This document shows positions 1 through 64,000 of a stretch of 64,000 nucleotides of DNA, one piece after another; position 1 is the stretch's first letter, and every line of letters starts with the position of its first letter. Origin of the DNA: Guillardia theta CCMP2712 (taxonomy: Eukaryota > Protista > Cryptophyta); the NCBI RefSeq assembly GCF_000315625.1, contig NW_005434504.1, positions 36,617-100,616 of the forward strand, read 5' to 3'. The notes under the pieces were generated by a model. It did no database searches. It saw only the letters and a program-made list of their open reading frames with translations, and was not told the origin of the DNA. The position numbers and the translations under genes were made by a program.

Positions 1-357
1 CCCCCAACGAAAGTCAAACGGAGGGGTTCTCGGAAGTCGAAGTTCCGACCAGATTGGCCCTCGTTTTGTACCATATAAACGCTGCAATATTAAGTTGGTA
101 CCACAGATACTTCTAAAATTCGTACTTTTACTTTGGTTTGGCGTGGTGAGGTGTCCAAGCAACCAAATTCAAATCACCCTACCCCTCTTTGGCCCTGCGC
201 AGCAACGATTTTCCTAAGAGCGAGTACCCTCCCACACGCCTCCTCAAAGTAGGGTACTCCCATATGGCATGAAATGAAGGGACCCCTCAGGCCCTTCGAA
301 AAAAAAAAATATTGCCAATTTTTCCTATGAGCGCCCGGCCGGAAAAGCAACGCTATG

Positions 358-795
358 ATATGCCCAAAGGATGTCAATCAGGCCGATCCAAAGCAAAGAG
401 ACATAATCAGGACTTTTTGGAGAGATTTCCGATCAATTAGTACATGAACTGGTTTATAGGTAGAAAAACCCTGGATTTTCAACTCAATTTCCAGTTGAGT
501 TTCGACCTCGAAAAAAATCCTATACGTATAAATACGTTGCAAGTTTTTTCTTCCCGGCTTCTCTCCCATATCATTCTATACCTCCCCGCGACCCCTCGGC
601 TCAAGAGGCTCATAACCTGTTTCCACGGGCCCGGACGGCCCGCACGGGCCTGGAGCTCGCCGGAGAGGCCCGGAATATGCCCAAAGGATGTCAATCAGGC
701 CGATCCAAAGCAAAGAGACATAATCAGGACTTTTTGGAGAGATTTCCGATCAATCTGGTTTATAGGTAGAAAAACCCTGGATTTTCAACTCAATT
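358..795. repeat. Left piece of the ~317/306-bp tandem satellite (about 1.4 units)
   Basis: Essentially identical to the units at 42707-45100; GGTTTATAGG at 451 and 757 (306-bp variant); stops abruptly at ...TTTTCAACTCAATT (795). Confidence 0.97.
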
Positions 796-2168
796 ATGAC
801 ATTCAGAGCATTTTCGAACATATCATGATCTTCCTGCTGCTTGTCCTTATCGACAGCCTCGTTGGGAGCTTCCTGCTGACTGTCATTATTAACAGCCTCC
901 TTGGGAGCTTCTTGCTTGTCCTTATTGACAGCCTCCTTGGGAGCTTCCTGCTGTTTGTCCTTATTGACAGTCTCCTTAAGAGCTTCCTGTTTGTCCTTAT
1001 TGACAACCTCCTTGGGAGCTTCCTGCTGTTTGTCCTTATTGACAGCCTCCTTGGGAGCTTCCTGTTTGTCCTTATTGACAGCCTCTTTGGGAGCTTCCTG
1101 CTGTTTGTCCTGATTGACAACCTCCTTGGGAGCTTCATGCTGTTTGTCCTTATTGACAGCCTCCTTGGGAACTTCCTGTTTGTCCTTATTGACAGCCTCT
1201 TTGGGAGCTTCCTGCTTGTCCTTATTGACAGCCTCTTTGGGAGCGTCCTGCTGCTTGCCCTGTTTGGTAGTACCCACAGAAGAAACAGCCTTCTGTTCCT
1301 TTAGCTTATTCTGCTTGTCTACCAATGCAGAGAAAACTTCACTTTCTTCGTCTTCTTCGTCGTCCTCACCCTCCTCATCTTCCTCATCCCCTTTCTCATC
1401 TTCTTTATCATCATCATCTTCCGACGAAGAATCTATAACCTCCATTTGCTTTTTGGATTGCTCTGTATCATCATTCGAAGACATGGCAACCTCGAGCGTT
1501 GATCCCACTGTCCGCTTAGGAATGTCCTTGATATAAACATCGTTGTGTTTGCGGAAGACTAATGAATTGACCAGAACATCAGGTTGCGACTTCATACACT
1601 GCTTCACGATATCGATGAGCACAGCATTACATGAGTCGTCAACCTGATTGGCATGCGAACTGCACAAAGAGAATGCAAAGAACTTCTTTACCTCGGTAGG
1701 ACTTTTCAGACTTTCCACATTGAATGACTTATCCTTTCTGGTAAGAGTTCGAGTCACCAATGCCATGGAACAGCCCTTGTATACTCTGTCGCCGTCGGAT
1801 GCGCACAGCAAGCAGCGAGCTTGGAATTCTTTCTCCTTGTACTTGTCAGGGTATGAAAGCTTCTTGATGTTATGCTTCACAGTAAAAGCAGCAGGCGGAA
1901 CCATGTCAAGACATGGAAGGCATTTCTCGGCGACTGAACTTCTCTTGACAAAGAACACATGATTGTGCTGCTTACTCTCTTCAGAAGATGTCACTGTCTT
2001 GAACCAATCCTTGAATTCCCACCCATAGCTAACACTAAAGGCTTCATCATACTGAATCTGTTCGGATGCAGTAAACATGACACCTTGAGACTCAAAGATG
2101 TCTGGGGCCTTTGTCCGTACACGGTGGGTAGCGGTAGCTTTCACCTTGGAGTTGTTCTTGGGTGACAT
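750..2168 (-). CDS. Hypothetical protein with acidic tract and KDKQ(Q)EAPKEAVN repeats; 3'-truncated and reads into the satellite
   Basis: Long ORF with ATG at 2168 (MSPKNNSK); no stop before the junction at 795/796; last residues (IELKIQGFSTYKPD) are satellite-encoded. Confidence 0.75.
   Translation of the reverse strand: MSPKNNSKVKATATHRVRTKAPDIFESQGVMFTASEQIQYDEAFSVSYGWEFKDWFKTVTSSEESKQHNHVFFVKRSSVAEKCLPCLDMVPPAAFTVKHNIKKLSYPDKYKEKEFQARCLLCASDGDRVYKGCSMALVTRTLTRKDKSFNVESLKSPTEVKKFFAFSLCSSHANQVDDSCNAVLIDIVKQCMKSQPDVLVNSLVFRKHNDVYIKDIPKRTVGSTLEVAMSSNDDTEQSKKQMEVIDSSSEDDDDKEDEKGDEEDEEGEDDEEDEESEVFSALVDKQNKLKEQKAVSSVGTTKQGKQQDAPKEAVNKDKQEAPKEAVNKDKQEVPKEAVNKDKQHEAPKEVVNQDKQQEAPKEAVNKDKQEAPKEAVNKDKQQEAPKEVVNKDKQEALKETVNKDKQQEAPKEAVNKDKQEAPKEAVNNDSQQEAPNEAVDKDKQQEDHDMFENALNVIIELKIQGFSTYKPD
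830..1262 (-). repeat. Coding minisatellite, about 11 copies of 36/39 bp
   Basis: Repeated TTGTCCTTATTGACAGCCTC(C/T)TTGGGAGCTTCCTG(CTG). Confidence 0.95.
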
Positions 2169-2382
2169 TGCGTGGCGACGGATCGTGGTTGTGCCGCCAC
2201 CAGAAGAGATGGGGATCAAATAGAGGGGCGGCCTTTCCCCCCTATTTTTTTTAAGAGGGGGGGGGTGGGTGGTAGTTTTTTTAAAAAATAACTCAATTTA
2301 AAAAAACACCCTACCCTACCCGATTTAAAAAAAATTAATCAAAATCACAGAAGGGTGTCTCTGACAGCAACTAACTCACATC

Positions 2383-2928
2383 ATGCAAGAAGACAAGGAG
2401 AAGGATCTGTTCCAGCGCTTCACCAAGCTGTTCCTGGTAGGTGAAAACCTGAGAGACATGATGGTTTACATGTGTAATACCTGCACCTCTGATGTTCAAG
2501 ATCCGATAACCCATACCATCTGCATCTTCCTCTCCACCCCAGTGAGGATCAGCATCACAAAGATCGGTCTGGCTCCATTTCAGGGTTTCAACACGGCGAT
2601 ATTTCCCTTCTTTTGCATGCGAGAAGAGCAAAAACATCTTCTCCTCGAAATACTCCAATTTATGCAGGAGAACAGCAGGGCGACGCTTTCAACGCAGATG
2701 GGCGGGGGCGGGATGGCAACGCTGAAGCCCGACGGGCAACGCATCTACCTCGACACATCCGAAGTCATCTTCCAGTTCTTCCAGGCCACGAAGGAGTCCG
2801 AGAGGACGGGGATGAAAGCACATGTCAGGGACAAGGTCTGCAACATCATCCTTCAAAGGGTATGCAGCGCAGTTCATATCCCCCGGCGGACGCTGAACGA
2901 GATCATGGAGAGGGCAAGGGAATTGTGA
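2383..2928 (+). CDS. Hypothetical protein (181 aa)
   Basis: ATG-initiated ORF divergent from the previous gene across an A/T-tract intergenic region. Confidence 0.7.
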   Translation: MQEDKEKDLFQRFTKLFLVGENLRDMMVYMCNTCTSDVQDPITHTICIFLSTPVRISITKIGLAPFQGFNTAIFPFFCMREEQKHLLLEILQFMQENSRATLSTQMGGGGMATLKPDGQRIYLDTSEVIFQFFQATKESERTGMKAHVRDKVCNIILQRVCSAVHIPRRTLNEIMERAREL

Positions 2929-2958
2929 ATCATTAAACGCTGTTTTATTCTTTTCACG

Positions 2959-3522
2959 TCACTCATCATCGTCATCCGACTCACGTCCACGCTTAGATGG
3001 CCTTCCAAGCTGCTTCCTCAGTACCTCAATCTCAAGCCTCTTCTTCTCGTTCTCGAGCTCAGCAGCCTCCTCATTGAGCTTGTACATCGCCAGCTTGTGA
3101 CGAAACTCACAAGACTGAGAAACTTGGGGAAGATACTTTTCCTGTGACTTGTGCCCATATATCATCAAGAAGTGGATCCAACCATCATTCTCCTTGATCT
3201 TCTCGGCGTCTTGAACATCCTTCTCCACTTGTTTGTTGATGAAGGTGACATCACTTTCGTTCAACAACCGAAACAGGGCATCCCAGATCACTCTGGCAGA
3301 CACGTACAAGACATCATTATCATGCATCTCATACACAAAGTCATCAGACTTTTCCGTCTCAATGATCTGCACAGTGAAGTCCACCAAGAACTCATCCAAC
3401 CTCTTGATGTTCTTAGAGCTTGGATCGATATGCTTCTTCAGCACATCATCGAGGTTGTATAGGGTGGGCCTCTGCAAAAGCACGTCACCGTCAGACTTTG
3501 GCAACCAAAAGGAGTGTGGCAT
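2959..3522 (-). CDS. Hypothetical protein with C-terminal coiled coil
   Basis: ORF 2959-3606; TATAAAA (- strand, 3558-3564) favours the ATG at 3522. Confidence 0.7.
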   Translation of the reverse strand: MPHSFWLPKSDGDVLLQRPTLYNLDDVLKKHIDPSSKNIKRLDEFLVDFTVQIIETEKSDDFVYEMHDNDVLYVSARVIWDALFRLLNESDVTFINKQVEKDVQDAEKIKENDGWIHFLMIYGHKSQEKYLPQVSQSCEFRHKLAMYKLNEEAAELENEKKRLEIEVLRKQLGRPSKRGRESDDDDE

Positions 3523-3886
3523 CCTCTTGTTGTGTTGGGCCGCCGAGCCACTCTCCGTTTTATACAACCCCGCTCCTACCCCACCTCCGCCAACGAAGCA
3601 GATCATTTATCACCACCCTCACCCGTTAAATTACCGGGCTCTACCCCGTGAAACCACCCACCCACCCCTCTTTATCCCAATTTCCGCATTTAGGAAAAAA
3701 AAGAGGACTCGACCACCCACCCCTTGCAGAGGGGGTTTAGATTTAAATTAAATATACCCCCTGTCTGTACCTAATTACCACGGGTAATAAATACCACCCA
3801 CCCCCAATTAAAGCCATCCACGAACCTCCCGGTCCCCCCAATAAAAGCGGGGTGGGGGGAATTTCGCGCACCCCCAGCTTTCCCCC

Positions 3887-5779
3887 ATGTGTGCCGCCAC
3901 GCTGCCACACAATCAATGGATCGTGCGCTATTCGCAGGTCGCGGCCTACGGCCACTGCGCCCTCCACTCCTACAACAGATCCCAGTTCCCCCTCCCCTCG
4001 TCCATCACCGTCGTGCAGGAATTCACCGTCGGACCGGTCACCGCGTTCGCCGCTCGCACCGCCGCCGATGACATCGTCATCTCTTTCGGCATCGACGAGG
4101 AGGAGGAGCGCAGCATGCTCCAGCACGGGGGACTGACTCAGCTCGCCTCCGTCTCACCCAAGTGGAGTGACAAGAGCATCAACGTCAAGGTCCACACGCC
4201 CGTCGCGGATCTGGCCCGTACCTTCATTCAATCTCCGGCGCTCGACGAGCTCTCCTCCTTCCTCCGCGCGCAACCCGCCGGCACCTTCGTCTTCACGGGA
4301 TTCTCCTTCGCGTGTAACGTCGCCGAGCTGGTCCACCTGTTCTACTGCAGATTCGGGAAGATTGGCCGCGAGCTCACCTGCGTCTTCTTCGGCCAGCCCT
4401 CCATCGGCACGATTATGTACGAGACCGTTCGCGGCGCTCACCTGCGGAGGCATTCCAATATCCCGATTCAGAAATCCATCAGCTTCTACCGCCACGATGA
4501 CAACATCGGTATACTGTTTACGGGAAAGGTGCGCGGAATCTTCTACCCCGACTTTGATAGCGGGAGCACTGGTATCATCCGAAGGTCCATGGAATTCGAC
4601 GGAAAGGTGCATGGCTACCCCCAGCACATCATCTCCACCGAAAGCAAGGAGGACATCCTTGGAGGGCACGACGTGGCCAAGTATCACGAGTGCATCTGTA
4701 AGATAGAAGCTTTGGGGGATGACCGGATCGATAATATCCCATACGAGAACAAGTACAACGCATGCTTCCAATCTGCCACCACCCTCGCGCAGGAGATCAG
4801 TGAGAAACTCCTGCTCAACCCCAAGCCGTTTGTCGAGCGCATTTTCCCCGTACGCGAACCTACAGAGTATTTCCTGGCCATCATGCATGGTAACAAGTGC
4901 ATAGACGACGGGCTCAACGACGGAGAGACGAAAGATATCATCAACAGGGCAGTCTCGCAGGACCTTACCAAGCCTTTCATGGGACTCGAGAACATCTCAC
5001 TGATGAAGAAATTCATCGACCATGTCGTATTCCTCATCGAGCGCAGCATGAAAAAGGAATCCCTCCCCTTTCCAAGCACTGTCCACAACGTTCGCGACCT
5101 TCCGGATTCGGACATCATCGCCATCTGCACCGCCATCGCCATCACGCAGGACGATCACATATTGAACTCCATCTTGCACCTGCATGTCTTTGATATCCGC
5201 CGCAAGGCCTGCGCCATAATGGCCCATCTCCGCCTGATAGTTGATATATGCAAGTTTGCCACCAACTGGAACGTCGAGTGCATCTGGAACCCCCACTTCC
5301 AGTTCGTCACCGACCTCGACAACTACCTGATGTCTTTCTCCAACTGGCAAGACAACATCAAGTACGAGCTCGACGATTTCAAGGCAGACAAGGATTTCTG
5401 GGAACAGCTCAAACTTTATTCCGACGATTCCCGCTGCCGCTACTACTTCTTCCTCTCGCAGGAGGTCTTGAGAACCGCCACCAAGTACCAGTTGCCCATA
5501 TGTGTGCGCAACCCCCTCCTGTTTTCCGAGTCGGAGATCGCGATGGAGGCGCTGCCAGCCCCGCCCGCCTCCTCTGCCGAGCCGAAGGTGCGCGAGAATC
5601 CATTCATCTTCACACCGAAGGACCTTCTCAAGGAGGAGACATTCTGGGATGACATGAAGAACTACGCGCACGAGAACAACATCGATTACAGGTCGATACA
5701 CATGCTCCGCCTCCTCTGCCGCTACATGGACAAGCACGATGTCGACATCTTTGTCTACCTCCCCCCTAGCGGTAACTGA
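3887..5779 (+). CDS. Class-3 lipase-like alpha/beta hydrolase with C-terminal extension
   Basis: FVFTGFSFA (variant GxSxG elbow), CVFFGQPSIG, YRHDDNIG and HDVAKY occur in lipase_3 order. Confidence 0.6.
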   Translation: MCAATLPHNQWIVRYSQVAAYGHCALHSYNRSQFPLPSSITVVQEFTVGPVTAFAARTAADDIVISFGIDEEEERSMLQHGGLTQLASVSPKWSDKSINVKVHTPVADLARTFIQSPALDELSSFLRAQPAGTFVFTGFSFACNVAELVHLFYCRFGKIGRELTCVFFGQPSIGTIMYETVRGAHLRRHSNIPIQKSISFYRHDDNIGILFTGKVRGIFYPDFDSGSTGIIRRSMEFDGKVHGYPQHIISTESKEDILGGHDVAKYHECICKIEALGDDRIDNIPYENKYNACFQSATTLAQEISEKLLLNPKPFVERIFPVREPTEYFLAIMHGNKCIDDGLNDGETKDIINRAVSQDLTKPFMGLENISLMKKFIDHVVFLIERSMKKESLPFPSTVHNVRDLPDSDIIAICTAIAITQDDHILNSILHLHVFDIRRKACAIMAHLRLIVDICKFATNWNVECIWNPHFQFVTDLDNYLMSFSNWQDNIKYELDDFKADKDFWEQLKLYSDDSRCRYYFFLSQEVLRTATKYQLPICVRNPLLFSESEIAMEALPAPPASSAEPKVRENPFIFTPKDLLKEETFWDDMKNYAHENNIDYRSIHMLRLLCRYMDKHDVDIFVYLPPSGN

Positions 5780-5895
5780 ATAGAGTCTTTCAAGTAATAT
5801 ACGAAAAAAAGGAAGAAGGGGTGTGTTTCGTCCCCAGCGCTCCGCGGGGATAATTAGGCAAGACCAGGGACGGGAAAGTCCATAGAAAGCGAGGC

Positions 5896-6597
5896 ATGAT
5901 CTACCTCCTCCACCGCCTCTTCGAGGACAAGAGGCTGACCTGCGTCCTCTTGATGACCTGGATGGTGATGGTGCTGGCGATCTTCTCCGAGCTCGGGGTG
6001 ACGGACTCGAACTTCATGACACTAGGGCCAGGCGAGCACTCCAAGATCATGGGGGTGGAAATCAACAGCTGGTACAAGTGGAACTGCGTCGCCGTCTTCA
6101 CCTTCGTCTCGACCTCCATCAACGACTTTGTCGGCGACGCCATCTCCCCCTGGATCCAGAACACCATCCAGGACCACAAGACCAAGTTCCTCCCCTACTC
6201 GAAGTTCACCTGCATCATGATCACGCAGATCTGGGCGCTGTACTGCTGCGTCATGAACGTCTTCGCGCTCTTCGTCATGCTCTCCCAGGTCGATTTCCTC
6301 ATCATCCGCATCTGCGCCGACCTCCTCGTCAACATCTACACCAGCCTGCGGTTCATGAAGGGCAAGGTCGTCGACCCCGAGCGCTACGCCGCCTGGATGA
6401 GGGCCGAGGGACCGGGGCACGGCCAGTCCCACTGCTGCCACACCCCCGAGCCCGGTATTCTCCTCTCATCCATTGCCGTGAGACAGGAGCACGACGAGAA
6501 AGCTGCCGAAGACAAGCATGCCAACGAGACCGAAGAGCCCGAAAGGAGGGGGAAGAGCATGGACCGCCTGTTGGTTGATATTCACAAGCACCCTTAG
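5896..6597 (+). CDS. Multi-pass membrane protein (about 4 TM)
   Basis: Hydrophobic segments; the LGP..INSWYKW..SQVDF pattern resembles, from memory, an uncharacterised family in giant-virus and marine metagenome data. Confidence 0.75.
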   Translation: MIYLLHRLFEDKRLTCVLLMTWMVMVLAIFSELGVTDSNFMTLGPGEHSKIMGVEINSWYKWNCVAVFTFVSTSINDFVGDAISPWIQNTIQDHKTKFLPYSKFTCIMITQIWALYCCVMNVFALFVMLSQVDFLIIRICADLLVNIYTSLRFMKGKVVDPERYAAWMRAEGPGHGQSHCCHTPEPGILLSSIAVRQEHDEKAAEDKHANETEEPERRGKSMDRLLVDIHKHP

Positions 6598-7280
6598 CGG
6601 TACATTCCGTTTTGGTAGTCCCGGAAAGTCGAAGCCACGTCTTGAAGGTCCGAGCGGATCGCCGCCAGTGTGTTCATGTTCAAATCCATCGTGGTCTGAG
6701 TTGGGTCTATTGTAAGGGCTCTGATAATCTTATGATTAAGCTTGTCGTTTATCAGTAGATCCACAATTTTCTCTTTCATTCTTACGAGTGATTCTGTAAT
6801 CTTTTTCATATTATTTATCTCATCACTTAAGTTATTCAATCTAGCACGTATCACCTTCATAGTTTTCGATTTTTGGTGAATCATACTGGCGTGTGTGTGT
6901 TCACTACCCGTAAAACTCTGATTGTCCCATTTCTCTTCTGCTGACTCCATCATCCTTTCCAATACCAGAACTCTTTCCTTTAATTTCTTATTTTCCTCGT
7001 TTAAGGGAAACAAATTATCTACTTTTACATTTAAATTATCCACTTTACGCATGTACGCAGATTGCTTTTGTATCTCTTCTCTAACAAATGCCATCTGATT
7101 AGTGATCATTTGCAAATATGTTTTGGTTTTATCATGCATTATCACATCAATCTTTGCCTCCATGATTTGAATGATATCTTCCTTTAACTCATTCATCGCG
7201 CCTTTATCTAATTCACCTTCCGACTGGACATCAGATTCATAACCCCTCTCTGGAATCTCTGCACTCCCTGCCTCCGACAT
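6594..7280 (-). CDS. Coiled-coil protein with C-terminal DYQNGMYR tag
   Basis: 228-aa ORF, heptad-rich, AT-rich core. Confidence 0.75.
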   Translation of the reverse strand: MSEAGSAEIPERGYESDVQSEGELDKGAMNELKEDIIQIMEAKIDVIMHDKTKTYLQMITNQMAFVREEIQKQSAYMRKVDNLNVKVDNLFPLNEENKKLKERVLVLERMMESAEEKWDNQSFTGSEHTHASMIHQKSKTMKVIRARLNNLSDEINNMKKITESLVRMKEKIVDLLINDKLNHKIIRALTIDPTQTTMDLNMNTLAAIRSDLQDVASTFRDYQNGMYR

Positions 7281-7384
7281 CCTTACCCAAAGAACCCCAA
7301 GGTACTTTTATGCAAACCGATCGCGTACTTCACACGACGCCACGAAAAGATCTATATACATCGGAAGCAAAACATCTTGTAGAT

Positions 7385-8098
7385 ATGGCCCCAAGCTTCA
7401 GCATCAGTGAGGAGGACGGGGAGGAGACGACGAAGCCCCCACCCGAAACACGCAACGACAGCCCCCTCCGCAAGAGCCCGATCCAATGTATCTTCGTGTT
7501 CCGGCGGCCGGTGATGCTATCCGACCGGATCATCAAGCTCATGACGGGGCCCTTCGCGCACGTGGATCTGTATGTTCATCGGGAGGAGAAGCCCAACGAC
7601 AGCCCGAGTCTCACCACTTTCATGGGGGAACACTTCAGCATGTCGGTGAACATGCGAAAGTCCTACAACAGCCGGGACTATGAGGGACTGCACCTTCGCC
7701 TCGACCCTGTAGAGAGCGCGAAGCTCTTCGATTACGCCATCGACCTGGTGGAACGCCGCGTGCCGTACAATTTTGCCGACCTGCTGTACCAACCGATGAA
7801 GGCCGTCCTCCCGGATAGCGGATTCTTTGAGGACGTCCCTAACGAAAGCTCCTTGCAGGTCAAAAAGGTCTTCTGCTCGCAGGCTTTCGTCCTAGCACTG
7901 CGCAACAGCCTGCACAACGACGACCTCGCCGGGGCACTCATCGACGAGAGCCCAATCCAGCGGAAGAAGCTGCTCTGGAGGCTGATCAGCGAAAACAGCC
8001 GGCTCTGCACCCCCAGTGACCTCTACCACATCCTCAGGCCGCACTGCAGGAGGGTGGACATGGACCGGCTCCGGCACGGCCACTTGTCCTACACATAA
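7385..8098 (+). CDS. Permuted papain-like NlpC/P60 hydrolase (YiiX/YaeF, LRAT, poxvirus G6R-like)
   Basis: His before Cys: GPFAHVDL ... VPYNF ... VFCSQAF ... TPSDLY. Confidence 0.75.
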   Translation: MAPSFSISEEDGEETTKPPPETRNDSPLRKSPIQCIFVFRRPVMLSDRIIKLMTGPFAHVDLYVHREEKPNDSPSLTTFMGEHFSMSVNMRKSYNSRDYEGLHLRLDPVESAKLFDYAIDLVERRVPYNFADLLYQPMKAVLPDSGFFEDVPNESSLQVKKVFCSQAFVLALRNSLHNDDLAGALIDESPIQRKKLLWRLISENSRLCTPSDLYHILRPHCRRVDMDRLRHGHLSYT

Positions 8099-8105
8099 TA
8101 AACAT

Positions 8106-8828
8106 TTAAGAAATGCCCACGGTGTGGCTTCTGGACTCCATCAATATAGACAGCTTCACGTGGGATACTGAGCAGCAGAAGATGCTGTACCATCTCTGCA
8201 CGAGGGCGTCGTCTTCCTGGAAGAGCCTGCACAGCTGGTCGACCTCGTCTGTGTCCTGTCTCCCGACCCATACCCGCACCTGGTTTTTGACGATGTGCTC
8301 GATCTTACAACAAAACCACAAATAGAGGATGAAGGGGGAGAACTTCTGGTGCACCACAATCGAAAACGAATCCTTCCCCTGCCTTCCCACCTCCACACAC
8401 ATGTCCGACCTGGCTCCCGAGATGCTGCAGATGAACCACCCATTCTTGCGTCGTACGGGGGGTGCGGAACTCGTCATCACCTCCAAGCAGAGACGATATA
8501 GCTTGTCCTTCCCCTGTGTCTGCAGCGTCTCCACCATGGCTTGCACAGTCTTGATGTCACTCATCACCTGTTGCACCCCTGTATGGACTTTGATTGCCCA
8601 TGCATCGGCGTTCTCCTTGCACTGCGAAAAGTACCGCTTGTACTGGTTGTCGTCCCCGATGACCTCAAAGGCCTTGTTGCAGCAGTAATCCTTGAAGTGT
8701 TCATATGTGCTAAGACATGAGGTAGACTCCCGAAGCTCATCCTCCACCGCCACATCCTTCGTCGCACCCACGATGCCGCGCAGCTCCGATACAAAATCGG
8801 ACGCACTCATCTGAGGCCGACCCGGCAT
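8106..8828 (-). CDS. Hypothetical protein (240 aa)
   Basis: ATG ORF tiling between neighbours. Confidence 0.75.
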   Translation of the reverse strand: MPGRPQMSASDFVSELRGIVGATKDVAVEDELRESTSCLSTYEHFKDYCCNKAFEVIGDDNQYKRYFSQCKENADAWAIKVHTGVQQVMSDIKTVQAMVETLQTQGKDKLYRLCLEVMTSSAPPVRRKNGWFICSISGARSDMCVEVGRQGKDSFSIVVHQKFSPFILYLWFCCKIEHIVKNQVRVWVGRQDTDEVDQLCRLFQEDDALVQRWYSIFCCSVSHVKLSILMESRSHTVGIS

Positions 8829-8957
8829 TGATTACCCCACGGTTGCCGTTGAGCCCCGCGACCGTTTTTTTTTTAAAAAAAATTCAAATTCCCCCTCGAG
8901 ACCCTATTTTAAAAAAGAGGGTCGCCGCCGACCGTACCCTCACACCACACACCACGC

Positions 8958-9242
8958 ATGGACACTACACCGCAGCTCGCCCTCTGGCTCATCAAGTCGC
9001 TCAACGAGGACACCATATTCGTCAAGCTTGCAAGCAAGGCAGAAGGCAGCGAGGATGAGGACGACTTCGAAGGCATCCTTTCCCCGCTGCCGACCACGGT
9101 TGATCTGCAGATGCCAAATACCCCGGTGAAGAAAAGGAAGACCTTTACACCTATCCACTCGCCGGTGGCGTCTGACGCTGACTTTTCATCCCTCTCCGAC
9201 TCGGACTTCTCCTCCCTCTCGGAAGCAGAGACGGGTCAATGA
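8958..9242 (+). CDS. Small acidic/Ser-rich protein with basic NLS-like PVKKRK
   Basis: 94-aa ORF after an A/T-tract intergenic region. Confidence 0.55.
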   Translation: MDTTPQLALWLIKSLNEDTIFVKLASKAEGSEDEDDFEGILSPLPTTVDLQMPNTPVKKRKTFTPIHSPVASDADFSSLSDSDFSSLSEAETGQ

Positions 9243-9311
9243 ATAATAATAAAAAAAGGATCCATCCATCACCTTGCACACCCCCGCGTCACGCACGGCA
9301 AAAACACATCG

Positions 9312-10229
9312 ATGTCCCTCTCAGGGAAGTACGACCACGTCCTGATCCACGGGGTCGTCGATCCAGCGTCCCTGCCCGCCTTTACCGAATTCCTCATCGA
9401 GATGAGCAACTACATCGTCGCCCCGAAGAACGAGCACAGCGATGCGGTGCAGAGGGTGGCGTTCTACGGCTTCGGTGACATCCACTTCCGCGTCTCGGTC
9501 TTCCGCCTGCTGCAGGCGTGCTTCATGGCAGAGTGGTACTGGTCCTCCGAAGTGGTGCCGCACCGTTGGGAGATGCTCGTCCACATCCCCACAAGGCACA
9601 ACATCACGGCCGCCCAGCTCGAGCGCTTCTGCTCCTTCTGCCGCAACGGGGTCAGCTGCGACGTCATCGAGCGCGGCATCAACAACGGGCTCGTCGTCTT
9701 CCTCGACCGCATCGACAAGGGCAAGAACCACGCGGGCTGGATGCGGCACCGCCTGCGCATCGCCTGCGACCGGCACAGGGAGCGGATGCGCATGCAAGAA
9801 GAGCGGGACAGGATACGGAGCGAGACGGGCATGGAGTTCACCACCAGCAACATGCTTTACTTCTACCACGAGTGGCAGAACACCCGCATCGACCTGCAGG
9901 CGTCCAGGGAGATGCACCAGAACTCAGAAGAGAGAATTAACCTCCTCCTCCGCAGGATCCAGGAAGAGACCAACCTCATCACCAACCTCTGCGACATGGT
10001 CGTGAGCATCACCGAGCACATGCACGAGGACGTGCGCAACCAAACTCTGAACGACCTCAACATTCGCATTTCCAGGATCAACACAATCAACCGCCAGATC
10101 GCTAACACCTCCTCCAACCTCCGCACCGTCTCCTCGTCCATTCCCCACGGCAGCACCATGGCTTCCGCCCTTGACCGCCTCCTCATTGTTGTCGGATCGG
10201 ACGAGGACGACGGGATGGTCTTTCAGTAA
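9312..10229 (+). CDS. Hypothetical protein with C-terminal coiled coil (305 aa)
   Basis: ORF with strong GC3 bias. Confidence 0.8.
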   Translation: MSLSGKYDHVLIHGVVDPASLPAFTEFLIEMSNYIVAPKNEHSDAVQRVAFYGFGDIHFRVSVFRLLQACFMAEWYWSSEVVPHRWEMLVHIPTRHNITAAQLERFCSFCRNGVSCDVIERGINNGLVVFLDRIDKGKNHAGWMRHRLRIACDRHRERMRMQEERDRIRSETGMEFTTSNMLYFYHEWQNTRIDLQASREMHQNSEERINLLLRRIQEETNLITNLCDMVVSITEHMHEDVRNQTLNDLNIRISRINTINRQIANTSSNLRTVSSSIPHGSTMASALDRLLIVVGSDEDDGMVFQ

Positions 10230-10237
10230 AAAGAAAA

Positions 10238-10684
10238 TCAAAGAACCGAAGACCGCGGCTGCCGTATACAGATCAAAAGGTGTTTGTACACCCGAGGGCT
10301 CTGCTCTGACAGCGTCAGGAGGTAGTCTTGCTGATACCTCTGATCAAACATCGCGTCGTTGCTATCCAGCATCCGCCACGCCACAAACGTCCAGTCCTGA
10401 CCTCGCATCCACCGATGGCACATGCGGCAGAACACGCGGAATACGCTCCTCACACACTGGACGTGATGGACCGCCGCTTTTTCCCCCTTGTACACAACAG
10501 GGGAGACAATCTTAAGGCCCTCCGGCCCGTACGTCAGGCGCTCTTCGGAGAGGGGGCCAAAGGATTGCCCTTGCATCGCCAATTCATCCTCCCTCTGCAA
10601 GAGGTTCAAAAAATCATGGATCAGGCGGTTGTATCCCCACGGGCACTCCATCGCACTATCCAGCCTACTCTGCATATGCTGCAT
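10238..10684 (-). CDS. Hypothetical protein (148 aa)
   Basis: Convergent ORF filling the gap. Confidence 0.6.
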   Translation of the reverse strand: MQHMQSRLDSAMECPWGYNRLIHDFLNLLQREDELAMQGQSFGPLSEERLTYGPEGLKIVSPVVYKGEKAAVHHVQCVRSVFRVFCRMCHRWMRGQDWTFVAWRMLDSNDAMFDQRYQQDYLLTLSEQSPRVYKHLLICIRQPRSSVL

Positions 10685-10770
10685 ACTTTACCACCCCCCT
10701 CCCATGCACTCCCCAAATACACGGATGGAACGAAGCATTACACACAATCCATTTATTTACGATCCAGGCA

Positions 10771-11004
10771 ATGGCAAAAACAAACAAAAACAGAAAGATG
10801 ACCCCGGGGTCATCCAGAAACGGGAAGCACACGACCGCAGCCAGGCGCTTCCTCCTCGCCTTCATCCTTGCCATCTTCTCCCTGCAGATCTTCGCCATAT
10901 TCATCTCTGTGCAGATCTCCCGCGCGCTGAGCAAGGTCCGCTTCCCCCGCCTCCTCCCCGAGGACATCGGCCTCCTCGTCGCCTCCAAGGCCTACACCCA
11001 CTGA
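10771..11004 (+). CDS. Small single-TM protein
   Basis: Hydrophobic segment FLLAFILAIFSLQIFAIFISVQI; start may be 10798. Confidence 0.55.
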   Translation: MAKTNKNRKMTPGSSRNGKHTTAARRFLLAFILAIFSLQIFAIFISVQISRALSKVRFPRLLPEDIGLLVASKAYTH

Positions 11005-11006
11005 CC

Positions 11007-11246
11007 TTACAGCGTCGCGGTCTCCCTAGGGAAGCGCACGAAGCCGTGCCGGATTTTGTACGCTAGATCCATCAGGTCCTTCATCTGGAACTCCATCTTC
11101 GTAAGAATCGCATCGCAACTCTCATCTTTATCACCGGCCTTCACACCAAACCGCACCACGGATGAATTCACCGAGCCACCAAGGCTGTCCACGTAGGCCT
11201 GGATCGCGTCAATATCCCGCAGCACGTCGCCCACAGAATCTCCCAT
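11007..11246 (-). CDS. Small protein of the C-terminal HGFxR family
   Basis: Ends LAYKIRHGFVRFPRETATL; paralogous to 16125-16304; ATTTAAG about 30 nt upstream. Confidence 0.75.
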   Translation of the reverse strand: MGDSVGDVLRDIDAIQAYVDSLGGSVNSSVVRFGVKAGDKDESCDAILTKMEFQMKDLMDLAYKIRHGFVRFPRETATL

Positions 11247-11287
11247 TTCCCTGCCATGCCACCACCCATCCGCATCTTAAATGCGCT

Positions 11288-12298
11288 TCATCGCACGCGG
11301 CCCGACTGGAAATCGTGCAGCGCGCTCGCCACGGTGGAGAGGCACTGCTGCAGCGCAATGAGGCGGGGCTTTAGGTCGGATTCCAGATCATCCATGGGGT
11401 GTGAATCTTCTTCAACATCTGATGCATCCTCGATCTCTTCATCAGGAGCTGGAGCTAAACGGTGTTTTCTTTCATGACCCTTACGATATTTTTCAAATTC
11501 TTGATGGATCCGAATCAATCTCGATTCTAATTCCTTTTGTTTTTTCAAAAGCTCTGTTTTTGTTTCATTCAACGACGTTTGCATATTACGCTGATCCCCT
11601 CTTATATCTTTCAAAAGATTATCTTCACGAAGATTAAGCTTAGTTTCGATATCTCCATCAATTTTTGACTGGATACGTGAATCCACTTCCAGAAGTATCT
11701 TTTGTTGATATTCGTGGAATTGCTTTTTGATATTATCAGTAAATTTCGTTTTCATATCTGTTATATTTTGATTGGTTTTCGCGATTTGATCATTTAGATC
11801 AGATAACTCTGTATTGATTCTACTGTGGTCAGACTGCAATTGATCGACTCTACCGATATATATCGTTTCAAAGTCACTTAAGATTTTTTCATTTGCTTTC
11901 ACTTTATCAGCTATTTCATTCACCATCGTTGTAAGTTCTTGCACTGCAACGTCCGATGCATTACCACCACCTGCCGCCAACACAGTCTGGACTTTTGTTT
12001 CCATATCAGATAATGCTGCATTAATTGTGTTATGTCCAGCCTGCAATCGATCTAAACCTTCTGTGAATTCAATCTTGTTTTTCTTCATTTCATCTGTCAA
12101 TTGAGTCACCGTCTTTTCAAGCTCAACAATTGTTTCTTTCAATGCAGCAACGTCAGCACTACCGGACCCCCATGCCCCTATCTGTTCATCACTCCCGGAT
12201 GTCGAATCCCCGTCCCCACCGGCGGCGGCAGGGGATGGGAGTACCGATGGAACGGTGGATTGATTCCTGTTCTTACCCTTTCTAGCCCCAATCAACAT
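11288..12298 (-). CDS. Coiled-coil protein with C-terminal HDFQSGRVR tag
   Basis: ATG at 12298 preceded by ATTTAAG (12324-12330); long heptad region. Confidence 0.8.
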   Translation of the reverse strand: MLIGARKGKNRNQSTVPSVLPSPAAAGGDGDSTSGSDEQIGAWGSGSADVAALKETIVELEKTVTQLTDEMKKNKIEFTEGLDRLQAGHNTINAALSDMETKVQTVLAAGGGNASDVAVQELTTMVNEIADKVKANEKILSDFETIYIGRVDQLQSDHSRINTELSDLNDQIAKTNQNITDMKTKFTDNIKKQFHEYQQKILLEVDSRIQSKIDGDIETKLNLREDNLLKDIRGDQRNMQTSLNETKTELLKKQKELESRLIRIHQEFEKYRKGHERKHRLAPAPDEEIEDASDVEEDSHPMDDLESDLKPRLIALQQCLSTVASALHDFQSGRVR

Positions 12299-12341
12299 CC
12301 TTCCTGCACTGCCCACTGCACCCCTTAAATGCTCTCCCGCG

Positions 12342-15300
12342 CTAACGGATGAATCCGTGCTCGTACTGCCAGAAGATCTTGGATGCCTTTTCGAGGTCGG
12401 CCTGCAGAGCACGGAGGCGGGGGGCCAGGGCTTCGTTGTACTCCTCCGCTACAGCATGGCCCTTCTCGCTGCTATCGGAGCGTGGCGGGGAGACCGTAGA
12501 AGGGCGTGCCTGCAGCGCGGTGACCTTCCCTGCCAAGTCTATCACCTCTTCCTCTAACGTTTCCAGTTTCGTATTCTTATCTTGAACCATATCCAAAGCA
12601 CTCTTTGCAATGTGTTGAACATTGTTGATCCGAGTGCCCAAGTTATCGACTTCTTTCGTGATTTTATCTTTAAAGGAATTCAACGCAGAATCATCCGTAA
12701 CAACGGGTGCGGGAGGAGGGCGCTTAGAAATGGCATCCACCTTCAAATCTAGTTCACCCTGTCTCTCCTCCAATGCCTTGATGGCTTCATCCTGCCTTGC
12801 ATCCACTTCCTTGACATCATCCAACGATGCTTCGAGCTCTTTCGTCTGCCGCAGTGCCCTTTCAACAAAATCGTGATGCGATTCGGCCAATTCAGACACA
12901 GCCACCACATCCTTTTGGAGGGAGTCCATACGGGCCTCCATACCGACTGTCTTCTTATGACACACCCTCTCAGCCTCCGTTCTCGCCTCTTGCAGCAATG
13001 CATCCAAATCGGGCTGGTTATTTGTAATAGCGGTATGTTGTTGTTTGACACTATCGATTTCCTGTTCAAGACCATCCACACGGATTTTCAAACTATCCGA
13101 TTCATTCTTCATTGTCTCTATTGAAGTCTGTAATTTAGTATCTTGATCACTCTGGTATTTTGCAAGCCCATGTTGTCTTTCATCGAACATCTTGGCGCCA
13201 TGCTTCAATGATTCAACTTCAGTTGTAAACTCACCAATCAGATCCAGGCATTCTGCAAGCGACGATTGCACATTAGACACATCTGCCGTAATATCACGTG
13301 TCCTCTGCTCAATATTCTCCACACGAATAACCAGCTCTTCCATCTTCCCCTTCTCCAAGTCATCCCAGGCACCCGTCACGTCCGAACGCTGGCCACTCTT
13401 GTTGGAGTCGCGGCTGATTGGGCTAGGGATGCGTTGTTCCTTGACCGCCTCAATTTCCTTTTGGAGTTGTTCGATGGACGTCGCTGTATCCCCTTTGAAT
13501 ACATCCATCGATTGTCGCGTTCTTTCCAAATAAACCTTTACATATTTCTCCAACTCTGCAAATTTATCAACAAACACCATCACGTCCTGTATTTTTTGCT
13601 GGTACCAATGTGTTCTATTCTCAGATTTCTCCACGATGTTCTTCAAATCTTCAAATTCCTGTCGAATACCAGACACATCAAACGACTGACCCTTGTCATG
13701 TGGTTCGTAACTATCTGGCATTGAATCCCACACATCATTCACACCCTTTTCAATCCTGACCAGTTCATTCTTGAAGAACTGCATTGATTCATCCATGGTG
13801 ACCTTCCAGGAATTCACCTCCTGGTTCAGATCAGTTTGTTTACGTCTAAAGTCTCCCCACCTATCCATCTCCAAGTCCATATTTTTCATAGTTGTGGAGA
13901 GACCGATGGTATCCCTTTGCAAGGACACAAATTTCTCGTCCCATTCCAGCTCTGACTTCTGCGCATTGTATGTAATCTCACGTATTTTTTTGGTATGTTC
14001 ACCGATCTTCTTCTGCAGTCTCTCCATCTCATCCTGTATATGTTTCGAAGCGTTGTTTCCATCGTACTGGATATCTTCTTCGATCTCCCCGGAATCATCA
14101 CCCGCTCTTGGTGGGGTGGGCGCACGACCCCGCTGCCTCACCTCATCATGAAGCTCTTCAACATTTGCAACAACACCAAGAAGGTTTGATTTTAGCTCGT
14201 CAACCTTCAAGTCAACCCTTCGCACTGCATTATCAAGACGAGGGTTGTAAACCTTTTCAAAGGCATCCTCGATGATGTCATGGCAAAACGCCTGCAGCTC
14301 ACCACTCTGCTCCTTCCCACGCAGGTCCATCTCCGTCATCAGGTCTTGTTTCACCCTCTCGAGATCCTTCCTGTGTGTACCTTGGATCGTCTTCAGCTCT
14401 CCATCAAAAGCGTCTACCCTTGCCTGCAACCCCCTCATATCACGTTGGATCGAGCTGGTATCCGTGGAACGTACACCCGGGGTTGCGCCGGTAGAACTAC
14501 CCTTTCCTGCATTTTGAGATATGTTCCTCTTCAATTGGTCTGCTAATTCCTTGACCTGGAATGCAAGTTTCGTGTACTTATTATCAAGCTCAGTTCTCAA
14601 CGCCGAATTGTTGTTGTCATTTTGTTGAATCGTTGATCTGTAGTCCTTCTTACACTCTCGACTCACATCCTGTATGTTCTTGTAAAGCTCAACATATTCA
14701 GCCTGCAAACCATCCAATTTGCTCCTATCAACCGCATGTCTAGCTTCAACATCTTGTACCTTCTCATCGATGTAGACTTCCAGCTTGTTTTGAAGACCAA
14801 CGATCTCTGACAATATTCTGGCTGCATCCATGGATCCTCTTTCCACCTTCATATGTTGCGACTGAAGCTCCTTGACCTTATCCCCTAAGCCTTTAAGCTC
14901 TCGTTCAAGGCCTTCCATCGAAGAATTATGCTTCAAAATGACATTATCAAAACTTGTGATATTTTCACGAATCTTTCCCAGTTCAAGTTCCAAACTACTC
15001 CTGTGTTGATCCAACCCCTGTTTCATACCAGTCATTTCAGTCCTGACCTCGCGTTGAAAATTACTGACGAGTTGGCCACTCTCAAGCACACGGCGTTGAA
15101 CATCGGTGACCCTGGACTCCATGCCATTCACAGACTCCCTGATTTCCTCATACGTGTTAGTGAAAACATCGATGTGATCTGCACATTGCTTGGTAGCCTG
15201 CCTCACAGTATCAACGTCTTGCAAGACCATCTGGTTCTTCGATTCAATCTCTTCAATCCGACGGGTAATATCGTCACGTATTTCTTTGTATCTATCCAAC

Positions 15301-16058
15301 AAATCTTCTACGTTGTGTTCAGCGCCGAATATCGAGTTCAGCTTATCAAGTAAATTATCTCGCACATCCTTGATCTGATGCTCGAATCTATCCATGCGTA
15401 ATTTGTAAGATTTATCCTCGCCGTCATACCGCATCTGATTCTGCTTGATTGCTTCCATAGCATCCTCAATGCCTTTCATTCTCTTCTCCGTCAACTCCAT
15501 CTTCGACTTATTCTGCTGGATCGCCATAACCTGGGTCTCGATTCTCTTCTCAATCACATCCTCCAGCAACTTCAAAATCTTCTCCTCCAGGGCTGCATCA
15601 TCGATGTTGATCTGTGACTTTGTATCCGTCTTCGACTCCGTGTAAGGTCGCAGCGAGGTGTACTTATCATCGATTGATTTATGTAAATCGTCCACATATT
15701 GCTTGATTTGTTTCGTAACTAGTTCGTGCATATCGTCCTTGTTCTGCGCCACATAATCATAGCTGACAAAATTCTTCAATTTGCCTGAAATGTCATCTAG
15801 TTGTTCCTTCAAAAGTTTATCCTTCCTCTTTTGTTTTTTTCTTTCCTCCTCGTACTTAGCCATGAACGCTTTCAGATCCGGAGGGTTGTCCTCTCTCAGA
15901 CGTTCAGCTTCTCTGTCCTTTCTTTTTTTTTCACGCAATGCATCAACTTCCATTCTCCTTTCATCCTCATCAGGATCAATCTGCGGTGATGGAACGGGTA
16001 CAGTCTTTTTTTTATATTTTTCTACTACCTCGTCATCCGACGAATCACCAAGCACCAT
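12342..16058 (-). CDS. Very long coiled-coil protein (about 1238 aa) with C-terminal QYEHGFIR tag
   Basis: Uninterrupted 3.7-kb ORF, heptad-rich; no Walker A motif seen. Confidence 0.9.
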   Translation of the reverse strand: MVLGDSSDDEVVEKYKKKTVPVPSPQIDPDEDERRMEVDALREKKRKDREAERLREDNPPDLKAFMAKYEEERKKQKRKDKLLKEQLDDISGKLKNFVSYDYVAQNKDDMHELVTKQIKQYVDDLHKSIDDKYTSLRPYTESKTDTKSQINIDDAALEEKILKLLEDVIEKRIETQVMAIQQNKSKMELTEKRMKGIEDAMEAIKQNQMRYDGEDKSYKLRMDRFEHQIKDVRDNLLDKLNSIFGAEHNVEDLLDRYKEIRDDITRRIEEIESKNQMVLQDVDTVRQATKQCADHIDVFTNTYEEIRESVNGMESRVTDVQRRVLESGQLVSNFQREVRTEMTGMKQGLDQHRSSLELELGKIRENITSFDNVILKHNSSMEGLERELKGLGDKVKELQSQHMKVERGSMDAARILSEIVGLQNKLEVYIDEKVQDVEARHAVDRSKLDGLQAEYVELYKNIQDVSRECKKDYRSTIQQNDNNNSALRTELDNKYTKLAFQVKELADQLKRNISQNAGKGSSTGATPGVRSTDTSSIQRDMRGLQARVDAFDGELKTIQGTHRKDLERVKQDLMTEMDLRGKEQSGELQAFCHDIIEDAFEKVYNPRLDNAVRRVDLKVDELKSNLLGVVANVEELHDEVRQRGRAPTPPRAGDDSGEIEEDIQYDGNNASKHIQDEMERLQKKIGEHTKKIREITYNAQKSELEWDEKFVSLQRDTIGLSTTMKNMDLEMDRWGDFRRKQTDLNQEVNSWKVTMDESMQFFKNELVRIEKGVNDVWDSMPDSYEPHDKGQSFDVSGIRQEFEDLKNIVEKSENRTHWYQQKIQDVMVFVDKFAELEKYVKVYLERTRQSMDVFKGDTATSIEQLQKEIEAVKEQRIPSPISRDSNKSGQRSDVTGAWDDLEKGKMEELVIRVENIEQRTRDITADVSNVQSSLAECLDLIGEFTTEVESLKHGAKMFDERQHGLAKYQSDQDTKLQTSIETMKNESDSLKIRVDGLEQEIDSVKQQHTAITNNQPDLDALLQEARTEAERVCHKKTVGMEARMDSLQKDVVAVSELAESHHDFVERALRQTKELEASLDDVKEVDARQDEAIKALEERQGELDLKVDAISKRPPPAPVVTDDSALNSFKDKITKEVDNLGTRINNVQHIAKSALDMVQDKNTKLETLEEEVIDLAGKVTALQARPSTVSPPRSDSSEKGHAVAEEYNEALAPRLRALQADLEKASKIFWQYEHGFIR

Positions 16059-16124
16059 CACTCCCACCTACGCACCCACGGAAGCCACCGCTTAAATCCG
16101 CACTGCAAGACACCCTCCCCCTCG

Positions 16125-16304
16125 TTACAATTTCGCTGCCTCCCTGCCCTCGAAGCGGATGAATCCATGCTTGATCTTCCACGCGACCTTCTTCAGCTCA
16201 TTGACGCTCTCGCGGATGCTCCTGACCTCCTCCTGAAGATCGCCCGCTCCATCGAACTCCGCGGAGATAAGCGGCACACACACTTCCTTCGCCCTTCCAC
16301 TCAT
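16125..16304 (-). CDS. Small protein of the C-terminal HGFxR family (59 aa)
   Basis: Ends VAWKIKHGFIRFEGREAAKL; ATGA overlap with the upstream gene; ATATAAG at 16332-16338. Confidence 0.7.
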   Translation of the reverse strand: MSGRAKEVCVPLISAEFDGAGDLQEEVRSIRESVNELKKVAWKIKHGFIRFEGREAAKL

Positions 16305-17383
16305 TCCCTGGCAGCCACACCACCAGAACCGCTTATATCCACCCTGGAGAGATAGAGCTCCAGCAGTCGTACGGGGCGGGGGTCCCAGAACACGCTCACC
16401 GAGTCTCCATTCCCTTGAATGAGCCAGACCCTCCCCGGGGCGTGGAGCCAGCACCACTTCTCTTGCAAGATCCGGCGAAAGTCCACAGCCTCATGATAGA
16501 GAGGCAGTTCAGGGTACAGCTGCTGCAACACAGGAATCCAGTCCAAGGCAGTGCGACCCTCCTCCTCGTAGTCCGCCAGGGCCATGGGCGCACGCCTCCT
16601 CTGGTATGTCGGCTTGTGGAAGTACACGGCCTGGCTCACGGAGTGATACAGCCCGGAGAAGCGGTGCATGTACTGCAGGATCGCACCGCAGTGGACATCG
16701 TCGTGCATCGTCGCCCCGTGGTACGTGTCGGTCGCCGCCTCGAAGTGGAACCTTTGAAGGTTCAGGCCGTCCGATTCTGGGACGGAAGCGGGCACGGGTG
16801 TCTCCCGTGCGAGGAGCCAGAGGTACCGGAAGAGACAGAAGAAAGCATCCAAGGCCTGGACCTTCGCGAGATCGGAAAGCCTGTGACCCTCCTTCCCCTC
16901 ATGCTGAAGGACCTCTCGATCGTGCACGACGTCTACCCCGATGACATCGCTCTCGTAGAAGCCATAGGCGGCGAAGAAGCCGAAGCGGGCGAGAAGCTTC
17001 CAGCACAGATCCCTTGCCCCAGGCAGGCACGACACCCGGGTCCAGTTGAGCTGCACGTTGTCCAGCGCGCCGCTCAGCTCCCGCCACCCCATCGAGTCCA
17101 CCGGCTCCTCCGAGATCTCGAGCTCCTTGCAGCCCGGCACCACGTCCTGCATCCTCCTCTCGTCCACCTCGAGCACCAGGTGGGCCGTCCTCGCCAGCAC
17201 GCACCCTTGCACATGCATTCGGCTCAGAATGACCTGCGCCGTGCTCTTTTCTGTTGGATCCGTCCTCGTCAGCCACTCCTCCATCATCTCCCCCACGTCC
17301 ACCCCCTCTGGTATCTTCCCTCCCTCCGCCCTCGGGTCCAGTGCCCTCTCCACCTCCGCGTTCAACACCGCCCATCGCTCCAT
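16301..17383 (-). CDS. Hypothetical protein (360 aa)
   Basis: GC3-biased ORF with a (GT)n/(GA)n leader. Confidence 0.8.
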   Translation of the reverse strand: MERWAVLNAEVERALDPRAEGGKIPEGVDVGEMMEEWLTRTDPTEKSTAQVILSRMHVQGCVLARTAHLVLEVDERRMQDVVPGCKELEISEEPVDSMGWRELSGALDNVQLNWTRVSCLPGARDLCWKLLARFGFFAAYGFYESDVIGVDVVHDREVLQHEGKEGHRLSDLAKVQALDAFFCLFRYLWLLARETPVPASVPESDGLNLQRFHFEAATDTYHGATMHDDVHCGAILQYMHRFSGLYHSVSQAVYFHKPTYQRRRAPMALADYEEEGRTALDWIPVLQQLYPELPLYHEAVDFRRILQEKWCWLHAPGRVWLIQGNGDSVSVFWDPRPVRLLELYLSRVDISGSGGVAARE

Positions 17384-17470
17384 CCCACCTTTCTCTCACA
17401 CTCACACACACACACCCTTCCCTTCCTTCCACCACCGCGCCACACCAAAAAAAACACTCGCAAAAAAAAA

Positions 17471-17887
17471 TCATCACCCTCATACCCCGACCTGGGTCCC
17501 CAGGGAAAGGCCCCCCCCTCTGGCCAGATTTCTGAAAACCGTTAAACCGTTAAACCGTTAAAGTTAACGGTCTTTAAAACCTTTAAAGAAGGTTCGCCGG
17601 ACAGTATACGTATAGTATGTATATAGTATATAGTATGTATGTATATGTATGTATATGTATGTATGTATATACATACTATGTATATGTATGTATCTATGTA
17701 TGTAATATATGTATATATATATATATGTCCTGCGAACCTTATTTAAAATGATTAAAGGAAAAGAATCGCCGGACGGTGGTTGAAGGTTTTAACGGTTTAA
17801 CGGTTTAACGGTTTAACGGTTTCCAGATTCTGGCCAAGGGGGGGGGGCCTTTCCCTGGGGACCCAGGTCGGGGTATGAGGGTGATGA
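17471..17887. repeat. Palindromic element P1: inverted arms with (AAACCGTT)n around a TA/TATG microsatellite
   Basis: Arms at about 17471-17561 and 17788-17887 are reverse complements; inner IR AAGGTTCGC(C/A)GGACA at 17589-17603 and 17726-17740. Confidence 0.95.
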
Positions 17888-17965
17888 GTTCCTGTTTTTT
17901 TTTCAAGATTTTTTTTTTGCATCGGCTAGCATGGCGAGCGCCACTATGCAGGCACCGATGTACAC

Positions 17966-18322
17966 ATGCCACCGCGGCAGAAGGAGGAGTGGAAGCCAAG
18001 CGATGACCTGCTGGATGTATGGTACAAGAATTGGATGCCAGAGCCCATTGTGTGCTGGAGCTGTGGGCACTTCCTTGGGGATAAGTGCCATTACAAGAAC
18101 GGGAGGAACGTCCCATGCCGCCACGGGAATGAGAGTGGGATGAACCGAAGAAACCCGTTCCAGTGCAATGGTTTCGCCTCCCAGGAAGAGCCGGCCCCTG
18201 TCCGGCGGAACCATGCCCCCCTCCCGAACTACTTTGCCCTCGTAGATGGACACGTGATGTACGTGGAGGTCAACGGGGATGAGAAGGCGTTTGTACCGCT
18301 GAACGAGACACACGTGGCGTAG
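17966..18322 (+). CDS. Small Cys/His protein with a CxxC zinc knuckle
   Basis: PIVCWSCGHFLGDK motif. Confidence 0.55.
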   Translation: MPPRQKEEWKPSDDLLDVWYKNWMPEPIVCWSCGHFLGDKCHYKNGRNVPCRHGNESGMNRRNPFQCNGFASQEEPAPVRRNHAPLPNYFALVDGHVMYVEVNGDEKAFVPLNETHVA

Positions 18323-18412
18323 GTAGTGTGAAAGACCATTCCGCTCTCTCCTGCAAATAAAAGGATGCATCCATCATGAAGGGAACGACGCAGTGGGGTA
18401 CGACACTGCCGC

Positions 18413-19099
18413 ATGAGCCAGAGGCCCAAGAGAAGGTGTGTGGAGGACGCCATGAACCGCGTCCGGGAGGTTCTCGAGTGGGAGCAGCTGGATGAGCGCA
18501 GCGCCCAGTTCCGCTCCGCCGCGCAGGCGCTGGAGGCGGAGTTCGAGCGGGAAAGGCTCATGCGGAGGACTTGCCCGGAGATTCTGCAAGAGGATGCCAG
18601 GGAGGATGGCAACGACGACGATGAGGATGAGGGAGAGGAAGACAGTGGCGCCAGCGAGGTGAGCTTCGATTCGGACTGGTACCCTGGGAAGAAGGGGGGT
18701 GGTTTCTTCCGGTATGACGAGGATGGTGAGAGCGAAGCAGAGGACGAGAGTGAATCAGGAGAAGCCGATGATATTATCACCATTTCGGATGAGCTTGCAG
18801 ACGACATCAAAACGGAAGACATCAGCGACGTCGATACGGATATCCTTAGCGATACCGATACGGAGAACCTCAGCGACACCGAGACGGTCGTTAACTGCAA
18901 CATTACAGAAATCACACACCCTTTCTCTCATGAAGGCTCCATTGCATCCTCGAACGGTCCCGTGGAGAGGGTGGCACTCGAGGCCGATGGGGACAGCTTT
19001 TTGTCCTCGCAGGAATTAACAGGAAACGCCACCGCCTGCGAGGATGGCGGCCCTCTGGAAGTGACGAGCAGGTCGTGCTTGGAAGCACCCGAGCCGTGA
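18413..19099 (+). CDS. Acidic low-complexity protein (228 aa)
   Basis: ORF with D/E-rich body and basic N-terminus (RPKRR). Confidence 0.7.
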   Translation: MSQRPKRRCVEDAMNRVREVLEWEQLDERSAQFRSAAQALEAEFERERLMRRTCPEILQEDAREDGNDDDEDEGEEDSGASEVSFDSDWYPGKKGGGFFRYDEDGESEAEDESESGEADDIITISDELADDIKTEDISDVDTDILSDTDTENLSDTETVVNCNITEITHPFSHEGSIASSNGPVERVALEADGDSFLSSQELTGNATACEDGGPLEVTSRSCLEAPEP

Positions 19100-19321
19100 G
19101 ACAGCAGGGCGCAGCCCCCGGCGCTGAAGACAGGTGGGTCTCTCTGGAACTCTTCCGCGTCAGGGAGGACGAGCCTCAACGCCTGGTAGCACACCATCAG
19201 CGCCACCGAGCCCATGACGGCAAGCACCATCGGGGCGACGTAGGCCAGGACAGGGATCATTCTTCCTTCTGTTTTTTTTTTTATTAAAATTGAGAGTGTG
19301 TTTCTTATACTTCCGCGAGTT

Positions 19322-20131
19322 TCAGACGTGCCTTGCCATGCCTTTCCCTCCCGTCACAGGCTTTCCCGTGGGAATATCCTGGTCCTTCACGACGTACTCC
19401 ACTATTTGTCCATACTGCCGTGGGTGCAGCTTCACGTACGCGTGCGCCGCGGTGAAATCGGTGTAGATGACGATGTTGTTGAGTGAGATGAGGAGGTAGA
19501 CGATATATTCGAGTATAATCACGTTGCTCATGCAGGGGTCTGTCATGTTGTTGTAGGCGATGTAGACGATCCCAAAGGCGGCGAAGAAGACAATGCAGAG
19601 GCAGGTCAACGCCGCGGTGGCGTAGGCGGTGAATTTCGATATGCTGCCATACTCAAAGACCGACAGGCTGTAGTTGAGCTGCGCCCAGATGTAGGTCAAT
19701 GCCAGGACCCCAGCCCCAAGGAGGTGTATGTCCCCGTGGTCGGAGATGTTGTCGTAGAGCACGACGGCGATGGTGCTTGCGTAGCCGAGGAGGGCCAGCC
19801 ACGTGACCACCCCGCGGTTCAGGAGGGGGTGATTGCGGCTGCTGATGATGCCGAGCACTACCCAGGACAAAATGCCGCTGATGACCATGAGGCTCGCCGT
19901 GCCCTTGTCCACCGCGAGCTTGTCGCTGATGTAGAAGAGCGACTGGCAGTACGGGGCATCGAAGTTCCGGATCCCACCTTTGCTGAACATGAGGTAGAAG
20001 AAGACGCTGTACTGCATGACGAAAGCCGCCGCCGCCAGCTGCGTCAAGACGACCAGCTCCCCGAAGGCAACCTCTGTCCAGAGCCTCCGGAGGTTCTGCT
20101 TGGTGGCCACCGCCTCGTACTTCATCTTCAT
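19322..20131 (-). CDS. Frag1/DRAM/Sfk1-family membrane protein
   Basis: About 6 TM, with YISD after TM1, HLLGA in TM4 and LEY in the last TM, which are the family signature positions. Confidence 0.7.
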   Translation of the reverse strand: MKMKYEAVATKQNLRRLWTEVAFGELVVLTQLAAAAFVMQYSVFFYLMFSKGGIRNFDAPYCQSLFYISDKLAVDKGTASLMVISGILSWVVLGIISSRNHPLLNRGVVTWLALLGYASTIAVVLYDNISDHGDIHLLGAGVLALTYIWAQLNYSLSVFEYGSISKFTAYATAALTCLCIVFFAAFGIVYIAYNNMTDPCMSNVIILEYIVYLLISLNNIVIYTDFTAAHAYVKLHPRQYGQIVEYVVKDQDIPTGKPVTGGKGMARHV

Positions 20132-20161
20132 GCATCCCCTGCAATACCTGTTTTATATCCT

Positions 20162-23100
20162 TCACTTGTACCGACAACACACGAGGGCCATGCCGACGAA
20201 GCCGACGAGGCAGGCAAACCCTGCCGCCCCAAGCCCGGCCGCCTCCCGGCTGTAGCCCACCACATGGGGACGGTAGGTGTCGTTGAAGGGGTTCTGGATC
20301 AGCACGCGGCGGGTGTTTAGCACGATGTCGAGGTAATCGGCGTAGACCATGCAGGTGAAGCGCTGCTGGATGGGGTCCTGCACCGCGATCCTTCCCGGTG
20401 TGCATATCCACGTGCAGCCGGAGGTCCAGATGGCGTACTGCGGGGGGATGGTGTTGGTGCAGGGCTCGCAGAGGAGCTGTGGGCTGAGGTACTGCCCCGG
20501 GGGGCACGAGGAGGGCGGCGTCTGGAGTGGTGCCGGGGTGGGAATGATGTCGCTGACGCGGGTAACGCAGGCCAGCCCACCCGTGGAGTTCCTCCCGAGC
20601 ACCGTCCCTACCGCGCACCTCCAGGAGCAGGAGTAGGGCTGGTAGGGTTCACCGGGGGTAAGGTATAGGACGCTATGGTTCTGCTCGAGGCCGTTGCGGC
20701 ACGGGGAGCATCCTACATATGAATTGCTGGCCTTGCAGTCATCAAAGTAGGTACCCACCCCGCACACTCTCCTTGGGTCGCAGAAGCCGCAGTAACTTGC
20801 GTTGTGCCTGACATAGTCTGGTATGCATTCCACGATGCACTCCGCCAGGAACCTGGCGTGCTGGGGGAGTGGATTCAGGCACCGGTCGCAGACGCGGTCC
20901 ACATGGTCGGAGCAAAGGGCGGCAGTGAAGTATCCAGGGTCACAGGATGGCGAGCAGGGCCTGCAAGAAGCGTCTGAGGTAGGGGTGCAGGCCTGGATGT
21001 AGTTGGAAGAGAGGTTGCATGAGAGAGAGGCTTCGGGGGTGCAGGCTGTGCAATTGCTGAGCGCTGAAGTTGACCAATACGAGGAGGAGCACTGGCTCGG
21101 GCAGGAGTTCGGGTCTTCGAATAGGCCTACCGCGGTAAACTCCCTGTGGGGGTCTGCCAGGGAGGTGCAGGGGAGGCAGGTGGCTTCCAGGTGGCATCCG
21201 GACTGGTACTCACCTGCCAGACAGGCCTCCCCAGGGCAGTAGATGCAGTTCTGTGGCTTCGAGGCAGTGGGGCTCTTGACGTAATTTACATCGCAAACGT
21301 AGGAGCAGCCCGCAGTGTAGGCACCGTTTGATAAAGTCGTTTCCATGCAGGGATTGCAGACGGTTAGGTTTAAGCGCCTCTCTGAAAATGTCCTATCGTC
21401 TGCCCTTGTCCCCGCCTCCCAGAACGGCAACGTGAAGGCCACCTCGGAAGTTGCCGGGTAGTACCCCGCGTCGCACACGGCTGGGCAATCCTCATCCATC
21501 CCGGTGGCATACCCCGTGTACCTCCCGTGCTGCAGCCCCACGCAGGCGACGGCTAGCGCGTTCTGGACTTGCGTGCACGATAGTGTACGATGTGGGGTGG
21601 AGTTGCGCAGCTCCCATCCCGCGAAGGGCAGGGTCCGGCACGGCAGGCAGTTGGGCTCCCGGCGGTAGGAGCCCTGCACGCACTGCGTGATGCAGTTATC
21701 CGAGTCGAAGGGTATACCGGGAGTGATGAACTCTTCAAACGTTTCGTAAGCTGCGATCGTAGACCTTTTGGTTGTGCACTCCTGGCAGGTGGCTCCGACG
21801 ACCGCCTGGCACTGGGCTCGGTGCTGGCCCACGGGGCAGGACGACGTGGGGCATGCCAGGCACGCGCTGGAGTTGGCCGCGTAGTACCCTTCGAAGCATT
21901 CGTACTCGCACACGTTGGGGAGCCATCTGGCAAAGCCGGGGAGGGCCTCCGCGCAGGTCACGCATATCGGGGTCCCGTCCGGGTTGCAGCCTTGGAAGGC
22001 CGAGCCGGGAAGGCAGGTGGTGTTGCAGCGCACGCAGCGGTCGTTTGTGAAGAAGTAATCACTGAAGAGGCAGCGGTAGGAGCACGCCATCGGGTGGAGA
22101 GTGAGGTGCAGGCTGCCCGTCAGCAGGCCGGGCGGGCCTTCCGTAAAGAGCGGGTACTGCGCAGCCCCCCGCCAGCTCAGGTACACCGGGAGCGTGCAGA
22201 TGTGCCGGAGCGACACGCTGCTGGAGAGGTCCTTGGTGCAGATCGGGACCTTCTCGTCATTGACCTCCATCCACACGGAGAGGCTGCCGGCTATAGCCGC
22301 ATGGGTGAAGACGAGGTGGAACTGCCGGACCCCGAAGGGAAGGGTGGCGGGGAGTGTGCCTTCGCCGTAGATTTCCTGGAGGTTGGCCTCGTTTGGGAAG
22401 TTGAGCTGTGCACCGGAGCACAGTTCGACGCCGTCTGCTGTGTTGCAGGTGGGGGCGCCGTATAGGAAGTTGGGGACCACGCTGAACTCGTCGAGGTAGA
22501 GATCCGTCCAGACGATGGGGGTGAAACCCACCGATAGCACCGCGGTGGAAGAGTAGTGACTGAAGCCGGTGAGGATGGCGATGTCCCATATTGCCTGCGA
22601 TTGAAGAGTGCTTGTCAATGTGTTTCCAAGTGTGATCTGTGCTGCTGCGTTATGTGTCGTCTTGTAGTGGAAGGACACAACCCATCCATTGATCTTTCCA
22701 TCCGCGGAGGACAAGTCTATTGGTCCTATTCTCAAAGTCTTCGTGTTTGCAAACAGCCTTAAGAAGAGGACAGTGTCGCCCAGTTGGCTGTTGTTCTGCG
22801 GTATGGCGTACGCCACCGCGTTCGTCTCCCATTGCGGGGTGCCCGGGTCAACGAAGCGATTCTCCAAGGGGAGGAGCTTGAGGTTGTCCTGCCAGGTCAA
22901 GTTGCCGTCCCAGTAGCAGCGTGTGGGAAAGAGGAACACCTGGGGATCTGCAAGCGAGTTGTAAGAGGCACTCCCAATCCCGTTGATCTGCCCCACGACC
23001 CGATTCCCTCTGACGCACAGGGTGTTTTCGTAGGCAACCGCCCGCTTGAGAATCATGAGGTTCTCGAAGCTGCCGATCCGGGAGTTGGAATCTCTATCGA

Positions 23101-25510
23101 TCCAGTTGGCCTCCATGGAGTACGCCCCCGCGCCCACGATGAGCCCATCGATGTTGGCGTGCGTGTTGATGCACTCCTCGCAGTACGCCTTCCGCGGTGG
23201 CGAGCAGGGGATGGGGAACGTCACTCCCCCGCAGGTCGGCGCCTCCCCGCAGGTCTCCGTGCAGACTTGTTCGAGAGATATGCCGGTGTAACCCTGCTGG
23301 CAGGTGACCTGGCAGGACAGCCTCTCGGTGGCTTTGTAGATGACGGCATTGGGAGAGACGACAGGGAAGCATGTCCGGCAGTGCTGCTGGGGGGTGCATG
23401 CTGCCTGGGTCCCTGCGGATGTGTCGCTACACTGGCACGATTCCACGTACTCCCCGGCAAGGCAGGTGGAGGAGAGCGAGTAGCAGTCAAAGCAGCTCCC
23501 GTACCTTGGAGGCGGGTTGATCTCCCCACGGCTGAACCCCTGGCAGTCGTACCTCCCAAAGAGGGCGTATTGCGGGTCATTGGAGAGCGCCGTGCGGAAT
23601 GCAGAGTTGCACACCTCGAAGGGGAGGGCTGCGCACGAGAGATAGCTGAAGCCCGGCACATCCGACTGGTTCACAAAGAGCAAGCCCTGACCCGCGTCCT
23701 GCTTCGTGGTGCTATCGAAGCCCAAGGCAACGCAATATTTGCACTCGTCCAAGACAGTGTGGGTGGGGCTCTGCTTCAAGACAGCGCAAACGGGTGAACC
23801 GCAGTCCACACAGGTGCTGCTAGGTTCCCGGTCCGGGCAAACCTTGTCCCCGCTGTACTTGGTAGACGGGGTGATGGAGTTCCAGTACTCGCAGAAGCCA
23901 CCGCAGGACTGCACACAGTGGACGTTGTCGATGGAGTGGTTCGTCGCTCCGTCGCAGTAGTGGCAGGAAGTCTCCCCGTAGCCGGAATACTGGTCGAAGG
24001 GGCAGGGCTTACAGTAGTCAATCTGTGGGGTACCGTCCTGGTACGTGCCTGGCTCACACGGGACACAGACGTACACAATGTTGGTGCCTTGATTCGGGAG
24101 GAGCTGAAGCTTTGTCCCGCGCGGACAGTCCTCACACGCCGTCTGCTGCTGGTTGGGCTTTTGCCCCAGAGGGCAGAACTTGCATCCGATGTCGTAATCT
24201 GTGGAGTACGTGTGAACGGGACAGCGGACGCACATGTAATATGCGGTCAATGTATCACCCTGTTCCGTCAGGCAATCCGTCTCTTCATCCGTCAATGCTG
24301 CCTTGCTCTGGTACTTCACGTGGAACCCGGCACGGCAGGCACATTGTGCAAATGCGTGCCCACCAGAGACGATCGTGGTCATCAGGATGCGGTTCACGGT
24401 GCAGTAGCGGTGGAAGGGGGACATGCAATACTCGTGCTCCACCCAGGTCATAATCGAGTCCACGCCATCTGATTGATATTGCTGTGAGAGCATTGAAGCG
24501 GTCTTGGGTGCACATACAGTATCGAAGATGTAGTATGCGGTGGAGTAGACATAACCTCCTTCATCGGCTATTCTGCAAGAACTACCTTGGACACAGTTTT
24601 GTGAAGTTCCACAATTGAGGACATACTGGTTGTAAACCCCCAAGGAGAGGCATGTCTCTGGGCATGGCATGCAGGTGCCCGGGCTGCTCGCGTAGGTGGT
24701 GATTGCCCCAATCTTGCCGCAGTTGATCCTCACCTCGTTGGGGTCGGGACACGATTCGCAGGGGAGGCAGTTGATGTCCTTCAAAGTCCTCCCGCATGTG
24801 AAGTCTGGATCGCGGTACTGCCCCTCTACGCAGTACTTGCCCGTTGCGGAGCTGCAGCCGATGCACTGCCCTGGGTCAAGACCCCCACACCCGCTGAGCC
24901 ACTCCGCAGACCCGCACCGCTGCGCCGCCGCGTCCGAGCACCACGTGCACGTGCCCGGATTGTTTGGAGCACCACAGCCGGCGGCATAATTTGATGATTG
25001 CCTCTCGATGTCGTACGAGTTACAAGTGGTGCAGGGCTGGCAGGTCCCCGCGCTAGTTCCCGAGCAGCCCGATCGGTACTGCACCGGGTACGGAAACTCT
25101 GTGGGACACGTCTCGCAATTGTTGCAAGTGCCGGGGGTGTAGCCCTGGATGTCGCGATTTGCGCCAGCCGCGACATAATACGATTGGCCGCACCCGGTTC
25201 TGTACTGGTTGTTGGTACATTGGTGAACATAATCGCCATCACTGTTACACAATCCCGCATAAGGAGCATTGTTGCAATAGTCTGGAGAGAAGTATGTGAA
25301 TGCACTGTTGCCACAACTGAAACATCCATCAAAACTCTCCGGCTGAGGGTTGAAGAACCCCGCTTTGCAAGCGCAGTAGGCCTCCGATCCTTTACTTTCT
25401 ACAAAGTCCGCATTGAAGTAGCACGAGTCGGCCACAAAGTTGAAATCAACGGCCACAGATACAACCGGTAGCAACACAAGCAGTTGTAACCCATGAAAAC
25501 CTACCCGCAT
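20162..25510 (-). CDS. Giant Cys-rich type I membrane protein (TNFR-like / GCC2-GCC3-like repeats)
   Basis: Signal peptide, many CxxCxxG(x)Y repeats, a central Cys-poor beta-rich region, C-terminal TM and a short tail. Confidence 0.9.
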   Translation of the reverse strand: MRVGFHGLQLLVLLPVVSVAVDFNFVADSCYFNADFVESKGSEAYCACKAGFFNPQPESFDGCFSCGNSAFTYFSPDYCNNAPYAGLCNSDGDYVHQCTNNQYRTGCGQSYYVAAGANRDIQGYTPGTCNNCETCPTEFPYPVQYRSGCSGTSAGTCQPCTTCNSYDIERQSSNYAAGCGAPNNPGTCTWCSDAAAQRCGSAEWLSGCGGLDPGQCIGCSSATGKYCVEGQYRDPDFTCGRTLKDINCLPCESCPDPNEVRINCGKIGAITTYASSPGTCMPCPETCLSLGVYNQYVLNCGTSQNCVQGSSCRIADEGGYVYSTAYYIFDTVCAPKTASMLSQQYQSDGVDSIMTWVEHEYCMSPFHRYCTVNRILMTTIVSGGHAFAQCACRAGFHVKYQSKAALTDEETDCLTEQGDTLTAYYMCVRCPVHTYSTDYDIGCKFCPLGQKPNQQQTACEDCPRGTKLQLLPNQGTNIVYVCVPCEPGTYQDGTPQIDYCKPCPFDQYSGYGETSCHYCDGATNHSIDNVHCVQSCGGFCEYWNSITPSTKYSGDKVCPDREPSSTCVDCGSPVCAVLKQSPTHTVLDECKYCVALGFDSTTKQDAGQGLLFVNQSDVPGFSYLSCAALPFEVCNSAFRTALSNDPQYALFGRYDCQGFSRGEINPPPRYGSCFDCYSLSSTCLAGEYVESCQCSDTSAGTQAACTPQQHCRTCFPVVSPNAVIYKATERLSCQVTCQQGYTGISLEQVCTETCGEAPTCGGVTFPIPCSPPRKAYCEECINTHANIDGLIVGAGAYSMEANWIDRDSNSRIGSFENLMILKRAVAYENTLCVRGNRVVGQINGIGSASYNSLADPQVFLFPTRCYWDGNLTWQDNLKLLPLENRFVDPGTPQWETNAVAYAIPQNNSQLGDTVLFLRLFANTKTLRIGPIDLSSADGKINGWVVSFHYKTTHNAAAQITLGNTLTSTLQSQAIWDIAILTGFSHYSSTAVLSVGFTPIVWTDLYLDEFSVVPNFLYGAPTCNTADGVELCSGAQLNFPNEANLQEIYGEGTLPATLPFGVRQFHLVFTHAAIAGSLSVWMEVNDEKVPICTKDLSSSVSLRHICTLPVYLSWRGAAQYPLFTEGPPGLLTGSLHLTLHPMACSYRCLFSDYFFTNDRCVRCNTTCLPGSAFQGCNPDGTPICVTCAEALPGFARWLPNVCEYECFEGYYAANSSACLACPTSSCPVGQHRAQCQAVVGATCQECTTKRSTIAAYETFEEFITPGIPFDSDNCITQCVQGSYRREPNCLPCRTLPFAGWELRNSTPHRTLSCTQVQNALAVACVGLQHGRYTGYATGMDEDCPAVCDAGYYPATSEVAFTLPFWEAGTRADDRTFSERRLNLTVCNPCMETTLSNGAYTAGCSYVCDVNYVKSPTASKPQNCIYCPGEACLAGEYQSGCHLEATCLPCTSLADPHREFTAVGLFEDPNSCPSQCSSSYWSTSALSNCTACTPEASLSCNLSSNYIQACTPTSDASCRPCSPSCDPGYFTAALCSDHVDRVCDRCLNPLPQHARFLAECIVECIPDYVRHNASYCGFCDPRRVCGVGTYFDDCKASNSYVGCSPCRNGLEQNHSVLYLTPGEPYQPYSCSWRCAVGTVLGRNSTGGLACVTRVSDIIPTPAPLQTPPSSCPPGQYLSPQLLCEPCTNTIPPQYAIWTSGCTWICTPGRIAVQDPIQQRFTCMVYADYLDIVLNTRRVLIQNPFNDTYRPHVVGYSREAAGLGAAGFACLVGFVGMALVCCRYK

Positions 25511-25539
25511 CCGCACCCACCCCTTTCAACCCATTAATT

Positions 25540-26739
25540 TCAATATTCTTTAATAACAAACCTAGAAATGAACCAACCGAACACACAGACCACCACGAAG
25601 CTCGAATCCCCCTCAAACGGGAAGAGGAAGGACCTCCGGAATCCGACATAGTGGGTCAGGGCCACGACGGTAGCATCAAAGAGGAGCAGCAGGGTCTCGC
25701 ACGCCAGCTCGTCGCTCCGTACCTCCTTCCCCTCCGCCCACCTCCCGACCTGCAGTTCCAGGAGTTTATAGAAGCTTCTTAGGGTGAGCATGACGAGGAG
25801 GATCCCGACATATGGGTTCGCGAGGGTCTTGTACACGCTCTGGGTGAGTAAGAGAAGTATCCCCGTGTTCAGATTGAAGGTGAGGAAGTGGGCGACGCGG
25901 TGCTTTGTGTCTGTAGTAAGGACCTTGTAGCTAAGCACAGCGAAGTGTACGGCGATGTAGACGATCATGACGACGGCATATGCAATCTCCTCGTTGAGGA
26001 TGAGCTCGCTGCCAGCGAGAGTGTACCCCACGGAGAGCCCGACGGTGGCAGCAACCCCGCCGATTTCCACGGCGCGGGCGGTCCAGCGGAGGTACGACTC
26101 CGGGTGTATGGGGATGGCTGTCTTCTGTTGGTCGTGGAATAACAGGTGGGAGAGGTTCTGAGCGGTGCAGCTGACGAGGTAGATGCTGGTGAGGCTGATA
26201 ACGACGTATAGCCAGGTCGGGGTGACCATTCTGCGATGGAAGGCGCGCTCCCCATCCCAGAGCACATCCAGCCTCTCCCCGACGGCGTCGCAGACGGACA
26301 CGTCGTAGACCCCCGCTGGGTCGACGATAATCCTTCCCGTCCCTGCTGAGCTGCATCCTACCTCCGCGATCGGGTAGATATCGGATGATACGCCGGACAC
26401 ATTCCCTGAGATGAAGGTAGAGCCGATCGGGAAGAAGCGGCTCCCCCCGTCAGTGGTGCAGAGGGATGACGGGCCCGGACGGCACGGGATTGCCTCCCAC
26501 CCATTCGTCCGGATCCCGTCGGCTCGGATGAACAGGATTCCCCTCTCGTTGATCCGGACGCCGCGGCTGGAGCGGAGGAGCTGGTGCGTGTCCCCGCCTG
26601 TCCACCGAATCAATCTCTGCCCCTCCGCCGTCACCGCCGTCGGCATGCTCTGGTCGGAGAGGCTCAGGAAGTACGCGGCTGTTACCTGGAATGTTCCCAG
26701 AAGGGAGAGCATGGGAAGCATGATGGGACGGTATCCCAT
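25540..26739 (-). CDS. Multi-pass membrane protein with N-terminal ectodomain
   Basis: Signal-like N-terminus and about 6-7 TM in the C-terminal half. Confidence 0.8.
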   Translation of the reverse strand: MGYRPIMLPMLSLLGTFQVTAAYFLSLSDQSMPTAVTAEGQRLIRWTGGDTHQLLRSSRGVRINERGILFIRADGIRTNGWEAIPCRPGPSSLCTTDGGSRFFPIGSTFISGNVSGVSSDIYPIAEVGCSSAGTGRIIVDPAGVYDVSVCDAVGERLDVLWDGERAFHRRMVTPTWLYVVISLTSIYLVSCTAQNLSHLLFHDQQKTAIPIHPESYLRWTARAVEIGGVAATVGLSVGYTLAGSELILNEEIAYAVVMIVYIAVHFAVLSYKVLTTDTKHRVAHFLTFNLNTGILLLLTQSVYKTLANPYVGILLVMLTLRSFYKLLELQVGRWAEGKEVRSDELACETLLLLFDATVVALTHYVGFRRSFLFPFEGDSSFVVVCVFGWFISRFVIKEY

Positions 26740-26908
26740 ATCCCGTCTCACCGTCCTCCGAATCAAAATAGCCAGGCTGTACCCTTGCTAAATACGTCGC
26801 GGAAAGGTACCGCAATGCGTACCTCCAGTGGACCATCCTACTTGGGTCCGGCCGGCAGCCCCGCCCGTCTTATACATCCCAAGGCTCAAAAAAAAAATAA
26901 AACCAGGC

Positions 26909-27577
26909 CTATGAAAAGATGAGACTCTGTGCCTTGGGCATCATTTGATCTTCGTGGACCATGATCTGCCACATGATGCGCTTGGTGTTGTTGAGCGTGG
27001 GGTTGATCGTCACCGTGCGGAGCTTCTCGCATATCTGCGAGATGCACTTTTGCAGGGCCATGAAGGAGGCCTGATCCTGGTTTTTCGAGTAAGCCTCGTG
27101 CGCGGCCTGGTACCTAGTCTGAACATCCTTGAAGACTTCATGCAACTTGCAGCAGGTAATGAGTAAGAGATGCACCTGGTCCAAGATCTCGTTGATCTGC
27201 GCCGGGCCGTCATCGTCCCCTACGCGCGTAAGCGACTCGAAGAAGTTCATGGCGATAGGCGCGCAGTTTTGGATGAGGTTGTCCACGCTCTCCATGCAGT
27301 TAACATTCACCTCCAGTGAGTTGTGAAAGTTACTGCTATCCACCTGCGTGTACCGCACTGGGAAGTTGGACTCTACGCGCAGTACATTGTGAAGAATCTG
27401 AAAGAACTGAAGTGTGTATTCCTCCTTGTTCTTCCTGGAAGTTACCACAGACGCCTGCATGCATTTCCTGACCGTCTGGTCGAGCTCTTCGATGGTATCT
27501 TCAAGCTGTTCCAACATTTTCAGGTCATTAGGGGGTATGCCAGTAGTGTTTGGGATCTTAAGCCACTTGCCCAGCAT
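26909..27577 (-). CDS. Hypothetical helical protein
   Basis: ORF with ATG at 27577. Confidence 0.75.
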   Translation of the reverse strand: MLGKWLKIPNTTGIPPNDLKMLEQLEDTIEELDQTVRKCMQASVVTSRKNKEEYTLQFFQILHNVLRVESNFPVRYTQVDSSNFHNSLEVNVNCMESVDNLIQNCAPIAMNFFESLTRVGDDDGPAQINEILDQVHLLLITCCKLHEVFKDVQTRYQAAHEAYSKNQDQASFMALQKCISQICEKLRTVTINPTLNNTKRIMWQIMVHEDQMMPKAQSLIFS

Positions 27578-27754
27578 TCTTGTCGTCCCCCGCAACCCTA
27601 CAGTGTTAAATACACGTAATCGCGCGATGGTGAGTGCAAGTGAGATCTGATGATTATCGGTGTTTTTTCTATTTCTTCATTATTTTCTTATCGTTTTTTT
27701 TGGGTGCAGTGGAGACGGGCGTCCCTTGGCACAGTCCAATGCAAAAAAAATCGA

Positions 27755-29089
27755 ATGACGATCAACTCGGAGTGGATCAAGCTGTGGAAGGAGGTGGCAA
27801 GGGACGCCTTCAGCAAGGGGCTGCCCTTCTCACCCACCGTGGCCTTCATCGACGGGCAGATCAAGCTGATGAAGCCATCCAGCATCAACACGTGGGAGGG
27901 CTTCCTCTCCTGCCAGTTTGTGAGCTGCGTGAGGAGGCACTTCCAGTCCGGTTGCAAGACCGTCGTCCTGGCCTTCGACAACTACGAGCACGTCCCTACC
28001 TGCAAGGGCATGACGCAGCACAAGCGCAACCGCAAGGTTTCGAGCTTCAGCTTCGCCAGCGGGGACTGCCTCCCCACCATCATCCCGCAGGACTGGGAGG
28101 GAGCGATCCGGAATCGGCTCTTTAAGTCCCGGGTCATTGACTACATCAAGACGAAGCTCCCGGGGTACTTGACCCTGCAGGCAGACCAGAGGCTCATCAT
28201 AGACCACAATGAAGCCCCTATCGAGTACTTCCCCAACGGCACCTGCCGCCCCTTCCAGCTCACCCATGCGGACCTGAAGGGAGAGAGCGATGTCAAGTTC
28301 ACCTCCTACACCCACCTTGGTGACATGGTTATCGACGCCATCGACGGCGACTACGTGCCCATGGCCCTCGTGCACATCGAGCGATTGTGCCGGGACGGGC
28401 TGTCCAACGCCTCTCGCGTGCCCCAGATCGCGGTGTACCGCATTCGGGTAAATGCGAGGGGAGACGCTCCCGAGAAGTCAGCCTCGGGTAGGATGGAGCA
28501 CGAGTACGTCCACATCAACCGGCTGGCGCAGGTGCTCTGCCGCGATGTCGGGCCGCTGACGGGGGGAAGGACGAACGCGTGCTCCGTGCTGGCGCTCTTC
28601 ACCATCCTCACCGGCTGCGACTACACGCAGGGCCTGCCCACCGTGGGACCCGTCCGGGTGTGGGCCAACCGCCGCGCCATTGTCCCGCTCCTTGCACTGA
28701 TCCAGGGCACCGAGGATAGCCACGACGACGATGTCTCCGTCATCTCCCTGGCCTCCGCCGTGCTGTACGCGCTGGTGTACGAGAAGCGCGTCAGCCTGAG
28801 GGTCAACCAGTCCGCCACCCGGGAGGGGGTGGCGAGGGAGCTGCGCCGCGAGGAGGAGGAGCGCATCATCCGCGGGGTCAGGAGCTGCGGGCAGATGAGC
28901 GCCGGGACTGTGGCGAAGCTCCCGGATGTCAACTACCTCAGGAGCCACGCGAGCAACGCCCTCTGGACACTCCACTACTGGAACGCCCAGGACCACCACC
29001 CGGACCCGTACTCCAAGACCTTTGGGTACAAGCGGATCAAATCCGGCGCGGCGGGATGGGGCGTCAACCGTCCTAGACTGGAGAGGTGA
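27755..29089 (+). CDS. FEN1/XPG-superfamily (PIN + H3TH) 5' nuclease
   Basis: FIDG, LAFD...K, GESD, DGDY and GCDYTQGLPTVGP motifs in canonical order. Confidence 0.85.
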   Translation: MTINSEWIKLWKEVARDAFSKGLPFSPTVAFIDGQIKLMKPSSINTWEGFLSCQFVSCVRRHFQSGCKTVVLAFDNYEHVPTCKGMTQHKRNRKVSSFSFASGDCLPTIIPQDWEGAIRNRLFKSRVIDYIKTKLPGYLTLQADQRLIIDHNEAPIEYFPNGTCRPFQLTHADLKGESDVKFTSYTHLGDMVIDAIDGDYVPMALVHIERLCRDGLSNASRVPQIAVYRIRVNARGDAPEKSASGRMEHEYVHINRLAQVLCRDVGPLTGGRTNACSVLALFTILTGCDYTQGLPTVGPVRVWANRRAIVPLLALIQGTEDSHDDDVSVISLASAVLYALVYEKRVSLRVNQSATREGVARELRREEEERIIRGVRSCGQMSAGTVAKLPDVNYLRSHASNALWTLHYWNAQDHHPDPYSKTFGYKRIKSGAAGWGVNRPRLER

Positions 29090-29220
29090 GGTAGGTACAT
29101 CAAGGGATGCCATGCTGCCTTGATTCTCCATTAAAGAACCCTTCCGTAACCCACTCGTCCTAGCTTCGTTGATGCGCAGTATTAAAGAGGACGTTGCGGG
29201 GCGCGAGAAACGGGGCACGC

Positions 29221-30861
29221 ATGGTGGTGGTGAAGAAGCCCACCTATCCCGGGACACCCGCTTTCGACGCACCCTACTCACCCTACAACACCACAAAGAA
29301 GGCCGATGAATATAACGAGACCGCGATCGTCCACGTGTTTGCGATAAACCACAGGTGGAAGATCGTGAACGGGGTCATCGCCACGCTCCTATTCTTTGCC
29401 ACCGGCGCCCTCGCCATCACCTCTCTTATTTTGGACTTTAAGACCCGCGAGTTCCCGACCAGCATCGTCACGCACACTCTGCGCCCCTGGAACGAGTACG
29501 GGGGGTTGGAGGATGCACTCACAGCCATCACCACTGGCTCCACCTCCTCGTCTCGAGTGCAGGCCCTGTGGCACTGGGCCAAGTGCGACCAGTATATCAC
29601 CGATAAGCACGTCCCGCACCAGCATGACCCTTACACCCTGGCGGGCGTCTCGGTCAACAACTCCGTGTGGGTCCCGGGTGGTTGCAACTGCATTGCGCAG
29701 GTGGCCCACGCCCTGGGCAACACCTGGGTGTCTACGCAGACCACATCGCCGACCCTATCTGAGGTGAAGGACATGATCCACTTCTGCGCCTACGAGGGCG
29801 ACATGCCGTACCAATACGACGTCATGAAGACGACATACCGTCCCCTCTACTATTTCTACTTCTTCATGTTTGTCACCACTACAGCCATCGTCATGGCCAA
29901 CTTCCTGCACAGCAGCAATTCCGAGACAATCAAGACGATGATCAAGGATAACGTCGACTCTAAGACAGCCCTGCGTGAATCCAAATACTTGCTCGGCAAG
30001 CTCATTGCCTACTTCGTCACCACCTTCATCGTGGTGGTCATCTTCACTATCCTCTTCATGACCATCAAGAACTCCTGCGACCAGGACATCTGCAACTTCG
30101 ATCTAGCGACCACGCTGTCCCTGATGCTGGTGTTCGTGGCCATCCTGTTTGTCATCTTCGCCCCGTACATATTCCAGAGCACCAAAACCCACATCGTCGA
30201 CTCACTGTATATGATGGTGAGCAACGAGCACGACAGCTACACCGCCGTGGCGTACAGGGATGCCAAGGACGCCACGATCTACAAGGTGTCGGACTCTCTG
30301 AACTCGCAGGCGCAGCTCGAGCACCTCTGGTTGGACGTGATGCTGGTCCCGGCGATGGTCGCGCTCTCGATCGGGACGGTGCTGACGCGCCAGTGGACCG
30401 ACAACGGCATCCTGTACTACTACGCCGTGCTCGTCGGGTTCTTCACCGTCGTGAGCTTGTCCAACGATTGGATGACATCGTTCTGGACGCGGTCCCTGAG
30501 GCTGAAGGAGGACTTGAACATCAAGGGCTCTGCTGTGTATGACCACTACCAGGGGTACAAGGACATGGTGACCTACGTGCAGCTCTTCATCCTCATCGCG
30601 CTCATCTTCACGGCGGTGCCCGCGGAGAGCATCACGGCCTACAGCTACATCCTCTTCTATAACTGGCTGTACTTTGTGTTTGGGTTGTTTGCCGTGTACA
30701 TGCTTCCGGACTTCATCAACGACAGGGCAGCGCTCAACATCCACACGGTGACGGCGATGAAGCAGACTGCCGTGCTCCTGCTCGTCTTCACTCTTGTTAT
30801 CACCCTGAGTGTGACAGAGTGGTTCAGGAAGGACATCTTTGCGTACCAGGGGTTAATGTAA
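29221..30861 (+). CDS. Multi-pass membrane protein (about 9 TM) with a Cys-containing loop
   Basis: Long GC3-biased ORF; degenerate homologue at 50017-50457. Confidence 0.85.
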   Translation: MVVVKKPTYPGTPAFDAPYSPYNTTKKADEYNETAIVHVFAINHRWKIVNGVIATLLFFATGALAITSLILDFKTREFPTSIVTHTLRPWNEYGGLEDALTAITTGSTSSSRVQALWHWAKCDQYITDKHVPHQHDPYTLAGVSVNNSVWVPGGCNCIAQVAHALGNTWVSTQTTSPTLSEVKDMIHFCAYEGDMPYQYDVMKTTYRPLYYFYFFMFVTTTAIVMANFLHSSNSETIKTMIKDNVDSKTALRESKYLLGKLIAYFVTTFIVVVIFTILFMTIKNSCDQDICNFDLATTLSLMLVFVAILFVIFAPYIFQSTKTHIVDSLYMMVSNEHDSYTAVAYRDAKDATIYKVSDSLNSQAQLEHLWLDVMLVPAMVALSIGTVLTRQWTDNGILYYYAVLVGFFTVVSLSNDWMTSFWTRSLRLKEDLNIKGSAVYDHYQGYKDMVTYVQLFILIALIFTAVPAESITAYSYILFYNWLYFVFGLFAVYMLPDFINDRAALNIHTVTAMKQTAVLLLVFTLVITLSVTEWFRKDIFAYQGLM

Positions 30862-30971
30862 GGTTCTAGGGGTTGTTGAATGAACACAAGAAAGTGATGC
30901 AATCCCGGAACTTCCGAGTGTACCATTTAAGCTCCCGTCTCTCCCTCCCGCGCAGAAGTGCCCCGACCGCC

Positions 30972-31862
30972 ATGGCCCTGCTGGCACCGCAACCGGAGTA
31001 CTTCTATCGGCAGTTCCCCAATTCCACCCTTGATTCCAACCTCGATCTCATGCGCTCCATCTCGTCCAACCCGGAGGTCCTTGACCTCATCGACGACCAC
31101 CTGCAGGGGCAGCTGTGGGAGGACGTCAAGGAGTTCATCTCCGCGAATCCCGACATCCTGGATAGGTTGGACGGACAGACGCTGGCGGGGTTGAAGGATT
31201 GGTGGCACAAGGCAAAGGAGAAGGCAAGACATGTTTACCATTATATGACGGGAAAAAACAAGGATAAAAAAAAGACGGAAGCAGATGAAGCATCGGACGA
31301 GGAACAAGGGGATGACCAGCCAGCCGCAGCCACTGCAAGCACCCGCTTTGCCACCACCATCCGTGGCTGCAGGACCGTCTCCCCCGCGGACCTCACCCAC
31401 CTGAAGCTCAGAATCATGCAGGACCCGGACGTCCTCGATGACATGAACGCCCACCTCCGTGACGGCCTGTGGCAGGCGATGAAGGGCGTCATCGCCGCCG
31501 ATCCCGCGTTGATCCACCACCTGCCGTGTATGGTCGGGGGGATGTGGGACAAGTTGAAGGATGCGGCAAATCATGTATACAATGGCGCAAAAAACATGTT
31601 ATACGATCATAAACATAAGGACCACCTCAAGTCCCACGAAGAGATTGAAAAGGATATAGCAGAGCACGAGAAACAACGTGCAGAAAACGAAAAAACAAAC
31701 GAGCTGCGGAAAAAGCTGGAAGAAGCCAGGAAGAACGCAGCGGAATCGAAAAAATACACCCGGAGCCCATTCCAGCCTGACACCATCGGCATCCGCGTCC
31801 CGGTCTACGGCGGGGATGGGAGGCTGAGCGCCTCGATGCTGGAAAGGTACGCTCCCCACTAG
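30972..31862 (+). CDS. Protein with two internal repeats, each followed by an amphipathic helix
   Basis: NPEVLDLIDDHLQGQLWEDVKEFISANP and DPDVLDDMNAHLRDGLWQAMKGVIAADP; ATTTAAG at 30925-30931. Confidence 0.8.
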   Translation: MALLAPQPEYFYRQFPNSTLDSNLDLMRSISSNPEVLDLIDDHLQGQLWEDVKEFISANPDILDRLDGQTLAGLKDWWHKAKEKARHVYHYMTGKNKDKKKTEADEASDEEQGDDQPAAATASTRFATTIRGCRTVSPADLTHLKLRIMQDPDVLDDMNAHLRDGLWQAMKGVIAADPALIHHLPCMVGGMWDKLKDAANHVYNGAKNMLYDHKHKDHLKSHEEIEKDIAEHEKQRAENEKTNELRKKLEEARKNAAESKKYTRSPFQPDTIGIRVPVYGGDGRLSASMLERYAPH

Positions 31863-31892
31863 AAATGTAGACTTTTTACACGGTGCAGTAAA

Positions 31893-32195
31893 TTAGTTTT
31901 GAACAATCTTATCATACAACCGCGTCATGGACCGGACAAACTCCATCCGGTCGCGGGTGAGGGTGGGGCACTCGCGGAAGAGGTGCTGAACGACGTGCTC
32001 GGCGGTCTCGGCTTCAGATAAAAAAAAGGCAGTATAGCTAGGCCGGGAGTCGGCAGCTGCGGGGCCGAGGATGCCGTTGATGATGTCGGTGAGGTCGATG
32101 AGGTCGGAGGCGTCGGCCTTGCGCTCCAGCCTGACGCGCTTGGAGTAGGACGGCTTCCCGACCCCACAGGGCGCGCCCGACTTGGAGCGCATCAC
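31893..32195 (-). CDS. Hypothetical protein (100 aa)
   Basis: ATG ORF tiling with neighbours. Confidence 0.55.
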   Translation of the reverse strand: MMRSKSGAPCGVGKPSYSKRVRLERKADASDLIDLTDIINGILGPAAADSRPSYTAFFLSEAETAEHVVQHLFRECPTLTRDRMEFVRSMTRLYDKIVQN

Positions 32196-32223
32196 CTGTA
32201 GCTCATCGTCACCCGAGCAGATT

Positions 32224-32595
32224 CTAAATACACCCCTCCCAACGACTCACGGTAAACCGCGTTGCAGTGCGCTTCTTCTCCACGAGGAGCTGCGTGGGGA
32301 TGCGGAGCTTCAGCCTCCCGTCGGGGAGGCGCTCGACGTTGCGGAAGCCCTTCGTTAGGCGGACGTGCCGGAACATGGCCTTCTGGATCCTGAGGCTCAG
32401 GGTGTAGTAGCCCTCCCCCATCCGGATCGCCGGGAACTGGTCCTGCAGCCCCCCGCCCGACGGCTGGAACCAGCTGCAGTAGCACTCCCTCCTCACCAGG
32501 TGCCGGATCATGTCACGGCAGCACGGGCTCCGCTCATGCTCCCAGGCCTTGCCCGCCACCACCAGCTGGTTGCGGGTCAGGTCGACCTGCTTCAT
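32224..32595 (-). CDS. Small basic hypothetical protein (123 aa)
   Basis: GC3-biased ORF. Confidence 0.6.
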   Translation of the reverse strand: MKQVDLTRNQLVVAGKAWEHERSPCCRDMIRHLVRRECYCSWFQPSGGGLQDQFPAIRMGEGYYTLSLRIQKAMFRHVRLTKGFRNVERLPDGRLKLRIPTQLLVEKKRTATRFTVSRWEGCI

Positions 32596-32733
32596 TCCCT
32601 CCCCTCCCCCTTCGTCCCCTCACCCAGCGACCTCCGTGGATTGAGCCTAAAAGGACTTGCTGCACGGTGTCGATGCACCCTGCCGCATATTTAAAGATCA
32701 TTGCACACGCGTCGGAAAGGGCACGGTTGTACG

Positions 32734-33858
32734 ATGTACCTGTACAACGACGGTCAGAAGATCGACCTGATCTCATACACTGAGCTGGCGAGGAGAGCTC
32801 CGACTATCAAAGAAAACTTGAATATGGCTATTGCTGAAAAAAGTCAAAAGAGTAAAAAATTCAAGAAAGACATATCAGACAAGAAAAAGGAGATATTGAA
32901 AGCGATGAGTAAAGGTGAATCAACAGATGAGAAGGAAGAAGAGCTGAAAATACTAATGGATAATCAAAGGAAAGAGGTAAACCTGGTTTACATGGATGTC
33001 GTAATTTCCGATAGCGAAAGAAGAATAACGATTAATCTTCTACCAAGTGGATTTTTAAATCACAGTCCTCTATGGGACGACAATTCAGAAATTTCAATCA
33101 TCGCAGTTCTGAAGATACAACCATCTATCTTCCTTGGAAAGGTCCGCACACCCTTCGACCCCAACCAGACACTGATCCAACTCAACAAGAGGCTGGTCAA
33201 CCTCGAGATCACAGACAAGAACATCGAACAAACAATCAAAACCATCGACAACTTAAGTGGATCATCGAATCCTGATGTGACAATGGCACCAGCAGGAAGC
33301 AGTCAGTTCAGCATGATGGGTTCCGCATTTTCCGCCCCGCTCGACTTGGACTCAATCAACGTCCAGGCCTACCTTGGAGCCAAGTTAGAGACCAAGACAC
33401 CCGAAAAGAGGGAAGAGATCAAAACATTGCTTGAAATGACAGAGAAATACAACGAAATCAAGGAGCGTATGATCAAAAAAACGATTGCCATGCTAGAGAA
33501 TGCATATGGAACTACTATAACCCCAACCACGAAGAAAACAATAGCTTTGATCCAGGGCCTACTTCTATTCAATAAGACCATCCGTGTCCGTGGCAATACA
33601 AACACATCCCTTGCCAAGGCACTGAAGGCAGCCGCGAAGAATCCGACCGGGGAGAAGAAGGAGAAGAAACAAGCTACGACAGCAAACACCCCGTCGCACA
33701 AGCTCGCCAAAGAGCGCGGTGTAATACCCCCGGGCAGTAACAAAACAAAGAAGGGGAAAGGGAAAGGGAAAGGGAATGCAAACGGTAAGGGAAAAGGGAA
33801 AGGGAATGGAAAAGGGAAAGGGAAAGGGAATCAGAGAGGTCAGGCAGCCAAGAAATAA
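32734..33858 (+). CDS. Lys-rich protein with a C-terminal (KG)n tail
   Basis: Tail KKGKGKGKGNANGKGKGKGNGKGKGKG; TATTTAAAG upstream. Confidence 0.8.
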   Translation: MYLYNDGQKIDLISYTELARRAPTIKENLNMAIAEKSQKSKKFKKDISDKKKEILKAMSKGESTDEKEEELKILMDNQRKEVNLVYMDVVISDSERRITINLLPSGFLNHSPLWDDNSEISIIAVLKIQPSIFLGKVRTPFDPNQTLIQLNKRLVNLEITDKNIEQTIKTIDNLSGSSNPDVTMAPAGSSQFSMMGSAFSAPLDLDSINVQAYLGAKLETKTPEKREEIKTLLEMTEKYNEIKERMIKKTIAMLENAYGTTITPTTKKTIALIQGLLLFNKTIRVRGNTNTSLAKALKAAAKNPTGEKKEKKQATTANTPSHKLAKERGVIPPGSNKTKKGKGKGKGNANGKGKGKGNGKGKGKGNQRGQAAKK

Positions 33859-33940
33859 TGGGAAGAATGGCACGCCCACTCTTTTGGTACGTATTTAAAG
33901 CCATGGAGAGCGGTATCGGAAGAGCTGGGAGTGACAAGCC

Positions 33941-34717
33941 ATGCCCACCTACTCCAAGCAAAATGGCAAGATCTACAAAGGTAGCTGGAACAAGGAGAAC
34001 ATGCACCACCAGACCTTCAAGAAGGCCCTGGCGGACAACCAAATCGACCATCACAAGATCATCTTCAAGGCAGACGGGTCGGTGATGGCCCAGGAGCTCG
34101 ACGCATTGCCTATCTGGAGGAGTGACCGGGTCGATGTCCTGGCAAACATTCACGACGGTGACTACCTGTACCTCCACATGGTGGACATCAACAACATGAA
34201 CGCCGACAAGAAGTACGTCCACTTCTACATCCTGAAGAGCAACGCGGAGGTGGAGCTCGGCAAGGCCGGCATCACCGAGGAGCAGAAGGCCATATGGACC
34301 AAGCGTAAAGCATACGACGAGAGGATGATGAACGAGGCGAAGGCACTCGCCATGCAAGGCAAGCTTGTAAAGTGGCAGACAAGATTGTACAGCAAGCCCA
34401 TCGAAGCCAAAGACATACAGGAAGGTGACTTTGATGAAGTTTCCATGTGGAATCCAGCCACGGGCATGCCAACGCGCTACAACCTGGATTATTGGATCGT
34501 ACTCTGCAACGAGAACAAAGCCAAGAAGGTGTCTACCCCCAAGTTGAAGCAGCTCAAGCAAGAGAAGAAGGCAAAAGAGGCCATGAACGCCAACCCACAA
34601 GCCATGGTGACGGGAGCGTCGCAGTTCAACGGCGGCATGGACTCGGACTCGGAGCTTTCGGAGGACGACGACATCTCGGGCGCGCTGAACTCGGCGGCCC
34701 GCAACCTCTACATGTAG
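33941..34717 (+). CDS. Hypothetical protein (258 aa)
   Basis: GC3-biased ORF; TATTTAAAG upstream. Confidence 0.8.
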   Translation: MPTYSKQNGKIYKGSWNKENMHHQTFKKALADNQIDHHKIIFKADGSVMAQELDALPIWRSDRVDVLANIHDGDYLYLHMVDINNMNADKKYVHFYILKSNAEVELGKAGITEEQKAIWTKRKAYDERMMNEAKALAMQGKLVKWQTRLYSKPIEAKDIQEGDFDEVSMWNPATGMPTRYNLDYWIVLCNENKAKKVSTPKLKQLKQEKKAKEAMNANPQAMVTGASQFNGGMDSDSELSEDDDISGALNSAARNLYM

Positions 34718-34789
34718 ATTCCCATATCATATTATCATCATAAACGTTACGAAATTTACTCTCATGTTAGTTTAGAAAGACTTAAAAAC

Positions 34790-36499
34790 TCAGAACGAGT
34801 CGGCGTCCTCCACGCTGGGCGCGGCCCTCTTGCGGCAGGTCTTGGCCTCCTGGGTGGCGTTCCCCATCCCGGGGACGGAGGGGGCGCGGGAGGAGGAGAG
34901 GTTGAGCTGCATGCAGAGGTAGTTGGGGACGGCCTGCATGTCGAGGTCCACGGCGTAGCCCTCCGGGTTGAGCTTGGGTCCGAGGTCGATGTGGACGCGG
35001 CAGCACTTGGGGACGGGGTAGGACGCGTGGTAGGGCTGCCAGTCCATGGACACCGATGGGTCGACCGGGAGCTCCTTGGAAGGGTCCGACAGGACGCGGA
35101 GGTCGAGCCGGACGATGATCTCCCGCTTGAGCTCCTTGCCGTCCTCCTCGAAGTTGAAGAAGCGGTGGGTCTCGTGGACGAGGCAGCGCCGCACCGCGTC
35201 GAAGCTGATCTTGGCGTTGCCGTCCTTGCGGATCACGACGGTGCTGTCCCGGGTCTGGGGGGCGTGGAGGAGGAAGCGGAGCACGTCGTCGTCCGTGCCG
35301 GCAGAGACGTCGATGCCAAGCAGGCGGAGGAAATCGATGATAGGGGCGGCGCGGTAGACGAGCCTTTTCTTCCACGTGTCTTCATCAACCTTGTAGGAGA
35401 CCCAGGATTTGACGACCATCAGTTGCAGGCACCCGCAGCTCGCGGCGATCTCGAGCAGCTGGCACGCGCGCTTCACGGTGGAGCAGTTCGTGTACCGCAT
35501 CAGCGTGGGGCCGTCGATGCGCACCTCGTCGATCATGGACTTGCCCATCTCGAAGTCGAGGCAGGCGTTCGAGATCGTGACGCCGGCGCCGTCCGGGTCG
35601 ACTGAGGCCCGGAGGAGGCTGGAGACGCTCCTCAGGAGCATCACCTCCCCGCCGTTGCTGAAGAGGTAGTTGGAGCAGGGGCGGCAGCCCTCGGGGGCGT
35701 AAGTCTTGCACACCTCCGTGATGGTCTTCTGCTCCTCGAAGGTGGCGGGGAAATCACCCATCGCGGGCACGAAGGAGTACAGTGTGAGCGGGATGATCTC
35801 GATGCTCTTGATCGTGACCACGTCCCCCGGAGTGTCGACCTTCGTGGCATTGTTCGGCTTCAGGAAGAGCTTGACGAGCGTGAAGGGGTGGATGGTGTCC
35901 ACATCCGGGAACAGCGCCCTCTGCCCGGTCTTCTTGTTCTGCTTCTCGAACTCGAAGGTCTTTGTCGTCGTCGAGAGCCGCAGGGTGCAGCCCGCCTGGA
36001 CCAGGGTAGCGACGTCCTTCCTCACGGCGCCCTTGTACTGCTGGTTGCTCTCGTGCTTGTCGAAGGAGTAGATCATCAGGCCGCGCCTCCCGTCCGCATC
36101 GACATGGATCTCACTCAGGAACTCGGCGTTCTTGAGCGGCTTGTCCTCCAGCGGCGCCTTACCCCAGCCCGCGGAGAAGGGCGCCAGCACCACAAAGTGG
36201 CTCGGCAGCGACCTGGAATCGCCGCCCGACATCGTCTTCGCCTGGTTGAACACCCCCAGGCGGCAGTACACCGGGTCCACCGCCATCGCGATCACCGTGG
36301 GGAGGTTCTCGTGGCGGTCCTCCGGGGAGGGGAGCGCCAGCCCCTCCAGCCACAGGTTGCTGGGGTGGAGGAGCGGCTCGGGGACCAGGAGCTCCGTGTT
36401 GACGGTGGCTTCCTGCATAGCTTCTGCGGTAGCTTCTGGAGCCTCATCGACCTCCATGGAGGCATCGGACTCGGGGCGGTTGTTCTTCTTCATAGGCAT
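34790..36499 (-). CDS. Hypothetical protein (569 aa)
   Basis: Long ORF with strong GC3 bias; no recognisable motif. Confidence 0.85.
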   Translation of the reverse strand: MPMKKNNRPESDASMEVDEAPEATAEAMQEATVNTELLVPEPLLHPSNLWLEGLALPSPEDRHENLPTVIAMAVDPVYCRLGVFNQAKTMSGGDSRSLPSHFVVLAPFSAGWGKAPLEDKPLKNAEFLSEIHVDADGRRGLMIYSFDKHESNQQYKGAVRKDVATLVQAGCTLRLSTTTKTFEFEKQNKKTGQRALFPDVDTIHPFTLVKLFLKPNNATKVDTPGDVVTIKSIEIIPLTLYSFVPAMGDFPATFEEQKTITEVCKTYAPEGCRPCSNYLFSNGGEVMLLRSVSSLLRASVDPDGAGVTISNACLDFEMGKSMIDEVRIDGPTLMRYTNCSTVKRACQLLEIAASCGCLQLMVVKSWVSYKVDEDTWKKRLVYRAAPIIDFLRLLGIDVSAGTDDDVLRFLLHAPQTRDSTVVIRKDGNAKISFDAVRRCLVHETHRFFNFEEDGKELKREIIVRLDLRVLSDPSKELPVDPSVSMDWQPYHASYPVPKCCRVHIDLGPKLNPEGYAVDLDMQAVPNYLCMQLNLSSSRAPSVPGMGNATQEAKTCRKRAAPSVEDADSF

Positions 36500-36652
36500 G
36501 CTACTCTCGCGTGGCGGGAATAGTCTTGGGACGGGCGGCGGCAGGACGGGCTACTTGGAGGGAAAACCCCTGTTTTTTTTGGGTATTTCAAAAAAAAGAA
36601 AAAAAAACACAGGAAAAAAAAGAACTAGGGGTGGGCTTCACTCCCACACAGC

Positions 36653-36841
36653 ATGGTGATAGAGCAAGAGGAGAAGGAGAAGCGAATCCGCTCCCTCGCT
36701 CTCTCCATCGAGCTCATCAAGAACAACACAACCTACACACGCGCCGACGGTATCCAGCAGAGCTTCAACTACCGGGTGTCTGTTAACTCCCCCTCGGGTT
36801 GTTTTTTAGAAGTCACGCAAACCAATGACCCGACATTGTAA
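36653..36841 (+). CDS. Small hypothetical protein (62 aa)
   Basis: ATG ORF after an A-tract region, filling the gap. Confidence 0.4.
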   Translation: MVIEQEEKEKRIRSLALSIELIKNNTTYTRADGIQQSFNYRVSVNSPSGCFLEVTQTNDPTL

Positions 36842-36861
36842 TTGAAGGATCAAGCTTCGTT

Positions 36862-37530
36862 TTAGGTCTTGTCTGGTTGTTTAAGAGCGAACATCATGAT
36901 GAAATGAAAATGAGATCCTGAAGTATGCTTCTGTATGTTATCCAAAAAGTTGCTGTAATTAAATTTTATTCCGAATCTTTCGTTGATCTCTTTTTCCATA
37001 GTTTTCATTCCACGTATTATTTGATCGAGATGAGACAATCTGTAATTCATTATCATATATGGGTCATTCAATGAATGGATATACAACAAAGCACCTATAC
37101 GATTCTCTATGCCGATTGAAGTTACGTTCAATATATCATTATTTTGTTTCTGTATGATATCAAAAAGTTTTCCACGTTCGTTCAATTCTTCGTAATAAGC
37201 ATACAAGGATTTAGTCAAATAACTAAGGGTTCGATTCAATGATGCATTTGTAACGAAATTCGCATTTCTGAATTTAACTATTTTGTCAATGATCGCATCA
37301 AGATCATTCGCATACTGTTCAATGTTCATAATGTCATTGTGCAGATTCCCAATGATTGAATCTAAAGCTTGATTTATCTTTAATAGATCCACTTGCAAAA
37401 TTTGTTTTAGATCATCTTGCATTTCTTTCATCATTTCCTGGTACAGATCATGAGCAGTGTCCAACTTTACATAGATGTCATGCTCGCTGAGCATCATTCC
37501 CATGTGCTTCTTGCACTCCGCGTAATCCAT
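36862..37530 (-). CDS. AT-rich helical/coiled-coil protein
   Basis: ATG at 37530 after a (GT)n(GA)n leader and TATATAAAA. Confidence 0.7.
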   Translation of the reverse strand: MDYAECKKHMGMMLSEHDIYVKLDTAHDLYQEMMKEMQDDLKQILQVDLLKINQALDSIIGNLHNDIMNIEQYANDLDAIIDKIVKFRNANFVTNASLNRTLSYLTKSLYAYYEELNERGKLFDIIQKQNNDILNVTSIGIENRIGALLYIHSLNDPYMIMNYRLSHLDQIIRGMKTMEKEINERFGIKFNYSNFLDNIQKHTSGSHFHFIMMFALKQPDKT

Positions 37531-37683
37531 CTCTCTCTCTCTCTCTCTCCACACACACACACACACACACACTCACCGTTTTATATAGCGATGATCACCC
37601 TGTGATGGGCAGCATGTAGTGGGTACAGGTCTGATTTAGCCAGTACCCCTACAGAGACTGACATTCAGGGGTGGGGTACTCTG

Positions 37684-38083
37684 TGGTACTAAATTGAGTA
37701 ATTTTATAATTACTAATAAAGCCCAGGCCCCCAGGGAAGGCCCCCCCTTGGCCAGAATCTGAAAACCGTTAAACCGTTAAACCGTTGAAAACCGTTAAAA
37801 TTTATATTTTGCATATATTTCTTGCATTGGTAAAAAAGTAGGACAGGTAGTAGTAGTAGTAGTAGTATAGTAGTAGTAGAGTAGTAGATAGTAGTAGAAG
37901 TAGAGTAGAGTAGAGTAGAGTAGAGTAGAGTAGAGTAGAAGTGTCCTACCATTGTCCTACTTTTAACGGTTTAACGGTTTAACGGTTTAACGGTTTAACG
38001 GTTTTCAGATTCTGGCCAGGGGGGGGGGCTTCCCTGGGGGGCTCGGCTGTATTACTATTATAAAATCACTCAATTTAGTACCA
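37684..38083. repeat. Palindromic element P2: inverted arms with (AAACCGTT)n around a (TAG)/(TAGAG)n core
   Basis: Arms TGGTACTAAATTGAGT...CCCCAGGGAAG..TGGCCAGAATCTGAAAACCGTT and the reverse complement; inner IR AAAAGTAGGACA/TGTCCTACTTTT. Confidence 0.95.
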
Positions 38084-38145
38084 TAAATCACACCACCCCT
38101 ACATACACTCTCCGTGTAGGGTGGGGTACTGTGTCCTACCGCGTC

Positions 38146-39516
38146 CTACCATCGTCCTATCCTCTCCTGAACCGCGTCTAGGATGCGGTCGAGGACGGGG
38201 ACGAGCCTTGGGGTGAGGTGGCGGTTTGCGGCGGAGGTGATGAACCATGCGAAAAGGTAGGACAGTGCGGCGAAGAGGGTGGCGACGCGTCCGAGGCGGA
38301 GGAGGCGCATGAGGGCGGCGAGGAGGGCGGCGACCGGGTACTGGTAGACGAGGCCGAGCCTGGCGATGGGGAGGTGCTCGGAGAGCCACCTTGGGAGGTC
38401 TGCGGCGGCGGCGGCCTGGTGGAGGGAGCAGAGGAGGATGAAACCTGCGGGGACGGCGCGGGAGACGACCGGGTCGAAGTGGGTCATGCAGGGGGCTCCG
38501 AGGGCGATCCTGGCGCAGAGGGCGTCGTCGGTGGGCTGGGTCTGGTCGATCTGCGAGACCCACACGAGGAAGTGGAGGAAGAGGATGTGTCTCCAGTAGC
38601 GGATGGCGCGGATGCCTGCCCAGTGGAAGACGCCCGCGGTGGTCCTGCGGCTGATGTAGATGTAGCAAACGCAGCCGAGGGTGTACTCCGAGAAGCGGGT
38701 GAGGAGGAAGCGGAAGGAGTAGTAGAAGTGGTTGTCGCGCATGTTGACCGAGGTCATGATGCATGACACGGAGATCTGGAAGAAGATGTTGGCCATGTTG
38801 ACGTACTCGTGCCTCTCGGGGAAGTTCCTGACGGTGGTGGCGATGGCGAGGCGGACGAGCGGGAAGGCCGTCCTGCAGAGGAGGAGGGTCATGAGGATGG
38901 AGGTCGACTCGTTGAAGAGCCTGTAGTGGGCCTGCTGCTGGGTCTCCATGAAGGGCGAGAGGTAGAGGAGCGAGCCGAGGTTGATGGCCCAGGTCATCGG
39001 GCTGGACCACAGGCCTTGCGCCATCATCCCAAAAGGGATGAGGAGGAGGTTCACCAGGGCGAGGTGCGGGTAGACCTCCGCGTTGACGTCGTAGAGCACG
39101 CGCAGGGGCTTGGCGTCTTCACTCCAGTAGTGGTGGGAGTCGGCGCAGCCCGTGAGGATGAAGAGGACGGTGACGGCGTCGACGGTGATGCTCTCCATGG
39201 TCTGCAGGACGCAGAAGATGTTGCTCCGCTGCTTGTCGTCGTCGTCGGCCCTGGAGAGCACCAAGGAGGTGTAGAACGCGAAGGTGACGATGAGGCAGAG
39301 CGACTGGGAGGCGCGGACGAGGATGAAGGTCGTGTCGAGGTCCAGGTCGTCGTCGTCGGTGTAGTCGCCCGGTGGGATGCTTGGGTCGTTGGCGGTGTCC
39401 CTGCTCGGCGGGTAGACGAAGGCGTCCCTCTCTCCCTCCTCGCAGGCCTCGTGCAGGTTCATGGGTTCCTTCTTGGGGTTTTCGTCCTTGGCATCCTGAT
39501 CGTGGATTTCCTTCAT
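38146..39516 (-). CDS. Divergent acyltransferase-3 (OafA-like) membrane protein
   Basis: About 10 TM; AVTVLFILTG resembles VxxFFxLSG and TRFSEYTLG resembles RLxEFxxG. Confidence 0.55.
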   Translation of the reverse strand: MKEIHDQDAKDENPKKEPMNLHEACEEGERDAFVYPPSRDTANDPSIPPGDYTDDDDLDLDTTFILVRASQSLCLIVTFAFYTSLVLSRADDDDKQRSNIFCVLQTMESITVDAVTVLFILTGCADSHHYWSEDAKPLRVLYDVNAEVYPHLALVNLLLIPFGMMAQGLWSSPMTWAINLGSLLYLSPFMETQQQAHYRLFNESTSILMTLLLCRTAFPLVRLAIATTVRNFPERHEYVNMANIFFQISVSCIMTSVNMRDNHFYYSFRFLLTRFSEYTLGCVCYIYISRRTTAGVFHWAGIRAIRYWRHILFLHFLVWVSQIDQTQPTDDALCARIALGAPCMTHFDPVVSRAVPAGFILLCSLHQAAAAADLPRWLSEHLPIARLGLVYQYPVAALLAALMRLLRLGRVATLFAALSYLFAWFITSAANRHLTPRLVPVLDRILDAVQERIGRW

Positions 39517-39651
39517 CCCTCCCTCTGGCCTTCCCGTGGTCCTCCCGCGTTTATGTAGCGCCGGGTCGCGGCGGGGTGAAACCTGCCTTGTGGGGAACGG
39601 CGCGGAGATTATATAAGCGCGCGGCTGGGGCTGGATGGTACTGATTCCATC

Positions 39652-40011
39652 ATGGATCGTGAATGGAGGAGAAAATGGACACTCAGGCCCGAGCTGAGAG
39701 CGTTCCTTGAAGAGGAATCTGTCCCTGCATCCAGCTTCAGTACAAATCTGAGTCATTCACAGTTGAGTGCTGAACAAATCGAGAAAGAGAGGATCGTTAT
39801 CTCATCGGATGACGAAAATTCTAAGCCCTGCAAGAAGAAGTGTACCAAGGCCAGCGCAAAGAGTATCAAGACCAGCGTGAATAATGCCAAGGCCAACACG
39901 AAGAATCTTTCCCCCAGCAAGGAGAAGGAAGTATCCAACGAGAAGGTTACCAAGGCTGCGGACAACAAGCTCTCCAGTGATGATGGGGAAGAATGGGAGG
40001 AGTTGAATTGA
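39652..40011 (+). CDS. Small charged protein, paralogue A
   Basis: TATATAAG upstream; ends SDDGEEWEELN. Confidence 0.7.
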   Translation: MDREWRRKWTLRPELRAFLEEESVPASSFSTNLSHSQLSAEQIEKERIVISSDDENSKPCKKKCTKASAKSIKTSVNNAKANTKNLSPSKEKEVSNEKVTKAADNKLSSDDGEEWEELN

Positions 40012-40322
40012 GTATCCGGCGAAGAGTAGTATACCCTTCTTTCCCTCCCGCTCCCGCTTGCGTAGTGAATTAAAGTACGAAAGAATATCCCCTCGTGGTC
40101 TTGTTGAAGCCTGTCCCGTGGTGGACGGCGCATGTATTGTATTTTAGGACTTACGCGGTGGGATTGGGGGATTGGGGGCTGCGTGTTGGGTGCAGGATAT
40201 ACATTCTCTTGTTCGTGGCGGGGGATGGTCCTCGTGCTGGTGGGGGGTGAAACCTGCCTTGTGGGGAACGGCGCAGAGATTATATAAGCGCGCGGCTGGG
40301 CCTGCATGGTACTGATTCTATC

Positions 40323-40814
40323 ATGGATTCTGATCGGATGGAAGCAATGAAAGTGGCAGAGTTGTTTACCGAGGTCTTGCGCGAATTGGGTAAACTAGAG
40401 AATAAGAATGGCAACTTGAATACATTCAAGGTTGCCTGGGAGAAGTATCGCAAAGTTTTGAAAGCAACCATGGTCGACGAGCAAACTATGGTCGACGAGC
40501 AACCTATGGTCGACGGGCAAACTATGGTCGACGAGCAACCCGTGGTCGATGAGCAAACGTTTGAAAAAATACGCAAGAACATGATGGCTGAGACCATTCA
40601 TGAATTGTTCAAGCGTGGCATCTTGTTCGAAACGATGGACGCTATGCCGTGCTTACACAGGAATACGAAAGCAAAGACGAGCGATCAAGAAAAGAAGAAG
40701 ATGGATGATGTACACAACACCCGTGCAAACGACAAGCCCCTCGGCGAGGAAGAAAAGGACCGCGAGGAAATGGAGGAAGTATCCGACGATGAAGAATTAG
40801 AGGAATTGAGTTGA
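40323..40814 (+). CDS. Small charged protein, paralogue B, with five MVDEQx repeats
   Basis: Same upstream block; 18-bp repeats at 40470-40558; ends SDDEELEELS. Confidence 0.75.
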   Translation: MDSDRMEAMKVAELFTEVLRELGKLENKNGNLNTFKVAWEKYRKVLKATMVDEQTMVDEQPMVDGQTMVDEQPVVDEQTFEKIRKNMMAETIHELFKRGILFETMDAMPCLHRNTKAKTSDQEKKKMDDVHNTRANDKPLGEEEKDREEMEEVSDDEELEELS

Positions 40815-40999
40815 GCATGCGTAGAAGAGTAGGCAAACCCTTCTTTCCCTCCCGCTCCCACTTGAGTAGTGAATTAAAGTACGAAACAATATCCCCTCGT
40901 GGTCTTGTTGAAGCCTGTCCCGTGGTGAACGGCGCGGGTATTGTATTTAGGACTTATGCGGTGGGTTTGGGCGATTGGGGGCTGCGCGTTGGGAGCGGC

Positions 41000-42706
41000 A
41001 TGTATATTCTCTTGTTCGTGGCGGGGTTGGTCCTCGTGCTGGTGGTAGAGCGGGTGGTTCACTCTGTTCTGTCGCTGGTGGTGGACCGCTCGATGCGCCC
41101 TACCAAGAGGTATGCCTCCATGTCTCTCGTGGGCACGTTCTTCCAGAACATCTTTGCTTACTTTTTCTTCGCCTTCAATGTCCTGGCGATGACGCTGGGT
41201 TTCATCGCGCGGAACCTTCTCTGGTTTGGATTCCTGGTGCTGGTCATGGCAGTTCTCAGCATGGTGTTGGACTTTGCTCCCGGGTTGGTTGCCGAGTATG
41301 TGTACGTTTACAACGCCGGGCTGGGGACCTACATTCACTTCTTCATTGTCCTACCGGTTCAGTTAGTGGAGTTGCTGTTTAGCCATGTCACCGCGCTGTA
41401 CAACTGCGTCACTTGGATCGTGAATGGGGTGTTCCTGTCGGTGCTGGCCCCGTCCTTCCTTGCGGACAACGTGAATGTCGGATGGCTCCCTAGGTTCGGC
41501 ACGTCTTTCTTCAAGTTCTCGGGTGAAATGGTCCTGTCGATCTCGTCATACCTTGTCAATGTGATGGCGTGCGCGACGAACCCCCTCGGCGGGGTGCCCA
41601 GAGGCGGCACCGGCAGCTTCTTGATCCTGAACGCGACGGGTTCGGTGGAGTGCTTCGAGCCCGGCATGATCAATCTCGACCTTATAACGCCTGCGGGCAG
41701 CTTCCGCGATATGTGTCTCTACATGGCAAGGTTCGTGGTGTTCTCCTGCCCCGCTGCGAATGCGGTCATTGATTTACTAACATTCCCGCTGAGCGATATG
41801 AACCTGTACAAGGGCATCCATTGTATCGTGAACGCGCTTTTGGGTCTGTTCGTCCAGCTCCCCTTCGTAACCCTGCACCGCTGCCGGTTCGGTGCGACGC
41901 TCCCGATGCTCGGCGTGCACCAGCGCATCCTGTGCGCCCCGGACTTCCGCCCGGCGATGGATCTTTCGGTAGCTGGGGCTAGGTTTATGGGCAGGGTGGT
42001 CGATAATTGGTTGGACTCTTCGCTGGTGATCCTGGAGACGCTTTTCACCGGCTCCGCGCCGCAGTGCGACCCCGTCCCCATCCCCCTGAGCTACAGCGAT
42101 GATGACTCCCGGGCGCTTTTCGGGGGCAACTTCCGCGCGGTGGTGGGGCTGACTCCGGGGATGTACGCGGTGACGGATGGGATCAGCACGGAGTATAACA
42201 TCTTCTACAAGCAGGTGACAAGGGAGATTGCTTACAGGAACTGGCCCTTTCCTGTCGAACCGGCGTACGGCATCGCGGCGGTCAAGTACGGGGAGCTGCC
42301 CGAGGGCGATGTGGCGGGAGACCTGACGACGGGGATGCTGGGGTGCGAGTGCCTGGACGTCCCCGGCGTAGGGGCGCAGATCACCTGTGCGATCGTCCCG
42401 TACCTCTCCGGGAACAACATACCCTCCACCACGGGCTCCGTGGCTTCGGTGATCCAGGAATACCTCACCTCCAACACCGTGGAGCAGGCGGTGAACTCGA
42501 GCAACGCGACGCAGCGCATCCCGGTGACCTTTTCTGTGCCCTCTTCGAGCCAGTACGCGACCTGCAAGAGGCTGAAGATCCAGGTGGAGTCGCTCAGGTG
42601 GCCCGCGACGAGGGTGTCTGCAACGAGCACTAGCCCCGGTCCTTGGAATCAGGTGGGTGGAGCGGCCCAGGTGAATGTCCTGGATGTGGCCAGGGGGGTA
42701 GGGGCG
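41000..42706 (+). pseudogene. Large multi-pass membrane protein, 3'-truncated by the satellite
   Basis: ATG at 41000 (MYILLFVAGL); the ORF runs into the satellite at 42707 with no stop of its own. Confidence 0.75.
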
Positions 42707-45100
42707 CCTCGAAAAAAATCCTATACGTATAAATACGTTGCAAGTTTTTCTTCCCGGCTTCTCTCCCATATCATTTTATACCTCCCCGCGACCCCTCGGC
42801 TCAAGAGGCTCATAACCTGTTTCCACGGGCCCGGACGGCCCGCACGGGCCTGGAGCTCGCCGGAGAGGCCCGGAATATGCCCAAAGGATGTCAATCAGGC
42901 CGATCCAAAGCAAAGAGACATAATCAGGACTTTTTGGAGAGATTTCCGATCAATTAGTACATGAACTGGTTTATAGGTAGAAAAACCCTGGATTTTCAAC
43001 TCAATTTCCAGTTGAGTTTCGACCTCGAAAAAAATCCTATACGTATAAATACGTTGCAAGTTTTTTCTTCCCGGCTTCTCTCCCATATCATTTTATACCT
43101 CCCCGCGACCCCTCGGCTCAAGAGGCTCATAACCTGTTTCCACGGGCCCGGACGGCCCGGACGGGCCTGGAGCTCGCCGGAGAGGCCCGGAATATGCCCA
43201 AAGGATGTCAATCAGGCCGATCCAAAGCAAAGAGACATAATCAGGACTTTTTGGAGAGATTTCCGATCAATTAGTACATGAACTGGTTTATAGGTAGAAA
43301 AACCCTGGATTTTCAACTCAATTTCCAGTTGAGTTTCGACCTCGAAAAAAATCCTATACGTATAAATACGTTGCAAGTTTTTTCTTCCCGGCATCTCTCC
43401 CATATCATTTTATACCTCCCCGCGACCCCTCGGCTCAAGAGGCTCATAACCTGTTTCCACGGGCCCGGACGGCCCGCACGGGCCTGGAGCTCGCCGGAGA
43501 GGCCCGGAATATGCCCAAAGGATGTCAATCAGGCCGATCCAAAGCAAAGAGACATAATCAGGACTTTTTGGAGAGATTTCCGATCAATCTGGTTTATAGG
43601 TAGAAAAACCCTGGATTTTCAACTCAATTTCCAGTTGAGTTTCGACCTCGAAAAAAATCCTATACGTATAAATACGTTGCAAGTTTTTTCTTCCCGGCTT
43701 CTCTCCCATATCATTCTATACCTCCCCGCGACCCCTCGGCTCAAGAGGCTCATAACCTGTTTCCACGGGCCCGGACGGCCCGCACGGGCCTGGAGCTCGC
43801 CGGAGAGGCCCGGAATATGCCCAAAGGATGTCAATCAGGCCGATCCAAAGCAAAGAGACATAATCAGGACTTTTTGGAGAGATTTCCGATCAATCTGGTT
43901 TATAGGTAGAAAAACCCTGGATTTTCAACTCAATTTCCAGTTGAGTTTCGACCTCGAAAAAAATCCTATACGTATAAATACGTTGCAAGTTTTTTCTTCC
44001 CGGCTTCTCTCCCATATCATTTTATACCTCCCCGCGACCCCTCGGCTCAAGAGGCTCATAACCTGTTTCCACGGGCCCGGACGGCCCGGACGGGCCTGGA
44101 GCTCGCCGGAGAGGCCCGGAATATGCCCAAAGGATGTCAATCAGGCCGATCCAAAGCAAAGAGACATAATCAGGACTTTTTGGAGAGATTTCCGATCAAT
44201 TAGTACATGAACTGGTTTATAGGTAGAAAAACCCTGGATTTTCAACTCAATTTCCAGTTGAGTTTCGACCTCGAAAAAAATCCTATACGTATAAATACGT
44301 TGCAAGTTTTTTCTTCCCGGCTTCTCTCCCTTGACTCATTTTATACCTCCCCGCGACCCCTCGGCTCAAGAGGCTCATAACCTGTTTCCACGGGCCCGGA
44401 CGGCCCGCACGGGCCTGGAGCTCGCCGGAGAGGCCCGGAATATGCCCAAAGGATGTCAATCAGGCCGATCCAAAGCAAAGAGACATAATCAGGACTTTTT
44501 GGAGAGATTTCCGATCAATTAGTACATGAACTGGTTTATAGGTAGAAAAACCCTGGATTTTCAACTCAATTTCCAGTTGAGTTTCGACCTCGAAAAAAAT
44601 CCTATACGTATAAATACGTTGCAAGTTTTTTCTTCCCGGCATCTCTCCCACAGGTTTATAGGTAGAAAAACCCTGGATTTTCAACTCAATTTCCAGTTGA
44701 GTTTCGACCTCGAAAAAAATCCTATACGTATAAATACGTTGCAAGTTTTTTCTTCCCGGCTTCTCTCCCATATCATTCTATACCTCCCCGCGACCCCTCG
44801 GCTCAAGAGGCTCATAACCTGTTTCCACGGGCCCGGACGGCCCGCACGGGCCTGGAGCTCGCCGGAGAGGCCCGGAATATGCCCAAAGGATGTCAATCAG
44901 GCCGATCCAAAGCAAAGAGACATAATCAGGACTTTTTGGAGAGATTTCCGATCAATTAGTACATGAACTGGTTTATAGGTAGAAAAACCCTGGATTTTCA
45001 ACTCAATTTCCAGTTGAGTTTCGACCTCGAAAAAAATCCTATACGTATAAATACGTTGCAAGTTTTTTCTTCCCGGCATCTCTCCCACAGGTTTATAGGT
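42707..45100. repeat. Tandem satellite array (317, 306, 319 and 120-bp unit variants)
   Basis: GGTTTATAGG at 42968, 43285, 43591, 43897, 44214, 44533, 44653, 44970 and 45090; units nearly identical. Confidence 0.98.
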
Positions 45101-46350
45101 TTGGACAAGGCAGTATGGCAAGGCTGATGTCCTTGCGAGAGCATATCATCGTGTCTTCGCACAGGTGTACCGATTGCGGCATGTCAGCTAGTGGTACTCC
45201 AACGAGGGTTGAAGTGCGAGATGCCATCAAGGAGGAGATGAAGGTAATGGAGGAGAAGATGGATGTAAAGATGAAGGTAATCGAGGAGAAGATGGATGAG
45301 AAGATGAAGGTAATCGAGGAGAAGATGAAAGAACTGGACCACAAGTTTGACGATTTCAAAACTGTGATCAGGGACGAACTGCGAACGAATTTAGGTTTTG
45401 TTGCTGGATGGAGGAGGGATGTACCAGGTCCCAGTGGAGGGCAGGTTACATCTGGAAGCATGGACTTCACAGATGCTTTCCGCATCGTCATGCAACAGGT
45501 TGCCAATATAGGACAACAGGTGCAGCAGATGGGCAATATAGGGGAGCAGGTGCAGGCCGCCGTGGGTGAAGCTATGCGACAGATGGTACTGGATGGAGCA
45601 GGCCATGTTATGATGGCACATGGGGTGAGCAACGTGATGGCAGATGCTGACTCGAATGGAAGATTGAATGAGAGTGAATCGGAGGAAGGTGCAGAAGTGA
45701 GCAGGGAGGGGACACCGGAGAGGAATGCGGTGCTGGTTTCATCACCAGGACTGGGGGATGATGGCAACGGTGAGATACAAGTTGGAGGGGATGACTTCGA
45801 ATGGGAAGGATGGGGGCCTGGCAGACACATGGTCCCGTTGGCTTGGCGATTTCCTTTGAGGTGCAGAGTTCGAAATATGTTCATGTGGTGGAATTTGGGG
45901 CAAGATGTCATCGTGGAAGGACAAGTGAGGAGGATTCGGCCCTTAAAGCACCTCAGTCAGGTTCCTTTCTCCGCAGACGTGAAGGATGAGAACACGAGGA
46001 AGAATGTGTACAAAGCATATCTTGTGATGACCATGGTGGAAAATATATGCCGAGAGCAAGGAGTACTGCAAGGAAATGAGGGGATTATGCCTCACAACTT
46101 CTGTCAGTGTTACAGAACAGGTTTCCGTACGCTAGTGGAAAGGGCGTACGGAGATGATGCATGGACGGCGATGGCACAGAGAAAGAGGTACTCGCAATAC
46201 TCATACATCACATACTACAAGCACTTGGTGGAATATCGCCAGCAGGTTCGTATTGAGATGTCACTGGCAGTTGAAGACCATCAGGTAGAGGCGAATAGAA
46301 ATAGTGAGAGTGGACAAAGGACGTATGCAGACATTCTCCAGAGCACGTAG
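45101..46350 (+). mobile_element. 5'-truncated Crypton-like (tyrosine-recombinase transposon) ORF, C-terminal part only
   Basis: GMSASGTP (cf. ATGIPP), a coiled coil, then WGPGRHMVPLAWRFP...MFMWWNLG...IRPLKHL, as recalled for stramenopile-type Crypton C-termini; the recombinase domain is absent. Confidence 0.5.
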
Positions 46351-47871
46351 TGTAGAGAATTTACAGTTCGTTCCTGAATGAAATCATTGTTGAGTTGATA
46401 CATCTGTGTTAAGCCCTCATGTGGAAATGGAATGTTGGAAAGAATGAGTCTCGCTACGATGCCAAAGCGATGGTAGGTTGTGATGATATACTCAAGGGTA
46501 CTTTTTGGGATGATGATGACAATGAGAGCAACAGACAATGCAGTTGATCAGGTATCATACTGCACTGCAAATCAAGGGGATGGTGGATAATGTGACAGGG
46601 AAGGGATGCCGGAGTATGCTTTGTTGGAGTTGAGGTTGTGAGATGCCGTGGTATCAGCTGCCATCTGGCATGTTGGTGATGGATGGTGATGGATGGTGAT
46701 GGAGGAGACATTCGCATGAATCACTGTCTTGATGACAAGCTAAACATGATCTGTGGAGTGCATATTGTCATGTACGGCATTATGGATTTTCATGCACTGA
46801 TGCCAAGCTGGATTCAGGGTCAGTTATGTTCCAAAAGGAACGTTGCGTGTCAACCATATTCCACAGTAATGCATATCGTCAGGTGTTACAGGTTCATGAT
46901 CATGGGGGCGAATGAGGGGTGACATGGAGTTTGAAGCTCAGGGGTTTATCATGATTGGAGAGATGTTACTTCTTTGGCATTGACCACATCTAGATGCTGC
47001 ATATTGATGAGTGATGACAACGTTCCCACCACCATCAGTGAATTGTCTGCACACTGGAGTGCAAGGCTGTGACGGTTCAGTGCAAGTCCGAGACGGGACA
47101 GTCAAACCATGAGCAAAGCCAGCATGTGCGACTTGAGCACTATCGGACTTCAAAGGCAAGTCAACCTTGAATTTGAGCTGTCGTCTTGATACTTGGAGGG
47201 AAGATCGGGAGCCTGGATTCAGGGGTCATGTGATGGGTGAGGAGGTGTTCCGACGCCCACAAGTACCTGACCAAGGCGAATGCGCAACCGCAACGATCCG
47301 CCATGAAAACAACGCCGAAATGGCTAAGTGTGAAAGACCTGGTACAAATTTGTACCAGGCATGTGTACCATGATTGTCGTGGAACTTGAGTGAAATCTCT
47401 GGATATCCGGTACAGTCCTTTTGTACCAGTAAATACGTCCTACAACAGTAATAAAATGCGCCTCTTTTTTTTTCGTGAAGTATAACCCTTTTTAAGTTAG
47501 CGCCCTTATGAGCTCAATGCTTTTATTTCTGCGCGTTTATGTCGAATTCCCCCTTGATTTATACGTTCAAATTTAAGGCCACCAAATATATAACCGTTGT
47601 CTATAACATTTTTCAAAATAAATCAATAAATGTTTTTTTTTGGGTTTTTCCTCGCGCCCTAGCGCCCAACATTTTTGGGTTTTTCCTCGCACCCTAGCGC
47701 CCAACCTCCTACCCATAAAATGAAGGAGAAAATATTTACTCAACTCTTACCTCCCTGCAGGACAAAACTTTATGCTCATGTCCTGCTTCTGTCAGACACT
47801 TGTTTATTTCCTCCTTGAGGAATCACATGGATCAGCATTACCTTTGAGTGTGCTTCTGCGGCCAGTGAGAA

Positions 47872-49038
47872 ATGAAATGTTTTGTATTACCTGTAAGATG
47901 CAGGCTTTGGCATCAGTTGCTGTTGTTGGGGACTCTTCTGATTCATTTGTATATATCATTCCGCACATTTTGTGCAGTGGGACATAATTTTCGGATATCA
48001 AACATGTCTTCCACGTTCGTTGTGTCGTCATCACAATTGTCAGAAAATATCTCGCACTGGCTAGAAAAGGATTTTTGGAAGCAAACACACGATTACGATT
48101 TTGCTCGCTTCCGCGATTGCAGCGGCAGAGACAGACGACCTTCGTATCCCTTCGTATCTGGTGATGGCTTCAGAGCTTTGTGTAAGCACAGGTGTGAATG
48201 TAATGGCTGCAATTTTCAACCTTCTGATGTGCTTCATGGGGATTGTATATATATCTCTACGACGAATGAGCGAATCGAGACTACAACTCAGTATCTCATG
48301 GATTTTGCAAGGATTGCAATTCACATCTCTCATCCTTTTTCAGTTATTACACACAATGGTGATCTTAGTACTCCTGACGGAGATGAATGGCACGTTGGGG
48401 AGTCCCCAATTTACAGACATAACTGTGGGCATCTATTGAAACTTCCTTTGATGTTTCGTTGGTTCGCTTCCAATTGCAATACACAGAGCAAGACGTACTC
48501 CAACAAAGTTGTTTGTATCCCTATTGGCATAGAAAACAGGTACAACAGTGTTGGAAAATCTCCAGAAGCTTACTTTCGCCTCATGAAAGAAAATTACCAT
48601 ATCAAACCTGCTAAAACACTTCTGGTCGCCTTCAAAGAATCCCCTGTCAAACCATTTCGCTCCCAGGCTTTGAAGGAGTTAAATGCTCCATGGATCACAA
48701 AGGGGCAATACTCTCGCAATGAATGGCTGAGACAGGTGTCGAATCACAAATGGATTGTTTGTCCGATAGGTCATGGTCTTGATACTCATCGAACATGGGA
48801 GGTGTTGCTGATGAGGAGATACCCTGTCGTGTTGTCGTGCAATTTGGATAGCGTTTTTCACGGACTGCCGGTTCTAATTGTGCAGTCGTGGCATGACATC
48901 AATCAAACATATCTGGACGAAATGTACTCACATTATCAACAGAAGCAATTCAATATGGAGAAACTTTTTCATAATTTCTGGGAACGAATGATTTCTTCTA
49001 CTGTAGAGATGAATGATACTACGAGGATGAGTAAATGA
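47872..49038 (+). CDS. Exostosin/GT47-like glycosyltransferase, type II membrane protein
   Basis: N-terminal TM; SGDGFR, ITHNGD, IPIGIEN, CPIGHGLDTHRTWEVLLM and LPVLIVQSW motifs. Confidence 0.8.
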   Translation: MKCFVLPVRCRLWHQLLLLGTLLIHLYISFRTFCAVGHNFRISNMSSTFVVSSSQLSENISHWLEKDFWKQTHDYDFARFRDCSGRDRRPSYPFVSGDGFRALCKHRCECNGCNFQPSDVLHGDCIYISTTNERIETTTQYLMDFARIAIHISHPFSVITHNGDLSTPDGDEWHVGESPIYRHNCGHLLKLPLMFRWFASNCNTQSKTYSNKVVCIPIGIENRYNSVGKSPEAYFRLMKENYHIKPAKTLLVAFKESPVKPFRSQALKELNAPWITKGQYSRNEWLRQVSNHKWIVCPIGHGLDTHRTWEVLLMRRYPVVLSCNLDSVFHGLPVLIVQSWHDINQTYLDEMYSHYQQKQFNMEKLFHNFWERMISSTVEMNDTTRMSK

Positions 49039-49189
49039 TATACAGAGAAGAGCGAGGGCACATAATGTAGATTGTTTCCACATCCGGTTTCATCCAGGAT
49101 GTGTAGGATGTTCGATCAGGACCTCATGCTGCAGCATTCCTCAGCAGACAACTCTCTACAAGTGAAGTAATTAACAAGTTTTACTTGAA

Positions 49190-49943
49190 CTTAAAGAGTG
49201 TTGGCGGAGATTAGGGCTTTGATGTCTTCCCACAACTCTCCGTCGAGTTCCTCATCGGGGATGTTTAGGACGTCGGAGTTCTGGTGCGATTGGCGTAGGC
49301 GGGATCTTATATGCTTCGAGCCTTTGCAAAAATACCTGGATTTTGGAAGGGATCATGTCGATTGCATTGCGAAAATTGCTTTCTTCCACTTCTCGTCGAT
49401 CTATCCCATGCTCAGGCTTGCCAACTGACGCGCCGTGCATGTTTGCTGTACTTTCTCGCAGTTGCCTTCGCCTCCTCCTCTCACCATGGGCTCGTTCTTG
49501 TTTTACTTCCTGTGGCACACTGTATGGTATTCGGGTTTTTGTTGTCTTTGTATCCTCTTTCTTTCTTCGCGCTGTATGCGCTCATTTTCCTGACGTTGGA
49601 TGGTTCGCGCTTCTGATTGCCACCTGCGCTCACGCCTTGATGGTGCTTCCGGGGCCGATGGTTCTGGTGCTGCATAGTGGTGCGTTCCGTTTTCTTCCAT
49701 CTCTCGAATGCGATGATACCGTGTCCATGCTAAATAATGGAGCTTATACCGTATGTCATCGTTTGCATGCTGGATAAAGCGGTGCAATGATGGGATTGGA
49801 ATTATGGAGACGTTGTCAGGGATGTATTGCTTGACGTCGTCCCAGATTTCACCATCTAGTGCTTTATTGTTGTCGTTGATCGTGGTTGGGTCATTCTGGA
49901 AACAATGATTGTCGTTAGGAGTAACTGCGAACCGGTGGGACAT
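49190..49943 (-). pseudogene. Degenerate homologue of the 30972-31862 repeat protein
   Basis: LDGEIWDDVKQYIPDN and NSDVLNIPDEELDGELWEDIKALISAN occur in separate broken ORF pieces. Confidence 0.75.
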
Positions 49944-50016
49944 ACGGTAAGTTATTCGACTGGAGGGCAGTGAGCTCGTTTTATATCGTCAATGCTTTGT
50001 TGTATAAACCGTGTTT

Positions 50017-50457
50017 TTACCCTCCTCCCCAGAGCTTCTGATAGGATAGGACATTTTTCTGGAACATCTCGGTCACAACCAGCGTGATTATGAGGGTGAG
50101 GACGAGGAAGTTGATGACGAACTGCTTCATGGCCGTGACGGTGTGCATGTACAAGCCCACACGGTCGTTGATGATGTCCGGTAGCATGTAGATGGCGAAT
50201 AGCGCGAAGATGAAGTAGCCAGTTGTATGAGAGGATGTAGCTGTACGGTGTGATGCTCTCCGATGGTACGGCCGTGAACACAAGTGCAACCAGGATGAAG
50301 ATCTGTGCGTAGCTGATGATATCCTTGTAGCCCTGGTAGTACTCGTACACGCTGCTCGTCTCGAGCTTGAGGTCGTCAGAGAGGCGGAGGGAGCGGGTCC
50401 AATAGAACGTCATCCAGTCGCCCGAGGTGCTGATCACCGTGTAGAACATGACAAGCG
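50017..50457 (-). pseudogene. Frameshifted 3' fragment homologous to the 29221-30861 membrane protein
   Basis: DWMTFYWTRSLRL...YQGYKD...FTAVPSESITPYSYIL and YMLPDIINDR...HTVTAMKQ match; frameshift near 50218. Confidence 0.9.
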
Positions 50458-51384
50458 TAAAGTCCGATATGGGAGTTTTAATGCTCGTACCATTTGGCAT
50501 CATCCAGTACTACAGCTGGAGTGGGTCTGAGTATTGGAACCCTGAAAGTTTTATGGGATATTCAAAATGTCACATGTACCGAGTGTAGTAGTGGATCAAC
50601 ATTACAGACTACTTCAATGTTTGTGTAATACTCTCAGTCGTGTTATCTCACATATGTGAATTACTCCCGGAGTGCCAATTTTTAGTAAAACAAATCTATC
50701 TACTGTCAGTGTGGAGTTGTGCACTTAAAATTGTAAGTTATAGTTATTGATTGAGAATTGATCACATACGCAATTCTCCAACTTCCGATAACGGACCGCA
50801 CTAAAGGCTAGACTTAGCTTTCATCGTCAACGAAGTCAGGCAATGGGGATTATCTACGAAAAGAATCGAGTGGATCATTTCTTCCCCTTCAAGTTCAAGT
50901 CGACTTCGTTGGCTCCGTCCGATCGGCGGGATGATGACGGTGCTGAACAGCCATTTCCCCTGCTACACACCGTGCAGTAGTAGTCTTACGGGCAGGAGAG
51001 CCCGGAAGACTATTGCTCGAAGTTGCTCATCGGGTTTTGGGGGGGGAAGCTCCCGGGATGTTAGGCCGGCGGTACCGAGCCCGTATTTATCAATATCAAG
51101 ACAGGAGCTGTTGGTCGCATCGAAGGTTAAGCCGGGCTCGTACTCGCAGTGGTAGGTTCCAACCAGGTCGATTCAGACGGAGTTTTCGAAGCAAGGGTCT
51201 CCCGCGCATGCCAGAGGCAGAGGCCGGTGTCGGGGCCTTCGCCGTAGACTTCAATGCAGCTGCACCCAATATTTCCAACCGTATCATCAGACTGTCAATC
51301 CGTTCGATGACGCTAATGTTTCAGCTTAGCAGTGCGTTTGCTTTTCACAACGGTCTGTTACATATTAACTGGTATTTGCATCCT

Positions 51385-54222
51385 TCAGCTATGACCCATT
51401 CGTGAGTTTATACTTCGGTTTACAACACGACAAGCGACAGAATCTCCCGAAAGAACCTTGTTCATGATAGCCAAATCAATTAATTTTGACACTTTTCTAA
51501 AGTGCAATGAAAATTTGGATGGTAACAAAGGTGAAATTGGCGGCAACGTTTCAATCAAACGTTGAATTCGTGTTGAACTTTGTCTTTTAACTCCGTCAAA
51601 ATGTAGTCCTTTCTCCTTGTGATTCACTACTAGGACCTCTTTGGATTGGAAACGAACATACAGAAACATTAAGTTGTGAATAACCATAAACTTTGTTAAC
51701 CATACACTCCAAACTTGCGATTGATTTCTCAGCCACCACAGATTGGATATCAATGATGGTATACATGGTGTGTCATGTTGTGCCATACCGCTGGAAGTAT
51801 TCAGTTTAACGAGTAAAGTCCAATTCTGAAATGCCTTCCACACGTGTGGAAAGACTACTGTACCCCATGTGCACGGCAACTGATATAGGTAAAATGTGCT
51901 CATGTTTGGAAGGAAATCGGATGGCTTTCTCGATCCAAACCGCATTCCCTGCGTTTCTCCGACGATTGCATGTTGATCTTGTAGACCGAATCCTGCGATA
52001 TTCTGTTGTGCAATCAAAGGCCCAAAACGATCAAGTGTGATCAGGATGAAACGGAACCATTGGGAACTCAATTCCAAGTCATCCTCCAAAAAAATTCCAA
52101 TCTTAGATGATGAAACATTCCATGAGAAAATCCATTGTTGAAGAAGTCCCATGTGCATCGGTGCAATGTGGACATGAACATGTGGAAACCAAGATGCGAA
52201 ACCCTGAGAGATCCGACATACTTCCTTCCAAAGAGATGTCTCCTGTCCAATCGGGCGATCGATGTGAATTCTAATCTGTACCCACCACCCCTCAAAATCT
52301 GTTTTTGACAAAGATGCAAGGAGGCGCTTCAAAGAAAGAGGCCGGTCCATAGCTAGAATGTTGACAACAAATCCTTGAAATTTCAATCGTGTTGAACGTG
52401 GTAGCCCTGCACTTTTGGGTGAGTTCAAGTCACAATTTAGAACATGTTGATGCGTCCGAACATTGAACCACAGATTTTTCCGTTTCAACCTCTCAATTTT
52501 ACTTTCGACACCCACAAGCCAATTGTTATGAATCACGATTGGAATGTCACCATACTTTATTGGAATATTTTCCTCGAAGTACGCCTTTCCATCCGGAAAC
52601 CAATACTTGGTTAGAAGATTAACAGAAAAGTTGTTATTTGTTGTAAGTAAAATTTGTGAATATTTGTTAATACATTCTTGTTCTGTATACAAACTTGCCT
52701 GATATGATTTATTCAAGGATTGCAGGTGTCGGATCTTTTTCATGTTCTCTTTTTGGCAATGAAGAACAAGCGTCCAAAATTGAACTCCAGTTTTGTCGCC
52801 TTTGATTGCAACCAGTCCTCCAGAAATCTGAGAATTCTTGTGCTCTTGACCTTGCAGAGTAGCATTCAAGCTCAAGTACGGAAATGGATTTTGAACCCAA
52901 AAGGTATCGACGTCTGCTGTCATCACGTTGAAGCCATACTTCAAAAGATGTAAAATAGTCCTTGTTCTGGACGTCATCACAACTTGAAATTCTGGTGAAC
53001 CATACAAGGCACTCTGCACTTGATTCAAGGAAGGTGGAAATGTTGTTTGTTTCAATTCCACCAGCCTCGCATGGCTTAGAACATCTTGTGGAAGAAAGAC
53101 GTAGTTTTCAAGACTGAGTCGTTGCGCGTTGCAAATCCATTGGAGAACATAATCAAAATAGCCAGAACTTGCAGTGATCAAGGCAAGCCAACCCACTTGG
53201 AAAGACTTCCTGGCCAGAGTTAACTCAAGTTGTTGCTTTGTATTTGTGGAAAATGAGAGAAAGCCATGGTAATTGTGTATAGTCATGTCAGAATTTGTCA
53301 CTGTACCTAACTTAAACAAATTACCAATATCATTATGAACAAGTTGTTCATTGTGGAATGCACCTCGCCGCAAACGATGGGGAATCATGTTCTGCTGCGA
53401 TTGAATGTGCATCACGTTTCCTAGCAAGGAAATGTCCACCACAGTGAGGTTTGAGTGCATTAGCGCTTGAAAAAGGAACCAATTATCCCAACGGTATACA
53501 CCAACGATGAACGGAAGAAACTTTTGAACCATCCAAGGGTGAACGGCATGTGAAAGGACAAACAAGTCAATTCCATCAGGTGGGTGCATCAGCCCCGTCA
53601 TGTTGGAGAGGCGATCGATGAATCGAAAATGAGATTCACCACAGAAATCAAGAGGAATGTCCGAGAAATCTGTTCGTCTGCTGACAAGAAAACTTGAATG
53701 AAATTGAAATAGAGAAGCTGTAATGCTCGTCTTCAAATGTGGCATAAGCCACAAATCTCCATTAATGTAGCAAATATGTTTGCCTTTGGCAATACTGCTC
53801 ACATGCTTCCACACAATGTCTAATCGCGGACGATCCTGAATCATAAAACTGTTTATTGCAGAGCATTTTACTCGCGTCATCGATGGAATCCGCTGTTTGT
53901 AAACGCGACAGGTGTCATCTGAATCAGTCCAAATCCACAAAAAATCTTTGTAAAATGTCTCGATCCAATTGTCTATCAATAAACGTTTCAAACAAAGATC
54001 CTCAGGGTTTGCGCTCAACCCTTTCCAAATCGAAAATACAACAAGTGAATAATTCCGCACCTCGAGAGAGGGTACATGACGCAAAGTGGCAGGTATTGCT
54101 CGAAATCGAAATGAAAGATACCAAAAGGACAAGGTCGTCATACAATGGATAATTGTGAGACTACACCATAATCTACGACATCTATCCTGATTTGGGACCT
54201 TCCGATCAACAGCGCGACCCAT
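51385..54222 (-). CDS. Multidomain glycosyltransferase (GT-A-like + nucleotide-diphospho-sugar transferase/GT77-like + GT-A-like)
   Basis: N-terminal TM; YINGD..GIDLF..WDNW; TADVDTFWVQNP..EQ..IHNNW..K; MDRPLSLKRLLASL..FLEDDLELS. Confidence 0.8.
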   Translation of the reverse strand: MGRAVDRKVPNQDRCRRLWCSLTIIHCMTTLSFWYLSFRFRAIPATLRHVPSLEVRNYSLVVFSIWKGLSANPEDLCLKRLLIDNWIETFYKDFLWIWTDSDDTCRVYKQRIPSMTRVKCSAINSFMIQDRPRLDIVWKHVSSIAKGKHICYINGDLWLMPHLKTSITASLFQFHSSFLVSRRTDFSDIPLDFCGESHFRFIDRLSNMTGLMHPPDGIDLFVLSHAVHPWMVQKFLPFIVGVYRWDNWFLFQALMHSNLTVVDISLLGNVMHIQSQQNMIPHRLRRGAFHNEQLVHNDIGNLFKLGTVTNSDMTIHNYHGFLSFSTNTKQQLELTLARKSFQVGWLALITASSGYFDYVLQWICNAQRLSLENYVFLPQDVLSHARLVELKQTTFPPSLNQVQSALYGSPEFQVVMTSRTRTILHLLKYGFNVMTADVDTFWVQNPFPYLSLNATLQGQEHKNSQISGGLVAIKGDKTGVQFWTLVLHCQKENMKKIRHLQSLNKSYQASLYTEQECINKYSQILLTTNNNFSVNLLTKYWFPDGKAYFEENIPIKYGDIPIVIHNNWLVGVESKIERLKRKNLWFNVRTHQHVLNCDLNSPKSAGLPRSTRLKFQGFVVNILAMDRPLSLKRLLASLSKTDFEGWWVQIRIHIDRPIGQETSLWKEVCRISQGFASWFPHVHVHIAPMHMGLLQQWIFSWNVSSSKIGIFLEDDLELSSQWFRFILITLDRFGPLIAQQNIAGFGLQDQHAIVGETQGMRFGSRKPSDFLPNMSTFYLYQLPCTWGTVVFPHVWKAFQNWTLLVKLNTSSGMAQHDTPCIPSLISNLWWLRNQSQVWSVWLTKFMVIHNLMFLYVRFQSKEVLVVNHKEKGLHFDGVKRQSSTRIQRLIETLPPISPLLPSKFSLHFRKVSKLIDLAIMNKVLSGDSVACRVVNRSINSRMGHS

Positions 54223-55434
54223 TGCACGGGATTATGTAAGGAGCTGCTGAGGCATTATTATTTAGGGGGCTTATGGGCTTTAGCCCTGATTTATCTATAG
54301 GAGGAAGCTCCTGGAACCGAGGTATATCTTAAGTTTTTGAGTAAAGATTTACTTAATTCCTTACTTCAAAAACTTCAAAACATTTCCAAGTGTGGCGCAA
54401 TGGCGGCGTTATGGACGCTTTGTATCGGTTTCTGCTAGCCGAGATATGCCCGATCAAGTCCCCGGAGAGCCATGGGCGATCAGCGGGTGAAGCGGGACTT
54501 TGCGGCGTAGCAGAGACCCAACGAGGACAAGATTGCAGCGCCTATCGCCTGCAATACACGCGCGGGGCCCGCAGCTTTCGATTGAGCCTAAGATCACCTC
54601 CATCCGACCAGTATTAGCCGAGTTCGCGCCGCCGCCCTAGGAGTCGGCGGGGAAGCGTGAAGATAATAGCAAATGATGTTTATTCCTGGACGCTGCGGGT
54701 AAGAGGTGCAGAACAGCGCGGGCGCACAGGGTTTCCGCCTTTGGTTAGTTTGATATAACACATGTGGATCTCAATCTGGAATTAATGAGCTATTTTGCAA
54801 TTGCAAGTATTTTGAACTTCGTTTTGATCGTTGGATCTCAATTCCATCCATCGTACGATTGTAATTCGTTTCCCAGCCCCTAGTGGCCTACCTCTCTAGC
54901 TGCCTGTGCGACCCGGGCTACCCGGACTAGTAAACCACCGCTGCCAAAATCTGCAGCATCTGCCCGGCGGGGGGCTCCCAAACGGAAGCATATCATCGAT
55001 GACTTCATCAAGGTACATGGATATACAGACAAACCAATCCGTATCCACTGGCATGGGTCGTATCCGGAGGATGTCTATAAACGCCTTAGGTCTTGAACAT
55101 GACGAATTTTCGTCGGTCCCCAACGCTGGTCAGTGCAGTCGTACGTCTCACACAGGACAACTCGGACCTGGGGACTTCGACCCATGCTCAAATTCCGGAA
55201 TAGTTGCTCCAACGTCGTCCATTGCGACGTTTAGCGGCGTACAGGGACTCGAGCAGATGGGAGGCAAATCAGTCACCATCAACCGATGGAGCAACTATTC
55301 CGGAATTTAGGTTGTATTTGAAAATTTCATTTTCATTTCGGTTATCACTGAACAAGTTACAGTCTTGAAAACCTTTTGTACAGCAACCTGAAAGTCAGCA
55401 AGGGAATACCTCCATCTTGGTTGATGTTGAGAAT

Positions 55435-56490
55435 TTACACCCAAGAATGAGCACGAATCCCGTGCCCACGAAGTCTCCCGAACAGTTCATAACTCTGCAC
55501 AATGTTGTTCGAGGATTGACGTCCCCAACCCCGGTATTGCATCGGATTTCCTCCAGTATGATGCTCCCAATAGAATTCATCAATTAAACCAAGAGCTATA
55601 GAATCGTTAAGCAGATCATGAACCAATCTCTCTTCCATAGCAACATTATCAATATCCAATTTCACCACAACAAAGTCACTTCGTCGACTTAGCTTGCGAA
55701 TGAACCTCCATGGATTGTATTTTGAATTGTGATCTGCATTTACGCCGATATTGTAGTAATGCATTGCGACCAATACTTCAAATGGCAGGTCTTCAAAGAT
55801 TTTTTGAGGATGATGTACAGTCAACTCCCAGCTATATATTTGGTCAAAAATTATCCCAACATTTCTATATTCCTCGACAAACCATGATTGACTTGCTCCA
55901 CCTGCACCTGAATAATACAGGCTTGCTCCAATATCAAACAGGAAACTCTTGGCATGCTTGCCCAGCAACTGACTGATCTGTCCACTCGACATTGTCAACA
56001 TGTAATTTTTGTCCACGTTATATTTTCCAGTATCATCGAAACATACATGAAGAGGGTGACGGAGAAACCCCACGAGGGGTTCAATTGGTATTTGGAGGAT
56101 TGTTGTCCCATCTGAAGACATGTATTCATGATAAGAAAATACATCTAATATCGACTGATTCCGTACCTCATTAAAATTGGGGTTTGCCAGCGAAGTCTGC
56201 CGAGAAAAATAGTAGTGAACCCACTGAAACACACGAGATGAAGCAACTTTCATCAGCTCACAACCAGTTGTCCAAGAACGATCGTCCGTTTGAACAGCAC
56301 GTATTCGCATGCGCCACTCGGATTCCCATCGCGATTCTACATAGTTCCTAAAAATATATCCGTTTTGACCAACCGACAGGTTTTTCTCAGTCAGACTGAA
56401 TTGTGAGTGGAAACAGAGCGAGTAAAGAACAAGCCAATAAGCAATGGCGACAAGCAACAAAACAACAATCGCTGAGACAAAAAACTTCAT
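55435..56490 (-). CDS. FkbM/Methyltransf_21-like methyltransferase with signal anchor
   Basis: FDIGAS, DFVVVKLDID and LIDEFYWEHH motifs. Confidence 0.7.
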   Translation of the reverse strand: MKFFVSAIVVLLLVAIAYWLVLYSLCFHSQFSLTEKNLSVGQNGYIFRNYVESRWESEWRMRIRAVQTDDRSWTTGCELMKVASSRVFQWVHYYFSRQTSLANPNFNEVRNQSILDVFSYHEYMSSDGTTILQIPIEPLVGFLRHPLHVCFDDTGKYNVDKNYMLTMSSGQISQLLGKHAKSFLFDIGASLYYSGAGGASQSWFVEEYRNVGIIFDQIYSWELTVHHPQKIFEDLPFEVLVAMHYYNIGVNADHNSKYNPWRFIRKLSRRSDFVVVKLDIDNVAMEERLVHDLLNDSIALGLIDEFYWEHHTGGNPMQYRGWGRQSSNNIVQSYELFGRLRGHGIRAHSWV

Positions 56491-56749
56491 TGTTCTTTGT
56501 AATCAGTGAGGCCGGACGTTAGCGCAAGGGGTGCAGAATAAAATGTATTTGTTTTCCCTCACAATTTCTCAAAAACGTGGCATTAGCGGTTAGGAAAATT
56601 TGAATAATATTCCGTAACGGCTATTTCTGGGGGAAAACAATACAAGGACTGGATCTCGCAGGGCGCTTCAAGATTCTTTCACTAAGTCAAAAAAAGAGGA
56701 GAGAATTCGATATATATTAATATTAAAGAGAGTAACTGGTACAAATAAG

Positions 56750-57148
56750 TGTACCGCATATATATGTAATTTACTCAATTATCAGTACTGATCGCCGGTA
56801 CAAATTAGTACCAGAGTTTTGAACCTTACGCATTTCAAACGATCACGCCAACAATGCGTGCAAGGTACTGAAACTATGCATGTTTCGCGATAAATGTGTC
56901 CATCAACTGCAATTTTTTCAAAGCCATTCATGTTCACCTTCAAGTTCATCATCTACACACACATTTGTACCGCATATATATGTAATTTACTCAATTATCA
57001 GTACTGATCGCCGGTACAAATTAGTACCAGAGTTTTGAACCTTACGCATTTCAAACGATCACGCCAACAATGCGTGCAAGGTACTGAAACTATGCATGTT
57101 TCGCGATAAATGTGTCCATCAACTGCAATTTTTTCAAAGCCATTCATG
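56750..57148. repeat. 183-bp perfect direct repeat (56750-56932 and 56966-57148)
   Basis: Two identical copies separated by 33 bp. Confidence 0.95.
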
Positions 57149-57719
57149 CCTCCCTTGACCCCCCTGTTTCTCGACGGATCCTGCCGGCCGGGCCCGGCAA
57201 TCAAGACATCTTAAGCCTTGAACACCGTCGAGAGTCTCCACTTCTGAGATTTGCAGAGTGTGTTGATTTCTTGATGCGTGGGATTAGTTTTTGAGCGTTC
57301 ATCTAGCTGTGATGTCGGACATTTGAACCGTCAACACAGTATGCACACATGTATTATTTGTTCTATTGTGAAATAAAGTGATATCAGTCTTGCATTCGAG
57401 GCCATGCTAAAGAGCATTTCTGTATCTTCTTTCATTTCACATAAATGCAGAATGCATGCAAGGGTTGAATGATGATGAAAACATCGCTTCCCCTGTAGAC
57501 CATTCCGACTCACTGTAAGCTTGGGATCGACATCACAAGTGGTAGTGATCTGATTGCAGAAATCTTTATACATTCATGAGGTATCATTCTTTGCAACAAT
57601 CTAATTACAATGACAACCGCAAGTAGCATCAAATACATGCGCAATGGTCAGCACAATAAGCCTCACATTGGTTTCTTCGTTGTGCCTGCATAGCAGAGAT
57701 ACATCAAAAAGTTGCAAAT

Positions 57720-60008
57720 TGTTAGGATATGCTCCTAAACTATGATTCAAATAACAGTGCGAGTGATGCGCAGCAGTTCCTTCAAGAAACAAACAGTATC
57801 TACAATCGGTAAACCATGCACGTGAAGTTTATTCTTTCTCAATTTTCCTTAAATATAGAGGATTAGCTAAACCAGGAATCTGCCTCAGATACCTCAAAAT
57901 AAAGTAAGTAAAGTTAAGCACAATAAATCCTATCATTCGCTCCCACTAGCACAACAATTGAGAATCTTCTTCACATTGTCTTCGCTGCAAAGATCAACGA
58001 ATCAACAAATTAAAATCTCGAATCATCTTCTTCAATGCATCCGTGGTAAATTCACGAGAATGCAACCAAGAATTGTCTGAAGACTGATCGTACCCTTTCC
58101 ATTTGACCAAATATTGCACTCGATTACCTTTTCCACGACGTGCTAAAATTCGTTCAACTTCGTAATAGTCTCCGTCTTGTTGAATCAATGGCAATGGAGG
58201 TGCCACCGAATTTTCCAAATCAACGTCACGAACGTAATACGGTCTGAGCTTCGACACATTGAAAACCGTTTTCTTCAAATGCTGAAACCTTGCTGTGAAT
58301 TCCAATCGAACTGAACTATCCGAAACTTTCTCCTGTATCTTGAAAGGACCAATGAAACGCAACTTCATCTTTGCCACTGTTTCTGGTAACTTCAGATCCC
58401 GCGTTGAGAGCATCACCATTTCATCGACCTTGTAATCTCGCAGTTTGCGATGCTGCTTCATCAATTTTTCTGTTTGAATTGCTGACAACGTCAATGCATC
58501 TCTTGCGATGTCGATTGCAGCCAAAATTTCATTTCTTACCTCTTCGACGTCCTCTTCTTGACCGTCTGGTGACAAATCGACCACTGTTCGAACATCACGA
58601 CCATAAATAATCTGAAATGGAGTGAGATTTGTAGAATTCCTGACTGTCGAGTTCCAAATTGTCTCCAAATGAATCAAATGATTGTCCCATAATTTTGCAT
58701 CGTGCTTCAAACAAAAGATACGCAACGCTTCAACAATCACACTGTTGAACTTCTCCACTCTGCCTTGTGCCTGAGGGTAATAAACGCTGCTGTGTTTCAC
58801 GTCCACGCTCATGAGTCGAAACAATTCTTCCCAAAACTGAGATGAGAACAATGAGCCATTGTCTGAGACGATTGTCTTGCAAATACCTTGAGCTCGGTAA
58901 ACAGTTTCAAAATAAGCCTTAGCCGCTTGCTTTGAATTGATTGATTTCTTACAAGGATACAGAAATACTCTGTTCGAAAATTGATCAAGGAATACAAGCA
59001 CGCTATCATTTCCTCTCTTCGACACTGGTAACGCTGAAAGCAAATCCACAGTGATCTTTTCAAACCTTTCCCGAGGAACCAAATGACTATGCGGAACTCC
59101 TGCTGATCGTTGCTTGTAAGACTTTGCCTGTAGACATTCCGAACACGAGTTAACGTAATTTGTCACGTCCCGAACCATGGTGGGCCAAAAAGCTAACTGA
59201 CTAGCCTTCAACAAAGTTTTCGTTCTTCCCACATGGCATGAATCATCATGAATTAGTCGTAGAAACTTTGATCGCGTGTGGTATGGAATACAAATTCGCT
59301 GTCGTCCTGAAGAATCCGTAAAAAACAAGAAGCCGTCTTTCAACATATAACTTCGCACTTGCATCGGAACCACATTATTCTGTCGCAAGTCCTGCAAAAT
59401 CTGTGCAAAGTATTTGTCACCTTCGTAATTCTTCTTGATGTCATCAGCCAGCAAATTGTCCTGCGTCAGCGAATTGACATGTACCGTCTGTTCATGCATC
59501 TCCCCCTTCCAAGATTCAGACCTGATAACACACAACAAAGTCGGATCCAAGTTGACAAGATCTGCACGTTGTTCAATCTCCTCCTGCAACTGCTTGTGCT
59601 CTTCGATTACCGAAGAATCTCCAGGTCGAGACAAATAATCAGCAACCACATTCTGCTCTCCCGGAATATACGAAATCTCTTCAAGATCAAAGTCCGCTAG
59701 GATTTGACTCCATCTGAACAGCCTTCCTGTCAACACCTTCTGACTCAACAAGTATTGCAAACTCTTGTATTGCAAACTCTCGCCTACCAAAATGTTAGGA
59801 TATGCTCCTAAACTATGATTCAAATAACAGTGCGAGTGATGCGCAGCAGTTCCTTCAAGAAACAAACAGTATCTACAATCGGTAAACCATGCACGTGAAG
59901 TTTATTCTTTCTCAATTTTCCTTAAATATAGAGGATTAGCTAAACCAGGAATCTGCCTCAGATACCTCAAAATAAAGTAAGTAAAGTTAAGCACAATAAA
60001 TCCTATCA
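57720..60008 (-). mobile_element. Internally deleted Ty3/gypsy chromovirus LTR retrotransposon with a 5-bp TSD
   Basis: Identical 216-bp TG...CA LTRs at 57720-57935 and 59793-60008; CAAAT on both sides (57715-57719 and 60009-60013); TGG-type PBS-like sequence and a purine-rich tract at the expected positions. Confidence 0.95.
57994..59790 (-). CDS. RNase H tail + integrase (HHCC, DDE) + chromodomain
   Basis: YIPGEQNVVADYLSR; HDDSCHVG..CSEC; ITVDL..SDNG..GRVEK; YEVERIL..YLVKWKGY. Confidence 0.9.
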   Translation of the reverse strand: MVGESLQYKSLQYLLSQKVLTGRLFRWSQILADFDLEEISYIPGEQNVVADYLSRPGDSSVIEEHKQLQEEIEQRADLVNLDPTLLCVIRSESWKGEMHEQTVHVNSLTQDNLLADDIKKNYEGDKYFAQILQDLRQNNVVPMQVRSYMLKDGFLFFTDSSGRQRICIPYHTRSKFLRLIHDDSCHVGRTKTLLKASQLAFWPTMVRDVTNYVNSCSECLQAKSYKQRSAGVPHSHLVPRERFEKITVDLLSALPVSKRGNDSVLVFLDQFSNRVFLYPCKKSINSKQAAKAYFETVYRAQGICKTIVSDNGSLFSSQFWEELFRLMSVDVKHSSVYYPQAQGRVEKFNSVIVEALRIFCLKHDAKLWDNHLIHLETIWNSTVRNSTNLTPFQIIYGRDVRTVVDLSPDGQEEDVEEVRNEILAAIDIARDALTLSAIQTEKLMKQHRKLRDYKVDEMVMLSTRDLKLPETVAKMKLRFIGPFKIQEKVSDSSVRLEFTARFQHLKKTVFNVSKLRPYYVRDVDLENSVAPPLPLIQQDGDYYEVERILARRGKGNRVQYLVKWKGYDQSSDNSWLHSREFTTDALKKMIRDFNLLIR

Positions 60009-61104
60009 CAAATAAACCTAATTATGCACAATGTATGCTTGTAGCTCTAGTAAGCCACATGGATTGCTATACGATTCTCATCCTGTGGTTGAAACAGACT
60101 TTCCATGTCGCCACAGCTACGTGGAGCATGTTGATCCTTGAGCATTTTGAATGCATGCTCAAGCAGAAATAATGTGAAGATGTTGCTTTTGAGGATCTGA
60201 ACTGCAAATACTTGAATGTTTCTAGCATATTTTCAAGATTGGAGTGCATGAAAGCACCTCATTTGCAAACTGATGGTGCAGCATTGTAAACCATACTTCC
60301 TCTCTGAATCCTCGTACATACGGCTCTCATGCTTGAAACAACGAATAAGAGAGCAGAAAAGGTGTATTCATCTTTTGCAATGTATTCTAAAGACATCTTC
60401 ATTCCTAGACAGCTTTCTCTGTCATGCAGTCATGTAAGAGAAGCGGAATTCAAAACTTTCTTTCAAAGTCAGAGACTAAGAAAAGGTCTTAGTCTATCTA
60501 CATGGATACATTAGACGATTAAATTCTCATCCACATTCAAGCAGCAATAGATTCGAAGCCTCTCACCATGATGACTTGTCGTTGCATGCGGGTGAAGGAT
60601 CAATCAGCCATCTCTTGCTTGCCCAGGGAGGGGGGATTTGGGGAAAGGAGAGTGGAGATAGCACCCTACCCCCTATTTCCCAATTTCAAACTCTTGAATC
60701 AAAGGGTAGATTTGTATTCTTTGCTAGCTACCCACCCCGCCTTTCGTAAAGGTGATGAAGGGGAACCGGGGGTATTGGCGTGGTGAGCTCCAACGGCAAT
60801 CGAAATGCCTTCTTTTCCATTAGCACCCCCACGTACCGTGATACAGTGAAATGCACGGGTATGAGAGAATCTTTCGGTCCTCTACCCCTCCAGACAAAGG
60901 AAGTCACTAGGGTGGAGGCTGATTCGAGACGCCTGTCGAAACCACTTTAAAAGAATAGTACAGACTGTACCAGAGGCACTTCATCCGTACATAGATGTGT
61001 ACGATTGAAGCGCTGACTAAACAATTAAAATGAAGTGCTTCAAAAAGTAAGGCGGGGGACAGGGTACCACGCCAGTATAATTCAAATCACCCAATCAAGA
61101 AAAC

Positions 61105-63333
61105 ATGGTTAACAGTGAATCTATGTCTGCGAACAGTGCACGTCCTGGCAATTCTGGGATTTCTGGTATGGTGAAATCTGGAATGTCAAAGTTTGGTACT
61201 TTCATGAGAGATACCATGAGGGGTTCTCCAGAAAGAATCAATACTTGTGAACGGGAGAAGTCTGAGATCTGTGAGGTACAATCTTGTGTGCCAGGATCGG
61301 GGCAGACAGGTTCTCTTGTGCCAGAGTCCATGGATGGACGTGGCGTGGACATTGCGCCGAAAACATTGGGAATGGATGATGTACAACAAAAACCGTTCTT
61401 AGGAAGGGCAACTTATCGGGATCTCCAAGAGGAGAACGATGAATTGCGTGCGAATTGTCAAACATTGAGTCGACTAGTAGATGCTATGCGTATGGAAATG
61501 GAGCAAGTTAAGCGAACCCATCAAGTACTTCCAGAGCAAATGCCGTCGGGGACTCAAGCTTGTTTGGCACATTCAGGCAAAAGTATGGAGCATTTTGAGG
61601 AAAAGAGTGCTCTGGATAACGGGTCCACATATGAACAGGATGCATTGGGTTGTACCTGCAATATTGGTATGAAGTATGTGTCGCTATTCGATGGGATTGT
61701 CGATGTTGATAAGTCACTTGTGACTTGGTTGCGAGATGTAGAGGTGCAATGCAAGCATCAGAAAAATCGGAATGCAATGGCAGCGTCGCTTTTTGAGGAC
61801 AAGAGGATCAGTTGGATGGTTCCACGGACTGACGAGGAGCAGGCCATGTCCTTACCGGGTAATGGTAATGGGGATTTGGATGTTGCAAAACTGGTTGAGC
61901 ATCAAAAGAAAAATGTTCGACAGATTGGAAAGGGTGCCAATCACATCATTGCATGTTACAAGTTTCGACGAAAATATTTGATGGCAACAGCATATTTGGA
62001 AAGAAATTTCGTTTCTGGACTTTACAGTCAATTTATTAAGATGCATTTGATGGGTAAAGTGAAGGCGGCTGTGGAAGCTGATGGTATGGCAGAAGAGGAC
62101 TACTGTTCGATGGATCACATAGGAACAACAGTTGTAGAGGGTGTTGATCCGGCAAGAGATGTGACAAACTACGTCAACTCATGTTCCGAGTGTTCACAGG
62201 CACAGTCTTACAAGCAAAGGTCAGCAGGAGTTCCACATAGTCATTGGGTTACTCAGGAAAGGTTTGAAAAGATTACTGTGGATCTGCTTTCAGCGTTACC
62301 AGTGTCGAAGAGAGGAAATGATAGCGTGCTTGTATTCCTTGATCAATTTTCGAACAGAGTATTTCTGTATCCTTGTAAGAAATCAATCAATTCAAAGCAA
62401 GCGGCTAAGGCTTATTTTGAAACTGTTTACCGAGCTCAAGGTATTTGCAAGACAATCGTCTCAGACAATGGCTCATTGTTCTCATCTCAGTTTTGGGAAG
62501 AATTGTTTCGACTCATGAGCGTGGACGTGAAACACAGCAGCGTTTATTACCCTCAGGCACAAGGCAGAGTGGAGAAGTTCAACAGTGTGATTGTTGAAGC
62601 GTTGCGTATCTTTTGTTTGAAGCACGATGCAAAATTATGGGACAATCATTTGATTCATTTGGAGACAATTTGGAACTCGACAGTCAGGAATTCTACAAAT
62701 CTCACTCCATTTCAGATTATTTATGGTCGTGATGTTCGAACAGTGGTCGATTTGTCACCAGACGGTCAAGAAGAGGACGTCGAAGAGGTAAGAAATGAAA
62801 TTTTGGCTGCAATCGACATCGCAAGAGACGCACTGACGTTGTCTGCGATTCAAACCGAGAAATTTCTGAAGCAACATCGCAAGCAGCGAGATTACAAGAT
62901 TGGTGAGATGGTGATGTTATCAACTCGGGATCTGAAGTTACCAGAAACAGTGGCAAAGATGAAGTTGCGTTTCGTTGGACCTTTCAAGATACATGAGAAA
63001 GTTTCGGATAGTTCAGTTCGATTGGAATTCACAGCAAGGTTTCAGCATTTGAACAAAACTGTTTTCAATGTGTCGAAGCTCAGACCGTATTACGTTCGTG
63101 ACGTTGATTTGGAAAATTCGGTGGCACCTCCATTGCCATTGATTCAACAAGACGGAGACTATTACGAAGTTGAACGAATTTTAGCACGTCGTGGAAAAGG
63201 TAATCGAGTGCAATATTTGGTCAAATGGAAAGGGTACGATCAATCTTCAAACAATTCTTGGTTGCATTCTCGTGAATTTACCACGGATGCATTGAAGAAG
63301 ATGATTCGGGATTTTAATTTGTTGATTCGTTGA
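61105..63333 (+). CDS. Chimeric ORF: gag-like/coiled-coil N-terminus fused in frame to a partial integrase + chromodomain
   Basis: From about 62155 it is nearly identical to the - strand integrase; it lacks the HH half of the zinc finger, protease, RT and RNase H. Confidence 0.8.
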   Translation: MVNSESMSANSARPGNSGISGMVKSGMSKFGTFMRDTMRGSPERINTCEREKSEICEVQSCVPGSGQTGSLVPESMDGRGVDIAPKTLGMDDVQQKPFLGRATYRDLQEENDELRANCQTLSRLVDAMRMEMEQVKRTHQVLPEQMPSGTQACLAHSGKSMEHFEEKSALDNGSTYEQDALGCTCNIGMKYVSLFDGIVDVDKSLVTWLRDVEVQCKHQKNRNAMAASLFEDKRISWMVPRTDEEQAMSLPGNGNGDLDVAKLVEHQKKNVRQIGKGANHIIACYKFRRKYLMATAYLERNFVSGLYSQFIKMHLMGKVKAAVEADGMAEEDYCSMDHIGTTVVEGVDPARDVTNYVNSCSECSQAQSYKQRSAGVPHSHWVTQERFEKITVDLLSALPVSKRGNDSVLVFLDQFSNRVFLYPCKKSINSKQAAKAYFETVYRAQGICKTIVSDNGSLFSSQFWEELFRLMSVDVKHSSVYYPQAQGRVEKFNSVIVEALRIFCLKHDAKLWDNHLIHLETIWNSTVRNSTNLTPFQIIYGRDVRTVVDLSPDGQEEDVEEVRNEILAAIDIARDALTLSAIQTEKFLKQHRKQRDYKIGEMVMLSTRDLKLPETVAKMKLRFVGPFKIHEKVSDSSVRLEFTARFQHLNKTVFNVSKLRPYYVRDVDLENSVAPPLPLIQQDGDYYEVERILARRGKGNRVQYLVKWKGYDQSSNNSWLHSREFTTDALKKMIRDFNLLIR

Positions 63334-63391
63334 TCTTTGCAGCGAAGACAATGTGAAGAAGATTCTCAATTGTTGTGCTAGTGGGAGCGAA

Positions 63392-63641
63392 TGATAGGAT
63401 TTATTGTGCTTAACTTTACTTACTTTATTTTGAGGTATCTGAGGCAGATTCCTGGTTTAGCTAATCCTCTATATTTAAGGAAAATTGAGAAAGAATAAAC
63501 TACCCATCTCCTACTATCCTCCCATGGTCCTCTTTTGTTGTCATCAATTGGTGCCCATATAGTGTATTCATTTTTGCATGGAGCTTACTTGTATGTTGTC
63601 TTATTGTTTCTTGAATCATAGTTTAGGAGCATATCCTAACA
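63392..63641 (+). repeat. 3' LTR of the second chromovirus copy (variant, 250 bp)
   Basis: TGATAGG...CCTAACA; the first ~110 bp and last ~31 bp match the other LTRs and the middle differs. Confidence 0.9.
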
Positions 63642-63671
63642 CACAGAAAGTCATGAGCTCCCCTGGACAAA

Positions 63672-63772
63672 GATCTGGAGCTGGATCTGGAGCTGGATCT
63701 GGAGCAGGATCTGGAGTTGGATCTAAAGCTAGAGCTGGAGCTGGAGCTGGAGCTGGAGCTGGAGCTGGAGCA
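63672..63772. repeat. (GCTGGA/TCTGGA)n hexamer repeat
   Basis: Directly visible. Confidence 0.9.
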
Positions 63773-64000
63773 GACTTTCACGTCCAGGATTCTAACTGCA
63801 TGCTACTTTCACAGTACTTGCAAGAAGCCAAAACCTCATGGAAGCCAAAAATTGGTGCAAAGCTTCAAAGGTGGTGCAAAATATGCAAATCATCGGGTGC
63901 TTCCGCCCGGAGAGATCAGGCCCCCGGCCAATCTCCGGACACTTAGCCTCCTGGCGGCCTCCAGGGGTCTGAGGCGGGGCTGAAGCTGCGACGTCGGTCT

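Follow-up and report, generated by a model that had tools for sequence, protein, structure and literature searches.

The window analysed here, a 64-kb stretch of scaffold JH993134.1 of Guillardia theta CCMP2712, carries a 41,911-bp virus-like insert within a single unit of a 317-bp satellite, which we interpret, with an estimated probability of roughly 78%, as an endogenous viral element (EVE) derived by illegitimate end-joining capture at a satellite break. In the proposed scenario, a double-strand break would have occurred inside one unit of the pre-existing array, where two adjacent hairpins fold, and a sub-genomic, linear piece (41.9 kb) of a large dsDNA virus, itself broken at two arbitrary places within two unrelated genes, would have been ligated there through blunt end joining that used no microhomology, at the cost of 16 bp of satellite.

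Insertion site and truncated terminal genes

The anatomy of the locus, directly established at both junctions, comprises the following features (window coordinates):
358..795 (438 bp), + strand: satellite remnant left of the insert, made up of 1.38 units (317-bp family) and broken off at phase 301
796..42706, no strand: virus-like insert, 41,911 bp, recognised by ORF content, metagenome synteny and paralogous copies in G. theta
42707..45087, + strand: right satellite array, ~7.5 units, restarting at phase 1
796..2219, - strand: left terminal gene, encoding an acidic decapeptide-repeat protein, cut once at the left bound of the insert, C-terminal part missing
40811..42706, + strand: right terminal gene, encoding the first 632 aa of a giant membrane protein, cut once at the right bound of the insert

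The satellite consists of head-to-tail tandem units of one non-coding family (period 317 bp, 97% matches, ~5 kb in total over three blocks), with unit lengths varying from 306 to 319 bp and internal duplications of 89 bp and 120 bp; neither Rfam nor tRNA scanning of the window gave a match. With the intact unit at 43023-43339 used as a phase ruler, exact-string and phase checks place the left satellite end at phase 301 (position 795) and the right restart at phase 1 (position 42707) in identical orientation. Only phases 302-317 (TCCAGTTGAGTTTCGA, 16 bp) are lost from the interrupted unit, in full agreement with an earlier sequence-only reading of this DNA, which had described an in-register insertion with 16 bp missing. 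Flanking satellite is indeed present on both sides, as that reading held, but the left part amounts to only 438 bp and is bordered on its left by a 2,651-bp element with terminal inverted repeats (TIRs), beyond which, left of the window, the family continues in another array of 2.1 kb. The 64-kb window contains 0 N bases, and therefore both insert junctions lie inside contiguous sequence. Both break points coincide with the loops of two adjacent satellite hairpins (fold z = -3.0, equalled in 1 of 200 shuffles), and these hairpins may have caused the break.

The probability of such a register arising by chance, previously put at ~16/317, had to be revised: calculated as (17 to 33)/317 and halved for orientation, it is ~3-5% for two unrelated junctions. 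A more useful reading than chance is that the register is the outcome expected of any single-break insertion into a pre-existing array.

Both terminal ORFs stay open where the insert passes into satellite, and their homologues or paralogs continue past both ends. The left gene can be aligned with its JH993102.1 paralog as far as the final codon of the insert, after which the paralog runs 112 aa further. For the right gene, paralog frames stay open for at least 655 and at least 569 aa further, a Hanusia phi homologue extends at least 146 aa beyond the cut, and relatives are 4,019-4,996 aa long. A 41.9-kb circular genome cut once was ruled out, as the cut genes at the two ends differ.

The lack of integration machinery is an equally direct observation. 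No direct or inverted repeat common to both insert ends was found on comparison of these ends, the phase check revealed no TSD, and Pfam detected no integrase, transposase or recombinase domain in ~30 insert ORFs, which sets the insert apart from self-integrating elements (Polinton/PLV, DNA transposon, provirus) and bears out what the letters had suggested at first reading. The locus displays, instead, the attributes of an EVE captured by end joining, namely host DNA joined on both sides, a small target deletion, arbitrary end points and 0 bp of microhomology at each junction (an approximate count, since the paralogs used as donor proxies are 88-95% identical). Being sub-genomic, with two unrelated genes cut, the insert is not a self-integrated whole virus, and the original proposal of an arbitrary genome piece caught at a break in the array is upheld; the repair pathway itself was most likely non-homologous.

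Gene content and viral affiliation

Selected features inside the insert are:
3887..5779, + strand: 630-aa ORF showing a weak match to a class-3 lipase domain, missing from the colinear metagenome contig
12342..16067, - strand: 1,241-aa coiled-coil ORF, missing from the colinear metagenome contig
17481..17877, no strand: palindromic module in which an AT-rich microsatellite lies between ~80-bp inverted arms that end in (AAACCGTT)n
20162..25516, - strand: cysteine-rich ORF of 1,784 aa, membrane-anchored at its C-terminus, whose relatives carry Ephrin_rec_like repeats
27755..29089, + strand: 444-aa 5' nuclease of XRN/FEN1 type, conserved more widely than any other insert gene
34790..36499, - strand: 569-aa conserved ORF, 21 homologues, AF2 pLDDT 78
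37722..38046, no strand: another palindromic (AAACCGTT)n module, shared in position with two other copies
38146..39756, - strand: 536-aa membrane ORF, which a paralog or relative matches in several frames

The insert has a dense, intronless gene style, with 32 ORFs of at least 100 aa covering 89% of its length (shuffles reach 14-20%) and a GC content of 54.5% vs. 44-48% in the flanks. A single frame is kept in 62 of 65 comparisons, and, by counts, a frame change between copies is seen in two genes, one of them the 536-aa membrane ORF. The palindromic module at 37722..38046 is also the end point of another viral fragment.

Indirect evidence for a viral origin comes from dense metagenome contigs (58-170 kb), with which the insert is syntenic at 27-83% identity, although no capsid gene was seen. 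Seven insert genes are colinear with a 58-kb contig, and the insert is colinear with a 67-kb contig (Ga0645784_00247) at 77-83% nt identity. The nuclease gene has 148 homologues, and in JGI metagenomes 357 relatives of it lie on contigs of up to 170 kb; its predicted structure (AF2 pLDDT 93) matches XRN1/XRN2 and giant-virus XRN exonucleases in Foldseek. No relative of the nuclease family was found in IMG/VR. For the 569-aa ORF, comparison of the predicted fold with PDB gave no significant match, and its best match, the baculovirus LEF-3 single-strand-binding protein (probability merely 0.25), was set aside. None of five sequence queries against PDB (the nuclease ORF, a profile of its family and three other single ORFs) gave a match.

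The description of the insert as virus-like stands on metagenome synteny and gene style, and not on a capsid or polymerase gene, neither of which was recognised in the window. A Pfam survey of ~30 insert, 8 flank, 5 beyond-junction paralog and 20 large metagenome-relative ORFs returned only weak or non-diagnostic matches (Lipase_3, Ephrin_rec_like, ankyrin, kinase, Snf7, DcpS), and neither the window nor the ~25 large ORFs scanned from relatives yielded a hallmark gene such as one for a capsid, polymerase or terminase. An assignment to Nucleocytoviricota (GEVE) finds no support in the same Pfam analysis of window and relatives, which gave no hit for a double jelly-roll capsid, family B polymerase, A32 ATPase or VLTF3. 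No HK97-fold major capsid, triplex, portal or terminase of Mirusviricota was recognised in the window or the relatives' ORFs by Pfam and PDB sequence searches, with two ORFs folded. Mirusvirus capsid homologues are listed for G. theta GCA_000315625.1 by Zhao et al. (clade E03; PMC10827195), and this published signal may stem from the virus behind the insert. The metagenome relatives of the insert are dense and Pfam-dark, and the virus lineage, likewise Pfam-dark, is common in marine and freshwater metagenomes.

Donor DNA and competing explanations

Copies 77-97% identical to the insert occur at five or more other G. theta loci, spread over four more scaffolds (two loci on JH993102.1 and one each on JH993210.1, JH993527.1 and JH993078.1), the identity forming a mosaic along the length of the insert; these copies are partial, with many assembly gaps. 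The multi-copy state raises an alternative source for the inserted DNA, namely another endogenous viral copy from which the piece was moved or copied (as an excised piece, as eccDNA or in templated break repair). Templates for such a transfer evidently exist, and the same junction anatomy would be expected of it. Yet all sampled copies differ from the insert by 3-23% nt, with dN/dS between copies of 0.05-0.37 and the identity mosaic; these values mark the divergence as one under selection rather than the result of recent neutral copying, and imply that the copies diverged as functioning viruses. We consider an intragenomic donor unlikely and infer that an infecting or episomal virus, not a chromosomal copy, supplied the fragment. 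Several related virus strains have left pieces in the G. theta genome, and these differently bounded pieces, diverged under selection, point to repeated exposure of G. theta to one virus lineage. Close relatives, which are widespread in metagenomes, are transcribed in the sister species Hanusia phi.

An assembly artefact, in which a viral contig was chimerically joined to collapsed satellite reads, deserves consideration given an old Sanger WGS assembly with gap-rich sister copies. Junction support comes from this single Sanger-era assembly, and an exact look-up of the four junction-spanning ORFs in a protein collection found no independent assembly. Nevertheless, both junctions are non-homologous joins in gap-free sequence, whereas misassembly driven by repeats joins via homology and not at unique junctions; two independent chimeras falling in the same unit and orientation, 16 bp apart, would have a chance of ~3-5% at best. 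An artefact is, therefore, very improbable.

Still less credence can be given to the idea that the satellite is a viral repeat region, the integration or rearrangement having proceeded by homologous recombination of viral with host arrays. Tandem repeats are frequent in large DNA viruses, and the arrays do bracket the insert as direct repeats; however, the 317-bp unit is missing from the five other loci, from ~1 Mb of metagenome relatives and from IMG/VR (searched with a 49-mer), the bordering genes are cut mid-frame, a 16-bp deletion is not expected of recombination, and an unrelated transposon sits in the same array. We accordingly reject the satellite as a viral repeat, the condition under which the earlier reading would have been refuted. 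Equally hard to sustain is the integration of a whole viral genome that has since shrunk to 41.9 kb: erosion is common among giant endogenous viral elements and the other G. theta copies are also partial, but loss of both viral ends should have removed or shifted the satellite, yet the flanks match within 16 bp, and the insert is still 89% coding, with a single frame kept in 62 of 65 comparisons. End-joining capture of a viral fragment at a satellite break thus remains the preferred reading.

Neighbouring insertions and comparison with known systems

Several independent foreign insertions are found in this locus (the virus fragment, the TIR element, an older viral remnant and two chromovirus fragments), those outside the insert being listed here with the terminal satellite piece:
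1..357, no strand: last 357 bp of the 2,651-bp non-autonomous TIR element, which sits in the 317-bp satellite family
49200..50509, - strand: older remnant, 62-69% aa identity to the insert membrane gene at 29194-30861, in opposite orientation
57994..59865, - strand: chromovirus (Ty3/gypsy) integrase fragment with chromodomain
61105..63333, + strand: second chromovirus integrase fragment with chromodomain
63903..64000, no strand: piece of a 332-bp satellite, at which the scaffold ends

The TIR element is a transposon inserted in register in the same array, 438 bp from the virus insert, between satellite phases 169 and 170 with 0 bases lost; it has a perfect 10-bp terminal inverted repeat exactly at both ends, and neither a TSD nor an ORF of at least 100 aa was found in it. 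The 332-bp satellite adjoins two other viral fragment ends on JH993102.1. The right flank also encodes a glycosyltransferase with unnamed homologues that are merely 25-27% identical.

The view of the satellite as a landing pad for foreign DNA gains from the second in-register insertion and from the contacts with the 332-bp satellite, which lend some support to satellite arrays as preferred landing sites, in a sample that is small and non-random; passive accumulation in repeat-rich, probably heterochromatic DNA accounts equally well for the clustered insertions. It is a rather remote prospect that G. theta satellites would capture fragments of infecting viruses preferentially, their hairpin units breaking often, and that the resulting loci would then give heritable silencing signals in analogy to EVE-bearing piRNA clusters. 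Viral fragment ends repeatedly meet satellite arrays in this genome.

Among known systems, the GEVEs and the endogenous mirusvirus signal in G. theta (PMC10827195) resemble this locus as dense intronless ORF blocks in an algal nuclear genome, multi-copy, partial and located among repeats and transposons; the insert differs from them in the lack of a hallmark gene and in having both junctions base-resolved inside one satellite unit. A giant-virus insert of Phytophthora parasitica similarly lies in a gene-sparse, TE-rich region (PMC8204020). Polinton-like viruses and virophage-like elements of 14-40 kb are integrated in cryptophytes, including G. theta (PMC12220804). These possess an integrase, TIRs, a TSD, a capsid and pPolB, none of which is present in the insert.

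Large DNA viruses beside host tandem repeats are also known from the integration of HHV-6 and Marek's disease virus into telomeres and from a mirusvirus at a chromosome end in Aurantiochytrium. In contrast to these integrations, which involve whole genomes and viral-host repeat homology, the G. theta insert is a sub-genomic piece, attached by non-homologous joins, of a virus that lacks the satellite repeat. EVE-rich piRNA clusters of insects (e.g., Aedes) trap foreign DNA and share with this locus the presence of several foreign insertions in one repeat-rich place; to our knowledge, a small-RNA defence of piRNA-cluster type is not established in cryptophytes.

A further parallel is the non-homologous end joining that captures extrachromosomal DNA at double-strand breaks, as in NUMT/NUPT, hepadnavirus, AAV and transgene integration, where the same lack of integrase and TSD, small target deletion, arbitrary donor ends and zero to few bp of microhomology are observed. 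Overall, the locus reveals no new kind of system and represents an ordinary route of viral DNA fossilisation, very cleanly documented, as a base-resolved record of a large-DNA-virus fragment entering a protist chromosome through a single break, joined bluntly, at a cost of 16 bp and without viral machinery, and it differs from the established cases of end-joining capture in the far larger size of the insert (41.9 kb) and in a target that is a satellite unit with hairpin potential.

Register of the insert within the satellite array

With an intact satellite unit (window 43023-43339) as the ruler of phase, i.e., base position within the 317-bp unit, exact-string searches place the end of the left satellite block at phase 301 (window 795) and the resumption of the satellite, in the same orientation, at phase 1 (window 42707), with a loss of exactly 16 bp of one unit and no N anywhere in the window. 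These results therefore bear out the sequence-only reading, which had described the virus-like insert (window 796-42706) as lying in register within one satellite unit, and the comparisons with longer homologues below agree with its claim that both end genes are cut. An exact protein match locates the window on scaffold JH993134.1 of G. theta CCMP2712 (GCA_000315625.1), at bases 36617-100616. Two unrelated junctions would show such register and orientation with a chance of about 3–5%; the simpler statement is a single break in one unit of a pre-existing array, filled by the insert.

Satellite array and its two insertions (L004, DNA directly upstream of the window on the same scaffold)
L004 3190-5324: further array of the same 317-bp family, 2.1 kb, within the ten kb fetched upstream
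L004 5325-7975 (last 357 bp = window 1-357): non-autonomous TIR element, 2,651 bp, between the 2.1-kb array and the 438-bp block
Window 358-795: left satellite block, only 438 bp
Window 42707-45087: right satellite array, about 7.5 units of 306-319 bp each, with one 120-bp internal duplication
Window 43296-43358: fold-forming motif, recurring in each satellite unit, a three-way structure with two hairpins

The TIR element has perfect 10-bp inverted repeats (CATAGCGTTG / CAACGCTATG) exactly at both termini, no ORF of at least 100 aa and no second copy in the DNA fetched. Satellite phase runs from 169 to 170 across it, and it therefore represents a second in-register insertion, without base loss or target duplication. 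The array was thus interrupted twice, independently and at sites 438 bp apart, once by this non-autonomous TIR transposon and once by the 41.9-kb block. As a separate observation, each 317-bp unit has a 106-aa ATG-to-stop ORF spanning approximately one unit (window 444-1304; e.g., L004 3296-3616), which has no homologue and is probably meaningless.

The left-end ORF (796-2219, minus strand) aligns with its paralog on JH993102.1 to the last insert codon; the paralog is 112 aa longer, and the JH993102.1 copy continues with another 8 kb of viral ORFs past the equivalent point. The right-end ORF (40811-42706) aligns, likewise to the last insert codon, with a Hanusia phi protein extending at least 146 aa further, and its frame stays open past the equivalent point for at least 655 aa and at least 569 aa in two other G. 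theta copies (L006 and L008, respectively). Homologues in metagenome relatives reach 4,019-4,996 aa, and the window therefore retains only about the first eighth of this gene. A circle opened once was rejected because the two cut genes are unrelated. The insert thus comprises only part of a genome, broken at two arbitrary points, for which no places are given other than the insert's own bounds.

Gene content, relatives and other copies in G. theta

ORFs of at least 100 aa number 32 in the insert and account for 89% of its 41,911 bp (14-20% in shuffled controls), and its GC content is 54.5% vs. 44-48% in the flanks. Beyond coiled coils and one weak class-3 lipase domain, Pfam finds almost nothing in these ORFs. 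For the best conserved gene (27755-29089), 148 homologues were recovered, the closest named ones being Hanusia phi transcripts (67% and 42% identity) and the remainder marine and freshwater metagenome proteins on contigs of up to 227 kb; a scan of JGI metagenomes gave 357 relatives. Its AlphaFold model (pLDDT 93) matches XRN1/XRN2 and giant-virus XRN-type exonucleases. Seven genes on a 58-kb metagenome contig keep the order of window 20.2-36.5 kb, and a 67-kb JGI contig, which has neither the lipase-like gene nor the 1,241-aa coiled-coil ORF of the insert, is colinear over window 2.3-24.5 kb (77-83% nucleotide identity).

Several further observations concern these genes. Proteins at least 90% identical to the 118-aa ORF 17966-18322 (plus strand) occur across several metagenome assemblies from JGI, ENA and Logan, in one case on a 67-kb contig; environmental samples therefore contain elements very close to the one in G. 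theta. Homologues of at least three insert genes (P0002, P0005, P0131, P0173; 42-69% or higher identity) occur in the Hanusia phi transcriptome set; therefore, that culture either expresses a related element or carried an infection. In GenBank, adjacent viral ORFs are joined into very large spliced gene models (2,606 aa at window 19322-27577; 6,366 aa on JH993210.1, L006 17106 onward), a probable artefact of running eukaryotic gene prediction over viral DNA that lacks introns. Two palindromic modules (17481-17877 and 37722-38046) consist of G/C-rich inverted arms of about 80 bp, ending in (AAACCGTT)n and flanking an AT-rich microsatellite. The second keeps its position in L006 and L008, lying beside an assembly gap in the latter, and is the end point of the L099 fragment, while the (AAACCGTT)2 16-mer has no match in five metagenome relatives (L002, L003, L009-L011). 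Such a module represents either an intergenic hairpin native to the virus or a MITE that it acquired.

Exact-cluster look-ups and fetched DNA revealed insert-related segments at five other G. theta loci.

Insert-related copies
JH993102.1: two segments (L005 and L099)
JH993210.1: one segment (L006)
JH993527.1: one segment (L007)
JH993078.1: one segment (L008)

Compared with the window they vary by region between 77% and 97% identity, a mosaic that suggests recombination among viral strains or gene conversion among copies; L008, for instance, rises from about 87% (window 25.5-31.5 kb) to about 95% (31.8-42.7 kb), and L006 behaves likewise. Paralog and relative ORFs match the insert in one frame in 62 of 65 comparisons, the other three (two genes) having a frame change between copies whose direction is not tellable. 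Since dN/dS between copies is 0.05-0.37 (eleven gene comparisons), divergence took place mostly under purifying selection in functioning genomes, not after neutral chromosomal duplication, and the best reading of the copies is therefore that each was acquired separately, from related strains. A chromosomal copy is a less likely donor of the insert than a virus, no sampled copy being close enough. A diverged remnant (49200-50509, minus strand), 4 kb beyond the right array and opposite in orientation, has 62-69% amino acid identity to the insert membrane gene 29194-30861 and is an older, separate viral insertion.

Junction anatomy and joining

With paralogs as donor proxies, microhomology is 0 bp, since shifting either junction by even one base breaks the match; the insert ends have no direct or inverted repeat in common, and the target site shows no duplication, only the 16-bp loss. 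Although no independent assembly confirms these joins, misassembly is an unlikely source of them, since neither collapsed repeats nor chimeric clones produce a pair of non-homologous joins 16 bp from each other within one unit of gap-free sequence. The preserved satellite register is at odds with a whole genome that integrated and later eroded, and the insert, as first noted from sequence, carries no TSD, TIR or integrase of a self-integrating element. A viral origin of the satellite itself, which would have undone the capture reading, is rejected because searches for the 317-bp unit gave no match in the other G. theta copies, in metagenome relatives totalling about 1 Mb and, with a 49-mer, in IMG/VR.

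Folded as single-stranded DNA, the 48-bp unit stretch at the break forms an outer stem around two hairpins (-9 kcal/mol; z = -3.0, with 1 of 200 shuffles equally good), the left break point falling in the loop of the first hairpin and the right in that of the second. Such structures may have made the satellite unit break-prone. The most probable event is a break in one unit of the existing array, filled by a sub-genomic viral fragment through end joining.

Satellite association and place among endogenous viral elements

The proposal that the satellite acts as a landing pad for foreign DNA gains some support from the TIR element in the same array and from viral-fragment ends, 4 of 5 visible ones touching satellites, yet weak selection explains this equally well; an archive or small-RNA role would be purely hypothetical. 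In L005, viral sequence gives way to a 332-bp-unit satellite exactly at the base corresponding to window 11082. Fragment L099 (9.5 kb, corresponding to window 29177-37814) adjoins 4.3 tandem copies of the same satellite, beyond which lies a 166-bp satellite; the other end of the fragment is inside the palindromic (AAACCGTT)n module. Counted as events, 3 of 4 touch arrays, a probability near 0.04 against a local satellite share of about 23% (our own tally of virus-adjacent DNA only, which inflates the share).

Pieces of the 332-bp satellite
L005 20452-20549
L099 13479-15791
Window 63903-64000, its last base being the end of scaffold JH993134.1
Window ~57149-57199, near a 216-bp tandem repeat (56750-57148)

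The neighbourhood also holds two chromodomain-integrase fragments, and the locus looks repeat-rich and is probably heterochromatic. Either more frequent breakage or lax selection against inserted DNA would yield this satellite association, the part of the case that merits follow-up. By eye, the 166-bp satellite of L099 resembles the reverse complement of a 166/171-bp repeat at L004 8-727. The intronless ORF 51385-54222 (minus strand, 945 aa), with a nucleotide-diphospho-sugar transferase domain, may be of host or viral origin; its homologues (1,270-1,525 aa, on contigs of up to 190 kb) are only 25-27% identical.

With a cryptophyte alga as host, the element is a protist virus. No capsid, polymerase or packaging domain turned up in about 25 large neighbouring ORFs of the metagenome relatives, the confident predicted fold of a conserved 569-aa ORF has no match among solved structures, and IMG/VR holds no relative of the nuclease gene; the source is therefore described as a large, Pfam-dark, virus-like genome. 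Its most likely candidate identity is the mirusvirus-type signal already published for G. theta, Zhao et al. having reported HK97 capsid homologues of mirusviruses in this assembly (PMC10827195). Within the data at hand, all from sequence reading and comparison, the insert does not group with Nucleocytoviricota, nor, having no integrase, TIR or TSD, with self-integrating elements. It is a non-retroviral endogenous viral element of a protist, probably allied to that mirusvirus-type signal, and an unusually clean example. Its junction anatomy is the signature of classical non-homologous end joining, known from organelle DNA, hepadnavirus, AAV and transgene insertions, and the case works in the same way as end-joining capture of foreign DNA in general.
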